DNA of 50,527 bases from Bacillota bacterium (lineage in GTDB: Bacteria; Bacillota; Halanaerobiia; Halanaerobiales; DATFIM01), in assembly GCA_051744825.1 (NCBI GenBank), contig JBNJDL010000002.1:1-50527 (forward strand), in the 5' to 3' direction. The notes beneath the pieces are model-generated. The model did no database searches, was not told the origin of the DNA, and saw only the letters and a list, made by a program, of their open reading frames with translations. Shown here piece after piece: positions 1-50,527 of this stretch. Both the position numbers and the translations under genes were made by a program. The number at the start of each line of letters is the position of its first letter. Positions within the stretch are counted from its first letter, which is position 1.

Positions 1-248
1 AGTTTGACTCAAAAGGTAGAAAAGGTGATGGCGTATCATTTGAAAAATATTTAACTAGCAGATGTATAAGTACAGAAACTAATAGATTTATGAAAAAAAG
101 ATTAAAAAACATTCAAAAAGAAGTTAATAAAAAAGTTGAAAATGTATTTGAAACAAAAGTTGAAAGTGCTATATCAGAAGTTGCTTTAGGAGTTTTAAAA
201 TCTAATTCTACTTACAATGAAGCTAAGAAAAAATTATTAGGTGATTAA
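1..248 (+). CDS. 3' end of an upstream CDS (partial; reading frame starts at nt 3)
   Basis: Frame is open from the window edge to TAA at 246-248 (...NEAKKKLLGD*). Hand-translated. K/E-rich with no recognisable motif. Confidence 0.45.
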   Translation, partial: FDSKGRKGDGVSFEKYLTSRCISTETNRFMKKRLKNIQKEVNKKVENVFETKVESAISEVALGVLKSNSTYNEAKKKLLGD

Positions 249-250
249 TA

Positions 251-448
251 ATGGAAAAAGATTTAGACCGTTTTAGACCAAACAATCATTTTGCATTATA
301 CAAAGGTGATAAATTAATAACCATAGGTAATATATGGGATATAGCAGAACATCAAGGTGTTAAGGTATCAACTGCAAAAGTTTGGGCAATGAAAAGTCAT
401 AGAGAACGTGCAACTTGGGGAATGAAAGTTTTAATACCTTGTGATTAA
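251..448 (+). CDS. hypothetical protein (65 aa)
   Basis: ORF track. AGGTGA RBS upstream. Tightly tiled with its neighbours. Confidence 0.55.
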   Translation: MEKDLDRFRPNNHFALYKGDKLITIGNIWDIAEHQGVKVSTAKVWAMKSHRERATWGMKVLIPCD

Positions 449-462
449 AAAAAGGAGGACGA

Positions 463-648
463 ATGCAAAAAGAAGTATATAAAATAAAAATATCACCTAA
501 TAAAAAAACAAAATATTCAATTGGAAAAGATGGAGTAACAGCTATAAGCCAAAAAAATAACAAAAATCATGTTATACACTTCAAAAAAATAGGAATTGAA
601 ATTGAAATAGATTACCCAAAATACATTTACAGAAAGGTGAAAAAATGA
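463..648 (+). CDS. hypothetical basic protein (61 aa)
   Basis: AGGAGG RBS 5 nt upstream of the ATG. Stop overlaps the next start (ATGA). Confidence 0.55.
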   Translation: MQKEVYKIKISPNKKTKYSIGKDGVTAISQKNNKNHVIHFKKIGIEIEIDYPKYIYRKVKK

Positions 649-932
649 AAGATATATTATATTTGGGGATAATATTAGTTTTAATAACAATGTTAATTAT
701 ATCATCTACTCAAAATGAAAGGTTAGAAAATGTGCAGGAGTTAATTAGTTTTAACAAAACTGCATTAGAAAATTTGAATTTGAAATATAAAAATATAACA
801 AAAAAGCAACAAAAAATATTGGAAGAACAAGATGTTCTGATTAAAAAACAACAAAAAATAATAGATGATAAAACAAAAGAGTTAAAAGAGCTAAAAAGTC
901 AATATTTAAAATTAGTAAATGAATTGGAATAA
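645..932 (+). CDS. hypothetical N-terminally membrane-anchored coiled-coil protein
   Basis: Hydrophobic N-terminus ILYLGIILVLITMLIISS followed by a K/E/Q heptad-like region. AAAGGTGA RBS. Confidence 0.55.
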   Translation: MKDILYLGIILVLITMLIISSTQNERLENVQELISFNKTALENLNLKYKNITKKQQKILEEQDVLIKKQQKIIDDKTKELKELKSQYLKLVNELE

Positions 933-952
933 TAGTAGAAAGGAAAATTATA

Positions 953-1108
953 ATGGGCGGACAGCTAGCACAAACTATGGCAATGGATAATGGTAAAAAA
1001 ATTAAAAGATTATATAAAGAAATAGATGAATTAAAAAAAGAAAACATTGATTTAAAATATAGAGTTATTCATTTAGAAACTGAAGTTAAAGGACTTAAAT
1101 TTGATTAA
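953..1108 (+). CDS. small coiled-coil protein (51 aa, hand-translated, below the ORF-track cutoff)
   Basis: ATG at 953 preceded by GAAAGGAAA. Sequence MGGQLAQTMAMDNGKKIKRLYKEIDELKKENIDLKYRVIHLETEVKGLKFD*. Confidence 0.4.
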   Translation: MGGQLAQTMAMDNGKKIKRLYKEIDELKKENIDLKYRVIHLETEVKGLKFD

Positions 1109-1472
1109 GAGGGTGATAAATATTAAGTTTAAAATTCATGAAGAAGTTACTGGTGAAATATCATTAAATAAATTTTATGAAGGCATGCATTGGGCAAAAA
1201 GAAAAGAAATTGCAGATTATTGGCACATGCTAACAAAAGCTGAATTATCTAATGCTAACATCAAAAGAGAATTTATTCAAAAACCTGTAGATATTATAAT
1301 AAGAGCTGATTCTAATCTAGATGCAGATAATCACGGTGCATTAATCAAATTGATTATTGATGGTATGTGTGGTTTCATTTTGAAGGAAGATGATAAAAGA
1401 TATATCAAATCGGTTAAGTTTGAATTTTATGATGAAGAAGGTATAGAAGTTGAATTGAAAAAAAGGGGTTAA
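1101..1472 (+). CDS. rusA: RusA-family Holliday-junction resolvase-like protein
   Basis: SLNKFYEGMHWAKRKEIADYW, LDADNHGALIKLIIDGM and LKEDDKRYI fit the RusA pattern (N..hW..r, D-x-D-N, DD). The start codon is uncertain (TTG 1101 or GTG 1113). Confidence 0.65.
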   Translation: MIKRVINIKFKIHEEVTGEISLNKFYEGMHWAKRKEIADYWHMLTKAELSNANIKREFIQKPVDIIIRADSNLDADNHGALIKLIIDGMCGFILKEDDKRYIKSVKFEFYDEEGIEVELKKRG

Positions 1473-1474
1473 AA

Positions 1475-2173
1475 ATGACTGAAGAAAAATTAGAATATAA
1501 GGTTAAAAATGAATCTAAAAAAAGTGATACAACTGCTGAAGGTGTATATATCAAAGTAGATGAAATTGATGAAGTTGGGGGTATCGGAACGAAACGCAAA
1601 GAAAAAATAGTTAATTATTTCAAAAAAAATAAAAACAATGATAAAAACCTGCCTACATATGCTAATAGAACTCAAAAGAATCAAATATTCATGGTCGGTG
1701 CTATAGAACAAGTTGCTTTGGCTACAAAAAAAGAGCTGAAAAGATATAATCAAAATGAAAGATTAATTAATTTGCTCGATATGATTGTATACGGCACTAA
1801 TCAATTCATAGGACATTATACAAAAAAAATGGACGGTAAATCAAAAGAATCTATTATAAATACAGCTAAGACTTTTACCCTTGATATGGTATTGAGAAAA
1901 GAATATAAAAGAAAGTATGAAAAAAATGAAAGAGATGCCAAAAAACAAAATAAAATAATAATGAATGAAGAACAAGGAGAAACATTACTTGAATTGTGTG
2001 AAGCAAGTTGTAGTGTTTGCACAGAATCAGGCGATGGTTGTAAATTTAAAAAATTATTATTAGATTTAGATGCTGAAGTTAAAAATACAAATCCTGAAGA
2101 TGGTGAATGTGTTTTCCGTTACAAAAGAAAGGGGAAAGATGAAATTAAAAACATACTTGAAGGAGAGAAATAA
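1475..2173 (+). CDS. hypothetical protein with a Cys-rich C-terminus
   Basis: AAGGGG RBS. C-terminal CEASCSVCTESGDGC...GECVF may bind metal. Confidence 0.6.
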   Translation: MTEEKLEYKVKNESKKSDTTAEGVYIKVDEIDEVGGIGTKRKEKIVNYFKKNKNNDKNLPTYANRTQKNQIFMVGAIEQVALATKKELKRYNQNERLINLLDMIVYGTNQFIGHYTKKMDGKSKESIINTAKTFTLDMVLRKEYKRKYEKNERDAKKQNKIIMNEEQGETLLELCEASCSVCTESGDGCKFKKLLLDLDAEVKNTNPEDGECVFRYKRKGKDEIKNILEGEK

Positions 2174-2633
2174 AACGGATATAGCTAAAAGTGATGATGA
2201 TGTAAAAAATATATTGCATATGGTTATTGGTCTTATTACAGAAATTGATGAAGTTATAAACTGTAAAAGCTATGATTTGAGCAATGAAGTTGGTGACTTG
2301 TTGTGGTATCTATATAAACCTTTAGGACTCAATAATAAAATTTTTTCAACTTCTAACCGTTTCAATAAAATACATGATTTATATTGTGAATATAGTTTGA
2401 AAGAATTAAAAATAAAAAGTTTAGATTCTTATAAGAAGGTTAAATATCAAAACGATAGTATAGATTATGTTAGGTCTGACGGTCATTCACACTTAGAAAT
2501 ATTTTCTTTGCTTATGCAAGCATGTTATAATATAGCACAAGACAAAATTAAAGCATTTGGAGTGAGCGAAGAACACATATTAGAATCTAATATTTCAAAA
2601 ATAAAAAAGGAAGGAAAATTCTATGAAAAATAA
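2139..2633 (+). CDS. MazG-like nucleotide pyrophosphohydrolase (paralog 1)
   Basis: LITEIDEV...EVGDLLWYL matches the MazG EExxE/D...E.gDllwy helix pair. I prefer ATG 2139 (RBS AAAGGGGAAAG) over the track start at 2070. Confidence 0.55.
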   Translation: MKLKTYLKERNKTDIAKSDDDVKNILHMVIGLITEIDEVINCKSYDLSNEVGDLLWYLYKPLGLNNKIFSTSNRFNKIHDLYCEYSLKELKIKSLDSYKKVKYQNDSIDYVRSDGHSHLEIFSLLMQACYNIAQDKIKAFGVSEEHILESNISKIKKEGKFYEK

Positions 2634-3093
2634 TAATTTGATTACTGATGCAATTATTAATCTCTGTATAACAGAAGAAATACAACAATATAAACCTGAT
2701 AAAATACAAGATGGTGATTTGTATTTCGATGGTGAGAAAATCCATGTAATAGCTGAAGATTTCTTAGGCATCGGTGAATGGACTGGTGTAAAAAATGCAT
2801 TAGAAATTGCTATCAAAGAAGATGGTGAAGATGTTGGTAAGGTTAGATATAACATAAGGACATTAAAAGATGCTGTTTGGATTCCTACCATACAACAGTT
2901 GATAGATATGTTGGAAGATGAATCGTCTGTAACTATATTACAAAGTCTATCCAACTCGATTCAAGAATATAAAATATATGATGAAACTAAAGAATCTTTT
3001 CATGCTGATTTGATAAAATATATTTGCTTGGAAAAATTTGGAATGACTTTTTGGAAAGGGGATTTGATTAAAAATGGGCAAATTATTAAATAA
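2623..3093 (+). CDS. hypothetical protein (156 aa)
   Basis: GGAAGGAAA RBS. Tiled ORF. Confidence 0.6.
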   Translation: MKNNNLITDAIINLCITEEIQQYKPDKIQDGDLYFDGEKIHVIAEDFLGIGEWTGVKNALEIAIKEDGEDVGKVRYNIRTLKDAVWIPTIQQLIDMLEDESSVTILQSLSNSIQEYKIYDETKESFHADLIKYICLEKFGMTFWKGDLIKNGQIIK

Positions 3094-3355
3094 AGATGGT
3101 AAAAAAATAAACAAAAATAAAAGGAAATGGAAAAATATATTTGTTCTAAAAAGTATCCCACATACAATGTATAGTGATGAACCAACTTGGTCTATTGATT
3201 TTCCTGATGTTGAATTCACGAAAGAAGAAATTTCTACTTTGGAAAGATGTTCTATATTGCTTAGTAATACATTAATTAATGCAATGACTAGGCATGAAAT
3301 AAATAAACAGCGTGATGATATATCAAATGTTGATGTTAACAAATTGAAAAAATAA
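3074..3355 (+). CDS. hypothetical basic protein (93 aa)
   Basis: ORF track. Last plus-strand gene before the bidirectional terminator. Confidence 0.5.
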   Translation: MGKLLNKDGKKINKNKRKWKNIFVLKSIPHTMYSDEPTWSIDFPDVEFTKEEISTLERCSILLSNTLINAMTRHEINKQRDDISNVDVNKLKK

Positions 3356-3372
3356 AAAAAGTGTGATATAAT
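3344..3372 (+). promoter_or_regulatory. candidate sigma70 promoter (TTGAAA, 17 nt spacer, TG-n-TATAAT)
   Basis: TTGAAA at 3344-3349, 17-nt spacer, extended -10 TGATATAAT at 3364-3372. The AT-rich background raises the chance this is a false positive. Confidence 0.3.
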
Positions 3373-3421
3373 ATATTTGATAATTCATTGTTAAACCCTT
3401 GAATTCTAACCCACAAAAATA

Positions 3422-3452
3422 CCCGCTTATTTAGCGGGCTTTTTGTTTTTTT
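3422..3452. terminator. bidirectional rho-independent terminator
   Basis: CCCGCT (3422-3427) pairs with AGCGGG (3433-3438) around a 5-nt loop. It is flanked by a T-run on the plus strand (3440-3452) and an A-run that reads as a U-run on the minus strand. It sits between the convergent gene sets. Confidence 0.65.
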
Positions 3453-3813
3453 GAGCATTACGTGTTAATGCTCGAAGTAGCCACGGTTCGGTTAATCTGA
3501 TACCATTTCGTGGCTTAATAATGATTGCTCCTAACTCCTCAAGGTCTTGCACTACATACCTTGTTTGCCTGTAATTCATGTCGAATACTTCTGACATTCT
3601 TCTTATTGAGGGAAATTTGAATTCTTGTCGGTAACAATCCATTATATATTGCAAAAATTGTCTTTGTTTCGGCTCAAGCTTATCAAAACCACGAAGCGTA
3701 CCGCTCCATCTTTTTTCTTTGTATAAGCTTAAACCGTCACGATAATAATCTGCTTTTTCTTCCCGTGGGTCTGTAGTTGCTTTTGTTTTATACCATTCTT
3801 TGCCTTTTCCCAT
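3427..3813 (-). CDS. LexA-N-terminal-like winged-helix DNA-binding protein (no peptidase domain)
   Basis: LEPKQRQFLQYIMDCYRQEFKFPSIRRMSEVFDMNYRQTRYVVQDLEELGAIIIKPRNGIRL resembles the LexA DNA-binding domain pattern (Lt.rQ..vl.fi...g.pPS.rE......s......l..Le..G.i....R.i.l). Only 128 aa long. Confidence 0.55.
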   Translation of the reverse strand: MGKGKEWYKTKATTDPREEKADYYRDGLSLYKEKRWSGTLRGFDKLEPKQRQFLQYIMDCYRQEFKFPSIRRMSEVFDMNYRQTRYVVQDLEELGAIIIKPRNGIRLTEPWLLRALTRNAQKNKKPAK

Positions 3814-3814
3814 A

Positions 3815-3967
3815 TTAAGACTCCTTTCTTTTGATTATTTTCAGATATTCTAAATCAACATTTTCTTGAACACTTGCTATACATAATGCTTCATATTCTG
3901 ATTCAGCTTCAATCTCAATAGTGTAGCTCCAGTTTGTAGGCTGTACACCTATTACATAAATCATCAT
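3815..3967 (-). CDS. small acidic protein (50 aa, hand-translated)
   Basis: MMIYVIGVQPTNWSYTIEIEAESEYEALCIASVQENVDLEYLKIIKRKES*. GAAAGGA RBS. Start overlaps the upstream stop (ATGA). Stop lies 1 nt before the next ATG. Confidence 0.45.
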   Translation of the reverse strand: MMIYVIGVQPTNWSYTIEIEAESEYEALCIASVQENVDLEYLKIIKRKES

Positions 3968-4110
3968 AACCAATCCTTTCTGTATTCTCTAACAACTTTT
4001 TTGATAAATGGAATCATCTCAATGATTATCCCACCTAAAATTACTATTGCAAATATATATAGAAAAGGCATACCGTCAAAAGCATATGCCCAAAATTCGA
4101 AAAAACCCAT
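3964..4110 (-). CDS. small membrane protein (48 aa, hand-translated)
   Basis: MGFFEFWAYAFDGMPFLYIFAIVILGGIIIEMIPFIKKVVREYRKDWL*. GAAGGAG RBS. One clear TM helix. Confidence 0.5.
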   Translation of the reverse strand: MGFFEFWAYAFDGMPFLYIFAIVILGGIIIEMIPFIKKVVREYRKDWL

Positions 4111-4139
4111 AAAATCACTCCTTCAACTACCTATTTTAC

Positions 4140-4388
4140 CTATTTGAAAATGTGTCTTTCTTTCAATTCTTTGTATTGATTGATAATACCAACAATCGAA
4201 AGTGATATTATCAAACTGGGAACGCCATATATTGCATATAGCTTTTTCCCTAGTTTTCTTCTTTTTTTCATTTTTGCCACAAAAATTTCTTGTGGCGATT
4301 GATACTTGTTTTTTAGAATATCAATTGTTTCCATTCCAATTCTATATAAATAGAAATTAATACTTATTATTATTATTATACCTTTCAT
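4140..4388 (-). CDS. small membrane protein (82 aa)
   Basis: AGGAGGGAA RBS. Hydrophobic N-terminus plus the VPSLIISLSIVGII segment. Confidence 0.55.
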   Translation of the reverse strand: MKGIIIIISINFYLYRIGMETIDILKNKYQSPQEIFVAKMKKRRKLGKKLYAIYGVPSLIISLSIVGIINQYKELKERHIFK

Positions 4389-4397
4389 AATTCCCTC

Positions 4398-4739
4398 CTA
4401 AAATTCTTTGATTTCAAAATCTAAAAATTCACCATTTTTGAAAACGATGTGTATATTATCGTCTTCAATGTTAATTCTTTCAATTTTTGGTGATATACTA
4501 TTAATTCTTATTCCACTTTCATGCAAGACTATGATTAATAATTCATCATAATCTAAGCCGTGCAATACATCACCATCAAGATGTAACTCCATTAGTTCTA
4601 ATATGGTATCTTTGCGAGCTAAATCAATAGTTATATCCATATCATCAAGTTCTAGGAAATGTCCTAAAAATGTTTCATCTTCGTCAACAAAGTTAATCTT
4701 TTCATCTTTTTTATCCCACTCAAACATAAATCTTTTCAT
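4398..4739 (-). CDS. hypothetical acidic protein (113 aa)
   Basis: AAGGAG RBS supplied by the 3' tail of ribozyme-like element A. D/E-rich. Confidence 0.65.
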   Translation of the reverse strand: MKRFMFEWDKKDEKINFVDEDETFLGHFLELDDMDITIDLARKDTILELMELHLDGDVLHGLDYDELLIIVLHESGIRINSISPKIERINIEDDNIHIVFKNGEFLDFEIKEF

Positions 4740-4833
4740 AAAAACACTCCTTGTATTCTAATTTTCTGATAGGCTATCTCATCAGTAGCGATTACCCAAT
4801 ATCGCTAGACTCCCAATTAAGGGAGTTTCGAAT
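4740..4833 (-). ncRNA. hammerhead-ribozyme-like element A (type II topology)
   Basis: Minus-strand RNA: AUUC GAAAC-UCCC-UUAAUU-GGGA-GUC^UAGCGAU-AUUGGGUA-AUCGCUA-CUGAUGAG-AUAGCCUAUCAG...AAGGAG. The GAAA, CUGAUGA and GUC cores are all in canonical order, with a 6-bp stem III and a 7-bp stem I. Predicted cleavage lies between plus coordinates 4808 and 4807. Confidence 0.7.
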
Positions 4834-5364
4834 TTAATCTTCAAAATTATCTAATTTAAATTCGTAAAAATTTTTGAATTCCTGCATTTTGCTTGCTATT
4901 GCAGGATATTCATTTTGAAATTTAATTGCTTTTTTGTATATTTTTTTCATTTCTTTCATCGCTTCGTCAAATTTTTCTAAAGCTATACTTTTCTGCTTTA
5001 GGTTTCTTTTTACCGCTTCAATATATTTTTTTACATCTTTTTGAAATTCATCTGCGGGAAAATCCCCGTTTTCATCTGCGACATTAAAGAATACTATGTT
5101 GCATCTTCCAAATTCATTGCCGTATTCAGTATCAAATTCCATTCTTTTTGTATTCTTAATTGCAATATTATCTTTATATACATCATTGATATATAGGTCA
5201 TCATCAATCTTTTTTAATCTTTTCTCAAACCAACGATTTATGCTTTTTCCGTCATAGTCAGCAAGTTTATCATCAAACTCCTCTCTTATTTTTTCAAGCA
5301 ATTCTAAATCCATTTTTAAAACTTTAAATTCTTTTTCAATTTTCCATTTAATATCTTTTTTCAT
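4834..5364 (-). CDS. hypothetical protein (176 aa)
   Basis: ORF track. RBS lies in the tail of element B. Stop abuts element A. Confidence 0.65.
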   Translation of the reverse strand: MKKDIKWKIEKEFKVLKMDLELLEKIREEFDDKLADYDGKSINRWFEKRLKKIDDDLYINDVYKDNIAIKNTKRMEFDTEYGNEFGRCNIVFFNVADENGDFPADEFQKDVKKYIEAVKRNLKQKSIALEKFDEAMKEMKKIYKKAIKFQNEYPAIASKMQEFKNFYEFKLDNFED

Positions 5365-5461
5365 AAAAACACTCCTTAAAATTCTATTTCCGATAAGGCT
5401 ATCTCATCAGCACAGGATACCCAATTCCTGCAGACTACCCAACAAGGGCAGTTTCGAATTC
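5365..5461 (-). ncRNA. hammerhead-ribozyme-like element B (type II topology)
   Basis: AAUUC GAAAC-UGCCC-UUGUU-GGGUA-GUC^UGCAGGA-AUUGGGUA-UCCUGUG-CUGAUGAG-AUAGCCUUAUCGG...AAGGAG. The stems differ in sequence from element A but keep pairing, including G-U wobbles. Predicted cleavage between 5433 and 5432. Confidence 0.7.
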
Positions 5462-5800
5462 TTAGACTAGTTGCCAGCCAGTCTTAGCAACTTTGTGTAT
5501 TACCTTGCCATTAGGCAATTCAACTTTTTTCCGATTGTCATTGTGGAAAATCTTAACTTCCACGTAATAATCAGAATGCAATTTTCCAAGTTGCATTACC
5601 ATGTATGGTACTGGTGATGCCATGACAACTGTACCGTCAAATAACGTTAGTTCTGATATTATGCTTTCCATTTCGTCGATATTCCAACCTGATGCTGGTA
5701 CTTCTTTTGTTTCCCAACTATCAAAGTTAGAATTAAGAATTTGTTCTTGTTCTTCCATAAGTGTGTGTTGCTCATTGATTATAACTATAGATTTTTTCAT
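5462..5800 (-). CDS. hypothetical protein (112 aa)
   Basis: ORF track. Flanked by elements B and C. Confidence 0.65.
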   Translation of the reverse strand: MKKSIVIINEQHTLMEEQEQILNSNFDSWETKEVPASGWNIDEMESIISELTLFDGTVVMASPVPYMVMQLGKLHSDYYVEVKIFHNDNRKKVELPNGKVIHKVAKTGWQLV

Positions 5801-5894
5801 AATATCACTCCTTGTATTCTAATTTTCTGATAGGCTATCATCATCAGCGATGGTTACCCAATACCATCGGACTGGGAAAAACCCCAGTTTCGAA
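5801..5894 (-). ncRNA. hammerhead-ribozyme-like element C (variant with an extra U after CUGAUGA)
   Basis: AAUUC GAAAC-UGGG-GUUUUU-CCCA-GUC^CGAUGGU-AUUGGGUA-ACCAUCG-CUGAUGA-U-GAUAGCCUAUCAG. Stems I and III are perfect. A one-nucleotide insertion sits at the core/stem II junction. Predicted cleavage between 5870 and 5869. Confidence 0.55.
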
Positions 5895-6308
5895 TTATTT
5901 TAATTTTTCTATTCTTATTTGGTGGTATTTTGCTTCCATTGCATCAATATCCAACTTGCCGTCAATCCCTGCGAAGTAACCGAAAGGGATATCTTTTTTC
6001 CAAAGCATTCTTTCGTACTTATCGAAACTCGAAAGAGCTTCTTCTAAGTCGTCAGCACACTCAACAAAATAGTCAAGTGCTTGACGGTCGTAAGAAGAAA
6101 GTACTTCGTCAAAACTCATATGCACTTCGCCGTCATTGCAATCGAAGATTGTAACGTATCCATCGCGAAAAACTAATGTAACTGTTTCGCTTGGCTTGTG
6201 ATTATATCCTTCTTCTTCAAGATACTTAACTAAGTCAATCCCTAAGTATCTATATGCTTCCTTAACTTCAACTTCTACATCTTCAATTTCTTCTGTTAAT
6301 TTAATCAT
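5895..6308 (-). CDS. hypothetical strongly acidic protein (137 aa)
   Basis: ORF track. By hand count about 33 D/E against about 16 K/R. Flanked by elements C and D. Confidence 0.65.
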   Translation of the reverse strand: MIKLTEEIEDVEVEVKEAYRYLGIDLVKYLEEEGYNHKPSETVTLVFRDGYVTIFDCNDGEVHMSFDEVLSSYDRQALDYFVECADDLEEALSSFDKYERMLWKKDIPFGYFAGIDGKLDIDAMEAKYHQIRIEKLK

Positions 6309-6400
6309 AGTAACAACTCCTTAAAATTCTATTGCTGATGGGCTATCTCATCAGTAACGACTACCCAATATCGTTAGACTGGGAAAACCCCAGTTTCGAA
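6309..6400 (-). ncRNA. hammerhead-ribozyme-like element D (type II topology)
   Basis: AAUUC GAAAC-UGGG-GUUUU-CCCA-GUC^UAACGAU-AUUGGGUA-GUCGUUA-CUGAUGAG-AUAGCCCAUCAG...AAGGAG. Predicted cleavage between 6377 and 6376. Confidence 0.7.
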
Positions 6401-6943
6401 TTATATACCTTTGTATCTTTGAAAATCTTCTTGGCTTGCAAATGCTCCGCCAAATGGACGATATTCTTCGTTCAACCATTCTTGATTTTTTCTGTATTGT
6501 TCGTCTTTCTCCATTAATCTTTGATGTTCTATTTTTTCATCTATTTCCATTGCTTTTTCTTCAGGCTTGAATCTTTTGAATAACTTGACTCTTTTCCCAA
6601 AGCTACTTAATTTCGAAAGCATTAAGTAATTTTCAATTTGGTATTCACGCTCAAAATTATCTTTAGCAACTTTTTTTCTAACTTTTTCCCGCTTTTCGTC
6701 ATATTCCTTGAATAGTTTTTTGATTTCGTGATAGGCATCAAAACCTTTCACTGTATACCATTTTTCAGTGTTATCATTATTATTACATATTATAACTTGT
6801 GTGAATTTTTCATCTGCATTATACAATTCGTTGAAACTACCGTTTCCGTCTGCAATCAAATCATAATTGCTTAGGTCTGGTGCTGGTACTTTCTTTTCAA
6901 CCATTTTATCTAATTTTTTTATCAAATTTGTATTCATTCCCAT
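6401..6943 (-). CDS. hypothetical protein (180 aa), first gene of the leftward operon
   Basis: AAAGGAG RBS. About 90-nt leader from the consensus promoter. Its stop overlaps the AAUUC of element D. Confidence 0.65.
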   Translation of the reverse strand: MGMNTNLIKKLDKMVEKKVPAPDLSNYDLIADGNGSFNELYNADEKFTQVIICNNNDNTEKWYTVKGFDAYHEIKKLFKEYDEKREKVRKKVAKDNFEREYQIENYLMLSKLSSFGKRVKLFKRFKPEEKAMEIDEKIEHQRLMEKDEQYRKNQEWLNEEYRPFGGAFASQEDFQRYKGI

Positions 6944-7015
6944 AATTCATCTCCTTTTCAAATCCCGCTCAAGCCAGTGTGTGACTTGATTTCTCTTTGC
7001 TTTGTTTCTTTGTAG

Positions 7016-7031
7016 TGTATCACCTGATACA
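7016..7031. promoter_or_regulatory. palindrome TGTATCA-CC-TGATACA at the predicted leftward transcription start (operator or 5' stem-loop)
   Basis: 7-bp perfect inverted arms with a 2-nt spacer, lying 5-6 nt downstream of the minus-strand -10 box. Confidence 0.45.
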
Positions 7032-7036
7032 ACCCT

Positions 7037-7065
7037 ATTATATAGCCATATTTTGTGTATGTCAA
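7037..7065 (-). promoter_or_regulatory. consensus sigma70 promoter for the leftward operon
   Basis: On the minus strand: TTGACA (7065-7060), exactly 17 nt of spacer, TATAAT (7042-7037). Confidence 0.75.
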
Positions 7066-7114
7066 GGGAAAATTTAATTTTTTTTCAAAAAATCTTTTTT
7101 TATTTTTTTGTCGA

Positions 7115-7123
7115 TGATATAAT
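7115..7123 (+). promoter_or_regulatory. extended -10 element (TGATATAAT) upstream of terS
   Basis: TG-n-TATAAT about 40 nt upstream of ATG 7165. There is no good -35. It is divergent from the leftward promoter. Confidence 0.4.
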
Positions 7124-7164
7124 ATAAGTAAGAAATATTAATGTTCGATAGGAGGGAGGGAATC

Positions 7165-7644
7165 ATGCCACGAGGAAGAAAACCACTTTGGGAAAAAAAA
7201 GATATGAAAAACCGACTTAATATTATCAAAGGTTGGGCAACAATGGGATTGACCGAGAAAGAAATGTACAATCAATTAGGTGTAAGTGCTGATACATGGG
7301 AAAATTGGAAAAATGACAAACCTGAATTCCTGAAAGCTCTCAGAAGCGGACAGATGGAAACAGTTGCCGAGTTAGTCGAATCAGCAAAGAAGCAAGCTCA
7401 AGGATATTTTGTTGTCGAAAAAACCAAAAGAATTAAGGAACATTATAATTCCGAAGGCGAGCTTGTTAGCACGGACGAAGAAACATCAACAGATAAGAAA
7501 TATGTCAAAGCAAATTCTTCTGTGACGAAATACCTCCTTAACAACTTATCGAACAAATTCGATAACAAAGCGACAATATCACACGAAGTCGAAAGTCTTG
7601 AAGATATTTTTGCCGAAGAATTGCACGAAAACTATGAAAAATAG
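7165..7644 (+). CDS. terS: terminase small subunit-like protein
   Basis: GGAGGGAGGG RBS then ATG 7165 (track start 7141 is less likely). The N-terminal HTH-like IIKGWATMGLTEKEMYNQLGVSADTWENWK is typical of TerS. Lies upstream of TerL. Confidence 0.6.
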   Translation: MPRGRKPLWEKKDMKNRLNIIKGWATMGLTEKEMYNQLGVSADTWENWKNDKPEFLKALRSGQMETVAELVESAKKQAQGYFVVEKTKRIKEHYNSEGELVSTDEETSTDKKYVKANSSVTKYLLNNLSNKFDNKATISHEVESLEDIFAEELHENYEK

Positions 7645-7649
7645 ATATC

Positions 7650-7780
7650 AAAGGAACGTTGGGATATAAACATTTATTGCAAGAAAATTAAGAAACTCCT
7701 TATTTTTGAGATAAATTTTTGCCCGCTTTTACCAAGCTTATTTCTAAGTTTTTGCCTACTCTTTCAGCCAACGTTCCTTT
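7650..7780. repeat. 13-bp perfect inverted repeat bracketing the terS-terL spacer
   Basis: AAAGGAACGTTGG (7650-7662) and CCAACGTTCCTTT (7768-7780) enclose 105 nt of non-coding sequence. Confidence 0.8.
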
Positions 7781-7804
7781 ATATATATAAAAAAAGGGGA
7801 AAAC

Positions 7805-9694
7805 ATGGGGAAATACAACATAGATAACATGATATCATTGAGAAAGAAAAGATGGAGAAACACAAAAAGCATCGAAGAAGATGTCAAACTCAGATTGTCT
7901 TTTGCCGAATACATATTAAGAAAAGATAATCAAAAATTATGGAAAGATTTGTATTACAATGAGGATAAGCTAATCGAATTGTTTTTTGTTGTAGTTAACA
8001 AGAAGAAAAAGACAGTACCGTTCTTCCTTAATTATGTACAAAGAAAATTCATTTCAAAAATTAAAAATGATAGAAAATTGAAGCGTGCAGGGAGAAAAAA
8101 ACATCAAAGGTATCTTATACTCAAAGGTCGTCAACAAGGATTCACGACTATTATTAGTGCGTTTCAGCTTGCTTGTGCTATAGTGCATAAGAATTTTGAT
8201 GGATATACTCTTGCAGACGATGCATCAAATACAGAAGATATATTTCAGGACAAGGTCAAACATGTATATGAGCTATTACCCGAAAAAATAGCACCATCTA
8301 GCATCTACAATTCCTCAAGAGTATTACATTTTGATACAAATGATAACCGAAAAAAAGGGCTTAATAGTAAGATTAGGGTACAAACAGCAGGAAACGAAGA
8401 TGCTGGACGGTCGAAAACAATCAACTTCTTACATATAAGCGAAGGGGCTTTTGTTCCCAAACTCAAGAAGCTATTAACAGGATTGACCGAATCTTTAACA
8501 AAAGATGTAATTGCAATTATTGAGTCAACAGCAAACGGATATAATGACTACAAAGAATTGTGGGATTCTAGCAACAACTGGGAAACTCTTTTTTATGAAT
8601 GGTGGAAAACGCCAGAGTACAGAATGGAATTTTCCGACGAAAAAGAGAAGGAAGAATTCCTAAATGGACTTAATTGGGCTGAAAATGAAGCAAAGAAAGG
8701 AAATAACAAAGAATACGAAGCAGACACCAAACAATGGATATACTCACGTTGTTGGTGGTTATATGACGAAATCGAATTGGATATGGAACAAATATATTTC
8801 TACTTCGACAAATGGGTTGATAAGAAAGAAAAAGTTAAGCAAGAATATCCTTGTACAGCAGAAGAAGCATTCCTTGCATCAGGCGGGAATTACTTCAATA
8901 TCGAAAATGTTGTTAGAAGAAAAAGAAAGATTGAAAACAAAGCACCTTCTAGACGTGGTGATTTTGAATATATATACACATTCGACGAAGACAGACAGAC
9001 CAAAAAAATAGATGATACGTCAATAAAATTTGTAGAAAGTTTGAAAGGAAGCGTTACAATATATAATGAGCCGAAAGAAGCAAAAGGATATGCTATTGGT
9101 GGTGATACAGCTTCAGAAGGGAAAGACTTCAATTTCGCACAAGTCATCGATAAGCAGGGAAATCAGCATGCTACAATCAAAATAGACAAGGACGAAGATT
9201 TGTATGCAGACCAAACTTATTGCTTAGGAAAGCTATATAACGGAGCGATAATAGCATTCGAAACTAATCACTCAACGCACCCAATCAAAGTATTAAGGGA
9301 AAGAGAATATCCTCGCATATATATACGTGGGCAATCGACCGACCAAATTAGCAGAAAAAAAAGAAATAAATTTGGATATTATACAACTAAAAAGAATCGT
9401 AACGAAATGTTAGGACAGCTTAAAACGTTGGTACGTGAACACCCTGAAAGAATTAATGATGTATACACGCTGAAGCAGATGATGACATTTGTAAGAGATG
9501 AAAATAACAAACCTGTTGCAGAAGAAGGAAAACATGATGATGCTATACTAGCTTATGCTATCGCATTGGCTATCAGGGATAATACCCCAAGAATAAAAGG
9601 TAAAAGTGAGAAAAAAAGTAAGGTACAATCTCATAAGGAAAATTTAGTCAAACAAAGGAGATTGAAAAGGAAAAGAGATAGGAGGCTTAGATAA
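7805..9694 (+). CDS. terL: terminase large subunit
   Basis: Walker A-like LILKGRQQGFTT, IIESTANGYN, nuclease-half GGDTASEGKDF and GKHDDAILAYAIAL. 629 aa. Confidence 0.9.
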   Translation: MGKYNIDNMISLRKKRWRNTKSIEEDVKLRLSFAEYILRKDNQKLWKDLYYNEDKLIELFFVVVNKKKKTVPFFLNYVQRKFISKIKNDRKLKRAGRKKHQRYLILKGRQQGFTTIISAFQLACAIVHKNFDGYTLADDASNTEDIFQDKVKHVYELLPEKIAPSSIYNSSRVLHFDTNDNRKKGLNSKIRVQTAGNEDAGRSKTINFLHISEGAFVPKLKKLLTGLTESLTKDVIAIIESTANGYNDYKELWDSSNNWETLFYEWWKTPEYRMEFSDEKEKEEFLNGLNWAENEAKKGNNKEYEADTKQWIYSRCWWLYDEIELDMEQIYFYFDKWVDKKEKVKQEYPCTAEEAFLASGGNYFNIENVVRRKRKIENKAPSRRGDFEYIYTFDEDRQTKKIDDTSIKFVESLKGSVTIYNEPKEAKGYAIGGDTASEGKDFNFAQVIDKQGNQHATIKIDKDEDLYADQTYCLGKLYNGAIIAFETNHSTHPIKVLREREYPRIYIRGQSTDQISRKKRNKFGYYTTKKNRNEMLGQLKTLVREHPERINDVYTLKQMMTFVRDENNKPVAEEGKHDDAILAYAIALAIRDNTPRIKGKSEKKSKVQSHKENLVKQRRLKRKRDRRLR

Positions 9695-9993
9695 TGATTG
9701 ATAAGTTACACGCATCACCTACAAGGTTGATAGTTGAGCAAAAAGAAGTTGAAAAAAAGACAGATAGCGGTATTATATTAGCGGTATCAGAGAAACAGAA
9801 GCAAGCACCGCAAATCATGCAAGTTGTCAAAGCAGGAATAGAATCAAAAGAAAAAATATCAGAAGATTACAACATAAAGGACCTGAAAGGCTTGAAAGTT
9901 GTAATACCAAAGTTTGCAGGAGTATCAATCGACGTAAACGAAAAAGAATACAAAGTTATAGAGTATGGCGATATATTAGCAGTAATTGAATAA
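9694..9993 (+). CDS. GroES/Cpn10-like co-chaperonin
   Basis: RLIVEQKEVEKKTDSGIILAVSEKQKQAPQ (mobile-loop region), GLKVVIPKFAGVSIDVNEKEYKVIEYGDILAVIE, 99 aa. Fits the GroES pattern (r.lvk..e.e.kT.gGI.lp.sakek, ....Y....e.DIlAvie). Confidence 0.75.
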   Translation: MIDKLHASPTRLIVEQKEVEKKTDSGIILAVSEKQKQAPQIMQVVKAGIESKEKISEDYNIKDLKGLKVVIPKFAGVSIDVNEKEYKVIEYGDILAVIE

Positions 9994-10003
9994 GAAAGGG
10001 GTA

Positions 10004-10468
10004 ATGATGAAGAAGTATAAATATATTTCTAAAAGAACAACACCGTTTAGAAGCGAATTTTATGGTTCTACAGACTTAGCTGATGTAAGAATAGGAAATG
10101 TAGATAACCCACATGTAGGTGTATCAATTACAACAGAAGAAGCTAAGCAAGTTGCGAAAGAATTAAATGAATTTTTTGATATAGAAAAAGAAGAAAAAGA
10201 AGAAAAAGAAAATGATGCAGTTGCAGAAGCAGAAGCAAAAATATTAGAATTAGAAGAAGAACTTGCAGATGCACAAAAGCAAGAAGATGAAACGGTAGAA
10301 TTCATCAAAGAGGAAATCCTATTTGGGCTGGAAGACTCTCAAATGCTGAAAAAAGAACAAATGAAGGAAATTATAGAAAAAACTGATATAGAAAATGAAA
10401 ATCTAGATAATTTGAAAGCATCAGAGTTATACAAGTTGTTGCTAGACAGAATAACAGTAGGTGTATAA
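10004..10468 (+). CDS. hypothetical acidic coiled-coil protein
   Basis: ATG 10004 or 10007 after AAAGGGG (the track TTG start at 9986 is unlikely). Contains EKEEKEEKENDAVAEAEAKILELEEE. Confidence 0.55.
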   Translation: MMKKYKYISKRTTPFRSEFYGSTDLADVRIGNVDNPHVGVSITTEEAKQVAKELNEFFDIEKEEKEEKENDAVAEAEAKILELEEELADAQKQEDETVEFIKEEILFGLEDSQMLKKEQMKEIIEKTDIENENLDNLKASELYKLLLDRITVGV

Positions 10469-10469
10469 T

Positions 10470-10700
10470 ATGGTGGAAATGATATTTATAGGCATTGTTG
10501 TAGCGCTTTATATTTTTGAGAAGTATACACACGTACAGGAAATCAAAGAAAGAGATAAAAAAGAGGAAATGTTACTTAATAGGTTACTTGGTCAAAACGA
10601 AAGTGATTATAAAAAAACACCAAAGAAAAAAGTTAAAAATGTAAAAAATAACATTAAAAAAAACATAAACAAAGATAGTTTGAGTCATCTCAAAAAATAG
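10470..10700 (+). CDS. small membrane protein with a basic tail
   Basis: ATG 10470 after AGGTG. TM segment MIFIGIVVALYIF followed by a K-rich C-terminus. Confidence 0.5.
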   Translation: MVEMIFIGIVVALYIFEKYTHVQEIKERDKKEEMLLNRLLGQNESDYKKTPKKKVKNVKNNIKKNINKDSLSHLKK

Positions 10701-10716
10701 TTAAGGAGGTGAAATT

Positions 10717-12789
10717 ATGGCTTATATGAACCGACAAAAGCAAGAAAGTACAACATTCCTTGAGAAAGGCAATGAGTTATCGGAAGAAGAAATAGCTAAG
10801 GTAGCAAAAGAAAAATATGAAGATGATATAGTTGATAGCGTCAAAAAAGAATTCAAGGAACGTTCTACTGATAAGCTTCCTTTGGTTTTGAGTTGGCGAT
10901 TATTGATGAACTTTTTAGACGGAAATCAGCACGTTAGAATCAACACATCAAAACAAAGTGTAGATGATACAACACCGATAGCATGGTGGGAAGAAAGAGA
11001 AGTATTTGACCAATTATCACCAATATTAGAAACTAGATTAGCAAAACTTAATCGTGCAGATACAGAACTCAAAGTGCGACCAGCAACAAGTGAAATGGAA
11101 GATATATCAAGTGCTAAGGTCGAAACTAGATTGCTTGAAGGACTTTTTAAGAAAGAAAATATGGAAAAAAAGCAAAAATTGGCTAATCTTTGGAGTGAAA
11201 AATTAGGAACAGTTTTTTGGAAAACAGGCTGGGACGAATCAAAAGGTAGAGTTGTAGGCATCAAAGAAATTGAAGAAGATGAAGAAGAATCACATTTTTT
11301 ACCTGAATTTGAAAGAGAACTACGGCAGTACAAAGGGAAATACATCAAAAAAATACATGAAGGTGATGTAGACGTTATGTATTGCACACCGTTTGAGATA
11401 TTCCCTGATTCGATGGCAAATGCCGATTGCTCTGAATGTAGAGATATAATTCATGCTAAAGCTTATAATACAGAAGAAATATTCGAAATGTTTGGCGAAA
11501 ATATGAAAGGCTCTACTCAAGATGTATTAGGACTAGAAGCTAATCAAGGAAAAACTGGTGGACTCGGTCAAAAGAATAATGATTATCGTATAACCAACAA
11601 AGAAATGGATAATGCGTGTATATTAGTTGAAAAGTGGGAATTGCCTACAAAACGGTATCCTCAAGGTAGATTAATAATGATTGCATTATCAAAAGAAGAA
11701 GAAAAATTGCTTCATTACGGCAAATTACCTGATTACCTAGAAGACCAAGGCAAATATGAATTACCATTTATCAGCCAAAAGTCAGAAGAAACTGGGGAAT
11801 TTTTTGGAAAAAGTGTATTTGAAAGGTTGTTACCGTTACAAAGAAGATATAATTCATTGAGAAACAGGAAAAAAGAATATCTTAACCGTGTATCAATCGG
11901 ACAGCTCACATATGAAGAAAATTCAATAGATGAAGATTTTTTCGAAGAAGAAGCATTAGCACCGGGGGCAATGATAGCGTATAAGCAAGGTTCTAACCCG
12001 CCAAGCTATTTAGATAACCCAAGATTACCTAGTGCATTCGATACAGAAGAAAACACCTTACAGATGGATTTTAATCGTATTTCAGGAGTATCAGAAATAT
12101 CAAGAGATTCATCAGCTCCAACAGGAGTAGGTTCAGGTGTAGCATTATCAATTTTGAAAGAACAGGACGATACAAGAATATCATTACCTGCTTCTTATAT
12201 ACAACAAGCTAGAATACAAGTGGGTAAGAAGCTATTGAAGGTGGTCAAGGAGAAAGTGGACTATCCTAGAAAATTAAAATATGCAGGGAAAGATGAAGAA
12301 GTAGCATTATTCAATTGGGATAAGAACGATATAACTTCATTTGATGTATATGTCGAATCAAAAGCAAGCTTATCAGAAACACCAGCACAAAGAAGACAAT
12401 TTGTATTCGATTTATTCAATGCAGGTCTATTTAACCCTGATATGCCAGAGATGTTACGTGCTAAGTTGATGCAGATGTTAGAATTAGGTAATTGGGAAGA
12501 TTTTGTAGCAGATACCAACTTGCATATTGAAAGGGCTAAAAAAGAAAATATGGCTATATCACGTGGTAAACAAGCTGAAGTTTGGGAAATTGATGACCAT
12601 GAAGCACACCTGAAAGTACATACTGATTATATGGTAAGCTCTGATTTTGCAGAATTAATTGCAGAACAACCCGAACTTAAAGAAAGATTAGATAATCATA
12701 GACGGCAACATTTAGAAATAGTTAGTCAAAAGCAAAGGCAAGTGGCTAAGCAAGAAATGGAAACACAGCAACAAGGAAGGGGAAGATAA
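10717..12789 (+). CDS. portal protein
   Basis: 690 aa, placed after TerL and before the scaffold and capsid genes. AAGGAGGTG RBS. Called on size and synteny. Confidence 0.8.
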   Translation: MAYMNRQKQESTTFLEKGNELSEEEIAKVAKEKYEDDIVDSVKKEFKERSTDKLPLVLSWRLLMNFLDGNQHVRINTSKQSVDDTTPIAWWEEREVFDQLSPILETRLAKLNRADTELKVRPATSEMEDISSAKVETRLLEGLFKKENMEKKQKLANLWSEKLGTVFWKTGWDESKGRVVGIKEIEEDEEESHFLPEFERELRQYKGKYIKKIHEGDVDVMYCTPFEIFPDSMANADCSECRDIIHAKAYNTEEIFEMFGENMKGSTQDVLGLEANQGKTGGLGQKNNDYRITNKEMDNACILVEKWELPTKRYPQGRLIMIALSKEEEKLLHYGKLPDYLEDQGKYELPFISQKSEETGEFFGKSVFERLLPLQRRYNSLRNRKKEYLNRVSIGQLTYEENSIDEDFFEEEALAPGAMIAYKQGSNPPSYLDNPRLPSAFDTEENTLQMDFNRISGVSEISRDSSAPTGVGSGVALSILKEQDDTRISLPASYIQQARIQVGKKLLKVVKEKVDYPRKLKYAGKDEEVALFNWDKNDITSFDVYVESKASLSETPAQRRQFVFDLFNAGLFNPDMPEMLRAKLMQMLELGNWEDFVADTNLHIERAKKENMAISRGKQAEVWEIDDHEAHLKVHTDYMVSSDFAELIAEQPELKERLDNHRRQHLEIVSQKQRQVAKQEMETQQQGRGR

Positions 12790-13838
12790 TGAATAGTTTA
12801 AAATTTGATTTACAACTTTTTGCAGAAGAAGGAGTAGAAAGTGTAGATGCTGGTAATGCCGAAGTAGAAGCAAATACAAGTGGTGCGGAAGCATCTGAAG
12901 CAACTGAAACAGAATCAACAGTAGAATCTACTGATAATATAGATAGTGGGGAGAAGGCTGATGATTTCAATTCAGCTGGAGATATGTTTGAAAGTTTTAT
13001 TGACAATATGGATTCAGAAGATAACACAGAAGATGCAGTAGAAAATAAACCAAGCGAAGAAGTTATTGAAGGTGAAGAACCTATTGAATCCGAACAAAGC
13101 GAAATACCTGAAGTTTTTAACACGGACGATTTAGAATTGTCTGACAAATCGTCTGATAATAGGAATTTAAAAACATTTAGAACTCTATTTCAGAATGAAG
13201 AAAGCGAAGCAGGTGATAATGAAGGCGAAGAAGAACAATTAGAAGACACAGATAATGAAAATGATGAAGAAAAAAGTAAATTTGCGGACATGGATAAAGA
13301 CGAAATCATGGATAAGTTGTATGACGACCCTGAAGGATTCATCGATGAATTAGTCGAAGAAAGATTAACTACGGCTGAAATGAGAAAGAAGCAAGAACAA
13401 CAGGAAAAACAACAAAAAACTGAAACGTTAAAAAAACATTTCAATGAATTCACACAGCGTCACCCTGATTTTGAAGAATATAGTGATGTCATGAAGGAAC
13501 TTATTGACAATCCTGATTTGGATTTAAAGGGGAATCCTAACGCTTATGAAATTAGCTATCACTTAGCTAGAAGCTTAAAGAATGATGAAATACCAACTAT
13601 GCCTACTAAAGATGAAATGGTAGACCAAGTATTAAATGATGAAGAAACATTATCAAAGGTTATTGAAAATGAAGAAGTTAAAAATAAAATTGTATCAAGT
13701 TACTTAGAAAATTTAGATTCAAATGATAATATCAAAACTATAAAAAGTAAAACAAATAAAGGTAAAACTGTTTCTAATAAAAAGAAATCATTTGATAATT
13801 TCAAAGAAGCAGAAGAAGCTTTATTCAATGAGATGTAA
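12789..13838 (+). CDS. scaffolding protein (highly acidic)
   Basis: Lies between portal and capsid. Extremely D/E-rich and low-complexity, with a helical C-terminal half. Confidence 0.65.
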   Translation: MNSLKFDLQLFAEEGVESVDAGNAEVEANTSGAEASEATETESTVESTDNIDSGEKADDFNSAGDMFESFIDNMDSEDNTEDAVENKPSEEVIEGEEPIESEQSEIPEVFNTDDLELSDKSSDNRNLKTFRTLFQNEESEAGDNEGEEEQLEDTDNENDEEKSKFADMDKDEIMDKLYDDPEGFIDELVEERLTTAEMRKKQEQQEKQQKTETLKKHFNEFTQRHPDFEEYSDVMKELIDNPDLDLKGNPNAYEISYHLARSLKNDEIPTMPTKDEMVDQVLNDEETLSKVIENEEVKNKIVSSYLENLDSNDNIKTIKSKTNKGKTVSNKKKSFDNFKEAEEALFNEM

Positions 13839-13861
13839 AATATTATAAGGAAGGTGTATTT

Positions 13862-15034
13862 ATGACAATTTCAAGTATTGCAATGGCGAACAAAGCGTTC
13901 AAAGATTTTTTCTTAGAGCCAGCTAGAAAGCAATTAGACGAAGGTTCAGGAGCATTCTTATCACAAATTGAAAAATCAACAAAAGAAGTATCGGGTAAAA
14001 AGATTAAAATGCCGTTAGTATACGGAAGAAGTGGAGGCTTAGGTAACAGAGCTGAAACTGGTGACTTACCTGAAGCAAATCCTAGAAAATGGGAACAAGC
14101 TGAATGGGAAACTAAAAATATGTATGGTACTATTACTATTTCAGGTAAATCTATCAAAGCTTCTAGAAATAACAAAGGTGCATTTACTAAGATGTTAACT
14201 GCACAAATGGAAGATTTAACTAATGATGCTAATAATGATTTAAGAAGACAAATCTTAGGTGATGGTTCAGGAGTATTAGGTTCATTACAATCAGCAACAT
14301 CTTCAGAATCGGTTACTTTAGAAACAGGTCAAAATCCTTTTGTATTCCATGTAGGACAAATGGTTGATATAAGAGCAACAGCTGATGATACTGTAGTCGA
14401 AAGTAATTTAGAAGTTTTAAATGTAGATAAGAACACAGGTGAAGTTACATTATCTACAGCGGTAACTGTATCAGAGGGTGATTACTTAACTATTCACGAT
14501 AACTACAATCAGGAATTAACTGGAGTAGAAAAAGTAATGACAAAAGACAATACATTATATGGTATTGATAGAAGCACTAATAAATGGTTCAATCCTAATG
14601 TAGAAAATGTTGACGGAGAAATTACTGAAATGGTAATGCAAGAAGCTATTGACTCTGCTGAAATCATGGTAGGTTCTAATATTGATTTCATCATGACTAC
14701 TTATGGTGTTGCACGTGGATTCCAATTAGACCAATTATCATATAAGAAAAATATTGACTACAAAAAGTTAAAAGGTGGATACAAAGTTATGTCTTATGCT
14801 GATGTACCAATAGCAAAAGAAAAATTCATGAAAGAGGGAACGATGGACTTCATGCAAAAGAAAAACTGGAAATTGTATCACATGAACGATTGGGAATGGA
14901 TGAAAAAAGACGGTAACGTATTAAGTAGAGTATCAGGTAAAGATGCTTATACTGCAACGTTATTCAGATATGCTGACTTAGGTTGCGACAAGCCAGCAGG
15001 TCAAACTAGATTGACAGGAATAACTGAACATTAG
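13862..15034 (+). CDS. major capsid protein
   Basis: 390 aa, follows the scaffold, has a strong RBS and is followed by a terminator. No direct motif proof. Confidence 0.75.
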   Translation: MTISSIAMANKAFKDFFLEPARKQLDEGSGAFLSQIEKSTKEVSGKKIKMPLVYGRSGGLGNRAETGDLPEANPRKWEQAEWETKNMYGTITISGKSIKASRNNKGAFTKMLTAQMEDLTNDANNDLRRQILGDGSGVLGSLQSATSSESVTLETGQNPFVFHVGQMVDIRATADDTVVESNLEVLNVDKNTGEVTLSTAVTVSEGDYLTIHDNYNQELTGVEKVMTKDNTLYGIDRSTNKWFNPNVENVDGEITEMVMQEAIDSAEIMVGSNIDFIMTTYGVARGFQLDQLSYKKNIDYKKLKGGYKVMSYADVPIAKEKFMKEGTMDFMQKKNWKLYHMNDWEWMKKDGNVLSRVSGKDAYTATLFRYADLGCDKPAGQTRLTGITEH

Positions 15035-15042
15035 AATAAATT

Positions 15043-15084
15043 AAAGGGATTGGGTTTTTTAAAATCCTTTCCCTTATTTTTTTA
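15043..15084 (+). terminator. probable rho-independent terminator after the capsid gene
   Basis: AAGGGA (15044-15049) pairs with TCCCTT (15070-15075), followed by ATTTTTTT. Alternative inner registers exist. Confidence 0.5.
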
Positions 15085-15095
15085 GGAGTGATTAG

Positions 15096-15479
15096 ATGAA
15101 AAGACTTTTCAAAAGGTCTAAAAGTTTTGTAGTAATTGATAGGCATATAAGCAGAGTACCTAAGAAATTAAAAGAATTAGATGAAGATTATTATATATTA
15201 TGGAATAGCACCAAAGAACGTTTTGAGGTGCATAATGATGAGCAAGAAGGTGGTTCTTTAGCATTTGTAGTAGGTGGCAATGAATTAGACGATAGAGTCA
15301 TACAGAAAGCTAGAGAAACAGCTAGCCATAGAGCTTTTAAAATAATTGAAGAATTAGAAGCTGAATATGAACGTAAAAAAAGAGATGAGAAAAAAGAAAG
15401 ACGTGAAGCTGTTGAATCAAGATTTGGCAAGATATATGACCAAATCCAAAACAAACCGCAGGTGGTGGTTAAAAAATGA
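15096..15479 (+). CDS. hypothetical virion-module protein (127 aa)
   Basis: AGGAGTG RBS. Position in the head/neck module. Confidence 0.55.
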   Translation: MKRLFKRSKSFVVIDRHISRVPKKLKELDEDYYILWNSTKERFEVHNDEQEGGSLAFVVGGNELDDRVIQKARETASHRAFKIIEELEAEYERKKRDEKKERREAVESRFGKIYDQIQNKPQVVVKK

Positions 15480-16021
15480 AAATAGAAGATATAATTATTG
15501 ATGCACAGACTGAAATTGATAGACAAATAAACTCTAATATAGCTATTAAATACATCAATAATATAACTAGACGATTAGCAGTTAATTATCCTACCGCAAG
15601 AGAAATTAAACCTATAATAATAGAATCTAATGACAGTTTGGAATATCACGATTTAACTGAACTAGTAGATTCTGTTTTAAAGGTTAATAATGTTAAATAT
15701 GCAGACAATTTATATAAATTTACAGATTACGAAGTAGAAGATAAGAAAATAAGATTTTTTAAAGATGGTAAATACAAAGTTAGAGTGGCTAAAATACCTG
15801 ATAGAAATGGAAGTAAAACAGAAGAAGCTAATATAAGAAATGAATATCATGTAGCATTAAGCAAATGGGTAGCACATAAAGAGTTATCACGTTTATTAGG
15901 TGCTAATTATGAAGATTCAAAAATAAAAGAAGAAGAATTTTGGGTAATGGTTAGAGAAATAGATACTCAAATAGATAGATTGGATAAAAAACCTAGAATA
16001 ATTAAAGCACCAAAATGGTAG
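15476..16021 (+). CDS. hypothetical head-tail joining-region protein (181 aa)
   Basis: ATGA overlap with the upstream gene. Called on synteny only. Confidence 0.5.
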   Translation: MKIEDIIIDAQTEIDRQINSNIAIKYINNITRRLAVNYPTAREIKPIIIESNDSLEYHDLTELVDSVLKVNNVKYADNLYKFTDYEVEDKKIRFFKDGKYKVRVAKIPDRNGSKTEEANIRNEYHVALSKWVAHKELSRLLGANYEDSKIKEEEFWVMVREIDTQIDRLDKKPRIIKAPKW

Positions 16022-16029
16022 GTGGTTAG

Positions 16030-17769
16030 ATGTCGGAATTAAAATTTTATGATGATTTTAGAAAAGGAATAAATGACACATCTTCACCAAATCAATTAAA
16101 AGATAATGAAATGTTTGAAGCTGAAAATGTTGATTTGAATTCACGTGGTGGATTCACAACAAGAAAAGGTGCGACAAAATTAAATGATACATCATTAGAT
16201 GGAAAAATATTAAATATTAAAGAATGGACTGTAGGAGCAGAACAAAGATTGATAATATTAAGGAAAAAATCATCAGATGGTACTTTAGAAGTAGGTGAAT
16301 TAAAAGATGATACATTTACACCTAAACAAGTAATATCAGATGAAAATGCTTCATTCTTTTCATTTAAGAAGGGTTTTCATATCATAGATACCGTTGATGA
16401 AAAGATATATGAATGGGGTACATATGATTTTGTAGAAACACAAGGAACTATTGATTTATCAACTGATGCTATTGTTATGGCAGAAAACGGGAAATTTTAC
16501 AAATCAATTAATGTTACAGGTTCTACAGACTTAACCGCTGAAGATTTTACAAATACAAGCAATTGGGAAGATGTAACTTACTTAGAAAATGTAATATCAA
16601 ACGTTTGTAGATTATTAAATGAAAATGAAGCAACTGATAATGATATGTCACCTATTAAAAAATGTACTATGTTTGAATTTTATAACGATGCTCAAAAGGT
16701 ATTTGCATCAGGGAATCCCGATGACCCATCAGCATTATATTTTTCTGAATCACTAGATTTTGGGTATTTCAAAGAAACAAATGTATTATATCCAACAACA
16801 AATGAAGGAAAAGTAACAGCAATTAAGGACTTTTCAGATGCATTAATGGTGAGTTATTCAAATAGATGGTACTTTTGGCGTGGTGTAGATATATCTGATG
16901 CAACTTGGCGACCATTACCATTAAGCTATGGTTGTTTAGCACCTGATTCATTAGTAGTAACACCAATGAGTTTGACATTTTTAGGTAGAGATAATCTTCA
17001 TACTATAGATATTAATTTGGTATCAAATCAAGTTATATCAATGCAATCTTATGAAATGGTCAATAGTGTTTCAGAAGGAACAGTAGAAGGAATAATAGAC
17101 AGTATTAAAAATAAAGAATTAGCCAAAGCAACTTTTTACAAAGGGAAATATATTTTATTTTATTGTGATGATGAGTCACTAAATTACAACAATAAAGTTT
17201 TAATATACAACTGGGAATCTAAAGGTTTTACAGTATATTCAAATTGGAAAATTAATTCTATATCAAATACCTCAAGAGGCGATTTATTAATAGCTTTCGA
17301 AAATTACGTTTTAAATACTTATGAAGGTTATAGCGATGTAAACCTTGAAGATGGTACAAAACAAGGTATACCAATCAAAATTCGGACTAAAAACTATTAT
17401 ATGGATTCATTCTTAAACCCGAAAGAGATAATAAGGTTATTTTTAGTTTTTCAACAAAAATTACATGATGATTCTCAAGCTAAAGTATCCATTAATGGTA
17501 ACTATGTTGAAAAATCATTAGGTGAAATACCATTATCAGAATCTTTAATATGGGGTAGAGATTGGGGGAGTGTATGGGGCTGGTCAGATATGACTATTAA
17601 AACATTTGCACCAAAAGTCAAATTAAATTATATCAATATATCAATTGAAAATAGTCAAATAGATGACCCTATAACTTTATATGCACTAGGATTTGAATAT
17701 AATGTATTAAAACCTGAGCATGAAACAGAAAGATATTCCAAAGAAGATGATTTATTAACAGTTAATTAA
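16030..17769 (+). CDS. large virion structural protein (579 aa; tail/adaptor candidate)
   Basis: AGGTGG RBS. Beta-rich composition. Called on synteny only. Confidence 0.55.
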   Translation: MSELKFYDDFRKGINDTSSPNQLKDNEMFEAENVDLNSRGGFTTRKGATKLNDTSLDGKILNIKEWTVGAEQRLIILRKKSSDGTLEVGELKDDTFTPKQVISDENASFFSFKKGFHIIDTVDEKIYEWGTYDFVETQGTIDLSTDAIVMAENGKFYKSINVTGSTDLTAEDFTNTSNWEDVTYLENVISNVCRLLNENEATDNDMSPIKKCTMFEFYNDAQKVFASGNPDDPSALYFSESLDFGYFKETNVLYPTTNEGKVTAIKDFSDALMVSYSNRWYFWRGVDISDATWRPLPLSYGCLAPDSLVVTPMSLTFLGRDNLHTIDINLVSNQVISMQSYEMVNSVSEGTVEGIIDSIKNKELAKATFYKGKYILFYCDDESLNYNNKVLIYNWESKGFTVYSNWKINSISNTSRGDLLIAFENYVLNTYEGYSDVNLEDGTKQGIPIKIRTKNYYMDSFLNPKEIIRLFLVFQQKLHDDSQAKVSINGNYVEKSLGEIPLSESLIWGRDWGSVWGWSDMTIKTFAPKVKLNYINISIENSQIDDPITLYALGFEYNVLKPEHETERYSKEDDLLTVN

Positions 17770-17784
17770 GAAAGAGGTGATTAT

Positions 17785-18429
17785 ATGGCGAAAAAAGAAG
17801 GTTATAAACCTAATAGAGAATTTTCAGCTGATTATGGCGATAAGTCAACAGGGAACAGCGGAGCTGATACAATAGAAAAAGATATTGACAAATTAATGGC
17901 AATGTTTAACCCTGATACTACTACGACCGACCCAATGACAGGAGAAGTTTTTCAAGGTGGTATTGGTTCTAATAATATGCAAGATGGCGGAACAACTTTA
18001 TCAAAATTAGAATCAATAACATTAAACGATTCTTCTACAGCTGACCCAGCTTCAGGTGATTTATCAGTTGATGAAGTTTTAAATGTATTATCGACTATGA
18101 TTAAAAAGATTACAGGTAAAGCTAATTATTATATAGACCCAGCCGAAAACATTGAAGGCTTAAAAGAACAGATTGACGGTGTAATCGACACAACCTATAC
18201 TAAAACCGAATTAAACGGTGGACAATTGGATAGTAGGTATTATACAAAATATGAAGCTGAGAATTATGTAGATAATAAGGTTTTTGGAACCGACAATATA
18301 GGGGATAAAACAATAACTGGAAAGAAACTGTCGCCAGACATTATACAAACAGTTGAAACATCTGTATTAAAATCAATAATGGAAGAAGCTGACAGAAGAC
18401 TAGAGATAATAGGAATATTGGGGGTGTAG
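17785..18429 (+). CDS. structural protein (214 aa; fibre/needle-like)
   Basis: AGAGGTGA RBS. G/T/D-rich N-terminus and a coiled-coil-like C-terminal half. Confidence 0.5.
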   Translation: MAKKEGYKPNREFSADYGDKSTGNSGADTIEKDIDKLMAMFNPDTTTTDPMTGEVFQGGIGSNNMQDGGTTLSKLESITLNDSSTADPASGDLSVDEVLNVLSTMIKKITGKANYYIDPAENIEGLKEQIDGVIDTTYTKTELNGGQLDSRYYTKYEAENYVDNKVFGTDNIGDKTITGKKLSPDIIQTVETSVLKSIMEEADRRLEIIGILGV

Positions 18430-18432
18430 ATA

Positions 18433-19488
18433 ATGGCAATAACAGAGCCAAAAAGATTATTTGATTCAGAATTAACATTAACAAAAGAAGTCATTGCTAA
18501 TACAGGTTCAGAAAAATGGATAATATCAGATTTATGGATAAGTAATAAAACCGATGTTGTGAGAGAAGTAACTGTATTAGTAGCTTATCAAGGTGCTGTC
18601 GTGGAAGAAAAAAGAACATTACTGCCTAAAATAAAATTAGAACCAAATCAAACTATGGTTTTAGGAAATGTAATTGTTGAACCAAACGAAACTATTTATG
18701 CATCATCTCAAGGAGAAGTGCATGCTTTTTATGATTTAACTTCACCAAATGAAAATGGAAATTTAAAATTTATAGCAAAAGAAAATGAAGAAAGTGGAAA
18801 TGACATCACGTTAGAAGTTATTAATCCACAAGTAGTAGACCAAGAATTAAGTTGTACAGTTGATGCAAATGCTAAAACAATAAATATTTCATTAGCAACT
18901 GACGCAACTACAACACCAGTCAAAGCAGATTTTACAACTGATTTTTTTGACCCTGACAATGATGTAGTGTTCACTTCAAAAGAATTCGGGGCTGACGGGA
19001 ACAATATTCAAATAGAAATTATCAACGCAGGCAACGACCAAGCATTAGGAATTGTTGAAGAAGGTTGGAAAATAACAATCACTCCAGCTACAGATAGTGG
19101 AGGAAACATTACAACAACTGCTAGCGATTTAGTTACAGAAATAAATAACAATTCAACTTTAATTGATTGTGAATTAAAAGAAGGTGATGAAGGTACTGGA
19201 TTTATCAGAGAGTTATCTTTAACTGATTTAACTGGTGGCGTTGATGCAACAGTAACTACAACTGGAAATGACATAATTAACCTTTTAAAAACAAATGAAA
19301 ATTTGGATTCACTAGTTTATATTGAAAGATTAGGCAATGATGACGGTACAGGTGTAGTAGACCATATAACCGTTGATGGAGAACATAATCATCAAGTTAA
19401 TTTTATAGGTGGCGATTATGACAAGTATAATCCTAATCATGTTGGAATAACAGGCGTTACAATAGTAGGATATGGGAGAGTGGTATAG
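18433..19488 (+). CDS. structural protein with T/N/D-rich repeated modules (351 aa)
   Basis: Recurrent segments ...ITLEVINPQ..., ...IQIEIINAG..., ...ITITPATDSGGNITTTASDLV... suggest repeated beta domains. Confidence 0.5.
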   Translation: MAITEPKRLFDSELTLTKEVIANTGSEKWIISDLWISNKTDVVREVTVLVAYQGAVVEEKRTLLPKIKLEPNQTMVLGNVIVEPNETIYASSQGEVHAFYDLTSPNENGNLKFIAKENEESGNDITLEVINPQVVDQELSCTVDANAKTINISLATDATTTPVKADFTTDFFDPDNDVVFTSKEFGADGNNIQIEIINAGNDQALGIVEEGWKITITPATDSGGNITTTASDLVTEINNNSTLIDCELKEGDEGTGFIRELSLTDLTGGVDATVTTTGNDIINLLKTNENLDSLVYIERLGNDDGTGVVDHITVDGEHNHQVNFIGGDYDKYNPNHVGITGVTIVGYGRVV

Positions 19489-20019
19489 ATGGCTCAAGGT
19501 GTAGTATTTCCAAGTAATAATTTATCAGAATATCAGAACAGACAGGATACTCCTATTGGAGATTTTAATTATTGGATTGATATGTTATTAAGAGAAGATG
19601 GAGAAGGTATACTTGAAAATCTTATGAGTTATCAGCCAACAGCAGAGCAGATTATCAATAATGAAGTTGCTATGTTTATTATAATGGAAGGTAAACCTGT
19701 TTCAAGTGGTGAAAAGACTAAGGTTACTTTATGGTCTGGCAAAATGACTAGCTCTACTGATGATATGTACACAACAGTTTACACAGTACCAATAGGGAAG
19801 CAAGTTATTATAACAGACTTCATAGTTCATGGAACAACTACACAGACTAAATTAGCAATCAACGAACAAGATATAACTGATTTTATTCATTTAACTGTTG
19901 AAAATCCAAATGAACAAATTTATTTATATCATAAAGCAGATGAAGGTGATGAAATTCAAATTTATGACCAACACGATAACAATTCAAGTGAAATTATCGG
20001 TTATATACAGGATAAATAG
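19489..20019 (+). CDS. structural protein (176 aa)
   Basis: Start abuts the upstream stop. Called on synteny. Confidence 0.5.
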   Translation: MAQGVVFPSNNLSEYQNRQDTPIGDFNYWIDMLLREDGEGILENLMSYQPTAEQIINNEVAMFIIMEGKPVSSGEKTKVTLWSGKMTSSTDDMYTTVYTVPIGKQVIITDFIVHGTTTQTKLAINEQDITDFIHLTVENPNEQIYLYHKADEGDEIQIYDQHDNNSSEIIGYIQDK

Positions 20020-20031
20020 GAGGTGTTTTAA

Positions 20032-21033
20032 TTGAGTTTACAAGATGTTTTTTTAAATGGCAAATACGGTGTTGGTAATGGTTTAGCAAATTATTTTAAA
20101 TTACCTAAAAATGCAATTCATCAAGCAAATACAAAAGAAGATATAATTAATACATTAAATGCTTTTGAAGATTTATGTCAAAGTCAAGAAGCTATGGATT
20201 TTTTTGAGGGTAGATTTTCATCATTAGATGATATTTTAATTAATCAAGATAATAAGGTAAAGTGGATTGCAAGTATACTGGGATTTAATCCCAGTCATTA
20301 TTCTGATGTGGATACATTGTTAAATTCTCAAGAGAATCGTGATGCAATATTAAATTCTCAAGAAATTATAAATGTAGTAAGCCTATCAAATACAATTACA
20401 GGAAAATTATCCGCAAGTTTAGCAGGGTTAGATTCAACAGAATACGCTGATATGGATGCAGTAGCAAATGATGAAACAGCTATGGATGCAGTAGCAAATT
20501 CTTCTGATGCAATAGATACAATAAAATCTAATATAACAACAGTTGTCGATAATATGGAAACAGAGTTTCCAGTATTATATGAAGGAACAATGTTTCTTCA
20601 AACTAATTGGGATGAGATTGAAGGTGACTCTGATGATGGAATAACTGCATCTCAGTTTAGCAGAGATGGTTATTATGAATTTAAAATGCGTGGAGATGAT
20701 GCAAATACTGGCTATGTTGTCTTTTACAGCAAAGAGCAATTTGATTTTACTGATATAAATGAAGTAGATTTTGATTTTGAAATAGGCTATGACGATGGAG
20801 AAACTCCAAGATTATATTTAGGTATAAATTCTGACAATACACAAACGTCAAGTGTTTTCAGTACAAGATACTATGATGCAGGTGTTAACGCATCTGACCC
20901 AAGAAAAACAGTAACAGTTGATACAAGTGATATTACAGGTATGCAGTATTTAAAGATAGCAATGTATGATGATGAATCTTCTGCTGACGCATCTTTAAAT
21001 GTAGATATGTATAATATAGTTTTAAGAAAATAG
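20032..21033 (+). CDS. structural protein (333 aa; receptor-binding candidate)
   Basis: TTG start after AGGAGGTG. Contains an internal near-duplicate NSQENRDAILNSQEIIN and MDAVANDETAMDAVANSSDA. Confidence 0.5.
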   Translation: MSLQDVFLNGKYGVGNGLANYFKLPKNAIHQANTKEDIINTLNAFEDLCQSQEAMDFFEGRFSSLDDILINQDNKVKWIASILGFNPSHYSDVDTLLNSQENRDAILNSQEIINVVSLSNTITGKLSASLAGLDSTEYADMDAVANDETAMDAVANSSDAIDTIKSNITTVVDNMETEFPVLYEGTMFLQTNWDEIEGDSDDGITASQFSRDGYYEFKMRGDDANTGYVVFYSKEQFDFTDINEVDFDFEIGYDDGETPRLYLGINSDNTQTSSVFSTRYYDAGVNASDPRKTVTVDTSDITGMQYLKIAMYDDESSADASLNVDMYNIVLRK

Positions 21034-21044
21034 GAGGGGTTTAA

Positions 21045-21365
21045 ATGGTATATGTAATTTATGATAATGAAAGTAAAGTTGTTAAACAAATAAATACAGA
21101 AGAACCTACAACTGTAGAAGAAGGTTTTTCTGTAGCAACAAGTGATGCTTTAAGTGTTGGTGATGAAATAACATATCATACTATAATACATGAAGTTGAT
21201 GAAGATGGGAAGATAACAAGATATAGCGGATATACGATTGCCCCAAATGTTAAAGATTTACTTGATAAATTAGATAAAAAAGAAACAGAAGTTGAAAATT
21301 TAAAATCACAATTAACTTTAACTCAACAAGCATTAGATGAGTTAATTCTAGGAGGTGCTTTATAA
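21045..21365 (+). CDS. hypothetical protein (106 aa)
   Basis: AGGAGGGG RBS. C-terminal coiled coil. Confidence 0.55.
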   Translation: MVYVIYDNESKVVKQINTEEPTTVEEGFSVATSDALSVGDEITYHTIIHEVDEDGKITRYSGYTIAPNVKDLLDKLDKKETEVENLKSQLTLTQQALDELILGGAL

Positions 21366-21502
21366 TGGGTAAATATTTAGCTAAAAGGATTATTGAAGGG
21401 GTTTATTCTTATGATTATGTGATAGGTAAAAGAGGAGATTTAAAAGATAGTATAGATGAATGTTTAAAACAAGAAGATAAAGAAAATCTTATAACATCTT
21501 AG
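21365..21502 (+). CDS. small protein (45 aa, hand-translated)
   Basis: AGGAGGTG RBS. ATG overlaps the upstream TAA. MGKYLAKRIIEGVYSYDYVIGKRGDLKDSIDECLKQEDKENLITS*. Confidence 0.45.
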   Translation: MGKYLAKRIIEGVYSYDYVIGKRGDLKDSIDECLKQEDKENLITS

Positions 21503-21514
21503 GGGTGATATAAA

Positions 21515-21699
21515 ATGATTACCCTAGAGGGTATTTTAGACCCTGCTACTGCTTCTATTAACGAAATAGATAATGTAGAAGTTAAAAAAATGGTATTTAT
21601 GATGAAATGGATTTATTTAATGGAGAACAAAATACTGCTAATAAGAAAGAATATGAATATTCTGTAGTACCTGTTGATATAAGTGGTATTTTAAGTTAA
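21515..21699 (+). CDS. small ORF interrupted at an A7 run (needs one extra A to stay in a protein-like frame)
   Basis: Frame 0 gives MITLEGILDPATASINEIDNVEVKK and then hydrophobic junk ending at 21662. With an A8 reading the frame continues NGIYDEMDLFNGEQNTANKKEYEYSVVPVDISGILS* to 21699, directly before a terminator. Confidence 0.3.
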
Positions 21700-21705
21700 T
21701 CAATA

Positions 21706-21730
21706 GGGTAGTGTAACAACTACCCTTTTA
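21706..21730 (+). terminator. rho-independent terminator
   Basis: GGGTAGT-GTAACA-ACTACCC, a 7-bp stem, followed by TTTT. Confidence 0.6.
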
Positions 21731-21741
21731 AGGAGGTGACA

Positions 21742-22725
21742 ATGAAATTACAAGATATAATTTATTCAAATAAAGAAAGATTAGAAAAAATTAATACACC
21801 AAAACCAACGGGTGATACTCATAAAGTATTAATATTAGAGTCGAAATTAGCACACAAGGATAATGTAATCGAGATAGAAGATTGCCCTTTAGCTGATAAT
21901 TTCAATCGTGGGTATCACGCTCTAAGCGTTGGGAGTATTATCAAAACTATCAATCCATCAGTAAAATTATATACTATGCACCTAGAAATAGATATTGAAC
22001 CCATTATAATTTGGTGTATTGATAACAACGTACGAGTTATTAATATGTCAGTAGCTACACATGATACAGATGAAAGAATTGAGCAACTTAAAAGATATGC
22101 TGATTGGGGCGGAATTGTAGTTGGAGCGAGTGGAAATTGGGAAGGACATTCAGTATCATTCCCTGCTGATGATGAAAATTCTATAGGTGTATCAGCTACT
22201 AATACAGAGGATACCAACGGCGAAGAAGTAGACATCACTGTAGAAAGTTGGTGGAGGGCGAAACAATATGGACACGATAGATTGATAGGATTTCCTGGCA
22301 CAAGTGGTTCTGCTCCTATAATAAGCGGAGTTGCTACACATTATTTGGAAGCAAATCCAAATGGTAATGTTGAAACTTTTAGAAAGTGGCTTAAAAGAAA
22401 TTCTTATACTGATATTGAAGTAGATGGAAAACTAGAAGAAGGAGAAAGGTTCTTTGTATTCCCTGATAATTTAGAAGATGAGGAGATAAATATGCCAAAT
22501 GAAAATAAAGATGTTATAAAATTATATCCTAGATGGAGTCAAAGTTCAGGGAAACCTACTTATAAATTAAATGATAAAGTTAAATCGATGGACGTTAAGC
22601 CTTTTATTGAAAACGGTCGTACTTTTGTACCTATTAGATTTGTAGCAGAAGCGTTAGGGTGTGAGATAGAATGGAATGAAGAAACAGGGGAAGTTAAAAT
22701 AATACAAAATGGGCAGAATGATTAA
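21742..22725 (+). CDS. S8 (subtilisin)-like peptidase fused to a copper-amine-oxidase-N-like (stalk) domain
   Basis: GYHALSVGSII (His box), VVGASGNWEG (Asn box) and GTSGSAPIISGVA (Ser box). The Asp box reads VLILES, with Glu in place of Asp. C-terminal VKPFIENGRTFVPIRFVAEALGCEIEWNEETGEVKI. ATG 21742 after AAGGAGG. Confidence 0.65.
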   Translation: MKLQDIIYSNKERLEKINTPKPTGDTHKVLILESKLAHKDNVIEIEDCPLADNFNRGYHALSVGSIIKTINPSVKLYTMHLEIDIEPIIIWCIDNNVRVINMSVATHDTDERIEQLKRYADWGGIVVGASGNWEGHSVSFPADDENSIGVSATNTEDTNGEEVDITVESWWRAKQYGHDRLIGFPGTSGSAPIISGVATHYLEANPNGNVETFRKWLKRNSYTDIEVDGKLEEGERFFVFPDNLEDEEINMPNENKDVIKLYPRWSQSSGKPTYKLNDKVKSMDVKPFIENGRTFVPIRFVAEALGCEIEWNEETGEVKIIQNGQND

Positions 22726-22726
22726 A

Positions 22727-22966
22727 ATGAAAAATAAAATTATAATCGCTTTGATTTTGATATTAACTCTAACATTTTCATTTAAAGTATTTTATAAATC
22801 TGACACTTTGGTTTTAAAATCAATAGAAGATGGAAAAATACACGAATTAAAAATAGATAAAGTTATAGATGAAAATAAAAAATATAAAAAAGGTCAAAAA
22901 TATAAGGTTACTTATCATTTTATATTTGGCAAGATGTTCAAAAGAAATATTGAATTATCAAAGTGA
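22727..22966 (+). CDS. small secreted or membrane-anchored protein
   Basis: MKNKIIIALILILTLTFSF signal/anchor sequence. I prefer ATG 22727 over the track start at 22709. Confidence 0.5.
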   Translation: MKNKIIIALILILTLTFSFKVFYKSDTLVLKSIEDGKIHELKIDKVIDENKKYKKGQKYKVTYHFIFGKMFKRNIELSK

Positions 22967-23038
22967 TTTTTTCCTTTTTTATAATCAGCAACCGTTATAT
23001 AATAAAAATAAAGGAATTTATAAATCAAAGGAGAATAT

Positions 23039-23455
23039 ATGGATAATCATTTAAAAAGCTTGCATGATAGCGAAATGATACAAGGACATATAAAGATAAT
23101 GAATGATAATAAGAATCGTAGTGAATCTAATACCCATAGACTTAATAAACATGATGAAAAAATAGAAGAATTATCAAAAGTGCATTCAGCACTTAATGGA
23201 ATCCAAACAGAAATGAAACATTTATCCAAAAAAATTGATGAAGTTAAAACCGATAAAGAAGTAATGGAAAAAAACAATAAATTACAATCAGAACAGAGCA
23301 AAGAATTTATAATGTTGATAAAAGAAGCTTCTTCAGAAATAGCAAAAAGCAACAAAAAAACTTGGGAAGATAGGATTGCTGATTGGATAGTACCTGTAAT
23401 ACTTATATCAGCTTTATATATGATTCTTCAAGCTTTAAATGCAGGTATAATTTAG
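23039..23455 (+). CDS. XhlA-like lysis-associated membrane protein (coiled coil plus C-terminal TM)
   Basis: Long coiled coil followed by WIVPVILISALYMILQAL. Sits immediately upstream of the amidase and holin, as in PBSX-type xhlA-xhlB-xlyA cassettes. Confidence 0.5.
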   Translation: MDNHLKSLHDSEMIQGHIKIMNDNKNRSESNTHRLNKHDEKIEELSKVHSALNGIQTEMKHLSKKIDEVKTDKEVMEKNNKLQSEQSKEFIMLIKEASSEIAKSNKKTWEDRIADWIVPVILISALYMILQALNAGII

Positions 23456-23479
23456 AAAAGAAAGGACTGATTTTATGGG

Positions 23480-24187
23480 GTGAAAAAGATAAAAGTAGTA
23501 AATGGTATAATAAGAAATAAGAAAATCAACGGGATACCAGTTAACATTGACATAGTAGAACCTTACGGCAAAAAGAATGTCAGGACGTTGATACCATTAA
23601 GAAATCAAATTGGAATTACATATCACAACACATCTAACACAAATCCATCAGCTACAGATGAAATGCATGCTATATGGTTACAAAATTTAGAGAATGCAGA
23701 TAATAAATATGTATCCGCTCATATATTTGTTGATGAAGATTCAATAACACAAGTAATACCATTGACAGAAGAAACCTATCACGCTGGAGATGGAAAAAAA
23801 GGCGTAGGGAATTCAGAAACTATATCTATAGAAATATGTGAAAACAAAAATTATAAAAAAGCAGAGAGAAATGCTCAATTATTAGGGGCATCTATGTTAT
23901 TGCAAAATCCTAATTGGGATATCTTTAAACATGAAGATTGGAGCGGTAAAAATTGCCCTAGAGTAATTTTAAATAACAATAGGTGGAATGCATTCAAGAA
24001 TGAAATTTTAGAGATATTTGAGCAATCTAAAGTGGTTAATTGGAAATTAAGGGGGTTGAAATACTTATCAGATGAATTTAATGTAGATTATGATTATTGG
24101 GTTGAAAGAATTAATGAACCAGCACCTGTATGGGCTATGATGGAAATTATAGCTAGAGTAACAAGGAAATTAATTAAAGGTGATTAG
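23480..24187 (+). CDS. N-acetylmuramoyl-L-alanine amidase (Amidase_2/PGRP-type endolysin)
   Basis: ITYHNTSN, AHIFVDEDSITQVIP, TYHAGDG, SIEICEN and HEDWSGKNCP match the zinc-amidase signature. GTG start. Confidence 0.85.
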   Translation: MKKIKVVNGIIRNKKINGIPVNIDIVEPYGKKNVRTLIPLRNQIGITYHNTSNTNPSATDEMHAIWLQNLENADNKYVSAHIFVDEDSITQVIPLTEETYHAGDGKKGVGNSETISIEICENKNYKKAERNAQLLGASMLLQNPNWDIFKHEDWSGKNCPRVILNNNRWNAFKNEILEIFEQSKVVNWKLRGLKYLSDEFNVDYDYWVERINEPAPVWAMMEIIARVTRKLIKGD

Positions 24188-24199
24188 AAAGGGGTTAAT

Positions 24200-24409
24200 A
24201 TGAAAAAATTAGAAGAAATTTGGAAAAAAATATCAAACACTAAAAGTTTATTAGGTATTGCTTCGGCACTATTAATTATAACTAATAATTTAGGGATAGA
24301 TATAGACAATGTTACGGTAATGAATGTTGTAAAAGCTGTATTAACTATCTTAGTTATATTAGGAATAATTAATAATGATGGAATGGATACTTCAGATTGG
24401 AATAAATAG
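24200..24409 (+). CDS. holin (small, phiLC3/Phage_holin_1-like)
   Basis: 69 aa with hydrophobic segments LLGIASALLIITNNLGI and VVKAVLTILVILGII. Adjacent to the endolysin. Confidence 0.7.
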   Translation: MKKLEEIWKKISNTKSLLGIASALLIITNNLGIDIDNVTVMNVVKAVLTILVILGIINNDGMDTSDWNK

Positions 24410-24421
24410 GAGGTAATTACA

Positions 24422-26755
24422 ATGGCTAGCAAAAAAACAATCAAAAGAATATCTCGTGAAAAAAATGTAGATATGGGAGTGGCTGAAGCTATGGCTAAAG
24501 CTGACGAAAGAAACAACAATAATAGATATGGCTCTAGAGATGATTCTTCATCTAGAAATAATTCATCAAGTCGTTCATCAAGAGATTCATCAAGACGTTC
24601 ATCAAGAGGTTCATCAAGAGGTTCATCAAGTCGTTCATCAAGAGGTTCATCAAGAAATTCATCATCAAACCGTTCATCAAACCGTTCATCAAGAAATTCA
24701 TCATCAAACCGTTCATCAAACAGTTCATCATCAAATCGGTCTTCATCTAGAAATAATTCTTCTAGTTATGATAGAAAAGACCCTGTATCAGTAGCTAAAC
24801 AACAAATAAAAAATGCTAAAAAAGTTTGGGAAAAAGCTGATGCTGATTATAAATCGGGTAGAATAAGTGAAAAAGAAGCTAAATGGCGAAAAGATAGAGC
24901 TCATAAATCAGCAGAAGAAGCACGTGGGTATTTAGGCGAAAGTGATGCTGATTATACTTTAGTTGATGGTCACAATGATAAAATAGTTACTAATAAAAAT
25001 GATTACGATGATAAAAATACAGGTGAATATGATGTAGAAAAAAGAGAGAAAGGTACTAATGATAAAGTAAGTTATGACTATCGTGGTGAAGATGACGAAG
25101 GTGGAATAGAAGAAATATATAAAAAAGTTGCTGATGTAGATAAAAAACCTGAAAATGTAGTTGATTCAGAAACTGATTTACTAGAAGGTTATAATATGGA
25201 AAATAAATCTAAAGGTAAGTCTGAAGATATAATAAATTCAGAAACTGACTTACTTAAAGGTTATAAAGTTGCTGGTAATAAAAATGTAAAAAATACAGAA
25301 GATATGGAATCTGAAAGAATTTCAGGCGATGAAGATAAAGCATCAGAAGGCGAAAATGATTTTATGTCAAGAGCTAATGAATCATATCAACAAAAAGATA
25401 CTCGTGGCATGAATGATTATGATAAACAAACAATTCAAGAAGCAGGTCAACGATGGGAAAAAGCCGATGCCGATTATAAGGCGGGGAAAATCAGCAAAGA
25501 AGAAGCAAATAAAATAAAAGAAGAAGCTCATTCAGAAGCAGAAGAAATAAGAAATAGATTAGGATTTAGTGGTGGTGAAGATGGTACTCAAACTCAAAGT
25601 ATAGAAGTTGCAGGTGAAGGAGTTTATGAAGGTACTGCTAAAATGAATCCTGAAACTGGTCAAATGGAATTTGAAGGTGAAAACTCACCAATAATAAACG
25701 AATTATTAAATGAATTAGAACAATCTAAATCAGAACAAGAATTTTATCAAGATGCAATCAAAAAAATATCTGAACAAGATTCAGGTTTCAACGAAGAAGA
25801 TGTATTAACTTATGAAGAAGCAGTAGAGCAAGCTGAAAATCAAGTGAATCCAATGTATGAAAAAGGTAGAGAAGAATACATGGAAAAAATGGATAAAGAT
25901 GCTGTAAAACGTGGAGTATTTGGTCAAATACCACAAGAAGCATTGAAAAGACACAAAGCAAGCGAATTAGAAGCACAAAAAGCTAGTGATGTCGCTTCAT
26001 TAGCAACAGAATTAAGAGGTCAATCTTTACAAGAAGCTAGAACAACTGCTCAAATGAAACAGCAAGAAATGAATCAAAAGTTAAATGTTTTAATGTCAGG
26101 TTTACAAGCTAGTGGTAATTCTTCTAAAATGGCTATAAATACATTAAATACAGTAGCTAATATTCAATCTCAACGTGAACAATTAAACATGCAAAAAGAT
26201 TCCCAAGAATTCCAACAAGGAATGGCTGAAGAAGAAATGAATATGGCTAAAGACAACCAAGACTTCAATCAAAAAATGGCTTTATCACAGTTGAATTTAG
26301 AAAAAGAAAAGTTTGCTCAAGATAAAGTTTACAATAATCAGAAAATTGCACAAACATGGGAAAGAATTAAAAACAGCAAGTTAGGTTTAAGACAAGCACA
26401 ACAAAGATTGGGTTTAAACGAAAGAGAAATGGATTTAACTGAAGACCAATTTAAACTAGGTTTATCTGATAAAGCGTGGGAAATGACTAATAAACAAATA
26501 GCCGAATCAGATGATAGTATAAAATTTGATGCTAATTATTACGAAGGGTTAAAAGAAAAAGATACAGATTACAATGAAAGAGAAGGTTTAATGAAGGGCG
26601 ATGATGGTTATATGAATCAAGCTTCTGATTATTTAGAAGAAATTAAAAATCAATCTACTGAAGAATATAGTGAAAGTGAAATCCAAGATATGTATGAAAA
26701 CAATTTGAATATTTTAAATAGCCAGTTAAATCCTTTAGGTGAGTACCAAGATTAG
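24422..26755 (+). CDS. 777-aa protein with an RS-repeat N-terminus and a Q/N-rich coiled-coil C-terminus (internal/ejection-protein candidate)
   Basis: AGGAGG RBS. Has an S/R/N-only tract, a duplicated WEKADADYK[SA]G[RK]IS motif and a long Q-rich helical region. Immediately precedes the giant ORF. Confidence 0.7.
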   Translation: MASKKTIKRISREKNVDMGVAEAMAKADERNNNNRYGSRDDSSSRNNSSSRSSRDSSRRSSRGSSRGSSSRSSRGSSRNSSSNRSSNRSSRNSSSNRSSNSSSSNRSSSRNNSSSYDRKDPVSVAKQQIKNAKKVWEKADADYKSGRISEKEAKWRKDRAHKSAEEARGYLGESDADYTLVDGHNDKIVTNKNDYDDKNTGEYDVEKREKGTNDKVSYDYRGEDDEGGIEEIYKKVADVDKKPENVVDSETDLLEGYNMENKSKGKSEDIINSETDLLKGYKVAGNKNVKNTEDMESERISGDEDKASEGENDFMSRANESYQQKDTRGMNDYDKQTIQEAGQRWEKADADYKAGKISKEEANKIKEEAHSEAEEIRNRLGFSGGEDGTQTQSIEVAGEGVYEGTAKMNPETGQMEFEGENSPIINELLNELEQSKSEQEFYQDAIKKISEQDSGFNEEDVLTYEEAVEQAENQVNPMYEKGREEYMEKMDKDAVKRGVFGQIPQEALKRHKASELEAQKASDVASLATELRGQSLQEARTTAQMKQQEMNQKLNVLMSGLQASGNSSKMAINTLNTVANIQSQREQLNMQKDSQEFQQGMAEEEMNMAKDNQDFNQKMALSQLNLEKEKFAQDKVYNNQKIAQTWERIKNSKLGLRQAQQRLGLNEREMDLTEDQFKLGLSDKAWEMTNKQIAESDDSIKFDANYYEGLKEKDTDYNEREGLMKGDDGYMNQASDYLEEIKNQSTEEYSESEIQDMYENNLNILNSQLNPLGEYQD
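24540..24775 (+). repeat. degenerate tandem repeat (tcatcaaga/ggt-type units) encoding a Ser/Arg/Asn tract
   Basis: Repeated tcatcaagaggt / tcatcaagtcgt / tcatcaaaccgt units. Encodes SSSRNNSSSRSSRDSSRRSSRGSSRGSSSRSSRGSSRNSSSNRSSNRSSRNSSSNRSSNSSSSNRSSSRNNSSS. Confidence 0.9.
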
Positions 26756-26772
26756 GAAAGGGTGTATAACGA

Positions 26773-29700
26773 ATGAAATTTGAAAACTACACTTACAACA
26801 AAACAAAAGATGAAGATGATAAAAACAAAAAATTTAAATATGATAAGAGTAGAGCAAGTAAGTTGTATAACGATATTAGTGTTGACAATGTAAAATTTGA
26901 TAATTTAACATTCAAAGACCAAAAAACAGTTTTGCAATTTTCTGTAGACCAAGGTTTAGATGACTACAATGATTATAAAACTGATGTAATAAAAGATTAT
27001 GGCATTAAAAAGCCGTCTACTAGAACAAACACTACATTTACAGATGAAGGCAAAGTAGATTATGAAACTGAAAGCGTTGAATCAGAAGATAATTCAGGAG
27101 CTTTTTTTGGTAATGAAGTAAGCTATAATAATACACCTGAAGAAAATGCTAGATTGCAATCAGGTGATAAATTAAGAGATGATTTATTTAATTCAGCTAT
27201 TGAAGGTAAAACTAATCAGGGGAAGTTCTATGATTCTAATGATTCCCCTGCATCAAAGCTGAATTTAGATTCTTTATCATCAAAAGAATTATTTAATAAA
27301 GGTATTTATAGCGAAGGTGTAAAGAAAGAACAAGAAGAAATAAAGAATAAAAATCAATCTTTAGTTAAGACTCCTTATGGTGAAAAAACTTATGAAGAAT
27401 TCATGAAAGAAGTTGAAGAAAAGAATGATGTAGCAACTAAATTTAATCAAAAAAGATTAATGAAAAAACCAGTTGAATTAAAAAAATCACAGGTTAATTC
27501 TGAAAATTCAAATGAACCAGCACCTGAACCATTTGATTATATGACAAAAAAAGATTATGCTAACACTTATAAAGGTTTAGACATTGCGTTTAAACCTATT
27601 ATCCCTGCACAAATCCAAGTTTTGGATTCAAGCGGTAAATTGGATAAAGAAGCAACAAAAAAAGCTAGAGAGAGATTTGAAAATGGTGATTCAGTTAAGA
27701 AAACAGTCGGTGGAAGACATATGCATTATAATAAAGATGGTTCTATAGATACAGAAAGAATGAAAGAATCATATAAGACTGAAATGAATTACAAGAAAAA
27801 TGAGTCGCCAGTTGATGTAGATGAGTTATTAGATAAAAGCAGAGATGATTTCATAAATGAAGATAATTCTTTTAGTTTTGGTGCGTTAAAAGAAGATGTA
27901 ATAAGAAAAAGGATTTATAATAAAAGAAGTGAAATTTTAGGTCAAATGGCAGTTAAAGGTTCTAATGATGAATTAAAAAAAGATTTAGCTAAAATTGATT
28001 TGTTTATTGAAAACAATCCTGAAATGCAAGATTCTGAAAAAACTAAAGAATTTAGAAAAGAACATAAAATTTTAGGGTTCTTAGACAAAGGCATATCAGG
28101 AGTAACTGAACAAATTACACTTTGGACTAATAATTTAGGTGAAAAAGCAATGTTTACTGGATTAGGAGCTTTAACAGGAAATCCTCAAGCTGGTTATATT
28201 GCAGGTTCATCAAAAGATATGTTTATGATTGAAACAGGTAATGCATATGAAGAAGCTAGAAAAGCTGGAGTACCACATGAAATAGCTAGGAAAGAAGCTA
28301 TGAAGGCAGGGGTTATTAATGCTGGTATAGAATCAGGTCAAATGGCTTTATTTTTAGCAACGTCAGGATTGTCTAAAATAGGTTTATCAGGAGCTTCTAA
28401 AGTAGGAGCGGGTACTGTAGATAAATTATTTGGTAAATTTGCTTCTAAAGTAGCAAGTAAAACTGGTAGTCAATTAGCTGGGAAAGTAACTGAAATTGGT
28501 ACTAGATGGGGTGCTGGTGCTGTAGGTGAAATGACACAAGAGGGTTTACAAGCGGTAATGAGTAAGAAATATGTTAATGATTCAGTTAATTTAGCAGTAG
28601 AACGTGGATTTTTATCTAAAAATGAATTAAGAGAATATGATTTTGATGATTATTCAAAAGTATTTTCAGATGAATTTAAAGCTGTTGCACCTACTATGAT
28701 AATGTTAGGTGGTATTGGTGTAGGCACAGGTCAAGTTGTAGAAGCTACTAAAAACCATTTTGAAAAGCAAGATAAAAGAGCAAGACAGTTGTATGTTGCA
28801 AAATCAATGGACGAATTAAAATTTCAATCAAAGAAAATTGCAGAAAATCCTGAACATTTTGTAACTGGTGACAAGAAACAAAAAATAATGAATGATGTTA
28901 ATAATTATATTGAGTTTGCTAAAAAATATAAAGAAGATTTTTCAGAAGTCGCTGAATCCGACTTAGGTTTTGATGCAGATTTTGATGAAGTTTTAGATTT
29001 GTTAAACAACTATAAAAAGTATTTAAATGACTTAGAGCAAAATACAAAAGATACTTTAACTAATTCTATTGATTTTGAATTAGAAGAAGGAACTATAGAA
29101 AAAGCAAAAGAAGAATATTCAAAACTTGAAAAGGTATATAAAAATATTGGAATGTCAGAAGAAGATTTAATTGAAGTTAGAAATAAAATAGAAAATAAAG
29201 AAATTGAAAATGAAAAGTTTGTCAATAATATGGATAGTAAAAATTTAGGGAAAATAAAAACTCAAAGAAATAAAAACAATTTAAATATTGATGAACTTGA
29301 AAAAGAAATAATTTCTATTGATGAAAAAATAGAAAATACTGAATCAAAAAAACAAATTGAAGAATTAGAAGAACAAAAATCTTTAAAAGTATCAGAAATG
29401 GAAAATCTGATTAATGACAATGCTATAATTACACAAGAAATAGAAAACAGAATAGAAAGTAATGAAACAGGTAATACTGAAGAACAAGAAAGTTATCAAT
29501 CTCTATATGAAAAAACTAATGAAAATATTGAAAATAAAAATATTAGAATTGAACAAAACGAAATTGAACAAAACGAAATTGAACAAAATAAAATTGAACC
29601 GTTATCAGCCGAAGAATTAAAAAATAAAACAATACCATCTGATAGAGATTTTGAAAGTTTAGGCAGTAGAAAAATAAAATCTATGCAAAATGAATTTGAA

Positions 29701-32700
29701 GAATTAAAACCTTTCATACAAGAGCAAGCTAGAATTACTCAAGGTGAGTTTCAAGCTGGAGTTAAAGGCAAAAGATATCCTATATTAATGGAAGATAGTA
29801 CTAATAAGGCTGAAATAATAGGTTATGATGGTAATCCTAGAATAGCGTCAAAAACTGTAGATAGAATATTAAACAACACTAATGCAACTTACGCAAAAAT
29901 AAATGATGCTTTTAATAATATAATTGAAGGCAATGATAGAGCTAATTTAGCAACTGCTAAAAGAATAGAAGTTATACTAAATGATATATTAACAGAAGGA
30001 TATGAAACTTTTGAGGGTATTGAAATACCGCCTAACGAAGAATATATTCAAACTAAAAGAAGCTTAGGTTTGTCAGAAAATGATTTTGAAATTGGTGAAA
30101 CAGAAGTAGAATCACAAAATGTTGACCAATCTCAAACTAAATTAGAATCAAGTGAGGTTACTAATGAAAATAATCAAACTGAAAATGTGCAAACTGATGG
30201 AAAACAATCGGAGTTTGAACAAGAAAGCGAAGTTAGTCAACCTGAAAGTGTTCAAATGGAAGAAGTTGAAAAAGCAGTCGAATCTAAATCTCAAGCTAAA
30301 CCTAAGCGAGATGAACAAAAACGAGCAGACATAGGCAAAAGATTTTATCAAAAAATGAATACACCTGTAAATTTAGGCAATAAAATTTCTGAAATAAGAA
30401 ATAGACTTATGGAAAAAGGGGTAAGCGAACAAGAAATTGATTTTATATTAGATAATTATTTTGAAGTTATGCAACAATTACAAGATGCAGGAATGGAAGT
30501 TAATTTTGATTTAGAAATAGTAGAATCTATAAGTGATTTAATAGACCAAGACATTTTAAAAGAACATGGTTTAGAAGAAGCAAACAATATTATGATTGAC
30601 GGAGCTACATTAGTAGATTCTGATATTCATAAAAATTCAATAAAAACATCAATGGAAATTGTTAGTTTGCCTAAAAAACCTATAACTGAAACATTTATCC
30701 ATGAGCTATCAGAGATGTATGCTGAAATTTGGCGACAAAATGCATCTGAAAGTTTTGAATCAATTTCTCAAGAATTGATTGATAATGATTTGGCTACTGA
30801 AGATAACGTTCAAGAGTTTATAGCAGATTTTTTAACTGATAATGCACTTGAAAAGAAAATGGATTTAAATGATGAAAATTCAGCTATCGATTCTGTAGTA
30901 GGCGAATATGTTGCTAAGTTTAAAAATTGGGCTAGTAATATAATAAAAAGATTATCTAATTTAAGAAACACAAAAGAGCGAGTACCTGACTTGTTAAATA
31001 AGCAAGCAGAAATGTTTTCTAATGGGAATTGGAAAGAAGCAATAGAAATGTACCAAAGTGCTGAAAAAACTTATGAGAATTCATATTCTGACGTATTACA
31101 GCAAGAAATGGTTAATGATTTGGTTAGTGGTTCTTTAAATCAAACTAAAATGGTTAACAAGTATGGTATAGGTGAAAATCAAGCACAAATATTACTAGAA
31201 AAAATGAATCAATTAGGAAATGAAGAAGAAATAGTTAGTATATTTGATAAAGAAAAACCTAATTTAAGTGATGTAAAAGAAAAAACTTTAGAACCTAATC
31301 AGATAACAAATGAACAAGCTAAAGTTTTAAAAAGAAGTTTAAAAAGAGCTGAAGAAAAAGGTTATTCATTTAATGGTATTGCTAAAAACAATAAAGGTAC
31401 AGTTTATTATAGTAAAACTTTAAATGATAGTGCAAATAGTCTTGCTAATGGTAAAACTTTGGTAACAATGATTGGGAAATCAGGCAAAGTAGCTTCTGAT
31501 GTTAGTAAAGAAGTATTTGACAGTTTGGAAAAATTAGATACAGTTATGGACGAAGATGCTAACACTATATATGATTCTTCTGATTTTGAAGATTCAAATA
31601 ATAAATCGATTGAACAATCTGATGAAGCTGTATCTGATTATGAGATTGAAGAATATAAAGGAAAACCAGTACCAAAGGCTATAGAAAATATAAATTATAA
31701 ATTCAAGAAAGCCGAAGATTATACTAAAAGTGAATATCAAGAAATGTTTAATGTACCTGATAAAAAAATTGATAAAATGTTTGAAATTTTTCAGATTGTT
31801 GAACAGGAAATGTATTCTTTAACTGAAGATGTAAGAAGTCAAGAAAAATATCAAAAAGAATTATCTGATGGTACTAAAGAGAACATGAAAGATTATGAAC
31901 TAGAAGAAAAATCGTCTGTAGATATTCCTTATGCTGACAACTTACTTGAAGAAAAAAATATTGAATTGAATGATGCTAAAAATGAAATAAGAGCAACTAG
32001 ATTTAATGAAGTTGCAAAAGATATTATTGATACAATGGTGGAATATGAACAAAAAGAACCAATTGAGGTAGCAGATGAAGTAGTAGAAGAATCAAATAAA
32101 GTAGAAATCAACAGAAAAGAAAAATATAAACTAGACGGAAAAATAAAAAAACAATATAGTACTGAAAAAATTGATGGTAAGAGAGTTAGAAGTTATATAA
32201 TTAATGCTACTACTCAAGAAGATATTGATAGAATAGCAGATTATTTTGGTAATGAGAAAAAATATGAAGTTTTAACAGAAGGTATGGATACAGAAGGCGA
32301 TTATGAAAATAGTTTTGTAGAAGTATTCATTTATGATGATGAAAATACTGTAACTCAAGCTAGAGATTTATTCAATAGAGATTACAGAAAGTTAAAACAA
32401 AATGATTTTGAAGAAGTAGAAAATGCTAAAACTGAAAGTACTAATGATAAAAATGATAAACTAGAAACTTATGAAAATCATATTATCCCTGAACCTATTT
32501 TAGGTGCTGGAGTATTCGATAATAAAGATTATCATGAATATACAATTGATGAATATGCTGAAAAATTCAATATTCCTGAAGATAAAAAGGAAGAAGTATA
32601 TAAAATCTATAAAAAAACTGAAAGAAAAATAAATAGCGATTTATATGAAAAAGTTTATAATAAAGATAAATATTATAAAAAATCAAATGGTAAAAGAGTA

Positions 32701-35700
32701 TCACTCACAGATAAAGAATTAAGAGAAATGAAACCTATAGATGTAAAACATGCTACTAGTTTATTTAATGAACGAGAGATAGAAATTAATAATGTTAAGG
32801 AAAATGCTAGAAAGAACGAATGGAATAAAATTGCTAAAGAAGTTATAGATACTACTATAGATACTGAAAAAAATAGAGCAGAACTAGAAAAAGCTTTTGA
32901 TTATGATATTAAAGATGCAGATTTATCAGATGAAGCTTTTAAAAAAAGATATGGTATAACTAAAAAAGAAGCTTTAGATGGTGAATATTACAATGGTGAT
33001 GGTTCTTTAGAAGAAAAATATTTAACAGAAGGCGTTAATAGTCACATTAAAAATCCTTTAAAATTCAAAAAGAATATGGAAGCTGTATATAATAAAATGA
33101 CAGCCAAAAAGAAACTTGCTGATAATCATTTAGTTGTAAAAGCTAAGATAAGTCATTTAGATGAATCTTTAATAGTGGGAACAATAAGGAAAAAAAGCGG
33201 TGTTATTTTAACAACAGAAGAAGAATTTGATAGAAGCACAGAAACTAATATTCAAAATAGAAGTATAAAAGACGCAGTAAACCATAATGTTATGAGAATG
33301 AAGTCTAACTTTAAAGACAAATATATGAAAGACTTGAAAGCGTTAGATTCTTCAATAGAATTTAATACTGGTGGTGGCTTAACGGAACACAATGTAGCAA
33401 ATTTAAACTTTGAATATAATAATGACATGAGCGAAGGTACAATAACTTTAAATTTAGATGAAAAACTTAAAGAAAGCATTTCTGAAAAAGAACAACAAGA
33501 AATGATTGAAGAAGAAATATCTAAATTAGAGAAGCAATTAAATAAAGAAAATTTGGAATATGAATTACAGCCAAGTGAAGAAAGTTTTAAAAGAACTATC
33601 AAATTTGAAATAAAAGAAGATGTTAATAAATACAATGAAGAAATGAAGAAAAAAATTGATGATTTCTTTAGTGGGAAAATGACAGAAGATACTAGATTTT
33701 CAGTATCTGAAAGCTTTGAAAAAAGAAAATTTGATATTGATGAGCAAGGCAATTTATTATTTGTTCATGGAATATATAAAGATAAATTAAAAAAAGCTTT
33801 AGATTTAGGTGCTTTACCAATGCCTTCTTTGGCTATGATTGATGATAAAACTTCATATACTGGATTTGGTGAAATTTCACTTATAGGAAGTAAAGAGTTT
33901 TTCAATCCTAACAGAGCTTCAAATAATTTATTTGATTCTGATGTTTATTCACCAAGATTCCCAAGAACAAAAAGATTTTTATATCAAGAAAAAGCAAGAG
34001 AATGGTTAAATGATTTTATTTCTGAATATAAAAAGTTTGATGTTGAAGAAATTGAAGATTCAAGAGCAAGAAATTATTCAGACCCTGAAAGTTTAGCACA
34101 TGCTTTATATCGTTCACCAGCTATAAAAATAAAATATGCTAGTGAAGTATTAGGCGAAGAATATGATTATTTAACTGACAAAAAAGTTATAGAAACAACT
34201 AAGTATATTTCTAAATTGTTTAATAAGAATTTGAAAGATGATTTTATTCAATTTTTAAAAAATGAAACTATAATTGATGAAAAATATATTGATTTAATAA
34301 AAGAAAAAGGAATTAGAAAAGCGACTAAAGAACTTTCTTCTGAAATTACTGCTGATGGAGCAATTAATTCTAAAAAGAAAATGTTTGAATACTTTAAAGA
34401 AAATGTTGATTCTGAAATAACCTTTGAAGATTTTAAAGAAGAAGTTGGTTTTTATAAATCTGAATCAAAAGATGCTTTCAGTTTGATTTTTAAAGATAAT
34501 TTGTCTGAAATTAATGAAGAATTTTCAAATCATTATATTGATAAACAAATTTTTCCGTCAGGAGAATATTCTTTAACTAAAAAGTATAAAAAATGGTTAT
34601 CGAATAAAATTAAATCGGCAGGATTGTTTAGCGAACCTTATTTCACTGAATGGAATCCTGACCAAATGGAAGAAATAAAATATAAAGTAACACCTGAAAA
34701 CGCACTTAAACTTATGAAAAAGAAAAGTTTACAAGCTGGAGAAGGTAATTTAGTTAGTGGATTTAATGAGTTTAAAAGTGCTTTTGCAAAAAAATTAACA
34801 TCTTTCAAAGAAGCTAGAAAAAGAGCTGAAACAAACTTAGCTGATTTTGAAGAAAAAAAGTATAAAGAATATACAGATTCATTAAATAGCAAAATATTAG
34901 AATTTGTTAAAGATTATGATTTATCTACTGGAGGTTCTTCATTTGTAGATGCAGATGCTTTTATAGATACAGTTATAGAGTATAAAGAAAGCACTTTGCA
35001 CGAAATGCGTAAATATAGTGAAAAGTTAGATGCTAATTTTGAAGAAGCTAGTAAAAGATTTAATGAACTAATAACTTTGGCACAGACATTACCAGTTAAT
35101 TATTTTGAATTAAAACCTAATAGAATTGTAGGCTTTGATGAATTTAATTATGCTGTAGTACCTAATAAATTAGATGCTAATTTAAAAGAAAAATTATCTG
35201 ATTTAGGATATAATTTAATTCAATATGATGGTACTCCAAAAGGTTATAGAAAAGCATTAGCTGAAACAAAAGGTGACCCAAAAGTTAGATTTTCAGTAGA
35301 AAACATCGATGAGTCAGAAACGTTGACAGATGAGTCTTTAAAGGTAATAGAAGAAATTAAAGGTTCAGAAAAAGTTAACGACTATAAAAGAAGTGCTAAA
35401 AAAATAAAACAAAATGCAGATATAATCAGAAAAAACTTCGACCCAGTAGATAGTAGTGAAAGCTTTAGAATTGAAGAACTATTAAATAAAATAGATTACC
35501 ATATTAATTTCACTTTAAATGAAACAAACAATTATATAGATTTTATGGAAGATGGATTTGATGCTTTAGAAAAACATTTTAAAGAATTAAAAGAATATGG
35601 TGTGAATTTAGTAGATGATGGTTGGGTAAGAGTAGGACACCCAGTAAACAAGGCATTAAGACGTGAATATGAAACATTGAAAAGATTAACTAAAAAGCAA

Positions 35701-38700
35701 AAGAATAATGAAGGATATTTTCAAGATAGAATTAATGAAATATATCAACTTTTTAGTAAACACGGGCTTGAAAACCTTGATGAAATTGGTAATTTTATAG
35801 AAAGTTTACCAATGACAAAAAGAACTATATTATATGACAATGTTAGATTCTCAACGAATAAAGTAAGTGAAAATAGTATTGGTTATAATAAAGAATTGCC
35901 TAAATCTTACAATAGAGTGGCTGATAATTTTGATAAAAATGAAGTTTTAAATGTACATTATAACAATTTAAAAAATACTAATTTGCTTTTAGAATTGAAT
36001 AGAACTAAAGCAAGAGATGAATACGGCAATCCATTGTTATTGTTTCACGGAAGCACACATAAAATTAATTTTCCTTCACCTAATAAATCGACACCGCGTG
36101 GTTTTTTAGGCAAAAGTTTTTATACTAGCACAAAAGTTGATGATGTAATGACAAATTATTTATTAGATGGTTCTGATTTAAAACAAAGAAAAGGAAGATT
36201 AGAAGAAAAATTATATGAAATGCAAGATTATGAATTACTTGAAAAAGCAGATGCACATAACATTGATTATGACGAAATTTCACCTGATATACCAAACATA
36301 GTAGAAAAAATAGTAGATAAAGAATTGATTGGCGAAGGGGAATATGTTTATCCAGTTTATTTAGATATCAAAAATCCTTTCGTGATTGATGAAAACAGTA
36401 ATGATAGAACTATAAAAATTAGATATGATGAATATACTATGGAAATGTATGAAATAATACAAGAAAAAGAAAAAAGAATTAAAAAATTAGGTAGAATGGT
36501 AGCTGGAATGAATCCTAGTGAGAGGAATGAGTCATTTTTAGAAAATGCTAAAAAAGAAATAATAGAATTAGAAGAAGAACTTGAAATGGATATTGAAGAT
36601 TTTCAAGATGAAGCTATGTATTCGGAACTAGAAGGAAACCTTGTTGATATAGTTGAAGGTATTGCTTCATTCTTAAAATATGATTCTGATATAGAAGATT
36701 TCATTAATCAATCAGAAAATATAGAAGCAGAAATATATGAAGAATTAGATGCATATTTAAATGATTCAAATCCTTATTTAGAATTCACTCCATACGAAGT
36801 GTTTGAAGCAATAAAGAATGTATTAATAGATAAAGAGTTTATGTTTAATGATTTTCATTTAGATGATAATTTTTACAATCCAATAGGCGAAATTATAAGA
36901 CGTGGATTAAAAAGTGCTGGTTTTGATGGTGTAATATTAAAGAATGCTGAAGATAGATTTAATGGTTATGGTTTATCAGTACCTTATGGAACAGACCATT
37001 ATATGGCATTTAACTCTGACCAAATTTATTTCTTTGATGATTATGATTTAGAACAAAAAGAAAGAAATCCATATAAAAATGTTGATTGGGAAGATTATCA
37101 AATTGAAAATTCAGAAACTTGGGAAGAAAAAACTAAAAATAATAAAACAGTTAAACGTTATATGCAAGAACATGATGTTGTTGAAATGATATCTGTTGAT
37201 TGGTTAGATAAATTTAAAGAATTCAGAAGAAATCAAAAAGGTCTTTCAACTGCTGAAAATGCTGAACAACTTGTAAAATCTATTTCTGAAGAAGGTATTA
37301 AAGAACCTATAATAATAGATTATAATGCTAAATCTCAAAAAGCACATATTGCAGAAGGTAACAATCGGTTGATGATAGCACAAAAGATTGGTGCTGAAAA
37401 AGTGCCAGTTAGAGTCATGAATTCAAAATATGAATCTAATGTAATCAATTACAAGGTGCAAAATCCTAAAATAGATTCAAATACTAATCAAGCAGATTTT
37501 AAATTAACTGATATAGTGCCAAAATGGGAATTGGAAAACAATATTGAGCAAAACTACAATCTAAGGTTCTCGATGGAAAATATAAAAGATTTTAGAACTG
37601 AATTAACTGGTTCATTTAAAGGTCAAAATAATTTTTCTAAAATAGCTGTAGTAGATGATATTAAAATGGGAGAAATAGAATATTCTACATTAGAGAATGA
37701 TATAGATAATAAAATTTATATTAAAATGATTGAAGTACCAAAAGAGTTTAGAAGAAGGAAAATTGCACATCAAATGCTTTATGATTTGCAAGAAAACAAT
37801 CCTGATAAAACAATTGACTTTGGTTATTTTACAAGCGATGGTTCTAAAATGATAAATGCTATCGCAGATAAGGTGGAGAGTAAATACTATGATGATTTTG
37901 AAAGATTAGAGGAAATTAATAAAAAATTAGAAAGGTTAGAAAATGCTGATTATGATTCTCTATCTGAAGAAGAAAAAGAGTCGTGGAATCCTTTAAATGA
38001 TGAGCAAATTGATTTAGAAAATAAATTAAGAAACAAAAACAAGTATAATTACAAAATTAAACCTGTTGAAAATAATAATTTGGTTCAGCCAACATCAAAA
38101 AAATGGGATAAAGGAGCGACATACGAAGAAGTCAAAAAACAATTCCCTGATGTTAATGGTGAAGTGGAAGAAGGTAAAGAGGCTCATTCTACACAAATCA
38201 AGACAACTTTAGGAACTTATCAAAAAGTTATTGATGAATTTGTTGAAAAAAATAACAAAGTTTTAGATTTTAGTGCTGGTTTAGGTTATGGCACAAGATA
38301 TGGTAAATTTAAAAACTTTGGTATTGAATTTGACATTTCTTCAAAACAAGTAACTTTAGATAATGTACAAAGTAAATATTCTAAAATAATAACATCACAT
38401 GGCTATAAGAAGAAGAAAGATTCTTATGTTAAAGATATAAGTAATTTAGAAGAATCGGAATACATGTCTGATATTGATTCAATGATAAAAAAAATAAAAG
38501 GTTTATTCCCTGAAGATGCTGAAATGTTATTCGAAGCTAGCGAACCATTTGCAGAAGAATATTACAATCCAGAGTATACTGATTCAAAAGAAATAGCTTC
38601 AAATAAATATGATTTAGTTATTAATAATGCCGTATTAAATGTAGTGACTCAAGATGTAAGAGATGATATAGTTGCTGAAATAGGTAGAGTTTTAAAACCT

Positions 38701-41700
38701 GACGGCAAAGCAATAATAATGGCTCGTGGTAGAAGTGGCATTGTAAATTCTAAGACAGGCAAGAAAATTGAAGGTGGAAATAAATATGCTAGATATATGC
38801 CAAATAAAAAATCATATCAAAAAGGTTTTTCAAAAGGCGAATTATTTGAATATGTAAAAGATGTATTGAACCAAAAATCAGAAGGCGTTGATTTTGAAGT
38901 AGAAAAAATGCGTAAATCTAATTCAGGTACAGCATCAACTAAAAATGGCGTTATAATAACTAAGAAATCTAAGATGTTTGATGTTAGATTTTCAGCAGAA
39001 GAAAATAATATTCCTACAAGACCGCCAAGATTGCCTGATGACGCATTTTTTGAAATGGAAGAAGATTTATATGATGCTAAGATGAAACAATGGGAAAAGT
39101 ACCAAAATGACTTCAGAAAGCATACTAAAAAAATACTTGACCAAGATAATGTGTTTAGTATAAGAAAAGGTGATGATTTTGCGATTATACACCCAAGTAC
39201 CAAAGGTAGTAATTATCAAATTAGTTATTTTGATAAAGACGGCGTTTGGGGCGATACACAACATGAAACATTTGAACAAGTTATAAATGATTTATTTGAG
39301 CATAACTTTGATGATATAGAAAATTTAGAAAGAATGTCAGATGTTAGATTTTCAACTAATCAAGAAAAAGTAGGAAAAAAAGTAGGGTATACATCTTATG
39401 TTCATAAATCAGCAATAGATGCATTGAATAATAATTTAAAAAAATTACATGATAATGCAGTACAACATATACCAAAAGAATTTGGTGATTATGAAATAGT
39501 TAAAATTAATAAAAAGACAGGTTTTGTTAGTTTTATAAAATCACCTAATTGGGATACGGCACATGAACCTACAGTAGGGGATTCTATTAAAATTAAAAAT
39601 GATGGCGAATATAGTATAAGACATGCATCTAAAAAGAATCCTAAAATTTATCATCATAAACATTTATTTGTTAAAGAAAATTATGAAGGTTTTGATATTC
39701 AAGAGTCACGATTAAGAAGTCAAATTTGGAATAATTTAGATGGTATAAATAAACGAAAAATAGGTTCGAAAAAATATTGGGAAGAAACTGTATTACCTAA
39801 GATTAATAAGGAAATACAAAATCTTAAAGAAAATGATGAATATAATAAAAGAACAGATTTAACAGAAAATGTTGAAAAATGGTTTGAAAATCATGTGAGA
39901 TTTTCTACTGAAAATGTTGAAAAATCAAAACTTGATGAAAGAATAAGAGAATTAAAAGTTAAAATTGAGCAACTGGAAAAAGATGTAGAGAAAGACCCTA
40001 ATTTAAGATATGAGTTAAGAAATGCAAGAATTGAATATTTTGGTTTAGGCGTTGAAAAAATAAGTAGAAATACTGAATATGCTTTTGAAAAAGTAGTGAA
40101 TTCGTGGTTTCAATCAAAAGATTTAAAACAATTTAGAAGTATGGTTAAAATCAAAAAACTTCAAAATAGAATCAAAAGTATAACTGGAGAAAAAAGTAAG
40201 TTAGGCAATATAATTTATGGTAAAGAAGCTAAAAAACTAGATAGTGCAATACAAATTTATATTGATTTGTTAGGCAATACTGATGAAATGATTGAAAAAT
40301 ATTATGATAAATTAACTGATGAGCAAAAAGAAATTGTTGATTTAAGTCAAGATTTACCTGACGAAGCAAAGCAAATAGCTGATGAAGTACTAGCAATGTC
40401 AGAGGAAATAGGACAACGTGGTTTAAGTGCAGGAGTGCTTAAAAATCTTAGAGAAAATCATTTATCTAGATTTTGGTTAGATGATAAAGAAAGAGATAAA
40501 AGTAATGTATCTCATGCTAAATTCAGTACAAAAACTAGTCTTGCTAAAATGAGAACTTTAGAATCTATATTAGAAGGCTGGGCTAATAATAAAGAATTAG
40601 CTATGAAAGGTGCAACAACTGCGTTAGATGCACAACTTGATTCTTTAGTTAAAGCTATAGAAGATGATAGATTAATAAATACAATGTTAAACACTAAAGG
40701 TTTTGAAGATGAAAAATTGCTTATAAATTATAAAGCTGATGGGTATGTTCCAATAAATCACCCAATGTTTAAAAAATGGTTTCCAGTTAATGGTAATTAT
40801 GAGAAAAAAGATTTTAAAATTGATGATGCTAGAGAAGGTCAATTAGTAGAAGTAGATGGGAGAAAAGGCAGATTAGGTAAATTTGATAAGAAGCAAATAA
40901 AAGGACAATTTAATATTGATGGTGAAGAATCTAAGAAAATAATACCTATTATATTTGAAGAAAAAGGCGGAACAATTGTTGAAAAACATAATGTAAGCGA
41001 TATAGAAAAAATATCAGCTTCAGGTAAAGATTTCTTCATAGATGATAGCGACACAATTTGGGCTAACAAAACTTTATATATGCCTGAAAAACAAGCCAAA
41101 AGAATGAACAAAATTTTAGGAAAATCTACATTATACGATGTTGAATTCTTAGGCACAAAACCTTTTGATTGGTTTACAACAGTTAATGGCATGTTAAAGT
41201 CTTGGATACTTCAAACTTCATTTTTTCATCATTTAGCATTCATGAGAAGTTATTATTTAGGTACTAACAATAAAAAAACATCTGAATTGAACTTCTATAA
41301 AGCATATAAAAACGGAATGGATAAAATTGAGAATTTAAATGAAGATATTGAATTGTTAGTTAAAAATGGAATGACTTTAGGTAGATTACAAGATTGGGAA
41401 GAAAGAGTATTTAATCAAGAACAAGGTCGCATAGGCAAGTTATTAGATAAAACTAAAGCGACTAAAGTAATTAAGAATAAAATGTTGGAATATAGAGAAA
41501 GACAAGCTAATTTCTTATTTAAACAGTTTGGTGCTGGTCTTAAAGCACAAGCTGGTTTAATAGAATTAAGACATATGCGAAATAAATACAAAAAAGAGTT
41601 AGCTAATGGAACGGTCACTGAAGATAAAATTGCTGAAACAGTAGGTAATTTATTAAACAATGACTTTGGTGGATTGCATTTGCAAAGATTAGAGCGTAAT

Positions 41701-42855
41701 CAAACATTTCAACATGTAATGAGATTATTCTTATTAGCTCCCGATTGGACTGAATCTAATGTAAGAACAATGGTAGAAATGTTTAGTAAAGATAAAATGA
41801 AAGCGGATATTTCAAGAAGATTTTGGCGTAATGCATTTGCAAAAGGCGTTGGATTTACAGGGCTTATGAATTTGATGATGGCTCAAATAGGTAAGGAAGA
41901 CGATGAAGAAACTTTAGAAAAGTTTTTCAAAATGTATAGAAATGCTTGGGAAGCAAGCAATTTGCGTTGGACTGCTGTAAATATAACACCTTTATATGAA
42001 CTTGTAGCTAATAATCCTACTAACGAACAATATTTCTTTAGCTTAATAGGTCACTTTAAAGATGTGCTTAAATTTACTGCACACCCAGTAAGAAGTTTGA
42101 ATCATAAAGGTAGTACAATATTTAGAATTGGGCAAGAAATATTGACAGGTGAAGATTGGCGTGGTTGGGGATTCTCGACTACAGGTGATTATTTAGGTCT
42201 TAGCAAAAATTCAGATTTAGGTAAAGCGTTAGGTGCAACAACTTATGATGGTAAGCATAAAGGTGAAACTACACATTATGGTGGTGGTGGCTCAATAGGT
42301 TATGAAAATTTATTACCATTTATTGTTCACCAAATTATAAGTAACCAACCTATACAACTTCAAAATTTAATTGAATATCAATCAGGTCAATTAACTGGTA
42401 TAGAAGCAGTTGCTAATAGTGCTGGTCTAGATGTCAGAAGGACTTATGTACCGCCTGATAAAGCTAGATTTGATGAAAAATGGGATAAATTATATCAACA
42501 ATATAAAACAAATAGAGATACCGATGTAAAACCTAAAGGATACTCTGAAGCTTTTTATGATAGAATTTCTAGAATGAGAAGTCAAATTAGAGAAAACGAC
42601 AAAATGATAGAGCAATATACTGAACCTAAAGAAATTGATGCATTGAAACAAAAGATAAGAGCTATAGAAAATTCCAACAGAAGTGATGAATATAAAGATA
42701 AAATGATTGAATTTAATGAGAGAAAAATAGAAAGAATTGAAAAGAACCATGAGGAAAAAGAAGAAATCTATAAAAAAAGAATAGAAAAACTTCAAGAAAA
42801 AAATCAAAAACTATATGAAAAAGCTAATGAACTGTTGGAAAATAAAGGTTATTAA
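26773..42855 (+). CDS. giant polyvalent (multi-effector) protein, 5,360 aa
   Basis: Single uninterrupted ORF with a GGAAAGGGTG RBS, followed by a strong terminator. Contains several recognisable enzymatic modules, listed as sub-features below. Confidence 0.9.
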   Translation: MKFENYTYNKTKDEDDKNKKFKYDKSRASKLYNDISVDNVKFDNLTFKDQKTVLQFSVDQGLDDYNDYKTDVIKDYGIKKPSTRTNTTFTDEGKVDYETESVESEDNSGAFFGNEVSYNNTPEENARLQSGDKLRDDLFNSAIEGKTNQGKFYDSNDSPASKLNLDSLSSKELFNKGIYSEGVKKEQEEIKNKNQSLVKTPYGEKTYEEFMKEVEEKNDVATKFNQKRLMKKPVELKKSQVNSENSNEPAPEPFDYMTKKDYANTYKGLDIAFKPIIPAQIQVLDSSGKLDKEATKKARERFENGDSVKKTVGGRHMHYNKDGSIDTERMKESYKTEMNYKKNESPVDVDELLDKSRDDFINEDNSFSFGALKEDVIRKRIYNKRSEILGQMAVKGSNDELKKDLAKIDLFIENNPEMQDSEKTKEFRKEHKILGFLDKGISGVTEQITLWTNNLGEKAMFTGLGALTGNPQAGYIAGSSKDMFMIETGNAYEEARKAGVPHEIARKEAMKAGVINAGIESGQMALFLATSGLSKIGLSGASKVGAGTVDKLFGKFASKVASKTGSQLAGKVTEIGTRWGAGAVGEMTQEGLQAVMSKKYVNDSVNLAVERGFLSKNELREYDFDDYSKVFSDEFKAVAPTMIMLGGIGVGTGQVVEATKNHFEKQDKRARQLYVAKSMDELKFQSKKIAENPEHFVTGDKKQKIMNDVNNYIEFAKKYKEDFSEVAESDLGFDADFDEVLDLLNNYKKYLNDLEQNTKDTLTNSIDFELEEGTIEKAKEEYSKLEKVYKNIGMSEEDLIEVRNKIENKEIENEKFVNNMDSKNLGKIKTQRNKNNLNIDELEKEIISIDEKIENTESKKQIEELEEQKSLKVSEMENLINDNAIITQEIENRIESNETGNTEEQESYQSLYEKTNENIENKNIRIEQNEIEQNEIEQNKIEPLSAEELKNKTIPSDRDFESLGSRKIKSMQNEFEELKPFIQEQARITQGEFQAGVKGKRYPILMEDSTNKAEIIGYDGNPRIASKTVDRILNNTNATYAKINDAFNNIIEGNDRANLATAKRIEVILNDILTEGYETFEGIEIPPNEEYIQTKRSLGLSENDFEIGETEVESQNVDQSQTKLESSEVTNENNQTENVQTDGKQSEFEQESEVSQPESVQMEEVEKAVESKSQAKPKRDEQKRADIGKRFYQKMNTPVNLGNKISEIRNRLMEKGVSEQEIDFILDNYFEVMQQLQDAGMEVNFDLEIVESISDLIDQDILKEHGLEEANNIMIDGATLVDSDIHKNSIKTSMEIVSLPKKPITETFIHELSEMYAEIWRQNASESFESISQELIDNDLATEDNVQEFIADFLTDNALEKKMDLNDENSAIDSVVGEYVAKFKNWASNIIKRLSNLRNTKERVPDLLNKQAEMFSNGNWKEAIEMYQSAEKTYENSYSDVLQQEMVNDLVSGSLNQTKMVNKYGIGENQAQILLEKMNQLGNEEEIVSIFDKEKPNLSDVKEKTLEPNQITNEQAKVLKRSLKRAEEKGYSFNGIAKNNKGTVYYSKTLNDSANSLANGKTLVTMIGKSGKVASDVSKEVFDSLEKLDTVMDEDANTIYDSSDFEDSNNKSIEQSDEAVSDYEIEEYKGKPVPKAIENINYKFKKAEDYTKSEYQEMFNVPDKKIDKMFEIFQIVEQEMYSLTEDVRSQEKYQKELSDGTKENMKDYELEEKSSVDIPYADNLLEEKNIELNDAKNEIRATRFNEVAKDIIDTMVEYEQKEPIEVADEVVEESNKVEINRKEKYKLDGKIKKQYSTEKIDGKRVRSYIINATTQEDIDRIADYFGNEKKYEVLTEGMDTEGDYENSFVEVFIYDDENTVTQARDLFNRDYRKLKQNDFEEVENAKTESTNDKNDKLETYENHIIPEPILGAGVFDNKDYHEYTIDEYAEKFNIPEDKKEEVYKIYKKTERKINSDLYEKVYNKDKYYKKSNGKRVSLTDKELREMKPIDVKHATSLFNEREIEINNVKENARKNEWNKIAKEVIDTTIDTEKNRAELEKAFDYDIKDADLSDEAFKKRYGITKKEALDGEYYNGDGSLEEKYLTEGVNSHIKNPLKFKKNMEAVYNKMTAKKKLADNHLVVKAKISHLDESLIVGTIRKKSGVILTTEEEFDRSTETNIQNRSIKDAVNHNVMRMKSNFKDKYMKDLKALDSSIEFNTGGGLTEHNVANLNFEYNNDMSEGTITLNLDEKLKESISEKEQQEMIEEEISKLEKQLNKENLEYELQPSEESFKRTIKFEIKEDVNKYNEEMKKKIDDFFSGKMTEDTRFSVSESFEKRKFDIDEQGNLLFVHGIYKDKLKKALDLGALPMPSLAMIDDKTSYTGFGEISLIGSKEFFNPNRASNNLFDSDVYSPRFPRTKRFLYQEKAREWLNDFISEYKKFDVEEIEDSRARNYSDPESLAHALYRSPAIKIKYASEVLGEEYDYLTDKKVIETTKYISKLFNKNLKDDFIQFLKNETIIDEKYIDLIKEKGIRKATKELSSEITADGAINSKKKMFEYFKENVDSEITFEDFKEEVGFYKSESKDAFSLIFKDNLSEINEEFSNHYIDKQIFPSGEYSLTKKYKKWLSNKIKSAGLFSEPYFTEWNPDQMEEIKYKVTPENALKLMKKKSLQAGEGNLVSGFNEFKSAFAKKLTSFKEARKRAETNLADFEEKKYKEYTDSLNSKILEFVKDYDLSTGGSSFVDADAFIDTVIEYKESTLHEMRKYSEKLDANFEEASKRFNELITLAQTLPVNYFELKPNRIVGFDEFNYAVVPNKLDANLKEKLSDLGYNLIQYDGTPKGYRKALAETKGDPKVRFSVENIDESETLTDESLKVIEEIKGSEKVNDYKRSAKKIKQNADIIRKNFDPVDSSESFRIEELLNKIDYHINFTLNETNNYIDFMEDGFDALEKHFKELKEYGVNLVDDGWVRVGHPVNKALRREYETLKRLTKKQKNNEGYFQDRINEIYQLFSKHGLENLDEIGNFIESLPMTKRTILYDNVRFSTNKVSENSIGYNKELPKSYNRVADNFDKNEVLNVHYNNLKNTNLLLELNRTKARDEYGNPLLLFHGSTHKINFPSPNKSTPRGFLGKSFYTSTKVDDVMTNYLLDGSDLKQRKGRLEEKLYEMQDYELLEKADAHNIDYDEISPDIPNIVEKIVDKELIGEGEYVYPVYLDIKNPFVIDENSNDRTIKIRYDEYTMEMYEIIQEKEKRIKKLGRMVAGMNPSERNESFLENAKKEIIELEEELEMDIEDFQDEAMYSELEGNLVDIVEGIASFLKYDSDIEDFINQSENIEAEIYEELDAYLNDSNPYLEFTPYEVFEAIKNVLIDKEFMFNDFHLDDNFYNPIGEIIRRGLKSAGFDGVILKNAEDRFNGYGLSVPYGTDHYMAFNSDQIYFFDDYDLEQKERNPYKNVDWEDYQIENSETWEEKTKNNKTVKRYMQEHDVVEMISVDWLDKFKEFRRNQKGLSTAENAEQLVKSISEEGIKEPIIIDYNAKSQKAHIAEGNNRLMIAQKIGAEKVPVRVMNSKYESNVINYKVQNPKIDSNTNQADFKLTDIVPKWELENNIEQNYNLRFSMENIKDFRTELTGSFKGQNNFSKIAVVDDIKMGEIEYSTLENDIDNKIYIKMIEVPKEFRRRKIAHQMLYDLQENNPDKTIDFGYFTSDGSKMINAIADKVESKYYDDFERLEEINKKLERLENADYDSLSEEEKESWNPLNDEQIDLENKLRNKNKYNYKIKPVENNNLVQPTSKKWDKGATYEEVKKQFPDVNGEVEEGKEAHSTQIKTTLGTYQKVIDEFVEKNNKVLDFSAGLGYGTRYGKFKNFGIEFDISSKQVTLDNVQSKYSKIITSHGYKKKKDSYVKDISNLEESEYMSDIDSMIKKIKGLFPEDAEMLFEASEPFAEEYYNPEYTDSKEIASNKYDLVINNAVLNVVTQDVRDDIVAEIGRVLKPDGKAIIMARGRSGIVNSKTGKKIEGGNKYARYMPNKKSYQKGFSKGELFEYVKDVLNQKSEGVDFEVEKMRKSNSGTASTKNGVIITKKSKMFDVRFSAEENNIPTRPPRLPDDAFFEMEEDLYDAKMKQWEKYQNDFRKHTKKILDQDNVFSIRKGDDFAIIHPSTKGSNYQISYFDKDGVWGDTQHETFEQVINDLFEHNFDDIENLERMSDVRFSTNQEKVGKKVGYTSYVHKSAIDALNNNLKKLHDNAVQHIPKEFGDYEIVKINKKTGFVSFIKSPNWDTAHEPTVGDSIKIKNDGEYSIRHASKKNPKIYHHKHLFVKENYEGFDIQESRLRSQIWNNLDGINKRKIGSKKYWEETVLPKINKEIQNLKENDEYNKRTDLTENVEKWFENHVRFSTENVEKSKLDERIRELKVKIEQLEKDVEKDPNLRYELRNARIEYFGLGVEKISRNTEYAFEKVVNSWFQSKDLKQFRSMVKIKKLQNRIKSITGEKSKLGNIIYGKEAKKLDSAIQIYIDLLGNTDEMIEKYYDKLTDEQKEIVDLSQDLPDEAKQIADEVLAMSEEIGQRGLSAGVLKNLRENHLSRFWLDDKERDKSNVSHAKFSTKTSLAKMRTLESILEGWANNKELAMKGATTALDAQLDSLVKAIEDDRLINTMLNTKGFEDEKLLINYKADGYVPINHPMFKKWFPVNGNYEKKDFKIDDAREGQLVEVDGRKGRLGKFDKKQIKGQFNIDGEESKKIIPIIFEEKGGTIVEKHNVSDIEKISASGKDFFIDDSDTIWANKTLYMPEKQAKRMNKILGKSTLYDVEFLGTKPFDWFTTVNGMLKSWILQTSFFHHLAFMRSYYLGTNNKKTSELNFYKAYKNGMDKIENLNEDIELLVKNGMTLGRLQDWEERVFNQEQGRIGKLLDKTKATKVIKNKMLEYRERQANFLFKQFGAGLKAQAGLIELRHMRNKYKKELANGTVTEDKIAETVGNLLNNDFGGLHLQRLERNQTFQHVMRLFLLAPDWTESNVRTMVEMFSKDKMKADISRRFWRNAFAKGVGFTGLMNLMMAQIGKEDDEETLEKFFKMYRNAWEASNLRWTAVNITPLYELVANNPTNEQYFFSLIGHFKDVLKFTAHPVRSLNHKGSTIFRIGQEILTGEDWRGWGFSTTGDYLGLSKNSDLGKALGATTYDGKHKGETTHYGGGGSIGYENLLPFIVHQIISNQPIQLQNLIEYQSGQLTGIEAVANSAGLDVRRTYVPPDKARFDEKWDKLYQQYKTNRDTDVKPKGYSEAFYDRISRMRSQIRENDKMIEQYTEPKEIDALKQKIRAIENSNRSDEYKDKMIEFNERKIERIEKNHEEKEEIYKKRIEKLQEKNQKLYEKANELLENKGY
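28090..28750 (+). other. Gly/Ala-rich hydrophobic region of the giant protein (possible membrane-interacting segment)
   Basis: MFTGLGALTGNPQAGYIAGSS..., AGVINAGIESGQMALFLATSGLSKIGLSGASKVGAG..., WGAGAVGEM..., APTMIMLGGIGVGTG. Confidence 0.4.
29548..29598 (+). repeat. 15-nt in-frame tandem repeat (IEQNE x3)
   Basis: attgaacaaaacgaa x2, then attgaacaaaataaa, then attgaa. Confidence 0.9.
35990..37030 (+). other. tentative ADP-ribosyltransferase-like module (H-Y type) with a large insert
   Basis: NPLLLFHGSTH (His 3092) and GKSFYTSTKVDD (Tyr 3117). The distal AGFDGVILKNA...GTDHYMAFNSDQIYF resembles the terminal strand of ART modules from polyvalent proteins, but I see no clear catalytic Glu. Confidence 0.35.
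37180..37425 (+). other. ParB/sulfiredoxin-like (ParB N-terminal nuclease-type) module
   Basis: ISVDWLDKF...LVKSISEEGIKEPIIIDYNAKSQKAHIAEGNNRLMIAQKIGAEKVPVRV fits the pattern l..SI...G...Pi.v......y.i..G.hR..A....G....pv.v. Confidence 0.55.
37600..37870 (+). other. possible GNAT-fold acetyltransferase-like module
   Basis: IYIKMIEVPKEFRRRKIAHQMLYDL resembles GNAT motif A (V.pe.RrkGia..Ll), with K where the Gly is usually found. Confidence 0.3.
38170..38740 (+). other. class I SAM-dependent methyltransferase module
   Basis: Motif I KVLDFSAGLGYGT, then YDLVINNAVLNVV and IGRVLKPDGKAIIMARG, with a long insert after motif I. Confidence 0.65.
41160..42360 (+). other. C-terminal hydrophobic/aromatic module of the giant protein
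   Basis: WFTTVNGMLKSWILQTSFFHHLAFMRSYYLG, LFLLAPDWTESNV, GVGFTGLMNLMMAQIG, WRGWGFSTTGDYLG and GGGGSIGYENLLPFIVHQIISNQP. Confidence 0.4.
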
Positions 42856-42864
42856 TGTTTTTTT

Positions 42865-42891
42865 AGCACCGTTAATTCGGTGCTTTTTTTA
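42865..42891 (+). terminator. rho-independent terminator after the giant ORF
   Basis: AGCACCG-TTAATT-CGGTGCT, a 7-bp stem, followed by TTTTTTT. Confidence 0.8.
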
Positions 42892-42928
42892 TTACTAACA
42901 TTCACAAAAAAAGAATTCATAAAAAGTG

Positions 42929-42957
42929 TTGACATTCTCAAAAAGGTAATGTATAAT
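42929..42957 (+). promoter_or_regulatory. consensus sigma70 promoter (early rightward module)
   Basis: TTGACA (42929-42934), exactly 17 nt of spacer, TATAAT (42952-42957). Confidence 0.75.
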
Positions 42958-42989
42958 TGTTTTAGATTGGAGTTGAAAGGAGGTGAAAA

Positions 42990-43232
42990 ATGGCAAATAA
43001 TTTAAAAAGTAATGTTCATGATGAATTTAGCAAAGTTGGTAAGTTTGTAGAAAATGTAAGAATAAAAAAAGGTTTAACAATTAATGAATTTTGTAAAAAG
43101 TTAGGTCTTGCTACAACAAGTTATTATGAAAAAAGAAAGGGTAGACAAAAATTTACAGATGAACAAAAGAAACAAATTAAAAAAATTGGAAAATTAAGTT
43201 ATAAAGAATTTTATGAAGGATTCTTTAAATAA
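42990..43232 (+). CDS. XRE/Cro-like HTH DNA-binding protein
   Basis: VENVRIKKGLTINEFCKKLGLATTSYYEKRKG is HTH-like. First gene after the consensus promoter. AAAGGAGGTG RBS. Confidence 0.6.
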   Translation: MANNLKSNVHDEFSKVGKFVENVRIKKGLTINEFCKKLGLATTSYYEKRKGRQKFTDEQKKQIKKIGKLSYKEFYEGFFK

Positions 43233-43242
43233 GGAGGATAAA

Positions 43243-43908
43243 ATGGGCGAAAAAACTGAAAGTAATAAAAGCATATATGAAAAAATTTCTAATGCAAGAC
43301 AAGAAATTAATGAAGCTGATATTCCTAAAAGCGGGTATTCTAAGTTTGGTAATTATGAATATCATGAATTAGCTGATTTTTTACCATTCATAACAAAAGC
43401 TTGTAATAATAATAGAATAACACCAATATTTAATCTTAACAGAGATGAAAAAGGAAAAGAAAATGCGGAACTAACAATTCATGATTGGGATAGCACAAAA
43501 ATAATAAAATATAATTCACCAGTAGATAGTTTTTCTAATAAAAAGATGAAACCTATACAAGAGTTAGGAGCTAAGCACACTTTTATGAGAAGATATTTGT
43601 ATATGGACGCATTTGATATTAGCGAAAAGTCGATTCCTGAATTATTGCAAGGTTCTGAAAGTAAAAAAACTAAAGTTGATAAAAAAATAGATAAAAAAGT
43701 ACAGGAAAAAAAGAAGCAAAAAAAGAAAAATAATGATTATAAAAAAGTATCACCTGTACAATTAAAAGCTATTGCAAAATCTCGAAATATGTCAGTTGAA
43801 GATATTATTAAAATGTATAATGAAAAATTTGATAAAAAAGTAAATTCATTAAAAGATATATCAGATAAAGAAAGAGCTAAGTTATTCATAAAAATTAAAA
43901 ATAAATAA
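43243..43908 (+). CDS. ERF-family single-strand annealing protein-like
   Basis: IYEKISNARQEINEADIPKSGYSKFGNYEYHELADFLPFITKACNNNRITPIF fits the ERF N-terminal pattern. ATG 43243 after AAGGAGG (track start is 43213). Confidence 0.55.
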   Translation: MGEKTESNKSIYEKISNARQEINEADIPKSGYSKFGNYEYHELADFLPFITKACNNNRITPIFNLNRDEKGKENAELTIHDWDSTKIIKYNSPVDSFSNKKMKPIQELGAKHTFMRRYLYMDAFDISEKSIPELLQGSESKKTKVDKKIDKKVQEKKKQKKKNNDYKKVSPVQLKAIAKSRNMSVEDIIKMYNEKFDKKVNSLKDISDKERAKLFIKIKNK

Positions 43909-43928
43909 AAGGGTAGAAAGGGGATACA

Positions 43929-45698
43929 ATGAAAATACTTAATGTAGATATTAAAAATTTTAAAAAGTATGAAGAAAAGTTTTTTGAAATGGACGGCGAC
44001 TTCGAAATAGTAGGTATAAATGGAACAGGTAAAACTAGTTTAGGGGAAGCGATTAACTGGTGCATGACTGGATATTCTCTAACTGGTAATTCTAGATATG
44101 CTACTAGTTTTAAAAACAACAATGCTAAAAAAAGAGATGAAATGGCTGTAGAAATGGCAATAATGCATGAAGGCGAAGAATATATAGTAAGACGTGAAAC
44201 ATCACCTATAACTGCTTATGTGAACGGATATGAAACTCATTCTATTACAAGTGAAATACTTCATATTAGCGAAGAAGCATTTTTATTATTATTCAATCCT
44301 AGATACTTTTGTAGTTTGAGTCCAAAGCAAGCTAAAAAAGTATTAAAAAAAGAACTACCTAGAGTTGACGTTAAAAAAGTATATGATGATAATTATACTA
44401 AAGAAGAAAAAGAAATTTTAGACGGTCATACTAGAATCAATCAAAAAATAAAAAATGCTAGAACAGATAAAAAAGAATTAGAAAAAAATATAGATTTTGT
44501 TGAAGGAAAATTATCAAATTTCGAAGTTGAAGAATTACCTGATTTAAAATCTTTTCGTGATGAAGATACCATAAAAGGTTATGAATTAATGCTAGATGAA
44601 ATTGAATTTGTGAATGATGTTGATACTTATAAAAAAGAAATACATGATGTCAAAAAAGAAATTGAAAAGATTGACAATAGAAATTATGAACAAGTATCAG
44701 GTAAGAAAGAAGCTGAACTTTTAAAAAAATATCAAAATAAAAAAATTAGAGCATCTGAATTAAAAACAGATATAAGAGTTAATGAAAGTGAGTTAAGAAA
44801 CCAAAAAGAAATTGTAGATAAAATAAATAAAAATCTTACTAACAAGAATACAGAATGTCCTGAATGTGGGCATGAATTTAATAGGTTAGAAAATGAACAA
44901 AAAAATGATTTAGAACATCACAAAAATAAAATTTCAGAAATTAAAAAATGTAAAGAAAGATTAGAAAAAAAATTAGAAAAAATTAAAAAGCAAATGAAAA
45001 AGGCTGAAGAAGCATATGATAAAGAAAGACAAAATAATAATCAATTAAGAGAAAGCATTAATGAAATAGTTGCAGAAGATAAACAAGATAGAAAAGAATT
45101 AAACAGAAAATTAACACAATTAGTTTATAAAGAAAAAGAAGAAATCAAAGAAATAAACAAAGAAAATGAAGAAAAAAGAAAAGAAATCCAAAATGAACTA
45201 GAAAAACTTAAAGAAGAAAGAAGAAATGTTAAACATCATAATACTGAAGTAGAAAGAAGAAGAAAGAAAAATAAAAAAATTAAAAAAGAAATTGAAACTT
45301 GTGAGAAAGATATAGAAAACTCTAAGATGCAAATTAAAAATATTAAAAATAAAATTAAACTACTTAAAGATTTTAACGGTAAAATAGTACAAAAACAGAC
45401 TAAAGAATTAAATAAACAGCTTGATAATGTAGAAGTTAAGTTAACTAAAGTAGACCGTTCTACAGGTGAAATTAAGAATTGCTTTGAAATTAAATATTAT
45501 AATGGTGATAATTGGATTCCTTATGAATTAGCATCATTTGGAGAAAGTCAAAAGATAGGTATTGAAATAGGTAATATGATTGCAAGACAAAAAAATATCA
45601 ATTTACCTTTATTTATTGATGATGCTCAAAGTTTAACAATTGATTTTGAAACTGATAGACAAGTTATTGAAGCTAATACAATAGAAATACCATTTTAA
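43929..45698 (+). CDS. Rad50/SbcC-like ATPase with coiled coil and a Cys hook
   Basis: Walker A GINGTGKTS, a very long K/E coiled coil, a central CPECGHEF and a C-terminal Walker B-like LPLFIDDAQSL. Confidence 0.7.
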   Translation: MKILNVDIKNFKKYEEKFFEMDGDFEIVGINGTGKTSLGEAINWCMTGYSLTGNSRYATSFKNNNAKKRDEMAVEMAIMHEGEEYIVRRETSPITAYVNGYETHSITSEILHISEEAFLLLFNPRYFCSLSPKQAKKVLKKELPRVDVKKVYDDNYTKEEKEILDGHTRINQKIKNARTDKKELEKNIDFVEGKLSNFEVEELPDLKSFRDEDTIKGYELMLDEIEFVNDVDTYKKEIHDVKKEIEKIDNRNYEQVSGKKEAELLKKYQNKKIRASELKTDIRVNESELRNQKEIVDKINKNLTNKNTECPECGHEFNRLENEQKNDLEHHKNKISEIKKCKERLEKKLEKIKKQMKKAEEAYDKERQNNNQLRESINEIVAEDKQDRKELNRKLTQLVYKEKEEIKEINKENEEKRKEIQNELEKLKEERRNVKHHNTEVERRRKKNKKIKKEIETCEKDIENSKMQIKNIKNKIKLLKDFNGKIVQKQTKELNKQLDNVEVKLTKVDRSTGEIKNCFEIKYYNGDNWIPYELASFGESQKIGIEIGNMIARQKNINLPLFIDDAQSLTIDFETDRQVIEANTIEIPF

Positions 45699-45708
45699 AG
45701 GTGATTTT

Positions 45709-45882
45709 ATGGATAATTATGATAAATTAGTAAAAAAATTAGATAGTGTTATAGAAAGAATTGAAAATATTGAAGATTATTTAAAAGTCAATCAACATAC
45801 TGAACTGTTTGAAGAATTAGAAACTGCTAAATTTTTAGCTGAAGAATTAATATATGAATTAGAAGGTTATAGAAATGGCTAA
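45709..45882 (+). CDS. small helical acidic protein (57 aa, hand-translated)
   Basis: AAAGGTGA RBS. MDNYDKLVKKLDSVIERIENIEDYLKVNQHTELFEELETAKFLAEELIYELEGYRNG*. Overlaps the next start. Confidence 0.5.
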   Translation: MDNYDKLVKKLDSVIERIENIEDYLKVNQHTELFEELETAKFLAEELIYELEGYRNG

Positions 45883-46144
45883 ATTAGGAATTTGCCAATA
45901 CTGTGGTGTCGGTGGTACTGTAGAAAATCATCATATATTTGGTGGAAAAAATAGAAATATTTCAGATAAATACGATTGCATGCAAATATTTTTATGCTAT
46001 AAGTGTCACCGTCAACAACCTACAGGAGTGCATGGCGGTAATAAAAAATTAGATTTGTTTTTAAAAAGAAAATCACAAAAAGAATTTGAAAAAAAGTATT
46101 CACATGAAAAATTCATGGAAGAAATAGGTAGAAATTATATATAA
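45875..46144 (+). CDS. HNH/NinG-like zinc-binding protein
   Basis: CQYCG...ENHHIFGGKNR...LCYKCH fits the pattern C..C...HHi....R....LC..CH. Confidence 0.5.
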   Translation: MAKLGICQYCGVGGTVENHHIFGGKNRNISDKYDCMQIFLCYKCHRQQPTGVHGGNKKLDLFLKRKSQKEFEKKYSHEKFMEEIGRNYI

Positions 46145-46153
46145 GGAGTGGAT

Positions 46154-46459
46154 ATGGGGGAATTATCAATCGTAGAAAAAAATATATTAATAAAGCTTCA
46201 AAATGGACGTGTCACAAGAGAAGAATTGAAAGGTGTTACAGGACTAACAGATAGAGAAAGCAGAATTTTAATTAATTCAATGCGTAAAAAGGGCGTTCCT
46301 ATAATATCATCAAGCAGACAAAAAGGATATTGGTTAGCAAAAGATAAAACAGAATGTAAATCTTTTGGAAAAGAAATTTTGCATAGAGTTAAAGAAGAAC
46401 AAGCTATAGCACATGGAGTGCTAAGCAAAAAAGCAAAAAAATTTTATGTAGGTGGTTAA
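46154..46459 (+). CDS. winged-helix DNA-binding protein
   Basis: EKNILIKLQNGRVTREELKGVTGLTDRESRILINSMRKKGVPIISS..GYWLA. ATG 46154 after AAGGAG. Confidence 0.5.
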   Translation: MGELSIVEKNILIKLQNGRVTREELKGVTGLTDRESRILINSMRKKGVPIISSSRQKGYWLAKDKTECKSFGKEILHRVKEEQAIAHGVLSKKAKKFYVGG

Positions 46460-47062
46460 ATGAAACTTAAAGGTGAAATAAATAATGTCAATTTACGAAA
46501 AGGTGGTGTGAAGGTAACAATATTTTTAGAAACAGAAAAAAGGGGAAAAACATTAGAACATTTTGGAAACTTTGTAGATAAACCTATTAATTTTGAAATA
46601 TTAGTTGATAAAGAAAAAATATTAGATGAGCAGAAAAAGTTATCTTCAGAGCAAAGAAAAAAAGCTTATGCTCTGATTAAAGACTTTGGCAAGGAGTATG
46701 GCGAATCACCTGATTTAATGAAACAACATTTAAAAACATGGTTTGTAGGACAAAGTAAATATGAAATGTTTAGTTTATCAGATTGTAGCAAAGAATTAGC
46801 AAATGATTTTATAGAGTATATAATCAAAAAAGGTGCTGAACAAGGTTATGAATTTGCAGTAAAAGAAACTAGTACAATGATTGAAACTACAATGAAACTT
46901 AATATTGAAAATGAAACTTGTAGTAGTTGTGGGGAAGATGGAATAGTTAGACAAAATAAACAAGGTAAAAAAATATGTTTATGTGATAATTGTTTAGACC
47001 AAATGTCTGAACAAGGAGTGAAAAAGTTTATGAAAGGTAAACATTTAAAATTAGTAGAATAA
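46460..47062 (+). CDS. hypothetical protein with a C-terminal Cys4 zinc ribbon (possibly a degenerate HNHc-like phage protein)
   Basis: CSSCGEDG...KICLCDNCLDQ. The family assignment is from memory only. Confidence 0.45.
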   Translation: MKLKGEINNVNLRKGGVKVTIFLETEKRGKTLEHFGNFVDKPINFEILVDKEKILDEQKKLSSEQRKKAYALIKDFGKEYGESPDLMKQHLKTWFVGQSKYEMFSLSDCSKELANDFIEYIIKKGAEQGYEFAVKETSTMIETTMKLNIENETCSSCGEDGIVRQNKQGKKICLCDNCLDQMSEQGVKKFMKGKHLKLVE

Positions 47063-47072
47063 AGGGGATATT

Positions 47073-47705
47073 ATGGATTTAAAAACAAGTTTAGAAAAAA
47101 ATGTAAAAAGATTTAAAAAAACTATAGCAAAAGGTAGAACAGCTGATGATAAAAGATTCAAATTAGCTCAAATGATATTTGGAACATATGGTGAATTTTA
47201 CGAAGTATTAGAAGAAACAGATAAAATTTCAGAATTAATAAACAAAAACAATGGATTTGATGGTTTGGACGAAAAAGTTGCTAAAAAATTTGCAAAAGAA
47301 ACAATATTAGAAGTAGGCGATATGTTATGGTACATTATAAATGCTTGTGAATACTTAGGTTTAAAATCGAAATTAGCAGTAATTGAAACTTCTTTAGATT
47401 ATTACCAAGAAAAAGATGTATCTCCAAAAAAAATGTATAAAATTAACTACAATATATTTGATTCAACTAAAAAGTATTTATTTCAATTTCACGATTTAGA
47501 TAAATACGAAAAACAATTTAATAGTTATATAAGCCAAATGATAAAATTTGCAGATATAATTATTAAAGATGTAAATAATTTTTTAGAACTGGCAGGAGTA
47601 GAAAAAGAATATACATTAGCTGAAACAATCGACATGGTTGGTGATAAGTTGGAAAAAAGATATGAAGGTGGTAAATTTGATGAACAAAAGAGTATGCAAA
47701 GGTAA
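47073..47705 (+). CDS. MazG-like nucleotide pyrophosphohydrolase (paralog 2)
   Basis: GEFYEVLEE and ILEVGDMLWYIINACEYLG. Confidence 0.6.
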   Translation: MDLKTSLEKNVKRFKKTIAKGRTADDKRFKLAQMIFGTYGEFYEVLEETDKISELINKNNGFDGLDEKVAKKFAKETILEVGDMLWYIINACEYLGLKSKLAVIETSLDYYQEKDVSPKKMYKINYNIFDSTKKYLFQFHDLDKYEKQFNSYISQMIKFADIIIKDVNNFLELAGVEKEYTLAETIDMVGDKLEKRYEGGKFDEQKSMQR

Positions 47706-47829
47706 ATTGTATGATGAAATAGACGATAAAAAAGAACTTATAACTACAGCTATTGATTATGAAAAGGATAGGAATGATACACACTATCCATATTTAAACA
47801 CTTTAAAGAAAAAATTAAGTAGAATATAG
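47680..47829 (+). CDS. small hypothetical protein (49 aa)
   Basis: ATG 47680 after AAGGTGG. Overlaps the end of the MazG-like gene. Weak call. Confidence 0.35.
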   Translation: MNKRVCKGKLYDEIDDKKELITTAIDYEKDRNDTHYPYLNTLKKKLSRI

Positions 47830-47888
47830 GGAGTGATGGATAATGAGTAAAATTGTAAAAGGTGAAATTGAAAAGGAGATTATAAATT

Positions 47889-48416
47889 ATGGATATGAAT
47901 AGGAAATTTTGTATGCCAAATAAAAATACATTTTCAATGAAACCATTAAATAAATTGTTTTGGAAATATAAAAAAAATGAAAATTCATCTAAAGTTATTG
48001 ATCCATTTGCTAGAAAATGTAAATTAGCTGATATTACTAATGATTTAGACCCGGCTATGAATACAGATTATAATTTGGAAGCTTATGATTTTTTAAAAAA
48101 ATTTAAGTCGGAAAGTGTTGATATGATTTTATTTGATCCGCCATTTACACCTAGACAAGTTTCAGAATCATATAAAAAACTTGGACGGACTGTTAATTCA
48201 GAAGATACACAATACACCTATTGGCGAAAATTAAAAGACGAAATAACAAGAATTTTAACAACAGGAGGAATAGTTATTAATTGTGGATATAATAGTAATG
48301 GTATTGGTTTAAAGAATGGATTTAAAAAAGAAGAAATATTGTTATTGGCTCATGGTGTGAATCATAACGACACAATTATAACGGTTGAAAGAAAAATACA
48401 ACCAAATTTATTTTAG
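47889..48416 (+). CDS. small DNA (N6-adenine or N4-cytosine) methyltransferase-like protein
   Basis: VIDPFARKC (motif I-like) and DMILFDPPF (DPPF catalytic motif IV). 175 aa. Confidence 0.55.
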   Translation: MDMNRKFCMPNKNTFSMKPLNKLFWKYKKNENSSKVIDPFARKCKLADITNDLDPAMNTDYNLEAYDFLKKFKSESVDMILFDPPFTPRQVSESYKKLGRTVNSEDTQYTYWRKLKDEITRILTTGGIVINCGYNSNGIGLKNGFKKEEILLLAHGVNHNDTIITVERKIQPNLF

Positions 48417-48435
48417 ATTAAGGAGATGATAAATA

Positions 48436-48861
48436 ATGAATAATGTATCACTTATTGGAAGATTGACACGTGAGCCGGAGTTGAAATATATTCCAGGAAG
48501 CGGAACAGCAGTATGTAATTTCACTTTAGCAGTAGATAGGGGCTTATCTAAAAGTAAAAAAGAAGAACTTGAACAACAAGGAAAACCTACTGCAGATTTT
48601 ATAAGAATTAAAGTTTGGGGTAAGCAAGCTGAAAACTGTGCTAATTATTGCTTTAAAGGTCAACAAGTAGCAGTTAGCGGTTCAATTAGGACTTCTACTT
48701 CAAAAAATGATGACGGTAGTACTAATTATTACACAGATGTTAATGCTTATCGTGTGGAGTTTTTAGACTATAAGAATGAAGATTCTAATGATAAAGATGA
48801 TAATAATGTTAGTGCTGATGATTTTAAGAGTGTGGAAGAAGATGACGACATACCATTTTGA
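48436..48861 (+). CDS. ssb: single-stranded DNA-binding protein
   Basis: MNNVSLIGRLTREPELKY...FTLAV, an OB-fold signature, plus an acidic tail ending DDDIPF. Confidence 0.9.
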   Translation: MNNVSLIGRLTREPELKYIPGSGTAVCNFTLAVDRGLSKSKKEELEQQGKPTADFIRIKVWGKQAENCANYCFKGQQVAVSGSIRTSTSKNDDGSTNYYTDVNAYRVEFLDYKNEDSNDKDDNNVSADDFKSVEEDDDIPF

Positions 48862-48875
48862 TAACTAATATATAT

Positions 48876-48901
48876 AGCAGGTGTAAAAACCTGCTTTTTT
48901 T
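48876..48901 (+). terminator. rho-independent terminator after ssb
   Basis: AGCAGG-TGTAAAAA-CCTGCT followed by TTTTTTT. Confidence 0.75.
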
Positions 48902-48913
48902 ATAAATTTATGG

Positions 48914-48942
48914 TTTACACATATTACAATTGATGTTATAAT
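48914..48942 (+). promoter_or_regulatory. near-consensus sigma70 promoter
   Basis: TTTACA (48914-48919), 17 nt of spacer, TATAAT (48937-48942). Confidence 0.65.
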
Positions 48943-48968
48943 ATAAAATATAGAAAGGTGGTGATTTA

Positions 48969-49121
48969 ATGTTGAAGGTTTCAGAAATAGCAGAAAAGTT
49001 AAACGTTTCAAGACAATCTGTTTATAAATACATCAACGAAGGAAAATTAAAATCTATTAAATTTGAAGGAAATATAAGAGTTAAAGAAAAAGATTTAGAA
49101 AAATTCCTTAAACAAAAATAG
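48969..49121 (+). CDS. excisionase/MerR-type HTH protein (50 aa, hand-translated)
   Basis: MLKVSEIAEKLNVSRQSVYKYINEGKLKSIKFEGNIRVKEKDLEKFLKQK* fits the excisionase-family HTH pattern (s..e.A..L.vS..tvY.....G.l......g..r.....l..fl). Confidence 0.6.
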   Translation: MLKVSEIAEKLNVSRQSVYKYINEGKLKSIKFEGNIRVKEKDLEKFLKQK

Positions 49122-49135
49122 AAAAGGGGGTTAAT

Positions 49136-49291
49136 GTGAAAGTTGAAGAATTAATAGAACATTTAGAAAAATTCGATGGTAACACAGAGGTTCAAATGTT
49201 GAACTTTGATAACGATGAAATTTGTGATTTAAATTATGAAATAGTAGAGTTTCATTTATTGATAGATGAAAATTTATTGATTTTAGGTTAG
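49136..49291 (+). CDS. small acidic protein (51 aa, GTG start, hand-translated)
   Basis: AAAAGGGGG RBS. VKVEELIEHLEKFDGNTEVQMLNFDNDEICDLNYEIVEFHLLIDENLLILG*. Confidence 0.45.
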   Translation: MKVEELIEHLEKFDGNTEVQMLNFDNDEICDLNYEIVEFHLLIDENLLILG

Positions 49292-49300
49292 TGATAAAAT

Positions 49301-50173
49301 ATGAAGGGGTGGATATCATTACACAGGAAGATAAAAAAACATTGGATATGGAAAAGAGAAGATTATTTAAAAGCTTGGATTTATATATTATTAGAAGTTA
49401 ATCATGAACCTAAAAAAACAGTAATAGGTTCTGAATTGATTAAAGTAAATCGTGGTGAAAAAGTAACTTCTTTAGTTAAGTTGTCAAATGAGTTAGGTTG
49501 GTCGCGTGGGAAGTTAAATACATTTCTAAATCTTTTGAAAGAAGATGAAATGATAACAGTAAATAGTACAACGAAATACACAACTATAAAAGTCTTGAAT
49601 TACAACGATTATCAAGGTTTTAAAAAAACAAAAAAACAGGGGAATGAACAGCAAAATGACACAAAAAAAACATCAAAAAGTCAGCAAAAAAACATCAAAA
49701 AGTCAGCAAAAAAACATCAAAAAGACACAAACAATAATGGTAATAATTCTAATAATGGTAATAATGTTAATAATGGTAATAAAAAAACTCAAGGTGAGAT
49801 TATCGAATTCAAGAAGAAAAAAATCCCATATGAAAAAGTTGTAGATATGTATAATAATATTTTAGGTGATTTAATTCCTTCTGTTAGAAAATTAAGCAAA
49901 AAGAGAAAAAACAAAATTAAAGTTAGGTGGAATAATGAGTTAGACTCTTTAGAAAAATGGGAAGAATTATTTAATGCAGTAGAAGAACAAGATTTTCTAT
50001 TAGGTGCAGGTAATGGTAGAAATTGGACTGCTACATTTGATTGGTTAATAGCTAATGATAATAATTACGTAAAAGTTTTAGAAAGACAATACATCAGCAA
50101 TAATTCGAAAAAGTCTAAATCGCAAGAAAAAAGAAGAATGGAAAGGTTATATGGTGATTTCTTAAATGAATAA
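49301..50173 (+). CDS. replisome organiser / replication initiator-like protein
   Basis: The N-terminal WISLHRKIKKHWIWKREDYLKAWIYILLEVNH...VTSLVKLSNELGWSRGKLNTFLNLLKEDEMI is wHTH-like. The C-terminal FLLGAGNGRNWTATFDWLIANDNNYVKVLERQY is typical of phage replication proteins. The central linker is low-complexity and carries DNA repeats. Confidence 0.6.
   Translation: MKGWISLHRKIKKHWIWKREDYLKAWIYILLEVNHEPKKTVIGSELIKVNRGEKVTSLVKLSNELGWSRGKLNTFLNLLKEDEMITVNSTTKYTTIKVLNYNDYQGFKKTKKQGNEQQNDTKKTSKSQQKNIKKSAKKHQKDTNNNGNNSNNGNNVNNGNKKTQGEIIEFKKKKIPYEKVVDMYNNILGDLIPSVRKLSKKRKNKIKVRWNNELDSLEKWEELFNAVEEQDFLLGAGNGRNWTATFDWLIANDNNYVKVLERQYISNNSKKSKSQEKRRMERLYGDFLNE
49663..49786. repeat. 22-bp direct repeats with phased A-tracts, followed by 18-bp repeats (origin-like)
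   Basis: CATCAAAAAGTCAGCAAAAAAA at 49671-49692 and 49693-49714, with a partial third copy from 49715. A-tracts start at 49663, 49675, 49686, 49697, 49708 and 49719. Then aataatggtaataatNNN x3 at 49733-49786. Confidence 0.85.
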
Positions 50174-50527
50174 AAAAGAATTTATGATAATAACAGAAAT
50201 CATAATGAGTTTTTTCCCTAAATTTGAGAAAAAAATCAATAATGAAACTAGATTAAAAATTTGGTATGAAATGTTTGAAGATTTGAATTTTAAAAATGCT
50301 CAACTAGCATTAAAAAAAGTTTTAGTAGAATCTAAATATATGCCTACAGTATCAGAAATAAGACAAGCAGTAGCTGATATTGAAAATCCCGACAACAAAA
50401 TAACTGGTTCGGAAGCTTGGGGGCAAGTAAAAAAAGCTATATCAAAATATGGTAGATATAGAGAAAAAGAAGCTTTGGAGTCTATGGACGAAAGAGTTAG
50501 GAGCTTAACTAAAAGATTCGGCTGGGA
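50166..50527 (+). CDS. helicase-loader-like protein (G39P-like), 3'-truncated by the window edge
   Basis: MNKKEFMIITEIIMSFFPKFEKKINNETRLKIWYEMFEDLNFKNAQLALKKVLVESKYMPTVSEIRQ resembles the N-terminal pattern of phage loader proteins. ATGA overlap with the upstream gene. Confidence 0.45.
   Translation, partial: MNKKEFMIITEIIMSFFPKFEKKINNETRLKIWYEMFEDLNFKNAQLALKKVLVESKYMPTVSEIRQAVADIENPDNKITGSEAWGQVKKAISKYGRYREKEALESMDERVRSLTKRFGW

Follow-up and report, generated by a model that had tools for sequence, protein, structure and literature searches.

The question raised by this locus is whether the repeated sequences that separate a run of small minus-strand genes are self-cleaving hammerhead ribozymes, and whether they cut a single polycistronic RNA into pieces of gene length. 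The window, i.e., the whole stretch of DNA analyzed, comprises 50,527 nucleotides of a Bacillota contig (JBNJDL010000002.1), and an original prediction made from its letters had placed four such elements at positions 4740–6400.

Gene layout and transcription unit

The stretches 4740–4833, 5365–5461, 5801–5894 and 6309–6400 are the exact gaps separating five consecutive minus-strand ORFs, and the alignment of the four gaps gave a mean column identity of 78–82%, in agreement with the homology proposed for them. The same proposal spoke of a five-gene stretch with one element in every gap; the five ORFs and the four gaps were found as described, but the operon runs on with four more ORFs. The minus-strand cassette (3427..6943) consists of nine small ORFs, with the elements in the first four gaps. 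Its features, taken from the ORF list and from searches for promoters and, on both strands, for terminator-like sites, are the following:

7037..7065, minus strand, sigma-70-type consensus promoter, TTGACA-17-TATAAT (12/12 positions, the best site in 3300–7300)
6401–6943, minus strand, ORF 1, 180 aa
5895–6308, minus strand, ORF 2, 137 aa
5462–5800, minus strand, ORF 3, 112 aa
4834–5364, minus strand, ORF 4, 176 aa
4398–4739, minus strand, ORF 5, 113 aa
4140–4388, minus strand, ORF 6
3964–4110, minus strand, ORF 7
3815–3973, minus strand, ORF 8
3427–3813, minus strand, ORF 9
3421..3439, intrinsic terminator hairpin, bidirectional, closing the cassette

ORFs 6 to 9 either overlap or are separated by gaps of 0–29 nt, and the gaps of these last four ORFs contain no ribozyme. 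The cassette is self-contained and lies between a replication and a packaging module. The phage identity of the region is based on the adjoining TerS and TerL genes plus the replication genes, while the label "early" given to the cassette transcript is an assumption.

Concerning the encoded proteins, the seven cassette ORFs of at least 82 aa matched no Pfam or NCBIfam family, and a search of the same seven against PHROGs gave a weak match for 3427–3813 only (phrog_3502, function unknown, E = 0.0064). A PDB sequence search with the 137-aa and 113-aa proteins returned nothing significant, no record matched the 176-aa protein exactly, and the 137-aa protein was a singleton, as a homologue search of a 5.8-billion-protein collection returned the protein itself alone. 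The spread of the elements by gene duplication was considered and rejected, as the flanked proteins show no relationship to one another and are not paralogues.

The promoter upstream of the first gene and the terminator after the last one bracket a single unit of about 3.6 kb, with the transcription start placed near 7030. The terminator is common to the cassette and to the convergent plus-strand genes, and Rfam leader models likewise match 3421..3439 with their terminator portions. Between promoter and terminator, repeats included, the transcribed strand shows no internal terminator. The consensus promoter, the end terminator and the lack of any other between them support the single polycistronic transcript that had been postulated. 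The idea that every repeat carries its own promoter or terminator was rejected, because the repeats offered a single weak promoter-like site (9/12) and no terminator on the transcribed strand.

Core, stems and pseudoknot of the four elements

The four elements, named A to D, are listed with their bit scores for the covariance models RF02276 of Rfam and R2, both described in the next section:

6333..6402, minus strand, hammerhead D, type II, gap between the 180-aa and 137-aa ORFs (Rfam 38.4 bits, R2 71.5 bits)
5825..5896, minus strand, hammerhead C, type II variant, gap between the 137-aa and 112-aa ORFs (R2 65.5 bits)
5388..5460, minus strand, hammerhead B, type II, gap between the 112-aa and 176-aa ORFs (Rfam 47.2 bits, R2 63.8 bits)
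4764..4834, minus strand, hammerhead A, type II, gap between the 176-aa and 113-aa ORFs (Rfam 46.4 bits, R2 77.6 bits)

Each of them runs from the 5′ strand of stem II and GAAA through the stem III hairpin, GUC and the stem I hairpin to CUGAUGA and the 3′ strand of stem II, with stems I and III closed; this is the permuted type II order with an open stem II that had been predicted. The definition of the hammerhead core comprised C3-U4-G5-A6-N7-G8-A9, G12-A13-A14, a pair A15.1-U16.1 and, at the cleavage site, a C17 (or other non-G) left unpaired. CUGAUGA, GAA, A15.1/U16.1 and GUC are invariant in the four copies, all of which also contain the (A)AUUC-GAAAC half. The expected G directly after CUGAUGA is found except in copy C, which reads CUGAUGA-U-G. 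The C17 positions are 4808 (A), 5433 (B), 5870 (C) and 6377 (D), so that the cuts predicted at 4808/4807, 5433/5432, 5870/5869 and 6377/6376 agree with the sequence ruler.

The co-variation described for stems I and III was confirmed. Stem III reads CUCCC/GGGAG in copy A and CUGCCC/GGGUAG in copy B, copies C and D sharing CUGGG/CCCAG, while stem I is a 7-bp helix whose sequence differs among all four copies (e.g., UAGCGAU/AUCGCUA in A, UGCAGGA/UCCUGUG in B and UAACGAU/GUCGUUA in D). Standard pairs fill 80/80 of the proposed pair cells, pairing in stems I and III reaches 100% in the alignment, and compensatory double changes occur at 9 of the 20 proposed pairs. When the proposed check against shuffled controls was run, none of 500 column shuffles equalled the observed pairing or covariation, and slid controls dropped to 24–57% paired. 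Stem II consists of two canonical pairs only (UC/GA): alignment columns 6/60 (G10.1-C11.1) are C-G in the four copies and are followed by a U-A pair. Both pairs are invariant among the copies and, since they never vary, stem II receives no support from covariation.

The stem I loop, AUUGGGUA, is identical in all copies, as originally noted. The tail given as AGCC(U/C)A is also conserved, with the form AGCCUUA in copy B. The pseudoknot proposed between loop and tail, UGGGU with AGCCY(A), comprises five pairs, which are 100% formed in all copies, with a single change on one side only. In most type II hammerheads, the tertiary contact between stems I and II takes the form of a pseudoknot of 4 bp or more, in which loop I pairs with bases directly 3′ of stem II. 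Among 108 distinct viral homologues, the helix between each loop and its own tail averaged 4.82 bp versus 3.68 ± 0.08 bp for permuted pairings, so the contact co-varies over the family.

Minimum-free-energy (MFE) folds recover the stem I and stem III hairpins. In the four copies, they also pair CUGAUGA with a downstream AUCAG and do not leave the core free. This mispairing is not decisive, because the folding program cannot score a pseudoknot.

Covariance-model scores and the variant copy C

The gathering cutoff of RF02276 (Hammerhead_II) is 37 bits, and copies A, B and D all scored above it; the match of copy B reached E = 1.2e-06 over the whole window, while that of copy D appeared only in a 131-nt search. 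The scan with Rfam models suggested in the original prediction bore fruit for these three copies but not for copy C, which was not reported even at E ≤ 10 in a 131-nt search. R2 is a covariance model built from 139 viral-contig hammerheads only, with no window sequence in its training. With this model all four copies scored 63.8–77.6 bits (E 1e-18 to 1e-22), copy C included, and the next-best match in the window had 12.9 bits (E = 0.1). The window total is exactly four copies, all of them members of the type II family.

Between A9 and G10.1, copy C carries an additional U (CUGAUGA-U-GAU), an insertion present in none of the 108 distinct viral homologues. An extra nucleotide at the same place is known from the plus-strand hammerhead of CChMVd, which is active and moderately slower (PMC1636495), and natural hammerheads with this feature include those of Penelope-like elements (PMC4209133). 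The likeness is limited to one extra base at A9-G10.1, as these known cases are hammerheads of type I or III from eukaryotic viroids and retroelements, whereas copy C is a phage type II hammerhead and the inserted base is U. The insertion may alter the cleavage rate of copy C and, given its presence in just one of the four sister copies, it may reflect a recent mutation and not selection.

Relatives and family-wide context

Family counts were taken from covariance-model matches. In IMG/VR viral contigs, sampled after a TTCGAAAC pre-filter whose sampling bias may affect array sizes and stop-codon spacing, same-strand arrays of 3–10 copies were found, the larger ones with 10 (L104), 8 (L003) and 6 (L056) copies. 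The order stop codon, ribozyme, ribosome-binding site and start codon, which is that of the window, occurred in 106 of 157 family matches in viral contigs. In all four window copies, the upstream gene has its stop codon ending 3–6 nt before G12; the distance is 2–6 nt in 96 of the 121 family matches having an upstream ORF, a proportion subject to the same sampling bias.

Another observation is that the abutment of the stop codon across the 157 viral matches constitutes a small regularity, of which there is no discussion in the 2011 paper (PMC3088659).

Closer relatives of the locus were sought in several ways. Megablast of 4000–12000 against 50,697 phage records gave no match, and the exact subtype pattern TGGGTA..CTGATGAGATAGCC had 0 matches in viral contigs. 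Six metagenome contigs matching this pattern were discarded as relatives: the best model scores were 22.5 and 18.3 bits, and these two best matches both lack the GAAAC half. Terminase-based relatives at 37–44% identity comprised 4 viral loci and 15 MAG loci of gut Clostridia/Eubacteriales; a search of 313 kb of this sequence revealed no hammerhead, and the cassette proteins had no tblastn match in any of the 132 fetched loci. No orthologous locus in which these copies are conserved was found in the phage records, in the viral and metagenome contigs, in the terminase-relative loci or through the homologue search with the 137-aa protein.

Comparison with known systems

Perreault et al. (2011) reported prophages in which single genes are flanked by multiple hammerheads, and demonstrated that these cleave (PMC3088659). 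Clustered prophage hammerheads cleave in vitro, and the arrangement of Agrobacterium tumefaciens also does so in Escherichia coli (PMC3088659), while in D. vulgaris in vivo cleavage by three type II hammerheads has been reported (PMC8782182). The reaction expected of the type II family is Mg2+-dependent and occurs 3′ of C17, leaving 2′,3′-cyclic-phosphate and 5′-hydroxyl ends. The purpose of phage hammerhead arrays and of the processing is still undefined and unproven for any phage (PMC6765202).

The window copies resemble the type II family RF02276 (PMC3088659) in catalytic core, permutation and phage context, and also in the pseudoknot of loop I (UGG...) with bases just 3′ of stem II (...GCCA). 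They depart from it in that stem II has two canonical pairs followed by a U·U mismatch, in that the four copies use one common pseudoknot sequence, and in the extra U of copy C, which escapes the Rfam model. As in the prophages of Clostridium scindens, Azorhizobium caulinodans and A. tumefaciens (Perreault et al. 2011), several same-strand hammerheads occupy gaps between small genes, and the flanked genes are of unknown or accessory function and not conserved between loci. Compared with those clusters, the window has four closely related copies in consecutive gaps, with a consensus promoter and a terminator of its own. Cleavage is documented for the clusters of Perreault et al. and predicted for the array of the window.

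The arrangement, which had been called striking, was already published (PMC3088659) and is common in viral contigs. The array is a clean but ordinary example of a prophage arrangement known since 2011, and it leaves knowledge unchanged because the ribozyme class, the pseudoknot and the flanking of single phage genes are all published. Its value is that of a compact and well-delimited example, with a single consensus promoter and a single terminator, four sister ribozymes whose stems are orthogonal and, in copy C, a natural variant with a core insertion. A cassette of this kind would be convenient for asking if cleavage governs how stable, or how well translated, adjacent messages are relative to one another.

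Proposed processing of the transcript

It seems reasonable to interpret the repeats as genuine type II hammerhead self-cleaving ribozymes contained in one polycistronic phage transcript, a reading to which we assign a probability of about 0.82. Self-cleavage at this locus, and its function, we infer from the sequence. Transcription of the minus strand would proceed from the promoter near 7030 to the terminator near 3420, and in each intergenic element, as it emerges, stems III and I would form locally, as hairpins. Stem II with its two pairs (UC/GA) would then close, and pairing of UGGGU in loop I with the AGCCY(A) tail immediately 3′ of stem II would dock stem I onto stem II, organizing the CUGAUGA/GAA core. 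The RNA would cut itself 3′ of the GUC triplet by internal transesterification.

The predicted products are gene 1 (about 0.65 kb), gene 2 (507 nt), gene 3 (437 nt), gene 4 (625 nt) and a last piece of about 1.4 kb with genes 5–9. The proposal that the polycistronic RNA is cut into gene-length pieces thus finds computational support, cleavage itself being predicted, except that the last piece would not be confined to one gene. Each upstream product would retain its stop codon and terminate, after the stem III hairpin, in a 2′,3′-cyclic phosphate, while each downstream product would start with a 5′-hydroxyl on the stem I hairpin and would have its ribosome-binding site about 20 nt past the ribozyme. 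Cleavage probably uncouples the stability and translation of the single messages, and the hairpin-capped, non-triphosphate ends probably slow exonucleolytic and 5′-end-dependent decay.

Alternative interpretations

The motifs might derive from hammerheads and yet be held inactive or conditional, cleavage being set by folding kinetics or translation instead of being constitutive. In such a case AUCAG would pair with CUGAU of the core in a hairpin of 5–8 bp competing with the pseudoknot, and ribosomes would terminate beside stem II. The competing hairpin can form in all four copies (100% of the cells paired) and is contained in both the MFE and the centroid folds of each, and the stop codons lie close to G12 in the window and in the family, as indicated above. 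However, the hairpin shows no compensatory changes, AGCC is transcribed earlier than AUCAG, which would give the active fold a kinetic head start, and the tight spacing of the stop codons may merely reflect genome compaction. Moreover, its occurrence in 29% of 113 family tails is no enrichment over the 30% of shuffled tails, and for this reason the CUGAU/AUCAG hairpin was rejected as a conserved family switch. Altogether, we consider conditional activity improbable.

A related possibility, rather unlikely in our view, is that the placement of the stop codon is functional and not a matter of compaction, the arrays being translation-coupled switches and not constitutive scissors. As the stop overlaps or adjoins the 5′ strand of stem II in the window and in most family members, the ribozyme would be kept unfolded by a ribosome terminating there, and cleavage at each junction would therefore report the translation of the upstream gene; the CUGAU/AUCAG hairpin of the window would be a second conformation, either post-cleavage or off-state. 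If true, this would give a handle on the long-open purpose of bacterial and phage hammerheads.

It is also conceivable that cleavage is real but that its pieces are rejoined into circular or spliced RNAs, or that cleavage destabilizes or times the expression of the cassette. The 5′-hydroxyl and 2′,3′-cyclic-phosphate ends could be sealed by the reverse reaction of the ribozyme or by a host RtcB-type ligase, a possibility raised by Perreault et al. (PMC3088659). Because stems I and III are self-contained hairpins, and stem II (UC/GA), loop and tail are identical in the four copies, joining the 3′ end from one copy to the 5′ end from the upstream copy would reconstitute a complete, chimeric hammerhead. 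Nevertheless, a search by Perreault et al. for spliced or circular RNAs derived from such arrays was negative (PMC3088659), the window shows no sign of a dedicated ligase, and every fragment has an ordinary ribosome-binding site and start codon, as linear mRNAs do. We regard this outcome as highly improbable.

Finally, that the repeats are a non-catalytic regulatory module (e.g., repeated promoters or terminators, or a binding site for a protein or an RNase) with an incidental likeness to hammerheads is scarcely credible: a -10-like TAGAAU is conserved about 8 nt before the ribosome-binding site in the four tails and gap A contains the weak 9/12 promoter-like match, but no other gap reaches 9/12, the -35 hexamers are poor, the transcribed strand of the repeats is free of terminator-like sites, the core nucleotides are all invariant while the stems change by compensatory substitution, and the Rfam and R2 scores lie far over background.

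Four type II hammerheads between the genes of a minus-strand cassette

The reading of this region as a polycistronic transcript that cleaves itself at hammerhead ribozymes is supported computationally, on the strength of sequence analysis. The elements (copies A, B, C and D) occupy the gaps of 92–97 nt that separate five consecutive ORFs:

6401–6943, minus strand: ORF before copy D
5895–6308, minus strand: ORF between copies D and C
5462–5800, minus strand: ORF between copies C and B
4834–5364, minus strand: ORF between copies B and A
4398–4739, minus strand: ORF after copy A

The four gaps are homologous (mean column identity of 78–82% in the alignment), and their coordinates match the ORF gaps exactly, as stated in the original prediction, whose stem sequences and four cleavage coordinates also agree with the numbered sequence. 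Each gap is laid out as (A)AUUC-GAAAC-hairpin-GUC-hairpin (loop AUUGGGUA)-CUGAUGA-GAU-AGCCY.

Searches with Rfam release 15, where the gathering score of the type II model (Hammerhead_II, RF02276) is 37, gave 47.2 bits for copy B when the whole window was scanned and 46.4 bits for copy A when 6 kb was scanned. Copy D reached 38.4 bits, and this only with an input of 131 nt; copy C gave no Hammerhead_II match. For a non-circular scoring of copy C, type II hammerheads were collected from IMG/VR with a loose pattern (107 loci), and a covariance model, R2, was trained on 139 aligned model hits from those loci and on no other sequences. With filters off, R2 assigned 77.6 bits to A, 71.5 to D, 65.5 to C and 63.8 to B, the runner-up in the 50.5 kb, both strands considered, being at 12.9 bits. 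The window therefore holds exactly four copies, and C is a member too.

Pairing, covariation and the pseudoknot

In the proposed structure, made up of stems I, II and III plus a pseudoknot, all 80 of 80 cells were standard pairs across the four copies, with two-sided changes in 9 of 20 pairs. None of 500 shuffles reached these values, and sliding the 3′ partners by 1–3 columns lowered pairing to 24–57%. Stems I and III varied at 6 of 7 and 3 of 6 pairs, respectively, while all catalytic-core bases and the loop were invariant. Since the two pairs of stem II and the pseudoknot are constant within the window, no covariation can be drawn from it for either. The candidate pairing of loop I with AGCC(U/C)A gained its support from 108 distinct viral homologues, in which loop I fitted its own tail best (4.82 bp, versus 3.68 ± 0.08 bp in 200 permutations, maximum 3.87 bp). 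A pseudoknot of this type has been described for most type II hammerheads (Perreault et al. 2011, PMC3088659).

The motif CUGAUGA-G, expected in every copy, is present in A, B and D, but in copy C (5801–5894) one more U is inserted between A9 and G10.1 (position 5840, minus strand), giving CUGAUGA-U-GAU. Natural active hammerheads of CChMVd (PMC1636495) and of Penelope-like elements (PMC4209133) tolerate an extra nucleotide at the identical position. Because the insertion was found in none of the 108 phage homologues, copy C may be slower or a recent mutant.

The minimum free energy and centroid folds from RNAfold recovered stems III and I in all four copies, and paired CUGAU(G) with the (C)AUCAG that lies further downstream. 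The competing hairpins, CUGAU(G) with (C)AUCAG or AUCGG (5–8 bp, in every minimum free energy fold), are located as follows:

4766–4785, minus strand: competing hairpin, copy A
5390–5410, minus strand: competing hairpin, copy B
5827–5847, minus strand: competing hairpin, copy C
6335–6354, minus strand: competing hairpin, copy D

A conserved switch is ruled out, since the hairpin was no commoner in tails of the wider family (29%) than in shuffled tails (30%); it is a peculiarity of the window, and no compensatory change was seen among the four copies, though pairing is possible in each. The fold energies are no argument against activity, because RNAfold cannot evaluate the pseudoknotted active fold.

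It is worth mentioning the mosaic make-up of the copies. One 3′ tail, GAUAGCCUAUCAGAAAAUUAGAAUACAAGGAGUG, is identical in A and C (4740–4790 and 5801–5850, minus strand), and a second one, AAUAGAAUUUUAAGGAGU, is common to B and D (5365–5395 and 6309–6340, minus strand), whereas by stem III A belongs with B, and C with D. This discordance suggests recombination between copies.

The transcript and its predicted processing

The cassette (3427–6943) is the sole minus-strand unit of the window and is bracketed by two signals:

7065–7037, minus strand: perfect promoter, TTGACA-17-TATAAT, upstream of the first cassette gene
3421–3439, both strands: bidirectional intrinsic terminator after the last cassette gene, common to the convergent plus-strand replication genes

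As these enclose the cassette, and no terminator-like site was found on the transcribed strand inside the repeats, the assumption of one transcript, about 3.6 kb long, is well founded, in line with the polycistronic transcript originally proposed. The terminator also gave spurious weak Rfam "leader" matches. Concerning possible internal promoters, each 3′ tail keeps a –10-like TAGAAU, which precedes the ribosome-binding site by about 8 nt:

4755–4760, minus strand: TAGAAU, copy A
5381–5386, minus strand: TAGAAU, copy B
5816–5821, minus strand: TAGAAU, copy C
6326–6331, minus strand: TAGAAU, copy D

Among the gaps, only that of copy A gave a promoter-like match, a weak one (9/12).

In the self-cleaving reading, each element would fold during transcription and the RNA would cut itself after GUC, with predicted pieces of about 0.65 kb, 507 nt, 437 nt, 625 nt and about 1.4 kb. 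On the 5′ side of every cut, the RNA would keep its stop codon and have the stem III hairpin, with a cyclic phosphate, as its end; on the 3′ side, it would begin with a 5′-OH on the stem I hairpin, and its AAGGAG ribosome-binding site would follow about 20 nt after the ribozyme. Judging from what is generally known of bacterial mRNA decay, such ends might make the pieces more stable and their fates independent of one another. Self-cleavage of the four copies is inferred from family membership: other clustered prophage hammerheads cleave in vitro and in E. coli (PMC3088659), and three type II hammerheads cleave in vivo in Desulfovibrio vulgaris (PMC8782182).

Spacing of stop codons

Among 157 family hits, in a sample biased by the TTCGAAAC pre-filter, 121 had an upstream ORF, 50 codons or longer, whose end lay within 30 nt of G12, and in 96 of these 121 the stop codon ended 2–6 nt before G12 (mode 3, as UAA-UUC-GAAA). 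From A9 to the downstream start the median distance was 31 nt, and a motif resembling a ribosome-binding site was present in 80% of cases. The stops in the window (4834, 5462, 5895 and 6401) abut or overlap stem II on its 5′ strand, an arrangement also seen among the viral loci L001–L107. Stop codons and translation are not mentioned in the 2011 paper (PMC3088659). Simple compaction of the genome may account for this spacing, which would also allow a coupling of translation termination with ribozyme folding.

Comparison with known arrays

Same-strand arrays of 10 (L104), 8 (L003), 6 (L056), 5 (L001) and 4 (L069) copies were found among only about 110 IMG/VR loci, so the arrangement is ordinary, of a kind already known, and its novelty is low. 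Two arrays of related type II hammerheads are much larger than the four copies of the window:

2046–12377, minus strand, L104 (IMGVR_UViG_3300009788_000096): 10 copies in about 10 kb
3615–6708, plus strand, L003 (IMGVR_UViG_3300000217_000001): 8 copies in about 3 kb, with spacings down to 229 nt

The genes flanked in the viral arrays have nothing in common with those flanked here. Perreault et al. suggested that long phage transcripts are processed into single-gene mRNAs (PMC3088659), and a 2019 review still listed the purpose of such processing as undefined (PMC6765202). A metagenome contig (Ga0265297_10062696, 375–443, plus strand) carries a 3′ half near-identical to copy B, UUGGGUA...CUGAUGAGAUAGCCUUAUCGG, but a GAAAC/stem III half could not be recognised; this may be a relative that has degenerated or has another permutation.

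Cassette proteins and phage surroundings

The nine cassette ORFs are all small, and their proteins lack similarity to one another. Searches with the seven of at least 82 aa found no family in Pfam or NCBIfam; in PHROGs, only 3427–3813 had a match, a weak one to a family of unknown function. A PDB sequence search with the 137-aa and 113-aa proteins gave no significant match, and the former is a singleton among 5.8 billion proteins. The products of 5895–6308 and 4398–4739 (minus strand), without sequence similarity to anything found, are strongly acidic (net charges of –17 and –18, pI about 4.4) and recall DNA-mimic anti-restriction proteins.

The window spans a phage genome, in whole or in large part. 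Its plus strand encodes Erf, an SbcC-like protein, a DnaD-like replication initiator, RusA and a MazG-like protein, then the small and large terminase subunits, and next a long run of ORFs that we take to be a putative structural module, which includes, after a 777-aa ORF:

26773–42855, plus strand: single ORF of 5360 aa, candidate polyvalent protein

With PBECR5 (Barnase/EndoU/ColicinE5-RelE-like) nuclease, ParB_N and methyltransferase domains, this ORF resembles the giant "polyvalent" proteins of phages.

Follow-up and report, generated by a model that had tools for sequence, protein, structure and literature searches.

Four type II pseudoknot hammerheads between the cistrons of a phage operon and their probable role in intercistronic RNA processing

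What do four closely similar ribozymes do between consecutive genes of a single phage operon, and does their closeness to the stop codons and ribosome-binding sites of those genes carry a function of its own? These questions are raised by the window analyzed here, a stretch of 50,527 nt from a phage contig that carries terminase genes. In this AT-rich tailed phage, a sequence scan placed promoter-like and terminator-like signals at the two ends of a nine-gene operon on the minus strand. Five consecutive small ORFs of the operon are separated by four gaps of 92–97 nt, each of which holds one type II pseudoknot hammerhead of ~65 nt, so that ribozymes are found at four of the eight operon junctions and the other four junctions are without one. 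The genes and signals of the operon, all on the minus strand, are as follows.

7037–7065, minus strand: predicted sigma-70-type promoter upstream of orf180 (TTGACA-17-TATAAT, 12/12), a consensus match only, with putative function
6401–6943, minus strand: orf180, first operon gene, stop TAA 6403–6401; no Pfam or PHROG match
5895–6308, minus strand: orf137, acidic ORFan between hammerheads 1 and 2, stop TAA 5897–5895; its sole database match is itself
5462–5800, minus strand: orf112 (ORF call), between hammerheads 2 and 3, stop TAA 5464–5462
4834–5364, minus strand: orf176, ORFan between hammerheads 3 and 4, stop TAA 4836–4834; its sole database match is itself
4398–4739, minus strand: orf113 (ORF call), encoding a very acidic protein, the last gene with a hammerhead before it
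4388–3427, minus strand: four tightly packed genes after orf113 (ORF calls), with no ribozyme between them in the hammerhead model scan
3421–3439, minus strand: hairpin plus U-run resembling an intrinsic terminator at the end of the nine-gene operon (sequence scan)

The small ORFan genes of this operon are probably early or accessory genes of the phage. No close phage relative was matched by blastn among 50,697 phage records, an exact-protein look-up returned no match and a pattern scan of metagenomes yielded mostly chance matches, while the hammerheads were absent from four terminase relatives (42–44% identity). An origin of the array by tandem duplication of gene-plus-ribozyme units was rejected, as the flanked proteins are not paralogous.

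The four elements are type II hammerheads. The pattern CGAAAC..GTC..CTGATGA was matched four times, compared to 0.01 matches expected, and the catalytic core (C-GAAA-...-GUC-...-CUGAUGA) is complete in all four copies, including C3-U4-G5-A6-U7-G8-A9, G12-A13-A14, the A15.1-U16.1 pair and an H17 that is not G. In every copy the elements follow the order GAAA, stem III hairpin (6–7 bp), GUC, stem I hairpin (7 bp) and CUGAUGA, which is the type II permutation. Across the four copies, every pair of stems I and III is formed (100%) and 9 of 13 pairs show changes on both sides, a level of compensatory pairing that was reached by none of 500 shuffles; 98.8% of cells are paired. With the Rfam model RF02276 (gathering score, 37), copies 3 and 4 scored 47.2 and 46.4 bits, respectively, and copies 1 and 2 were unreported even in a 631-nt search. 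A further covariance model, R1, was built from an equal-length alignment set of 24 viral type II hammerheads, none of them from the window; a MAFFT alignment of length-heterogeneous hammerheads was dropped as its basis because it was structurally inconsistent. R1 assigned 57.5, 50.1, 51.3 and 60.1 bits to copies 1–4, respectively, and 11.1 bits to the next best match in the window. The extra U after A9 in copy 2 recurs in six other viral hammerheads (L072, L086, L087, L136, L151, and L167). The four ribozymes and their tails are as follows.

6338–6401, minus strand: hammerhead 1, type II; C11.1 at 6398, stem III 6394–6378, predicted cleavage 6377/6376, stem I 6376–6355, core CUGAUGA 6354–6348, stem II G-A 6347–6346, pseudoknot strand GCCCA 6343–6339
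6309–6340, minus strand: hammerhead 1 tail; CAUCAG 6340–6335 complementary to the core strand CUGAUG, then an A/U-rich spacer with UAGAAU and the Shine-Dalgarno (SD) sequence AAGGAG 6322–6317, 8 nt before ATG 6308
5830–5895, minus strand: hammerhead 2, type II, with the extra U (5840) between A9 and G10.1; C11.1 at 5892, predicted cleavage 5870/5869, core 5847–5841, pseudoknot strand GCCUA 5835–5831
5801–5832, minus strand: hammerhead 2 tail; UAUCAG 5832–5827, spacer, SD AAGGAG 5813–5808, 7 nt before ATG 5800
5394–5459, minus strand: hammerhead 3, type II; C11.1 at 5456, predicted cleavage 5433/5432, core 5410–5404, pseudoknot strand GCCU 5399–5396 (4 bp)
5365–5396, minus strand: hammerhead 3 tail; UUAUCGG 5396–5390 pairing with CUGAUGA via G-U, SD AAGGAG 5377–5372, 7 nt before ATG 5364
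4769–4833, minus strand: hammerhead 4, type II; C11.1 at 4830, predicted cleavage 4808/4807, core 4785–4779, pseudoknot strand GCCUA 4774–4770
4740–4771, minus strand: hammerhead 4 tail; UAUCAG 4771–4766, spacer, SD AAGGAG 4752–4747, 7 nt before ATG 4739

Stem II consists of 2 bp (C11.1-G10.1 and U11.2-A10.2), which are invariant in the window and of a length typical for the family. Loop I (UGGGU) also forms a pseudoknot with the 3′ tail (GCCYA), which comprises 4 bp in copy 3 and 5 bp in each of the others. Within the window the pseudoknot shows no covariation and a single G-U/G-C change; in the 24 sequences from outside the window, loop I and the tail vary together when read by eye, and a count in fixed register gives 59% paired. 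These results bear on the original prediction, in which the stop codons lay in or against an AAUUC that formed the 5′ strand of stem II and might pair with a downstream GAAU(U). The stop contexts themselves were found as described (UAA-UUC-GAAAC twice, UAAG-AAUUC-GAAAC, and UAA-AUUC-GAAAC). However, stem II pairing involves just two nucleotides of AAUUC, U11.2 and C11.1, and the stop codons therefore lie 1–4 nt outside the paired stem II nucleotides. Nor is GAAU(U) a partner of AAUUC: the complementarity between 5′ flank and tail equals that of shuffled controls, with duplex energies against 50 shuffles at z = 0.11, 0.46, −0.84, and 0.94 in the window and a mean z of 0.04 among 151 viral hammerheads (6.6% below −1.64), and RNAalifold predicts no closing helix for the four copies. 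A closing helix of the 5′ flank with the tail, whether as an extended stem II or as anti-SD pairing, was thus rejected for this locus for lack of any excess over shuffles, although such a helix does exist in a few other lineages (L008/L017, L007/L011/L024, L122, and L162).

Our preferred reading, to which we assign a rough probability of 0.6, is that the four pseudoknot-class type II hammerheads are active, cut the operon RNA and uncouple its cistrons. The analysis establishes what the elements are, their topology, where the translation signals lie and how general this spacing is; in vivo cleavage, end protection and insulation are what we infer here from the sequence. The ribozymes would fold during transcription of the polycistronic RNA and cut after GUC, and the first four cistrons would be freed as single-gene mRNAs. 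Given that a type II cut falls between two closed hairpins, every new end would be capped. The upstream mRNA would end 24–29 nt past its UAA with the stem III hairpin, a one-base overhang and a 2′,3′-cyclic phosphate, and the downstream mRNA would begin with a 5′-OH on a first base paired in the 7-bp stem I, followed by an A/U-rich spacer and its own AAGGAG in a leader of 68–69 nt; both predicted products had been proposed earlier and follow from the type II topology. As only 2 bp and core contacts join the products, their release should be fast and effectively irreversible. In Bacillus, the product of the glmS ribozyme is degraded by RNase J1. A 5′-OH is thus not protective everywhere, and protection would have to come from the terminal hairpin. 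The net effect would be to make each cistron independent of its neighbors in stability and translation, and the elements would thereby be a natural counterpart of engineered ribozyme insulators. The extra core U of copy 2, the presence of ribozymes at just four of the eight junctions and the preference of predicted folds for a core-sequestering hairpin, described below, count against this reading.

Comparisons with known systems place the locus within a published class. Relative to the type II family RF02276 (PMC3088659), the window elements have the same core of CUGAUGA and GAAA, the same cut after GUC and a 4–5-bp pseudoknot just past stem II, and their stem I segment of 22 nt is of the commonest length among viral examples. 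They differ from the RF02276 consensus in one added base in the linker between stem II and pseudoknot (GAUA-GCC vs. Gc-A-GCC), in a pseudoknot (UGGGU/GCCYA) that is one pair longer than UGGU/GCCA, in the core-complementary segment of the tail and in the U after A9 of copy 2. Clustered hammerheads that flank single genes were described in prophages of Clostridium scindens, Agrobacterium tumefaciens, and Azorhizobium caulinodans (Perreault et al., 2011; PMC3088659, Fig. 3), and clustered phage hammerheads were proposed in 2011 to process long transcripts into single-gene mRNAs (PMC3088659, PMC6765202). Like those clusters, the window array consists of same-strand ribozymes with one small, variable and often hypothetical gene between each pair; unlike them, it comprises four copies of one subtype around ORFan genes in an uncultured AT-rich phage. 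Same-strand arrays of 4–8 hammerheads spaced 250–1100 nt apart are also found in other viral contigs (L128, L001, L136, L067, L072, and L123). Arrays around single phage genes and the processing idea were thus already published in 2011, and the window locus joins them.

Evidence for activity comes from Desulfovibrio vulgaris, where in vivo cleavage is known for type II hammerheads located close to phage-like genes (PMC8782182). The HHphage hammerhead of haloviruses HF1/HF2 resembles the window elements in lying shortly before a start codon (13 nt), in an early polycistronic transcript whose mapped 5′ end is within 3 nt of the cleavage site (PMC3088659); in contrast to the window array, it is a core variant of archaeal viruses that needs high Mg2+ and occurs as a single copy at the transcript start. 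With the synthetic insulator RiboJ, transcripts become about 2-fold more abundant and protein rises 2–10-fold (PMC6206723). As in RiboJ, a hammerhead right upstream of the ribosome-binding site would remove the upstream RNA context and leave a predicted structured 5′-OH end, and the leader includes a hairpin after the ribozyme. RiboJ, however, is built on a satellite-RNA hammerhead to which an extra hairpin was added by design, and it acts as an insulator between promoter and 5′ UTR, whereas the window elements are natural, of type II and intercistronic, and would also give the upstream mRNA a hairpin-capped 3′ end. The likeness to synthetic insulators that had been pointed out for this locus is fair as a functional analogy, not as membership, and it agrees with the published proposal for phages (PMC3088659, PMC6765202).

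We then considered the spacing of the translation signals. The upstream UAA ends 2, 2, 5, and 3 nt before C11.1 in copies 1–4, respectively. On the downstream side, the reported run of UAGAAU(UUUU/AC) before AAGGAG, with the AUG 8, 7, 7, and 7 nt on, is present in copies 1–4; the SD begins 25–27 nt after CUGAUGA, ~16 nt past the pseudoknot strand, and thus adjoins the ribozyme and is no part of the ribozyme itself. TAGAAT could also be read as the −10 element of a promoter inside the operon (ATGAGA-16-TAGAAT, 9/12). We rejected this reading, since the copies are not uniform in spacing, transcripts begun at this point would lack all or part of the SD, and matches to promoters are unenriched (26 vs. 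20.3 expected). In a survey of ~150 viral type II hammerheads, the upstream stop was located 1–6 nt before C11.1 in 67% of 150, and in 62% of 117 clusters once loci were grouped by similarity of their flanks. The counts at 1–6 nt were 25, 24, 8, 18, 11, and 14, with two or fewer per bin beyond and none at 0 nt. Median distances from CUGAUGA were 17 nt to the SD and 29 nt to the start codon. Upstream stop and downstream SD are so close because the ribozyme fills the entire intergenic spacer, which is normal for viral type II hammerheads. The original description of translation signals fused to the ribozyme ends thus stands as adjacency; as a peculiarity of this locus it does not, for the survey shows it to be the general state of viral type II hammerheads. 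In two hammerhead papers that were searched by term, stop codons are not mentioned, and SD sites are likewise absent from Perreault et al. (2011; PMC3088659).

One explanation of this spacing is that cleavage is gated by translation termination, in that a ribosome on the upstream stop would cover and unwind C11.1, G12-A14 and the base of stem III and the cut would be possible only with the stop codon unoccupied; alternatively, the stem III hairpin would stand at the leading edge of the terminating ribosome and leave no naked 3′ UTR. Both forms would make the action of the ribozyme or the decay of the mRNA depend on upstream translation. The sharp edge of the stop distances at 1–6 nt and never at 0, which persists after clustering of related loci, is consistent with such gating, as are the 42 of 108 close cases whose stop overlaps, or lies directly next to, a nucleotide paired in stem II. 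Beyond a stop codon in its A site, a bacterial ribosome covers roughly 7–9 nt, which matches the 5–10 nt from stop to A15.1. However, a bias toward deletions in compact phage genomes would lead to the same pattern, with the spacer shrinking to a minimum set by stem II length, and the stop distance rises weakly with that length (Spearman 0.22); stops are farther off in one third of the viral hammerheads. Moreover, transcription in Firmicutes typically outruns the first ribosome, and in such a host a fast pseudoknot hammerhead would cut before any ribosome comes. Compaction accounts for the stop spacing equally as well as termination coupling does, the geometry allows coupling, and we consider gating by termination unlikely.

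The tail raises a second alternative to constitutive cutting. The competing CUGAU/AUCAG hairpin suspected earlier does appear in predicted folds and recurs in other viral hammerheads. In programs that ignore the pseudoknot, each of the four copies adopts this core-sequestering hairpin in its minimum-energy fold, as does the RNAalifold consensus; the hairpin is favored over the 2-bp stem II, and cleavage could thus be partial or conditional. As a conformational switch, the (C/U)AUCAG of the tail would pair with CUGAUG in competition with stem II, core and pseudoknot and make cleavage incomplete and tunable, setting the fraction cut at each junction. Or else the hairpin would act after the cut, locking the core and preventing the leader from pairing with the SD. 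Both variants would fix how strongly the five genes are expressed relative to one another. In addition to the folds, this is suggested by the retention of the hairpin in copy 3 via G-U pairs despite an inserted base and by energies of similar size for the hairpin (−2.8 to −7.2 kcal/mol) and for the pseudoknot duplex (−4.3 to −7.9 kcal/mol). CAUCAG also occurs right after stem II in four unrelated viral hammerheads (L071, L112, L137, and L138), with well under one such case expected by chance according to our own estimate, which is not a computed control and is rough and partly post hoc. Against a switch, the tail hairpin is found in just 5 of ~119 lineages and is not family-wide, it shows no compensatory changes, which is attributed to the invariance of the core strand, and the folding programs leave out the tertiary core as well as the pseudoknot. 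A switch is therefore improbable on the present evidence.

The ribozyme-plus-SD module might instead serve mainly as a portable cassette junction, at which recombination between repeats spreads or shuffles ORFan accessory genes and RNA cleavage is secondary. The modules are indeed far more alike (mean column identity, 77%) than the flanking genes, which are unrelated ORFans; copies 2 and 4 have 33 identical tail bases in common, the tail classes alternate along the operon, and, as Perreault et al. (2011; PMC3088659) note, clustered hammerheads do not always flank the same genes. However, divergence has reached nearly all positions of stems I and III with pairing kept, which shows selection on the RNA fold rather than on the identity of the DNA; every copy retains an intact catalytic core, and the limits of the modules coincide with a functional ribozyme plus ribosome-binding site. 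A primary role in recombination is thus very unlikely. Least credible of all is that the elements are inactive relics or chance look-alikes: Rfam reports just two of the four copies and copy 2 has its extra U, yet the 0.01 motif matches expected by chance, the compensatory changes in the stems, the 50–60 bits given to all four copies by an independent covariance model and the recurrence of that U among other viral hammerheads all argue against it.

For the roles of self-cleaving ribozymes in bacteria and phages, a 2019 review concluded that “additional work is needed” (PMC6765202). The locus described here is a natural test bed for such work, with one promoter, one terminator, nine genes and four near-identical modules between unrelated small genes, and its four ribozyme-free junctions can act as internal controls. 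The compact natural ribozyme-plus-ribosome-binding-site parts of ~95 nt could also find use as insulators between cistrons in hosts of low GC content. A quantitative rule comes out of the survey: in viruses, type II hammerheads take up the intergenic spacer, and the upstream stop lies 1–6 nt from the core. With this rule, “mRNA processing” becomes accessible to specific experiments on the spacing, the end hairpins and the tail hairpin. It is a tentative and rather doubtful proposition that the 1–6-nt spacing has been selected to link the action of the ribozyme, or the protection of mRNA ends, to the terminating ribosome, with the tail hairpin as a post-cleavage lock or cleavage attenuator; if true, type II hammerheads would be a dedicated, translation-aware device of phages for intercistronic processing, rather than simple constitutive cutters.

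Four repeats of ~95 nt each lie in the minus-strand region 4740-6403, each between consecutive minus-strand ORFs (in order, orf180, orf137, orf112, orf176 and orf113). Every copy has the same order of elements (C-GAAA, a hairpin, GUC, a second hairpin, CUGAUGA and (U)GAUAGCC), which identifies it as a type II hammerhead, with stems III and I closed and stem II open. The descriptor CGAAAC..GTC..CTGATGA matched four times in the window, vs. 0.01 matches expected from dinucleotide shuffles. The copies are numbered in operon order.

Stop codons, Shine-Dalgarno (SD) sites and predicted core-sequestering hairpins at the four ribozyme junctions (C11.1 is the stem II base that pairs with G10.1)
Copy 1, minus strand: TAA 6403-6401, stop end to C11.1 2 nt; AAGGAG 6322-6317, 8 nt before ATG 6308; hairpin 6335-6354
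Copy 2, minus strand: TAA 5897-5895, stop end to C11.1 2 nt; AAGGAG 5813-5808, 7 nt before ATG 5800; hairpin 5827-5847
Copy 3, minus strand: TAA 5464-5462, stop end to C11.1 5 nt; AAGGAG 5377-5372, 7 nt before ATG 5364; hairpin 5390-5410
Copy 4, minus strand: TAA 4836-4834, stop end to C11.1 3 nt; AAGGAG 4752-4747, 7 nt before ATG 4739; hairpin 4766-4785

The Rfam family Hammerhead_II (RF02276; gathering score 37) matched copy 3 at 5394-5459 (47.2 bits) and copy 4 at 4769-4833 (46.4 bits), both on the minus strand. Rfam reported no RF02276 match for copies 1 and 2, including in a 631-nt search. Because two of the four copies were not reported, we turned to a covariance model of our own, trained on 24 type II hammerheads of equal length from other viral contigs and on no sequence from the window. 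With filters off, this model scored copies 4, 1, 3 and 2 at 60.1, 57.5, 51.3 and 50.1 bits, respectively, and the next-best match across the 50.5 kb window reached 11.1 bits. The window thus contains exactly four hammerheads, all members of the family. Pairing in stems I and III is complete (100%) among the four copies, and 9 of the 13 pairs have changed on both sides, which was matched by 0 of 500 shuffles; the RNA fold is thus under selection. Copy 1 (6338-6401, minus strand; 57.5 bits) has a canonical core and is still missed by RF02276, an instance where the curated model or its filters lack sensitivity for AT-rich, short-loop hammerheads. Copy 2 was probably missed because of an extra U at 5840 (minus strand) between A9 and G10.1 (CUGAUGA-U-G). 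The same extra U follows A9 in six other viral type II hammerheads (L072, L086, L087, L136, L151 and L167; L numbers denote hammerhead loci in other viral contigs) and is therefore a recurrent natural variant.

The original prediction took AAUUC in the 5' flank as the 5' strand of stem II but left its partner open, naming the downstream GAAU(U) as a candidate. We rejected this pairing, as the duplexes that the 15-nt 5' flank forms with the tail were no better in energy than those with shuffled tails (z = 0.11, 0.46, -0.84 and 0.94). Likewise, 151 viral type II hammerheads had no excess of flank-tail complementarity (mean z 0.04), and RNAalifold, run on the four copies with flanks, predicted a third hairpin besides stems III and I, but no closing helix. 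Of AAUUC, the ribozyme thus includes the UC alone. Type II hammerheads often have a stem II of just 2 bp, and the nucleotides that directly follow it form a pseudoknot of at least 4 bp with loop I (Perreault et al., 2011; PMC3088659). The window copies fit this description: C11.1-G10.1 and U11.2-A10.2 make up stem II, and the tail GCC(C/U)A, separated from it by a UA linker, forms the pseudoknot with UGGGU of the invariant loop I (4 bp in copy 3, 5 bp in the other three). Closing helices were noticed in a few other viral loci and are not general: in L007 10122-10184, L011 2763-2825 and L024 5302-5364 (reverse strand), UCUCC in the 5' flank complements the downstream SD GGAGG (z = -3.4), such that cleavage in this lineage could free a sequestered ribosome-binding site, and L008 and L017 have a closing helix with G-C pairs (GGAAUAA/UUAUUCC).

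The stop-codon and SD contexts originally described for the four copies were exact. The ribozyme takes up nearly all of each intergenic spacer (92-97 nt). The stop codon was, however, placed in the 5' arm and the SD in the 3' tail; the stops lie 1-4 nt outside the paired nucleotides, and the SD, starting 25-27 nt after CUGAUGA, is adjacent to the ribozyme but not inside it. Nor is the arrangement special to this locus. Two IMG/VR pattern scans yielded 179 loci; after a structural filter, ~150 distinct type II hammerheads remained whose flanks could be used. In 100 of 150 cases (67%), a long upstream ORF stopped 1-6 nt before C11.1, with counts of 25, 24, 8, 18, 11 and 14 at 1 to 6 nt, none at 0 nt and at most 2 per position beyond 6 nt, where stops were rare at 7-12 nt. 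The same spacing was found in 62% of 117 clusters formed by single linkage on flank similarity. Among the 108 stops within 12 nt, 25 overlapped a paired stem II base, 17 abutted one and 47 left a gap of 1-3 nt. The same 6-nt zone of the ~150 hammerheads contained 53 further stop triplets at which no long ORF ended; stops are thus plentiful in several frames of the 5' flank. Downstream, the SD and the start codon followed CUGAUGA by a median of 17 and 29 nt, respectively, and the window tails are somewhat longer than is typical of the survey. Arrays of 4-8 same-strand hammerheads spaced 250-1100 nt apart also recurred (L128, L001, L136, L067, L072 and L123). Thus, the window locus is typical of a widespread design. 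We found no earlier mention of the stop/SD spacing rule in the searchable literature, and regard it as a modest generalization. The 1-6-nt spacing may be no more than compaction that stops at the stem II strand, or it may reflect ribosome geometry at termination. A terminating ribosome extends ~7-9 nt beyond the stop codon, here as far as the base of stem III. Cleavage may be coupled to translation of the upstream gene, as was originally suggested.

The competing CUGAU/AUCAG hairpin that had been proposed is real. Each of the four copies has, after the pseudoknot strand, a segment complementary to CUGAUG, namely (C/U)AUCAG or, in copy 3, UUAUCGG; the resulting hairpin predominates in minimum-energy and consensus folds. 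At a predicted -2.8 to -7.2 kcal/mol, it is about as stable as the pseudoknot duplex. CAUCAG also occurs at the equivalent place in four unrelated viral type II hammerheads (L071, L112, L137 and L138), where a rough estimate, rather than a computed control, puts the chance expectation at well under one. As modeled, the hairpin would sequester the catalytic core. It may dampen cleavage or, once cleavage has occurred, lock and insulate the leader.

The contig is that of an AT-rich tailed phage (27-34% GC) with small and large terminase genes, and the hammerhead-associated genes are part of a nine-gene minus-strand unit bracketed by the following predicted signals.

7065-7037, minus strand: sigma-70-type promoter, TTGACA-17-TATAAT, 12/12 consensus match
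3439-3421, both strands: bidirectional terminator hairpin

The ribozymes occupy only the first four junctions of this unit; among the later genes, just 0-30 nt separate one gene from the next. The terminator and the perfect promoter, combined with ~29% GC and the strong AAGGAG sites, suggest a low-GC host that uses SD sites. The flanked small proteins (genes 4398-6943, minus strand) had no Pfam or PHROG match and no relatedness to each other on comparison, and searches of orf176 and orf137 against 5.8 billion sequences returned self-matches only. Several appeared rich in acidic residues by eye. Given that the anti-restriction gene ardA adjoins hammerheads (Perreault et al., 2011; PMC3088659), an anti-defense role of these genes is conceivable by analogy. 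Elsewhere on the contig, a single ORF of 5360 aa (26773-42855, plus strand) includes a PBECR5 nuclease domain (E = 1.2e-18), matches ParB_N and methyltransferases weakly and resembles the very large "polyvalent" proteins that phages and conjugative elements encode. We also noticed that two classes of tail alternate from copy to copy along the operon: AAUAGAAUUUUAAGGAGU is common to copies 1 and 3, and copies 2 and 4 share 33 identical tail bases (GAUAGCCUAUCAGAAAAUUAGAAUACAAGGAGUG), while the stems of copies with like tails differ by compensatory changes and their flanked genes are unrelated.

The type II permutation places the scissile bond between a pair of closed hairpins, stem III and stem I, as the predicted product geometry had it. 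From this we infer the functional steps at the locus. Each upstream mRNA would end 24-29 nt past the UAA in the stem III hairpin, with one overhanging base and a 2',3'-cyclic phosphate, and each downstream mRNA would start with a 5'-OH on a base already paired in stem I, at the head of a 68-69-nt leader that runs through an A/U-rich stretch to AAGGAG. The products should separate at once, because they would be held by only the 2-bp stem II and core contacts. The analogy to ribozyme insulators was apt: the elements appear to parallel engineered insulators such as RiboJ, which raised transcript and protein levels (PMC6206723). In vivo cleavage is known for type II hammerheads near phage-like genes (PMC8782182). 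The sequence observation is confirmed and its interpretation partly supported; the locus is an intercistronic phage array of type II pseudoknot hammerheads, of a kind already known. Clustered phage hammerheads have been proposed to split long transcripts into mRNAs that carry one gene each and differ in stability or translation (PMC3088659, PMC6765202), an idea of which the array in the window would be a concrete case.

Follow-up and report, generated by a model that had tools for sequence, protein, structure and literature searches.

Polyvalent proteins combine 2-15 unrelated conflict domains in one polypeptide, with PBECR, ART-PolyVal, ParB variants, methyltransferases and LPDs as their signature domains (Iyer et al., 2017; PMC5512222). 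Phage genes for such proteins adjoin portal-terminase and late genes, and packaging and delivery of their products with the DNA has been predicted (PMC5512222). Head-packaged polyvalent proteins represent the first strike of a phage on host defence, and the majority of their modules have yet to be characterised. Gp75 of Burkholderia phage Bcep22 (4,602 aa), JC1 gp69 (4,515 aa) and gp47 of Stx phage phi24B (2,807 aa) are giant 'DarB-like' podovirus proteins of this kind, and phi24B gp47 and JC1 gp69 have been detected in purified virions by mass spectrometry (bioRxiv 10.64898/2026.04.10.717836; PMC9144972).

Our study reports on a likewise giant protein encoded in a 50,527-nucleotide stretch of DNA, the whole of which was analysed and is referred to as the window. 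The protein does not define a new category, as comparable giants have long been annotated in cultured Burkholderia podoviruses and detected in virions; it is of record size among the proteins found here, and of a kind already known from cultured phages. It shows how such proteins appear to grow, with cargo inserted between two conserved anchors.

The giant reading frame and its genomic context

A single ATG-started open reading frame (ORF) of 5,360 aa (621 kDa, pI 5.1) occupies about 32% of the 50.5-kb window. The other two forward frames contain 521 and 1,013 stops across the same interval, and an uninterrupted run of 5,360 codons would arise by chance with a probability of ~1e-230 given the base composition. 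The GC content at the three codon positions (GC1/GC2/GC3) is ~0.41/0.27/0.14 in each 3-kb block, and the ORF is thus free of any compositional break. Antisense ORFs of at least 80 aa within the gene are S/L/F-rich shadows of the K/E-rich sense frame. The original prediction, made from the sequence alone, had proposed one uninterrupted frame with a good ribosome-binding site, a strong terminator and antisense ORFs of low complexity; the frame proved exact, and the remaining elements are found as described, with a purine-rich motif upstream of the start codon and a stem followed by a T-run downstream of the stop.

24422..26755, forward strand: 777-aa ORF, a conserved companion of the giant gene, 30% identical to the ORF of 715 aa directly before P0087 in locus L088
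26754..26762, forward strand: purine-rich Shine-Dalgarno-like AGGAAAGGG, 10 nt 5' of the ATG, read from the sequence
26773..42855, forward strand: giant ORF, 5,360 aa
42865..42894, forward strand: intrinsic terminator closing the late operon (7-bp stem at 42865-42884 with 5 GC pairs, T-run)
42929..42957, forward strand: sigma-70 consensus promoter (12/12), driving the next unit (ERF, SMC-like and HNH genes)

The giant gene closes the late structural operon and lies in the same orientation as the virion genes upstream of it, among them terminase, portal, capsid (major head), fibre-like and amidase genes. The 777-aa ORF immediately before it matches no Pfam, PHROG or NCBIfam family. A protease ORF of the S8 type occupies 21736-22725. 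The window has no tRNAs and no terminal repeat between its ends; no integrase was detected among the scanned ORFs of at least 150 aa, a scan that is not exhaustive, and the capsid protein has no close relative in IMG/VR. Tube, sheath and tape-measure genes were not detected in the window, and the predicted podovirus morphology of this phage rests on this pattern together with its distant relatives. The window has a GC content of 28% and carries a Cu_amine_oxidN1 domain, which we take to point to a Firmicutes-type host.

Conserved ends and the cargo between them

The Gly/Ala-rich region and the C-terminal region of the giant are the two conserved anchors of a family of structural-module proteins, with cargo between them. 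The regions of the protein, all on the forward strand, are as follows.

26773..28092, forward strand: N1, aa 1-440, N-terminal region without family match, common only to P0087 and P0089 and partly to P0088
28093..28872, forward strand: N2, aa 441-700, Gly/Ala-rich conserved N-terminal anchor (BLAST, iterative search, hydropathy)
29547..29599, forward strand: in-frame 15-nt tandem repeat (IEQNE, 3.5 copies) in the K/E-rich stretch aa 701-940
29593..30162, forward strand: N3, aa ~941-1130, widespread alpha+beta domain with core aa ~950-1107 (phmmer, AF2)
31579..33042, forward strand: internal duplication, aa ~1603-1800 against ~1877-2090 (pairwise alignment)
33694..35286, forward strand: M1, aa 2308-2838, PBECR5 (predicted BECR-fold RNase) with a conserved C-terminal extension (Pfam, phrog_22978)
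35287..35844, forward strand: M2, aa 2839-3024, sub-threshold matches only
35845..37563, forward strand: M3, aa 3025-3597, ART-PolyVal-like ADP-ribosyltransferase and ParB_N-like domain (profile searches, BLAST)
37564..38985, forward strand: M4, aa 3598-4071, weak GNAT-like segment and class-I SAM methyltransferase (Pfam, BLAST)
38986..39345, forward strand: M5, aa 4072-4191, small module with 31% identity to P0088 aa 2095-2187
39346..39897, forward strand: M6, aa 4192-4375, similar to TIGR04096, a putative methyltransferase family associated with Dnd, over its C-terminal part (NCBIfam, PHROG)
39898..42852, forward strand: M7, aa 4376-5360, long helices and a conserved ~800-aa C-terminal anchor (metagenome, IMG/VR and MAG relatives, AF2)

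The C-terminal region of ~980 aa, listed in the original prediction, contains a conserved domain whose core (aa ~4430-5230) carries the invariant motifs FFHH, DFGGLHL and LAPDWTESN, with 34 invariant columns in the alignment of the family (A1). Relatives of M7 were found in 28 metagenome proteins (E 1e-86 to 1e-161), in 80 IMG/VR loci and in 38 loci of metagenome-assembled genomes (MAGs). The M7-type family comprises more than 100 proteins of uncultured phages; the shortest has 1,084 aa and the longest more than 4,583 aa, and members over 4,000 aa are common. The anchor domain has no Pfam, PHROG or PDB match; phmmer against PDB sequences gave nothing significant, and Foldseek of the mostly helical AF2 model (pLDDT 78) gave no PDB match at E<=0.001. 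Against BFVD the same model matched C-terminal pieces of LPD-annotated phage proteins (best E 2e-13, TM 0.46), while similarity to tape-measure proteins was weak and non-significant (E>0.2). At BLAST sensitivity, none of 50,697 GenBank phage records contains a member of the family: megablast of the giant ORF, tblastn of its N-terminal half and tblastn of the family member P0027 returned nothing, and tblastn of the C-terminal half returned only short matches to the methyltransferase and M6 modules.

Minimal members of the family (~1,100 aa) follow a T7-like portal, capsid and nozzle-sized genes and two smaller ORFs, and in the loci L001, L003 and L088 the M7-type gene forms the distal end of a podovirus-like structural module. 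The large relatives carry SNF2, ART-PolyVal, SLT, LPD1, LPD23, ddrB-ParB, GGDEF, RadC and Eco57I methylase domains, the SLT lytic transglycosylase domain being present in two of them. Some relatives lie on temperate elements with serine recombinases.

At the other end of the protein, Gly and Ala make up a fraction of 0.23 of aa ~441-700, compared with about 0.08 elsewhere in the giant. This region had been put forward as Gly/Ala-rich and hydrophobic; the composition holds, and the hydrophobic character is restricted to one moderately hydrophobic segment, aa 637-657. N2 and the C-terminal region had both been listed there without an assigned role. By BLAST, N2 matches the N-terminal parts of P0017, P0022, P0035, P0067, L027 and L040; by iterative search it occurs in 74 proteins, each time near the N-terminus and with both types of C-terminal anchor described below. 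The iterative search also placed it in 21 of the 67 full-length IMG/VR members of the M7-type family, a count to be read with its compositional bias in mind.

Two proteins of ~3,800 aa, P0087 and P0089, come from independent assemblies; both align collinearly with the two ends of the giant but carry other cargo, which argues against an assembly chimera; N1, the N-terminal region of ~440 aa that had been reported as unknown and that indeed lacks a family match, shares 26% identity with both in collinear order. The gene for P0087 in L088 lies in the same context, preceded by the 715-aa partner and followed by an amidase. A further relative, P0088, joins a giant-like N-terminus (its aa 244-694 align with aa 319-760 of the giant at 28% identity, E 3e-51) to a C-terminal anchor of the phi24B gp47 / Bcep22 gp75 type, and also carries a PBECR5 module and LPD38 (E 5e-35). 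A hidden Markov model (HMM) of the gp47-type C-terminus matches gp75, gp47 and about 50 metagenome proteins and has no match in the giant at E<=10; the M7 HMM in turn matches neither gp75, gp47 nor the gp47-type metagenome proteins, and Pfam LPD38 does not match the giant. Profile-profile comparison of the two anchors is unstable, as hhalign gave a probability of 52% with small alignments and 1.9% with larger ones, and single-sequence and hmmsearch comparisons were negative. Homologous N-termini appear to be combined with one or the other of two C-terminal anchors that look unrelated. In Arthrobacter phage Jasmine, which by its portal and capsid is the nearest cultured relative, the equivalent position is taken by a 1,803-aa ORF that matches neither anchor HMM.

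Between its two ends the giant carries about 3,700 residues of cargo, which include the aa 950-1107 domain, a K/E-rich region present in duplicate and six modules set off by linkers. The original prediction had named long K/E coiled coils with in-frame repeats and an internal duplication; a K/E-rich stretch, an in-frame repeat and the duplication were recovered. K, E, D, N and Q make up 0.57 of aa 701-940, and the duplicated halves are 28% identical across 216 aligned columns, with a pairwise E of 1e-29 when composition is left uncorrected. With aa 1-2307 as the query, no homologue was returned at E<=1e-4, probably because low-complexity words swamped the search. An exhaustive phmmer search of a 50%-identity library with aa 1-1200 found the aa 950-1107 domain in 138 proteins at E<1e-10; its carriers are large polyvalent proteins, including about 50 of the gp47 type, and stand-alone proteins of 150-340 aa. 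Its core is modelled by AF2 with pLDDT >90, no Pfam model matches it, and Foldseek of the aa 920-1140 model against the PDB gave nothing at E<=0.001. Of the suggestion that the giant holds undescribed effector domains, 'undescribed' is therefore apt for at least this one domain, for which an effector role is a candidate function.

Several domain calls in the modules that follow lie at or under curated cut-offs. The strongest match in the giant is PBECR5 at aa 2307-2536 (Pfam E about 1e-18 to 5e-18; 66 bits against a cut-off of 25), a domain missing from the first list of modules; M1 also matches phrog_22978 (1.5e-19) and has 57 homologues, many of which align from their own D-[IV]-R-F-S. The signatures that had been named for the following modules are present with differing clarity. 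For the ART-like signature, ART-PolyVal at aa ~3085-3232 is borderline (E 5.5e-7; 30.9 bits against 31.2) and is backed by a BLAST match of 1e-9 to the ART-PolyVal part of P0016, while the ParB-like signature at aa ~3471-3551 is seen with ParB_N (E 1.4e-5; 25.5 bits against 26.3), TIGR00180 (6.7e-7) and PHROG ParB (5.5e-8); PADLOC gave a ParB-type match and nothing else. The GNAT-like signature (aa ~3610-3680) stands as a weak similarity only (Acetyltransf_CG, E 0.015). The SAM methyltransferase at aa ~3771-4068 exceeds the cut-off for Methyltransf_11 (1.8e-5) over the C-terminal part of the profile only; this part of M4 is 36-44% identical to P0029, P0030 and P0035, and has tblastn matches in Pelagibacter, Roseobacter and Mycobacterium phages. 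Searches of M3 and M4 against PDB sequences with phmmer gave nothing significant, and M5 has no family match in the profile search. M6 aligns with positions 313-471 of the 478 in TIGR04096 (E 1.1e-13) and with phrog_16075 (1e-17), and KVP40-like Vibrio phages encode homologues of it as separate proteins. Neither a numbered LPD Pfam domain nor a MuF or zincin peptidase (MPTase) domain was detected in the giant, and Phage_Mu_F (SPP1 gp7) is absent throughout by Pfam and PHROG.

The proposed subdivision into at least six motif-delimited modules is matched by seven copies of the tripeptide RFS (aa 2308, 2839, 3025, 3598, 4072, 4192 and 4376), one at the start of each of M1-M7, in linkers of the form [VLT]-R-F-S. 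RFS is the most over-represented tripeptide of the giant, with 0.56 copies expected (~12-fold enrichment) and seven reached in 0 of 20,000 shuffles. In M1 homologues, the form D-I-R-F-S-L marks the start of the module that aligns with the PBECR5 module of the giant. The copies use different codons, and a DNA-level repeat was consequently rejected. A general enrichment of RFS alongside the aa 950-1107 domain was likewise rejected (26 observed against 23.4 expected in 149 non-redundant proteins), the enrichment being confined to a subset of proteins. We found no mention of the motif in the literature, and no protease co-occurring with RFS-rich proteins was seen among the few loci examined. Speculatively, the linkers may be sites at which the chain is cut into separate effectors.

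Possible functions of the giant protein

The domain content of the giant supports its assignment, as had been proposed, to the polyvalent proteins defined by Iyer et al. (2017). Unrelated enzymatic or conflict domains (PBECR5, ART-PolyVal, ParB_N, Methyltransf_11 and the C-terminal part of TIGR04096) lie in separate modules, and these include domains specific to the class, namely PBECR5 and the borderline ART-PolyVal. The gene ends a phage structural operon, near packaging and virion genes, and the relatives carry the classic polyvalent repertoire. Its description as an extreme example holds for size, and there the step is incremental, given relatives of over 4,583 aa and the 4,602 aa of Bcep22 gp75.

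We consider it probable that the giant is a virion-internal polyvalent protein of the ejection type, and infer its packaging and ejection from the position of the gene and from cultured analogues. In this model, a few copies would be built into the procapsid alongside the upstream 777-aa partner, and upon infection would exit via the tail, either together with the DNA or before it. The conserved ends may help to form or anchor a conduit across the envelope. The enzymatic modules would arrive in the cytoplasm in advance of all phage gene expression, where they could cleave host RNA, attach ADP-ribose to host proteins and bind or modify DNA, and so blunt restriction and other host defences; as a possible and speculative last step, the chain might be cut at the [VLT]-R-F-S linkers. 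The minimal members at the position of T7 gp14-gp16 and the SLT domain in two relatives are consistent with ejection, as is P0088, in which a giant-like N-terminus is joined to the anchor of gp47, a protein found in phi24B virions. A membrane role is not evident, since the giant has just one moderately hydrophobic segment.

The giant could instead be a late cytoplasmic multi-enzyme that is not packaged, treating progeny DNA, for example by methylation, and shutting down host RNA in the producing cell. Replicated phage DNA could be the target of its methyltransferase, ParB-like and TIGR04096-C-like modules, and packaging is itself inferred; we nevertheless regard this as unlikely, given that the gene is transcribed together with the structural operon, at its end, and that analogous giants are virion-associated. 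Moreover, cargo-free minimal members are conserved in structural modules, so that some role must belong to the scaffold on its own. A structural part of the tail or of the adsorption apparatus, for example a very long internal ruler, a needle or a fibre-like protein, with incidental or envelope-degrading enzymatic-looking segments, would suit the adjoining fibre-like, protease and amidase genes, the long helical and K/E-rich stretches and the non-significant similarity to tape-measure proteins. We hold this to be quite improbable: the PBECR5, ART-PolyVal, ParB and SAM-methyltransferase domains have intracellular targets, Pfam and PHROG searches found no beta-helix, fibre or receptor-binding domain, and the five-fold variation in length within the family makes a ruler a poor fit. 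RNase and ART modules are also typical of toxins, and some relatives are borne by temperate elements, as might be expected of a polymorphic-toxin-like weapon against competing bacteria, released by lysis or carried by a prophage and unconnected with phage entry; this is very improbable for a protein whose modules are internal and do not form C-terminal tips, whose ends are conserved as in structural-module proteins, and whose window showed no integrase in the ORFs scanned. No secretion signal or immunity gene was noticed in passing. A fusion of two or more genes by misassembly or misannotation, to which the apparently metagenomic type of the sequence, its lack of a close relative and the absence of any record of the capsid protein elsewhere might point, is scarcely credible in view of 16 kb without a compositional or codon-position break, the joint occurrence of both terminal parts in single ORFs of P0087 and P0089, the identical 5,360-aa protein in the public library (P0086) and the many relatives over 4,000 aa.

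Beyond the ejection-type reading, a more specific picture can be drawn, which we offer tentatively and which, as a conjunction of four parts, is doubtful as a whole. The M7 domain and the Gly/Ala-rich module would form a hitherto undescribed protein-delivery chassis of uncultured short-tailed phages that mostly infect anaerobes; this chassis and the LPD38-type one of Bcep22 and phi24B would be able to replace each other in function; in this lineage, cuts at RFS, in the capsid or after ejection, would yield an N-terminal piece of ~2,300 aa, six free effectors and the C-terminal anchor; and the widespread aa 950-1107 domain would be a new core component of such chassis. Three objects for study emerge: the ~800-aa anchor domain, with over 100 relatives in the searched collections and without a Pfam, PHROG or PDB match; the widespread ~160-aa domain, whose fold is predicted with confidence and has no counterpart among solved structures; and the short linker motif, which could mark processing sites.

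Comparison with described systems

The gene position of the minimal M7-type members, after portal, capsid and tail-tube genes, is that of T7 gp14-gp16; the SLT domain of two relatives recalls gp16, and the large, mostly helical nature of the giant recalls the T7 internal core proteins. A test for homology of M7 to T7 gp15 or gp16 was negative (hhalign probability 0.4-0.5%, no Foldseek match in a PDB set that should include the solved T7 ejectosome proteins). Phage P1 packages the anti-restriction methylase-helicase DarB in its head, and T4 the ADP-ribosyltransferase Alt. As head-stored enzymes injected with the DNA, they act before gene expression and include ART and methyltransferase activities like those predicted here; they are myovirus proteins with one or two functions, and the comparison is one of principle only. 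The virion RNA polymerase of coliphage N4 (~3,500 aa) is encapsidated by a podovirus and expelled into the cell with two ejection proteins (PMC13434306); the giant differs in that no RNA polymerase module was detected in it (Pfam, PHROG, NCBIfam). Neither the RFS linker, the aa 950-1107 domain nor the C-terminal anchor of the giant is mentioned in the main text of Iyer et al. (2017; PMC5512222), where the terms 'RFS', 'gp16' and 'eject' occur 0 times.

The giants of Bcep22, JC1 and phi24B differ from that of the window in several respects. Their hosts are Gram-negative, unlike the Firmicutes-type host suggested for the window; their cargo includes lytic transglycosylase, SNF2 or methylase-helicase domains, in contrast to the PBECR5, ART, ParB, GNAT and methyltransferase modules seen here; and their C-terminal ~800-900 aa, with LPD38, belong to a different sequence family from M7. 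Their genes, like that of the window, stand at or next to the end of the structural operon, in phages that are short-tailed and ~45-65 kb in size, and in Bcep22 gp75 is the last gene and is followed by a terminator, again as here. A mid-sized structural or partner ORF lies upstream, and a Gly/Ala-rich N-terminal region precedes a string of enzymatic and LPD domains and a large conserved C-terminal region. Within this common plan, the giant of the window is 16% longer than Bcep22 gp75.

A single giant gene at the late/early operon boundary

The window is phage, with a GC content of ~28%. Judged by portal and capsid, the closest cultured phages belong to the Arthrobacter phage Jasmine group, with identities of only 24-27%. 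The gene for the 5,360-aa protein studied here (the giant; 621 kDa, pI 5.1) lies downstream of co-oriented structural genes; the window yielded no recognisable tube, sheath or tape-measure gene, and no integrase among its scanned ORFs of at least 150 aa.

Features of the window around the giant gene
7805-9694, co-oriented, upstream: terminase
10717-12789, co-oriented, upstream: portal
13862-15034, co-oriented, upstream: major head protein
20032-21033, co-oriented, upstream: fibre-like ORF
21736-22725, +: S8 protease ORF with Cu_amine_oxidN1 domain, inside the structural module
23480-24187, co-oriented, upstream: Amidase_2
24422-26755, +: 777-aa ORF, directly upstream of the giant gene
10 nt 5' of the giant's ATG: purine-rich AGGAAAGGG
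26773-42855, +: giant ORF
29547-29599: in-frame 15-nt repeat
42865-42884, 3' of the giant's stop codon: terminator hairpin, GC-rich 7-bp stem and T-run
42929-42957, +: perfect sigma-70 consensus promoter, TTGACA-17-TATAAT (12/12), 45 nt past the terminator
Downstream of the terminator: ERF, SMC-like and HNH genes

The original prediction described one uninterrupted frame with a good ribosome-binding site and a strong terminator, and all three are present. The probability of 5,360 stop-free codons at this base composition is near 1e-230, and the remaining forward frames of the same stretch contain 521 and 1,013 stops. Because codon-position GC (GC1/GC2/GC3 near 0.41/0.27/0.14 in each 3-kb block of the ORF) is uniform, and GC and skew are flat at 2-kb resolution, nothing suggests a junction between unrelated sequences within the ORF. 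The antisense ORFs, predicted to be low-complexity, indeed only shadow the K/E-rich sense frame, with an S/L/F-rich composition. Queried exhaustively by phmmer with aa 1-1200, the public protein library returned the giant (P0086) and three proteins of ~3,800 aa. Two of these, P0087 and P0089, align collinearly with the giant over aa 1-655, aa ~770-1575 and the entire C-terminal module (38-39% identity), around a different middle that is ~1,500 aa shorter; P0087 lies on a 54-kb contig between a 715-aa ORF and an amidase, and this contig has 579-aa and 214-aa structural ORFs in common with the window. Since both ends of the giant co-occur in single ORFs of independent assemblies, these sequence comparisons make an assembly fusion very unlikely, and an artefactual ORF is the least likely of the four alternatives that we consider to a packaged protein. 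Past the terminator, the consensus promoter leads into a small HTH-like ORF and then the ERF, SMC-like and HNH genes; together, terminator and promoter form a sharp late/early operon boundary.

The 777-aa ORF is 30% identical to the 715-aa ORF directly 5' of P0087 (L088 7833-9980), and the giant or anchor gene likewise follows a mid-sized ORF in L001, L003, L084, L085, Bcep22 and phi24B. The S8 protease ORF starts at GTG and matches the Peptidase_S8 subtilase domain (E 9e-17) over profile positions 98-273 alone, with Cu_amine_oxidN1 (E 3e-16) at its C-terminus; its product may degrade the envelope as a virion-associated enzyme or act as a processing protease, and the Cu_amine_oxidN1 domain also hints at a Firmicutes-type host.

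Conserved ends and apparently exchangeable C-terminal anchors

The C-terminal 985 aa of the giant (module M7, aa 4376-5360) have 28 relatives in the metagenome protein collection (E 1e-86 to 1e-161), with 80 further loci in IMG/VR and 38 in MAG contigs. The core of this anchor (aa ~4430-5230) is invariably C-terminal in its protein, and 34 columns of its alignment are invariant, among them those of FFHH, DFGGLHL and LAPDWTESN. Anchor-bearing ORFs span 1,084 to >4,583 aa (median near 2,000), lengths that are lower bounds where several ORFs extend beyond the 10-kb flank. In L001 and L003, minimal forms of ~1,100 aa come after T7-type portal, capsid and tail-sized genes and two smaller ORFs, the place of gp14-gp16 in T7. 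The minimal forms carry a Gly/Ala-rich N-terminal segment alignable to aa 441-700 of the giant, where the predicted Gly/Ala-rich region was found; an iterative search detected the segment in 74 proteins, in every case close to the N-terminus, with the caveat of compositional bias. Thirteen large relatives, pooled, carry SNF2, ResIII, ART-PolyVal (9e-40), SLT (1.5e-30), LPD1, LPD23, ddrB-ParB, GGDEF, RadC, Eco57I methylase and 2'-5' RNA ligase domains. The conserved C-terminal core, the N-terminal Gly/Ala segment and the varied domains of the relatives therefore define a two-ended scaffold whose middle holds variable polyvalent cargo.

All 38 genome-collection loci (L089-L126, L091, L092 and L123 among them) are in MAGs and none in isolates, mostly in anaerobic sediment-type lineages. 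Several are short contigs binned as Nanoarchaeota, and these resemble viral sequence that was mis-binned; one 7.6-Mb Prolixibacteraceae chromosome assembly holds three anchor matches.

M7 found no counterpart in the PDB, whether searched by sequence or, with its predicted model (pLDDT 78, pTM 0.72), by fold, and does not match T7 gp15 or gp16. Against BFVD, Foldseek matched this model to C-terminal pieces of LPD-annotated phage proteins (best E 2e-13, TM 0.46), one of them labelled LPD38. P0088 has the N-terminal region and the PBECR5 module in common with the giant, but its last ~900 aa differ: they include Pfam LPD38 and share homology with the C-terminal parts of phi24B gp47, Bcep22 gp75 and ~50 proteins recovered through the aa 950-1107 domain described below. 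By sequence homology, the two anchor types thus appear exchangeable on homologous N-terminal regions (P0087 and P0089 versus P0088). When the two types were compared for a possible remote homology, hmmsearch found nothing, and profile-profile scores were 52% for small alignments and 1.9% for larger alignments. Gene 29 of Jasmine (L128 17391-22802), in an equivalent position before endolysin and holin, encodes a hypothetical protein of 1,803 aa whose N-terminus is Gly/Ala-rich; neither anchor HMM hits this protein, which could be a third type of scaffold.

The domain at aa ~950-1107 (~160 aa, within aa ~941-1130, window 29593-30162) is matched by 138 entries of a 50%-identity library (E<1e-10) and occurs in giant phage proteins of both anchor types, in stand-alone proteins of 150-340 aa and in one GNAT fusion (P0094). 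Pfam contains no model for it, and its confident alpha+beta predicted model (core pLDDT above 90) found no Foldseek match in the PDB.

Cargo modules and RFS linkers

Features of the giant protein
aa 441-700: Gly/Ala-rich region
aa ~1603-1800 and ~1877-2090: internal duplication, 28% identity
aa 2307-2536: PBECR5 (E 5e-18; phrog_22978 1.5e-19)
aa ~3085-3232: ART-PolyVal (E 5.5e-7, 30.9 bits against a cut-off of 31.2; BLAST 1e-9 to the ART-PolyVal part of P0016)
aa ~3471-3551: ParB_N (1.4e-5; TIGR00180 6.7e-7; PHROG ParB families down to 5.5e-8)
aa ~3610-3680: GNAT-like (weak match alone, E 0.015)
aa ~3771-4068: class-I SAM methyltransferase (Methyltransf_11 above cut-off, part of profile covered)
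aa 4190-4349, window 39340-39819: C-terminal part of TIGR04096, 'DNA phosphorothioation-associated putative methyltransferase' (E 1e-13; phrog_16075)

The in-frame repeats and internal duplication of the original prediction are both present, and its ART, ParB, GNAT and methyltransferase calls are backed to unequal degrees, the GNAT call being weak and the ART call just under its cut-off. Profile annotation, which it had proposed as a check, found conflict-type domains, the strongest of which, PBECR5, it had not named. The methyltransferase segment is 36-44% identical to segments of P0029, P0030 and P0035, with tblastn matches in marine and actinobacterial phages. Module M6 (aa 4192-4375) matches the C-terminal third of TIGR04096 and has stand-alone hypothetical homologues in KVP40-like Vibrio myoviruses (tblastn); a link to DNA-backbone-modification defence or counter-defence is possible. 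Our searches found no informative relative for aa 1-440 and aa 1131-2307.

The cargo array (aa 2308-4375) has 57 relatives, mostly of 3,000-3,500 aa and encoded on ~40-kb contigs, with PBECR5, ART-PolyVal and LPD domains. Two contexts were inspected, L084 and L085; both resemble temperate phages of Firmicutes-type hosts, and the PBECR5-bearing protein again lies at the end of the structural module. These PBECR5 relatives of ~3,000-3,400 aa are encoded on ~40-kb elements that carry serine recombinases as well as repressor-like HTH genes (L084 25203-26780; L085 20630-22030), which points to a temperate lifestyle.

As predicted, a motif delimits the modules: [VLT]-R-F-S occurs at aa 2308, 2839, 3025, 3598, 4072, 4192 and 4376, each copy preceding one of seven unrelated modules. 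No tripeptide is more strongly over-represented in the giant than RFS (seven copies against 0.56 expected; none of 20,000 shuffles reached seven). Many of the 57 relatives align with the giant from a D-[IV]-R-F-S-L of their own, with the module ending at the next RFS. Polyvalent proteins at large show no enrichment (26 observed, 23.4 expected, in 149 non-redundant proteins with the aa 950-1107 domain). Two or three copies occur in several proteins (L060, P0041, P0053 and P0070). A sequence-level check of the copies ruled out a DNA repeat, and the literature searched contained no description of the motif. We consider two readings of these linkers, processing sites or cassette joints.

A model for delivery and comparison with known systems

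Our data establish the architecture, family, gene position and domain content of the giant, and suggest a model for its activity. The giant would be built into the capsid along with the product of the 777-aa ORF, with whose gene it probably forms a functional pair, and would exit through the tail at infection. Its conserved ends may help to build or anchor an entry conduit, through which RNase, ADP-ribosyltransferase, ParB-like, acetyltransferase-like and methyltransferase modules would be delivered into the cell before phage transcription. We regard this route as fairly probable, by analogy, because the minimal forms are syntenic with the T7 core genes, relatives carry SLT domains, the N-terminus is common to gp47-type proteins, and both the 4,515-aa JC1 gp69 (PMC9144972) and phi24B gp47, a proposed ejection protein (bioRxiv 10.64898/2026.04.10.717836), were found in purified virions. 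The likeliest alternative to packaging and ejection is a late enzyme that stays outside the virion, followed by a structural tail component and then by a toxin released to the outside. Three elements merit further study: the C-terminal anchor, the RFS linkers and the domain at aa 950-1107.

The giant belongs to the polyvalent-protein class. It was predicted to be an extreme example, and it is the largest protein in this analysis, but it is only 16% longer than Bcep22 gp75 (4,602 aa) and within reach of its uncultured relatives. The gene for gp75 has the same placement, last in the structural operon and followed by a terminator. If packaged, as we infer, the giant would act in the manner of the 'DarB-like' giant virion proteins known from Bcep22-like and 933W-like podoviruses. 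By sequence and profile it does not group with their LPD38-type anchor or with T7 gp16; its place is in a sister scaffold family with, to date, uncultured members only.

Follow-up and report, generated by a model that had tools for sequence, protein, structure and literature searches.

A recurrent R-F-S motif at the module junctions of a giant phage polyvalent protein: a family-wide junction motif and candidate processing site

Related systems and the setting of the giant protein

In MARTX toxins an in-cis, InsP6-activated cysteine protease domain cuts after Leu between the effectors, and these inter-effector sites serve to release the effectors after delivery. In polymorphic toxins, demarcation motifs (VENN of CdiA, DPxGL of Rhs) mark, within defined pre-toxin domains, a single border between the N-terminal part and a C-terminal toxin that has a cognate immunity gene. 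Packaged internal phage proteins have prohead-protease sites of the form L/I-x-E in T4 and S/A/G-x-E in phiKZ-like phages, and the HFS autoproteolytic sites of Nup98 and PIDD/ZU5 lie within a folded domain and have an invariant Ser nucleophile after the Phe. SPN3US is an example of prohead-protease processing (PMC10052503). Sites for the ribosomal-processing cysteine protease Prp are found in L27 and in the capsid and scaffold proteins of phage 80alpha (PMC9405229, PMC5744158), with the consensus MLxx(D/N)LQ(F/L)F'A (PMC9405229). Polyvalent proteins are multi-effector proteins delivered together with DNA by phages and conjugative elements (Iyer, Burroughs, Anand, de Souza, Aravind 2017, PMC5512222). 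For these, autoproteolytic release of domains by in-cis zincin peptidases was predicted with no site named, and the text of that article names no cleavage or junction motif.

The window is the whole 50,527-nt stretch of Bacillota bacterium DNA analysed here (GCA_051744825.1 JBNJDL010000002.1:1-50527). It contains a gene for a 5,360-aa protein directly 3' of phage structural and lysis genes; the same-strand genes upstream of it include those for terminase, portal, major head protein, tail fibre and amidase, which identifies the giant protein as phage-encoded. The features other than the motif itself are:

12807..12824, + strand: canonical Prp-type site DLQLF'A at residues 7-12 of the scaffold-position protein, whose gene lies between those for portal and capsid
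21736-22725: S8-like protein, within the window
26773..42855, + strand: giant polyvalent (multi-effector) protein gene, from the ORF list; 5,360 aa
33691..34380, + strand: PBECR5 domain (predicted RNase of polyvalent proteins), aa 2307-2536; Pfam E=3e-18
35032..35322, + strand: small C-terminal alpha/beta sub-domain of module 1 with the motif at its end (= alignment A2; alignments A1 and A2), confident strands and helices in the model
36343..36468, + strand: ART-PolyVal (ADP-ribosyltransferase) match, aa ~3191-3232; Pfam E=3.6e-7
37183..37425, + strand: ParB_N domain, aa 3471-3551; Pfam and PHROGs
38041..38967, + strand: SAM-methyltransferase module, aa ~3757-4065; Pfam Methyltransf_11 (aa 3940-3982) and BLAST
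aa 4199-4339 of the giant protein: phrog_16075 match; PHROGs

Several unrelated effector or enzymatic domains (PBECR5, ART-PolyVal, ParB_N, Methyltransf_11 and the phrog_16075 module) thus lie on one chain, the first four in common with polyvalent proteins on a single phage polypeptide. Domains were shared with 49 other proteins of 1,750-4,555 aa in the first search, nearly all of which carry PF18814 and/or PF18760 and many PF18798 or PF18819, and the family's signature Pfam domains were present in all relatives found. BLAST matches to the methyltransferase module came from P0002, P0005, P0006, P0014, P0027 and P0051-53. The giant protein is therefore a member of the polyvalent protein family. 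It differs from 93% of its long relatives in having no zincin-like metallopeptidase (MPTase), a feature that is very common in the family and not strictly defining; neither HExxH nor HxxEH occurs in the giant protein or in any window ORF (six frames), and the window likewise yielded no prohead protease. The protein also has no Cys at all, against ~32 expected, and its relatives are mostly Cys-free as well.

The motif in the giant protein and in its family

An earlier note, made from the sequence alone, had listed seven [V/L/T]-R-F-S motifs in this protein, and all of them were found at the residues and nucleotides it gave. RFS occurs exactly seven times (R2308, 2839, 3025, 3598, 4072, 4192 and 4376; Arg codons at nt 33694, 35287, 35845, 37564, 38986, 39346 and 39898), always preceded by T, V or L and with the general form [DNHKE]-[VLT]-R-F-S-[VTAM]. 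The block sizes of 531, 186, 573, 474, 120, 184 and 984 aa follow from these positions, and the looser AKFST at aa 4582-4586 is present. The motif sites are:

33691..33702, + strand: junction motif 1, TRFS (R2308), PBECR5 module start; matrix score 15.5, highest in the protein
35284..35295, + strand: junction motif 2, VRFS (R2839), end of the PBECR5-containing module
35842..35853, + strand: junction motif 3, VRFS (R3025), precedes the ART-PolyVal/ParB_N block; matrix score 9.5
37561..37572, + strand: junction motif 4, LRFS (R3598), precedes the GNAT-like/methyltransferase block; matrix score 9.4
38983..38994, + strand: junction motif 5, VRFS (R4072), just past the methyltransferase domain end
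39343..39354, + strand: junction motif 6, VRFS (R4192), precedes a module homologous to the stand-alone KVP40.0371
39895..39906, + strand: junction motif 7, VRFS (R4376), precedes the ~985-aa C-terminal block; matrix match
40516..40527, + strand: looser copy AKFS (K4583), an uncertain candidate with a weak matrix score of 3.6
28816..28827, + strand: LKFQ (F684), a candidate for a further junction within the first 2,300 aa, matrix score 8.1 (sixth best), with no support from homology block ends

Composition does not explain these counts, as shuffling, a test that the earlier note had proposed, showed: 0.57 RFS were expected against 7 observed, and 2,000 shuffles gave at most 5, while for [VLT]RFS the expectation was 0.09 and the shuffle maximum 2. 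RFS is the top-enriched tripeptide of the giant protein, with a Poisson P of ~2e-6 before correction over 8,000 tripeptides. Furthermore, a position matrix built solely from junctions in other organisms' proteins placed five of the seven sites as the five best matches in the giant protein and all seven in its top 12. The 15-nt string GATGTTAGATTTTCA was indeed found at both 38980 and 39340, but it is weak evidence alone because codon bias is strong (AGA 84%, TTT 82%, GAT 88%), so that two DVRFS copies would be identical in all codons ~4% of the time.

The positions of the motif agree closely with the limits of homology. BLAST blocks against the 49 relatives have their starts at aa 2300-2308 and their ends at aa 2840-2850 and 4072-4079; the Pfam PBECR5 model starts at motif 1, with model position 2 on aa 2307; and RFS-3025 is crossed by no homologue alignment in BLAST. 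At the position of RFS-4072 relatives have IRYSIS, QYSLK or MFSVRE, the methyltransferase homologues P0051 and P0052 terminating a few residues before its equivalent, and a tblastn match to Vibrio phage proteins begins ~8 aa past motif 6. The same arrangement is seen in other proteins: P0004 has the end of ART-PolyVal at aa 1181, PBECR5 model position 2 at aa 1186 and RFS at aa 1187, and P0019 has three matrix sites, each 7-9 aa beyond an ART-PolyVal or PBECR5 border. Additional motif sites were enriched (62 against 29.4 +/- 4.9), and 44 of 61 lay near homology block ends, against 26.8 for random positions. PBECR5, ART-PolyVal, ParB_N, the methyltransferase and phrog_16075 each fall within one block, so that, as had been claimed, no domain runs across a motif. 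All these data show that the point where one module stops and the next starts coincides exactly with the motif.

A search with the A2 sub-domain reached 78 GTDB genome loci and 2,942 protein clusters. The 78 loci gave 72 distinct junction windows, in which the module closes with [RKQY]-F-[SQA] and unrelated sequence follows, and the same ending, again with unrelated sequence downstream, was found in the top 150 of the 2,942 clusters. The family consensus is [E/D]-[N/D/G]-[V/A/I]-[R/K]-F-[S/Q/A]-[L/I/V/M], with a near-invariant Phe; that of RFS-2839 (F2840) occupies one of just 17 columns that are the same in all 21 diverse sequences aligned. The Ser position is Gln in 15/72 and Ala in 6/72 family junctions, F-Q being the second commonest flavour among relatives, and Glu two residues past the Ser is not conserved (6/72). 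FFQ/YFQ flavours occur in proteins assigned to Proteobacteria and Bacteroidota, and any one protein keeps to a single flavour, RFS throughout or FFQ/YFQ throughout. Synonymous codon variation at the sites shows that the motif is under selection at the protein level. RFS is thus the giant protein's local version of a junction motif of polyvalent proteins and not a quirk of one gene. The proposal that it marks module boundaries is strongly supported by the BLAST blocks, the PBECR5 start, the ends of methyltransferase homologues and the invariant Phe, and it generalises beyond the giant protein, the search among homologous giant proteins having recovered the motif at their junctions. The motif is without mention in the two main articles on polyvalent proteins, PMC5512222 among them, and as far as our literature search reached the earlier statement that no equivalent has been described holds.

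The structural models place the motif in an exposed flexible linker, outside the domain core. All three modelled instances lie in low-confidence coil between confident domains and not in a core strand; motif 1 is coil with pLDDT<50, and motif 2 is coil that directly follows the final confident helix, with pLDDT dropping there from 82 through 57 to 44. The alignments behind both models are shallow (21 and 9 sequences), so the Phe may have a weak packing role. The suggestion of a conserved first beta-strand found no support here, and in these instances the motif does not fall inside a compact domain.

Candidate roles of the motif

We favour, with a rough probability of 0.45, the tentative reading that the motif is a candidate processing site which releases effector modules. 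The giant precursor would be cut at the motif, inside the head or once it has been ejected into the host, into separate modules that would include the RNase-like PBECR5, the ADP-ribosyltransferase, the ParB-like nuclease, the methyltransferase and others of unknown function. In most relatives the candidate protease would be the zincin-like metallopeptidase on the same polypeptide: HExxH is present in 133/143 relatives of at least 2,000 aa (93%), in contexts that are mostly zincin-peptidase-like. The S1' pocket of zincin-like metallopeptidases suits a residue that is large, hydrophobic and invariant, a preference that would put the cut between [R/K] and F. Additionally, the STxxHExGH peptidase type goes with the [FYLH]-[FY]-Q flavour in 15/15 proteins and almost never with [RK]FS, the reverse pattern holding for the other HExxH types (169 proteins), an association confounded with lineage. 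For the giant protein itself any protease would have to act in trans, since it has neither HExxH nor cysteine. Candidates are a host enzyme, the S8-like protein (21736-22725) and the product of a phage gene that lies beyond the contig, which is apparently incomplete.

The earlier note had likened such processing to MARTX toxins. The processing part stands as the best reading of a candidate site, and the comparison fails on mechanism, because a protein with no cysteine has no cysteine protease domain. Both systems have many effectors per polypeptide and short sites in unstructured linkers, but the motif here is Phe-centred, and a MARTX-type in-cis cysteine protease is ruled out by 0 Cys in 5,360 aa and no Pfam match to such a domain. 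Two other types of site were rejected. Packaged and ejected proteins of T4 and phiKZ-like phages are also trimmed at short motifs and S-x-E occurs in 4/7 sites of the giant protein, but a prohead site with Glu at P1 does not fit a family with Glu in just 6/72 junctions, and the protein family is also found on conjugative elements (Iyer 2017, PMC5512222). HFS-type autoproteolysis is incompatible with the replacement of Ser by Gln or Ala at the frequencies given above and with the position of the motif in modelled coil.

Some observations count against processing. The giant protein has the most and the cleanest sites, yet no recognisable protease of its own, and P0059 is a second polyvalent protein of this kind. 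In some relatives (NVYFQTAYHGS) a mere 2 aa separate the motif from the start of the next domain, so that a protease would have little space. Moreover, in a homologue model the motif adjoining the peptidase is not docked in cis.

Possible, and less probable than processing, is that the motif is a non-proteolytic handling signal, a short amphipathic strand bound between modules by a common partner (a chaperone or unfoldase, the machinery of packaging or ejection, or a conjugative coupling protein) that would keep the modules separately foldable or guide the threading of a very long chain. Such a role needs no protease and therefore fits both the giant protein and P0059. The hydrophobic/polar alternation of [VAI]-x-F-x-[LIVM], hydrophobic at -2, 0 and +2, suits strand addition, the exposed linker of the models is where such binding would take place, and the lack of Cys in the giant protein and most relatives fits unfolding or translocation. 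In this regard, a large polyvalent protein of phi24B is reported to be abundant in the virion, and its ejection has been proposed (bioRxiv 10.64898/2026.04.10.717836). However, phage heads and conjugation machines have no obvious reader in common, and the co-variation of flavour with in-cis peptidase type would be left unexplained.

We regard as doubtful the idea that the motif is a mere boundary element inherited with the modules and read by nothing, either an end-cap or an exchange demarcation like VENN in CdiA. Conservation up to the motif with unrelated sequence immediately beyond is what this predicts, and a very short conserved motif immediately before the point where homologues diverge into exchangeable modules is indeed VENN- and DPxGL-like. 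The motif lies at the edges of domain models (PBECR5 begins with it and ART-PolyVal ends a few residues earlier), and the TCN Ser codons at all seven sites, never AGY (P ~0.05), are a faint hint of common descent. On the other hand, a single border before a C-terminal toxin does not describe a motif that repeats seven times here, and up to 7-8 times per protein, between modules of any kind and in linkers. The same 4-6 residues flank unrelated folds in dissimilar surroundings, the Phe is invariant though modelled as disordered, and coherent flavour within a protein argues for a shared reader. Moreover, 9-12 nt with synonymous variation are too short for homologous recombination; a recombination junction, which the earlier note had also raised, is likewise not supported as the primary cause, given protein-level conservation across very different genomes.

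Host Prp is unlikely as the cutter, and we give it very little weight. The N-terminus of the scaffold-position protein, MNSLKFDLQLFAEE (MNSLKFDLQLF'AEE), is a textbook Prp site, which suggests from sequence a Prp-bearing host and that the phage uses the enzyme; a Firmicute host is probable from the strong Shine-Dalgarno sequences, the Cu_amine_oxidN1 and Amidase_2 domains and the 28% GC; both signals are short, Phe-containing and used by Firmicute phages, and site 5, FDVRFSAEE, resembles FDLQLFAEE. But known Prp sites are (D/N)-L-Q-(F/L)-F'A in the first 9-15 residues, cut between F and A by an enzyme highly specific for its own L27 sequence (PMC9405229), whereas the seven sites here are internal (aa 2308-4376) and of the form [VAI]-[RK]-F-[SQA]. 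The canonical pattern occurred once in 512,825 aa of polyvalent proteins (n=201) against 2.3 expected, while neighbouring genes of two polyvalent-protein loci have a canonical N-terminal DIQLFA, so these elements use the canonical signal when Prp is meant. In addition, FFQ/YFQ flavours occur in Proteobacteria and Bacteroidota, both without the Prp-processed long L27. Equally improbable is that the sites are fossil or active N-termini, the modules having once been separate genes starting M-x(3-4)-R-F-S or being translated to this day from internal starts as well: Met lies 4-5 residues before three of the seven (KMTEDTRFS, KMFDVRFS, RMSDVRFS; chance ~0.003) and a stand-alone phage protein is the homologue of block 6, aligning from ~8 aa past the motif, but the internal ATGs have no convincing Shine-Dalgarno sequence where real window genes have strong ones, relatives have no Met at the equivalent position and 0/50 first-search family proteins begin with the motif.

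The motif is present in thousands of related multi-effector proteins, ~2,900 clusters carrying the defining module. As a border mark across these proteins it offers a testable candidate for the cut sites that have long been predicted in the family.

Gene setting and recurrence of the motif

The phage contig, with a GC content of 26-35%, carries a rightward block of head genes followed by tail and lysis genes and the gene for the giant polyvalent protein:

7805-9694, rightward block: terminase
10717-12789, rightward block: portal
12789-13838, rightward block: scaffold-position protein, between the portal and capsid genes
13862-15034, rightward block: major head protein
3' of the major head gene and 5' of the S8-like gene: tail-region proteins
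21736-22725, among tail and lysis genes: S8-like (Peptidase_S8, subtilase-like) protein with a C-terminal Cu_amine_oxidN1 domain
23480-24187: Amidase_2 lysin
24422-26755: 777-aa protein, directly upstream of the giant gene
26773-42855, plus strand: giant polyvalent protein, 5,360 aa, ORF without interruption

Neither a terminal repeat nor tRNA genes were found in the window, and since the contig lacks a terminal repeat the phage genome may be incomplete. A Firmicute-like host is suggested by strong Shine-Dalgarno sequences and by the Cu_amine_oxidN1 and Amidase_2 domains. No close relatives of the phage were found in INPHARED DNA, IMG/VR or JGI metagenomes, and the capsid proteins of Arthrobacter and Microbacterium phages share only about 25% identity with that of this phage. 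The 777-aa protein has an Arg/Ser-rich N-terminal tract (SSSRNNSSSRSSRDSSRRSSRGSSRGSSS) and gave no family match beyond a weak OEP-like coiled region.

The earlier note had described a [VLT]RFS motif recurring in the giant protein, and a recount of the sequence placed all seven RFS at the residues (R2308, R2839, R3025, R3598, R4072, R4192 and R4376) and nucleotides claimed, each preceded by V, L or T; the looser AKFST (aa 4582-4586) and the 15-mer shared by two sites (38980 and 39340) were likewise in place. Composition does not account for this recurrence, as shuffling gave 0.57 expected RFS and at most 5 in 2,000 shuffles, and 0.09 expected [VLT]RFS with a maximum of 2, compared to seven observed for each. 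RFS is the most over-represented tripeptide of the protein (KMFDVRFSAEEN is an example of a junction peptide). Furthermore, a position matrix derived from the junctions of other organisms ranked all seven sites within the protein's top twelve matches, five of them being the top five, and recognisable domains never span a motif, each sitting within one block, as had been proposed. A DNA-level or recombination signal was not supported as the primary cause: codons at the sites differ synonymously (AGA/AGG, TTT/TTC, TCA/TCG/TCT, GTT/GTG/CTA), which indicates that selection acts on the protein, and the shared 15-mer is mostly accounted for by codon bias. Internal translation starts were rated unlikely, there being no convincing Shine-Dalgarno sequence ahead of the internal ATGs. 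The block between R4192 and R4376 is homologous to a stand-alone Vibrio phage protein; aa 4189-4372 (window 39337-39888) share 33-35% identity with KVP40.0371 (phrog_16075), a hypothetical protein of KVP40-like Vibrio myoviruses with no known function.

Among plus-strand window ORFs with a length of 50 aa or more, RFS occurs just once outside the giant protein, as FEGRFSS at aa 58-64 of a tail-fibre-like protein (window 20032-21033); it is similar to the family consensus (EG-x-RFS) and may be due to chance. In addition, the giant protein has no cysteine in its 5,360 aa, about 32 being expected from the rate in the other 27 window genes (0.60%). The 52 relatives from two homologue searches average 0.09% Cys, and many of them, at lengths of 2,000-3,500 aa, have none. 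Such a composition is consistent with a protein kept unfoldable for packaging and ejection.

Module borders across the polyvalent family

A homologue search with aa 2201-5360 recovered 49 other giant proteins (1,750-4,555 aa), of which almost all have the domains characteristic of polyvalent proteins; a second search with aa 3585-4400 recovered three proteins only. BLAST blocks against the 49 relatives begin within aa 2300-2308 and stop within aa 2840-2850 or 4072-4079, which bears out the claim that the motif marks module borders. At block ends the relatives read YKFSLS, LKFSMS, YRFSLA, IRFSIR, IRYSIS, QYSLK, MFSVRE or VYFQTA, and two methyltransferase homologues end at the position equivalent to RFS-4072. 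An alignment of module 2285-2875 and 20 diverse segments (18-24% identity) had 17 invariant columns, among them the Phe of RFS-2839. Pfam borders point the same way: in the homologue P0004, ART-PolyVal ends at aa 1181, PBECR5 starts at aa 1186 and RFS lies at aa 1187, and in P0019 three matrix sites fall 7-9 aa beyond a border of ART-PolyVal or PBECR5.

The C-terminal 94 residues of module 2285-2875 were found at 78 loci in GTDB genomes, mostly Clostridia and Negativicutes, with a single Fusobacterium and small numbers of Bacteroidota, Proteobacteria and other MAGs. In a set of 1.84 billion representatives they matched 2,942 clusters (1,881 at E<=1e-10). In the GTDB loci and the best 150 of the 2,942 clusters, the module end reads [V/A/I]-[R/K/Y/H]-F-[S/Q/A] in almost every case. 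Sequences past this end share nothing; the next element can be a further PBECR5, a coiled coil, a zincin (HExxH) peptidase or the start of an ART-PolyVal domain (DSxGxxL). Additionally, 71 long ORFs from these loci contained 62 extra matrix matches, compared to 29.4 +/- 4.9 in shuffles, and 44 of the 61 extra sites scored lay no more than 15 aa from the end of a homology block (26.8 for random positions). The motif search in homologous giant proteins called for by the earlier note thus found the motif at family-wide module borders. The note had known of no described equivalent, and the motif was not found in the main papers on polyvalent proteins or in wider searches of the polyvalent-protein literature. 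All these data confirm the boundary reading and indicate that the junction motif is real, general and apparently undescribed.

Some details of the family deserve mention. The Pfam PBECR5 model already includes the motif at its very start, without remark. P0059, a 2,450-aa protein from the cluster search, has seven (N)PD[IL]RFSRP sites and one weak matrix match; with zero cysteines and no HExxH, its architecture is like that of the giant protein. P0004 (aa 1160-1190), P0019, P0058 and P0059 have a longer conserved tail before the junction, by eye approximately Q-I-K-[SN]-[AV]-x-[DG]-N-x-[GK]-x-[FP]-x(3-5)-[ND]-P-D-I-R-F-S. In P0004 this tail comes after the ART-PolyVal domain, so that the Pfam model stops a few residues short of the motif.

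Two AlphaFold models were used to place the motif structurally: module 2285-2875 (21 sequences, mean pLDDT 68.7) and a homologue with an NLFFQ motif ahead of a zincin peptidase. In the module model, RFS-2308 is coil (pLDDT<50) before the first confident strand, and RFS-2839 is coil directly after the last confident helix, with pLDDT falling from 82 to 57 to 44; in the homologue, the NLFFQ motif is a coil of pLDDT<50 between two domains. The motif thus sits in low-confidence coil in both models, contrary to the earlier idea of a conserved first beta-strand or domain core. These models, built on shallow alignments, indicate that it is probably a conserved linear motif in a linker rather than a core strand. 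Docking in cis on the adjoining peptidase was not seen in the homologue model, judged from pLDDT and secondary structure. Foldseek with the module model returned nothing below E=2, and PDB sequence searches gave no match for the giant protein nor for the ART-PolyVal plus tail segment.

A predicted processing site and its candidate proteases

The junction motif is best explained as a predicted processing site, which is plausible although unproven, because it is exposed, present at every border, indifferent to neighbouring folds and of one flavour (residue version) per protein. In this regard, zincin peptidases have been proposed to release the domains of polyvalent proteins, with no site named (Iyer et al., PMC5512222), and in line with this proposal, of the 143 relatives with 2,000 aa or more, 133 contain HExxH. 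Proteins with the STxxHExGH peptidase type have [FYLH]-[FY]-Q sites in 15 of 15 cases and almost never [RK]FS, whereas 169 proteins with other HExxH types show the opposite flavour pattern, a link between flavour and peptidase that is confounded with lineage.

The serious objection to a processing site is the giant protein's own lack of a protease. No HExxH was found in it or in any window ORF, and it has no cysteine, so a protease would need another source. A hidden peptidase in the window was rejected: none of the six frames contains HExxH or HxxEH, profile searches gave no match, and the ORFs scanned included nothing resembling Prp. The S8-like protein (21736-22725), placed among tail genes, is a weak candidate. 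Both the Ser motif (GTSGSAP) and the His motif (GYHALSVG) occur in it, and the usual Asp position appears, by eye, to be Glu (VLILES). Two live rivals take the motif as a non-proteolytic handling signal or as a pure boundary or demarcation element.

Cleavage of the junctions by Prp, the host's ribosomal-processing protease, is improbable. The scaffold-position protein, which starts MNSLKFDLQLFAEE, has a canonical Prp site at 12807-12824, cut between the F and A of DLQLFA and of the same kind as in staphylococcal phage 80alpha; judging from its sequence, this site would mean that the host has Prp (as in Firmicutes, Fusobacteria and relatives) and that head maturation depends on the host. Junction site 5 (FDVRFSAEE) is similar to it, but canonical Prp sites do not exceed chance in 201 polyvalent proteins (one versus 2.3 expected in 512,825 residues), Prp is highly sequence-specific (PMC9405229), and adjoining genes in two loci bear canonical sites at their N-termini, unlike the polyvalent proteins. 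These genes, from two Firmicute genomes, are L043 15384-16853 (M..LDIQLFA) and L053 2225-3610 (MRLFDIQLFA), and from them Prp use seems common in such elements.

We give a probability of about 0.35 to the fuller form of the processing reading, in which the motif would be a Phe-centred polyvalent processing code, read by a zincin or a trans-acting protease, with at least two co-evolving flavours and used by phages and conjugative elements in their thousands. An in-cis zincin would read the site and cut between [R/K] and F, with Phe in the S1' pocket, and in peptidase-less members such as the giant protein the protease would act in trans. Of the two flavours, [RK]-F-S would belong to Firmicute elements, and [FY]-[FY]-Q would go with the STxxHExGH type of peptidase. 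Cutting at these sites would release, from a single delivered precursor, several free enzymes for anti-defence and takeover.

Known systems and significance

The giant protein belongs to the polyvalent proteins, among which its lack of a peptidase makes it atypical. The junction motif resembles the inter-effector sites of MARTX toxins but is not one of them, as a cysteine protease is absent. It also resembles the VENN-type demarcation of polymorphic toxins, from which it is set apart by its multiple rather than single borders. It differs from HFS autoproteolytic sites because the Ser is often Gln or Ala, and from T4/phiKZ-type sites because Glu is not conserved, and it is not a Prp site. In proteins of the STxxHExGH type (P0043, P0017, P0050 and P0048; loci L057, L060, L070 and L073) the junction reads ENLFFQD, DNLFFQG, RIFFQR or NVYFQN, a striking near-match to the TEV protease site ENLYFQ(G/S) that is probably a coincidence.

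Few weapons that phages and conjugative elements inject with their DNA are as large or as widespread as polyvalent proteins. That these are split into individual enzymes has been predicted since 2017, with no site put forward. The seven clean sites of the giant protein, in a protein without a protease, raise the question of what reads the motif. A near-invariant linker motif gives an exact residue for mutation and exact termini to seek and, if it is a cleavage site, pairs of protease and site flavour could be reused as tools. Lastly, the motif provides a sequence rule that divides thousands of unannotated giant proteins into modules, an aid for finding new effector domains.

Follow-up and report, generated by a model that had tools for sequence, protein, structure and literature searches.

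Two modules bounded by R-F-S motifs, together carrying four enzyme-type domains, lie within a giant phage protein, P0001 (26773..42855, + strand; 5,360 aa), and we put at roughly 0.7 the probability that they are packed in the capsid, ejected and active at the start of infection. This reading builds on the identities of the domains, the conservation of their catalytic and cofactor residues, their predicted folds and the position of the gene. The segment studied here spans residues 3025–4071 of P0001 (frame +1) in a window of 50,527 nucleotides, the whole stretch of DNA analysed. P0001 is encoded in a block of structural genes from an uncultured tailed phage of low GC content, known only from a contig binned into a MAG; its gene is co-oriented with the late genes and lies downstream of those for terminase, portal and major head protein. 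A word-indexed homologue search with the whole protein returned a single giant relative, P0002, with which P0001 shares a Gly-rich hydrophobic N-terminal region. The same type of search returned zero relatives for module A and for the GNAT piece; relatives were gathered by an all-against-all representative search combined with pattern scans.

These features support assigning P0001 to the polyvalent proteins as defined by Iyer, Burroughs, Anand, de Souza and Aravind (2017, J Bacteriol, PMC5512222), a class probably deployed against the host from the capsid, for which a role as injected effectors has been proposed (PMC5512222, PMC9503650). Like the phage-type members, P0001 is a giant protein that combines several unrelated effector domains (PBECR5, ART, ParB, GNAT and methyltransferase) and its gene lies with late or structural ones. 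The published inventory of components (PMC5512222) includes ART-PolyVal, ParB-superfamily, GNAT and PBECR domains, and in length P0001 ranks close to the maximum for the class. It differs in that neither an MPTase nor another peptidase was recognised: whole-protein Pfam scans revealed no peptidase domain able to cut the junctions between modules, and no match to an SNF2/SF2 helicase or to LPD36. P0001 adds to a known class, and we claim no new system. A PBECR5 RNase-like domain (E 4.5e-19) forms the module immediately before the segment, at 33694-35286. The initial annotation had described the segment as an enzymatic cluster; its four enzyme-type domains were confirmed, but its limits were drawn too narrowly, as with this preceding module the enzymatic block extends beyond it.

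All nine peptides quoted in that annotation were found in frame +1 of the ORF at 26773-42855, at residues 3088 (LLLFHGSTH), 3113 (GKSFYTSTK), 3383 (GFDGVILKNA), 3409 (HYMAFNSDQIYF), 3507 (EGIKEPIIIDYN), 3653 (IEVPKEFRRRKIAHQMLYDL), 3830 (VLDFSAGLGYGT), 3946 (YDLVINNAVLNVV) and 3974 (LKPDGKAIIMARG). P0001 contains seven [VTL]-R-F-S motifs, against 0.56 expected from its composition, and the start and end of the segment coincide with the third and fifth of them. Module A (35845..37563, + strand; residues 3025-3597), comprising the ART and ParB-like domains, is delimited by motifs at 35845 and 37564; module B (37564..38985, + strand; residues 3598-4071), comprising a GNAT-like domain, a coiled-coil linker and the methyltransferase, is delimited by motifs at 37564 and 38986. 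The charged linker between the GNAT and methyltransferase domains (37891..38052, + strand) is probably a coiled coil, judging from its sequence. In relatives an R-Y-S junction occupies this position; in P0001 it has degenerated to YNYKIKPV (alignment A2). All four domain resemblances are far beyond chance. Profile and family tests upheld the four original calls, as did structure prediction for the ART and the methyltransferase. Of the checks that had been suggested with those calls, profile searches placed ART-PolyVal, ParB_N and Methyltransf_11 above their gathering scores and recovered GNAT through a family profile, and the mapping of catalytic residues onto predicted structures placed the ART His and Tyr in strands and the Asp directly before one.

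The ART-PolyVal domain (36004..37047, + strand; residues ~3078-3425; Pfam PF18760) scored 39.4 bits against PF18760 in isolation (gathering score 31.2, E 1.3e-9) and 30.9 bits, just below the gathering score, inside the 573-aa module. ART-PolyVal, a His-Tyr-Asp clade related to Tox-ART-HYD2, places its His in strand 1, its Tyr in strand 2 and its Asp in strand 5 (PMC5512222). In P0001 the triad is H3092 (36046-36048), Y3117 (36121-36123) and D3385 (36925-36927), all on the + strand. H3092, G3093 and D3385 are invariant in alignment A12, and at Y3117 a few relatives have Phe in place of Tyr. The AF2 model places H3092 in strand 3090-94 (strand 1), Y3117 in strand 3116-19 (strand 2) and D3385 immediately before strand 3386-89 (strand 5). 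The H-Y pattern first noticed as reminiscent of ADP-ribosyltransferases belongs to this triad. The remark that a catalytic Glu was not evident was accurate but describes no defect, as none is expected in a family that uses His-Tyr-Asp, and the distal GFDGV strand, noted ~290 aa downstream, carries the triad Asp; GFDGVILKNA begins 291 aa past the His.

The gap itself is an enlarged form of the usual helical insertion of the family. Such an insertion splits the domain in all relatives as it does in P0001 (36409..36879, + strand; residues ~3213-3369, located in the AF2 model after strand 4 and ahead of the helix that precedes strand 5), and ~200 aa between the two halves is normal. Spacing from His to Asp is 293 aa in P0001 compared with 197-240 aa in 12 relatives, and the insertion is 55-95 aa shorter in the relatives examined. 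The AF2 model shows a seven-strand core consistent with an ART fold, and its best BFVD matches were ART-PolyVal-like proteins (E 1.2e-11, TM 0.47). No solved ART was matched by the ART profile or by Foldseek against the PDB (best E 0.58); helical insertions are dominant in the model, the family has no solved member and, as far as we found, no biochemical assay of it has been reported. In place of the usual C-terminal 'QIKS...DIRYS' tail, the P0001 ART is linked directly to the ParB-like domain. This order was otherwise seen only in a stand-alone 452-aa relative (cluster P0126), and none of three ART loci in a metagenome scan had a ParB, so we did not retain ART-ParB as a recurrent fusion. A conserved pairing of ART followed by methyltransferase was likewise set aside: the ART end lay within 80 aa upstream in 4/89 large relatives, as scored with our own HMMs; the HMM probably lacks sensitivity.

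The ParB/sulfiredoxin-like domain (37165..37452, + strand; residues ~3465-3560; PF02195) scored 30.4 bits against Pfam ParB_N (gathering score 26.3, E 4.1e-7) and also matched TIGR00180 (E 6.7e-7) and PHROG ParB families (E 2e-10 to 1e-5), and the family profile matched ParB, Noc, Spo0J, KorB, SbnI and Srx structures, in agreement with the ParB/Srx-type fold proposed initially. In common with the ParB/Noc/KorB CTPase domains, P0001 has the signature of the fold and, in its G-x-x-R box, the conserved Arg (R3532), which is invariant. Where those domains carry a GERR(x)R box, however, P0001 has EGNNR (37354-37368, + strand), which makes CTPase activity unlikely, and profile scans found no HTH or C-terminal dimerisation domain beside the ~95-aa domain. 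By these sequence features it is no partition ParB. With respect to the ParB domains of described polyvalent proteins (PMC5512222), P0001 matched the general ParB_N model and not DdrB-ParB.

Module B opens with a small RimI-like GNAT domain (37600..37890, + strand; residues ~3610-3706) that shares 33-36% identity with relatives from phages and conjugative elements. Alone, the P0001 copy fell under the Pfam GNAT gathering score (19.4 versus 30), so that the assignment was made with a family profile against solved structures. The profile, which includes the P0001 copy, matched 60 PDB structures, all of them GNAT (best RibT, E 3.5e-8), and a relative in L002 passed Pfam Acetyltransf_1, _7 and _10. 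The call of a GNAT motif A thus holds at the level of the family but not of the motif. Motif A, which forms the acetyl-CoA pyrophosphate loop (Q/R-x-x-G-x-G/A), reads RR[QRK]G[IL][AG] in the relatives, with Gly at the fourth position in all that were aligned, whereas P0001 has RRRKIA (37750-37767, + strand), in which K3663 replaces the Gly and renders activity doubtful. The remaining family-conserved positions are all kept. A sequencing error is an unlikely source of the Lys, as its codon is AAA and conversion to GGN takes two changes. In Clostridia genomes, some relatives of this GNAT lie upstream of the adenine-methylase/helicase module, which matches the 'second', RimI-like family of PMC5512222.

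The last domain is a class I SAM-dependent methyltransferase (38053..38970, + strand; residues 3761-4066). It scored 26.6 bits against Pfam Methyltransf_11 (gathering score 21.2), and its AF2 model (pLDDT 83, pTM 0.86) matched 203 PDB methyltransferase chains at E<0.001, confirming the original call. Together with Methyltransf_11/23-type enzymes such as NNMT, NRMT2, METTL6 and GNMT, the structures nearest to the model, it has a seven-stranded Rossmann fold, an N-terminal helical lid, motif I (LDFSAGLGYG, within VLDFSAGLGYGT at 38260-38295, + strand) and an acidic residue, E3924, after strand 2 (3919-23). Sequence similarity to solved class I enzymes is marginal (E about 1e-3), and the P0001 family differs from them in its own invariant motifs, TQI (38188-38202), EPFP (E3924-P3925 at 38542-38547), VLNV-P (VLNVV at 38632-38646) and YQKGF (38815-38829), all on the + strand; P0001 keeps 24/24 invariant positions. 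An unusually long insert after motif I, as first described, is indeed present: ~69 aa between helix A and strand 2 (38317..38526, + strand; residues 3849-3918), predicted by AF2 to be a small alpha/beta subdomain (pLDDT 62-80) and private to P0001, as it is absent from 149/149 representative relatives and from P0002.

A methyltransferase had also been listed as a recurrent component of polyvalent proteins, and this family is indeed one of phage polyvalent proteins, but it is not the enzyme described in the literature. There, an EcoKI/TaqI-like adenine methylase is accompanied by LPD36 and a helicase (PMC5512222); the methyltransferase of P0001, to judge by its sequence, differs from it. The family counts 376 loci in IMG/VR; at E<1e-10 it has 380 cluster representatives, mostly proteins of 2,000-4,500 aa. 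In Pfam it lacks an entry of its own and matches nothing beyond generic Methyltransf_* models; it has no solved structure and, as far as we found, no biochemical assay. Cultured phages also carry it, in Roseobacter phage CRP-3 gp36, a large protein between the portal and capsid genes, and in Mycobacterium phage Myrna gp97, a large protein adjoining the major head protein, supporting delivery from the capsid.

In the favoured scenario, the giant protein would be made late, packed into the capsid and brought into the cell with the DNA by ejection, and its domains would work as soon as infection begins, whether tethered or cut free at the R-F-S junctions. We infer packaging, ejection, activity and all substrates: the ART would transfer ADP-ribose from NAD+ to a host macromolecule; the ParB-like domain may bind or nick DNA, or bind nucleotides; the GNAT may acetylate a host protein or by now be a non-catalytic binding module; and the methyltransferase target would be a protein, RNA or small molecule rather than a DNA base. 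An unlikely alternative is DarB-like anti-restriction in cis, in which the ParB-like domain would hold the incoming phage DNA while the methyltransferase, and perhaps the ART, modified it against host restriction. Besides the DarB precedent (PMC5512222), this idea draws on the resemblance of the ParB region to the N-terminal ParB of phage ParB-DNA-methylase fusions, its best PHROG match (phrog_498, E 2.4e-10; PADLOC MTase_II N-terminus, E 1.7e-5), and on small proteins that join this ParB subtype and this methyltransferase family in either order (P0071 and P0093, with a weaker signal in P0003 and P0005), so that a nucleic-acid or nucleotide substrate is conceivable. The methyltransferase that accompanies ParB in P0001 is, however, of another class from that in the phrog_498/MTase_II fusions. 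It lacks motif IV of amino- and C5-DNA methylases, (D/N/S)PP(Y/F/W) or PCQ, and matched no restriction-modification methylase in PADLOC; the SNF2 helicase and LPD36 partners are absent from the protein, and the enzymes closest to it in solved fold and in sequence are N-methyltransferases acting on small molecules, proteins and RNA.

It is somewhat less probable still that at least one module has lost catalysis and is a relic that now serves as a scaffold, spacer or binding part of an internal virion protein of very large size. The strongest case is the GNAT, given its altered motif A and its scores under every Pfam GNAT gathering score, and the incomplete GERR box of the ParB-like domain and the enlarged insertions in both ART and methyltransferase point the same way. 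Yet every family-invariant residue is kept in the ART and methyltransferase, the GNAT retains its other conserved positions, and in the AF2 models the insertions of both enzymes fall outside the catalytic strands. The least probable reading, which we consider improbable, is that P0001 is never ejected and acts late in the producing cell, where it might, for instance, modify components of phage or host as particles assemble, or is a purely structural internal protein. Co-orientation with the late genes would suit this, but the size and position of P0001 fit polyvalent and internal virion proteins, the hydrophobic N terminus is common to P0001 and P0002, and relatives of the methyltransferase module occur in head-module proteins of cultured phages.

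Within the preferred reading of capsid delivery, a bolder and doubtful extension is that the methyltransferase represents a class of capsid-delivered effectors that is widespread but as yet undescribed, is marked by TQI/EPFP/VLNV-P/YQKGF and would methylate a host protein, RNA or a small molecule derived from NAD, for example nicotinamide, rather than DNA bases, with ART-ParB and GNAT-methyltransferase freed as two bifunctional units at the R-F-S junctions. The idea of a nicotinamide-type substrate comes from the nearest solved folds, which are nicotinamide N-methyltransferases, and from the domain travelling with NAD+-consuming ARTs; structural similarity reached only TM 0.3-0.4, and we did not adopt an NNMT-like function, keeping it as a speculative lead. 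For a protein that ranks among the largest of the polyvalent class, the analysis provides a residue-level map (H3092, Y3117, D3385, R3532, K3663, D3831 and E3924) of four candidate effector domains. Methyltransferase aside, P0001 is an ordinary, though large, example of a described class; the most useful by-product is the abundant un-named methyltransferase family, with hundreds of clusters, which is directly testable in cultured phages through CRP-3 gp36 and Myrna gp97.

The 50.5-kb window is an entire contig, binned into a 2.47-Mb MAG, with a G+C content of 26–33%; because it encodes terminase, portal and major head protein, it represents all or a large part of the genome of a tailed phage. 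A giant ORF, P0001 (26773–42855; 5,360 aa), contains the whole of 35845–38985 as residues 3025–4071, and all nine peptides quoted in the initial annotation were found where it had placed them. The observation of consecutive modules in this segment was confirmed, and its interpretation as the enzymatic cluster of a polyvalent protein was supported, with refinements to the ART triad, GNAT motif A, the methyltransferase family and the extent of the block; the segment is thus a further example of an already described class. P0001 carries seven [VTL]-R-F-S motifs against 0.56 expected from composition, two of which match the ends of the segment (at residue 3025 and, just past its end, at 4072), and a further one at 3598 divides it into Module A (residues 3025–3597; ART and ParB-like domains) and Module B (residues 3598–4071; GNAT and methyltransferase). 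Cleavage at these junctions is possible; no peptidase domain was found within P0001. An R-[FY]-S junction motif is also present in relatives (169 seen versus 72 expected in 150 relatives), where the consensus ..(N)P(T)..D-I-R-Y-S-L.. flanks ART and methyltransferase modules on both sides (window 33694–39906; relatives P0005, P0010, P0047, P0083, P0142 and P0150; loci L004–L017). At the window's GNAT-to-methyltransferase (YNYKIKPV) and ART-to-ParB (QIYFFDD) junctions, this motif has been lost.

Directly upstream of the segment lies a module (33694–35286) with an RNase domain of the PBECR5 type (barnase/EndoU/colicin-like; Pfam E = 4.5e-19), and the enzymatic block therefore extends beyond the limits first given. 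A second match of this module is to phrog_22978, whose function is unknown and whose profile has 3,513 positions. After the methyltransferase, two small R-F-S-bounded modules (38986–39897) match phrog_16075 (unknown function, E = 7e-18) and no Pfam family.

Assignment of the ART domain to the ART-PolyVal family is well supported. The isolated domain scored 39.4 bits with the Pfam model (E = 1.3e-9; gathering score 31.2) and, within the 573-aa module, 30.9 bits, slightly below the gathering score; relatives pass strongly, as exemplified by P0126 (73 bits). The initial annotation had noted that a catalytic Glu was not evident, which is accurate as an observation but is not a deficiency: the family uses a His-Tyr-Asp triad, with His on strand 1, Tyr on strand 2 and Asp on strand 5 (PMC5512222), explaining why no Glu was found. 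Aligning the domain with 11 ART domains of viral contigs showed H3092, G3093, D3385 and G3386 to be invariant, and an AlphaFold2 model (pLDDT 73, pTM 0.66) placed H3092 within strand 3090–94, Y3117 within strand 3116–19 and D3385 directly ahead of strand 3386–89. Helical insertions part the two ART halves in all relatives, and His-to-Asp spacing is 293 aa in P0001 versus 197–240 aa in relatives; the distal strand reported about 290 aa downstream is therefore real, and corresponds to the usual second half of an ART domain that has an enlarged insertion. Neither Foldseek with the model (best E = 0.58) nor sequence comparison with the family profile yielded a match among solved structures; among predicted viral structures, the top matches to the model were named ART-PolyVal-like (E = 1.2e-11, TM 0.47). 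The enzymology of the family rests on prediction.

The downstream ParB/Srx-fold domain proposed from sequence was also supported (ParB_N, 30.4 bits versus a gathering score of 26.3, isolated residues 3465–3566; TIGR00180, E = 6.7e-7). It matches 10 PHROG families, mostly ParB, the best match being the ParB part of phage ParB–DNA-methylase fusions, and the subtype profile matches ParB, Noc, Spo0J, KorB, SbnI and sulfiredoxin structures (best E = 5e-6). A role as a partition protein was rejected, because the domain has an EGNNR box (Arg invariant) where CTPase ParBs have GERR, and is followed in P0001 by no HTH or dimerisation domain. The ART-ParB order recurs in one stand-alone 452-aa cluster, P0126, and additional scans found no further case.

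The GNAT-like call stood at family level, with one defining feature lacking in P0001. The P0001 copy alone gave weak GNAT matches (E = 0.001–0.02), and it is 33–36% identical to a ~90-aa domain family in phage contigs and Clostridia genomes, whose profile matched 60 solved GNATs and virtually nothing besides (RibT, E = 3.5e-8; archaeal Nat and aminoglycoside acetyltransferases, ~1e-5). Large polyvalent-type proteins at loci L002 and L018/L024 have the domain upstream of their adenine-methylase module, with the L002 copy passing three GNAT models of Pfam. This is consistent with the RimI-like, 'second' GNAT family described for polyvalent proteins (PMC5512222). Motif A reads RRRKIA in P0001 versus RR[QRK]G[IL][AG], with Gly in all relatives; the Lys codon, AAA, is two changes away from any Gly codon. 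Judged from sequence, motif A is defective in P0001, and with Lys at the Gly position catalytic activity is doubtful.

The class I methyltransferase call was borne out. All invariant positions are kept in P0001 (TQ, LD-x3-G-x-G-x-G, EP, P, Y, VLNV, R, QKGF and EL-x2-Y), and the AlphaFold2 model (pLDDT 83, pTM 0.86) is a seven-stranded Rossmann fold with 203 Foldseek matches in the PDB at E < 0.001, albeit with TM-scores of just 0.3–0.4. Invariant E3924-P3925 falls just after strand 2, at the usual site of SAM ribose binding. The 'unusually long insert after motif I' (residues 3849–3918) was confirmed and is private to P0001, since relatives align as two pieces around residues ~3855–3922; it is modelled with moderate confidence as a small alpha/beta subdomain between helix A and strand 2. 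A representative search returned 1,285 matches, mainly to the methyltransferase domain (380 below 1e-10), in relatives mostly of 2,000–4,500 aa and some stand-alone proteins of 190–600 aa; 376 loci were found in IMG/VR. Pfam covers the family only with the generic Methyltransf_23 and Methyltransf_11 models.

We considered whether this domain is a DNA methylase, in particular the DarB-like adenine methylase described in polyvalent proteins (PMC5512222), and rejected this, as it lacks DNA-methylase motif IV, has no restriction-modification methylase match in PADLOC and has no helicase or LPD36 partner. It belongs instead to an un-named family, the only part of the segment that might repay experiments. 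The leading structural matches were nicotinamide N-methyltransferase, NRMT2, METTL6 and glycine N-methyltransferase, and the nearest solved enzymes by sequence were phosphoethanolamine N-methyltransferases (E ~1e-3). A nucleic acid or nucleotide substrate is a minority reading; it draws on the joining of the ParB subtype seen in P0001 (EGN[HN]R) to this family, in either order, in the small proteins P0071 (424 aa) and P0093 (520 aa), a combination that suggests that the two domains are functionally linked and is weaker in P0003 and P0005.

In two cultured phages the methyltransferase domain lies in a large protein encoded between portal and coat genes (Roseobacter phage CRP-3 gp36, L128) or adjoining the major head protein (Mycobacterium phage Myrna gp97, L129; its 'tape measure' label looks mis-annotated given this position), supporting a head-associated location. 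From the architecture, gene position and polyvalent-protein literature (PMC5512222, PMC9503650), we infer that the P0001 domains would be effectors packaged in the capsid and then ejected, acting as infection begins; any substrate is inferred likewise.

Elsewhere in P0001, a Gly/Ala-rich hydrophobic N-terminal region (residues 462–602; 28156–28578) resembles residues 485–599 of P0002, the sole other giant relative (28% identity, E = 2e-5), and comparable Gly-rich stretches precede short stand-alone methyltransferases such as P0102 and P0116. Within the 777-aa ORF ahead of the giant gene, a 12-nt unit is repeated in tandem 13 times in degenerate form (24550–24742). An intergenic element of ~98 nt is present in four copies (4726–4823, 5351–5448, 5787–5884 and 6295–6392), each immediately upstream of one of a series of consecutive small minus-strand ORFs, and possibly serves as a repeated early promoter or 5' leader. 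Besides an RBS, every copy contains two hairpin-like pieces; in one of these the loop is conserved (TACCCAAT) and the stems vary among copies in a compensatory-looking manner.
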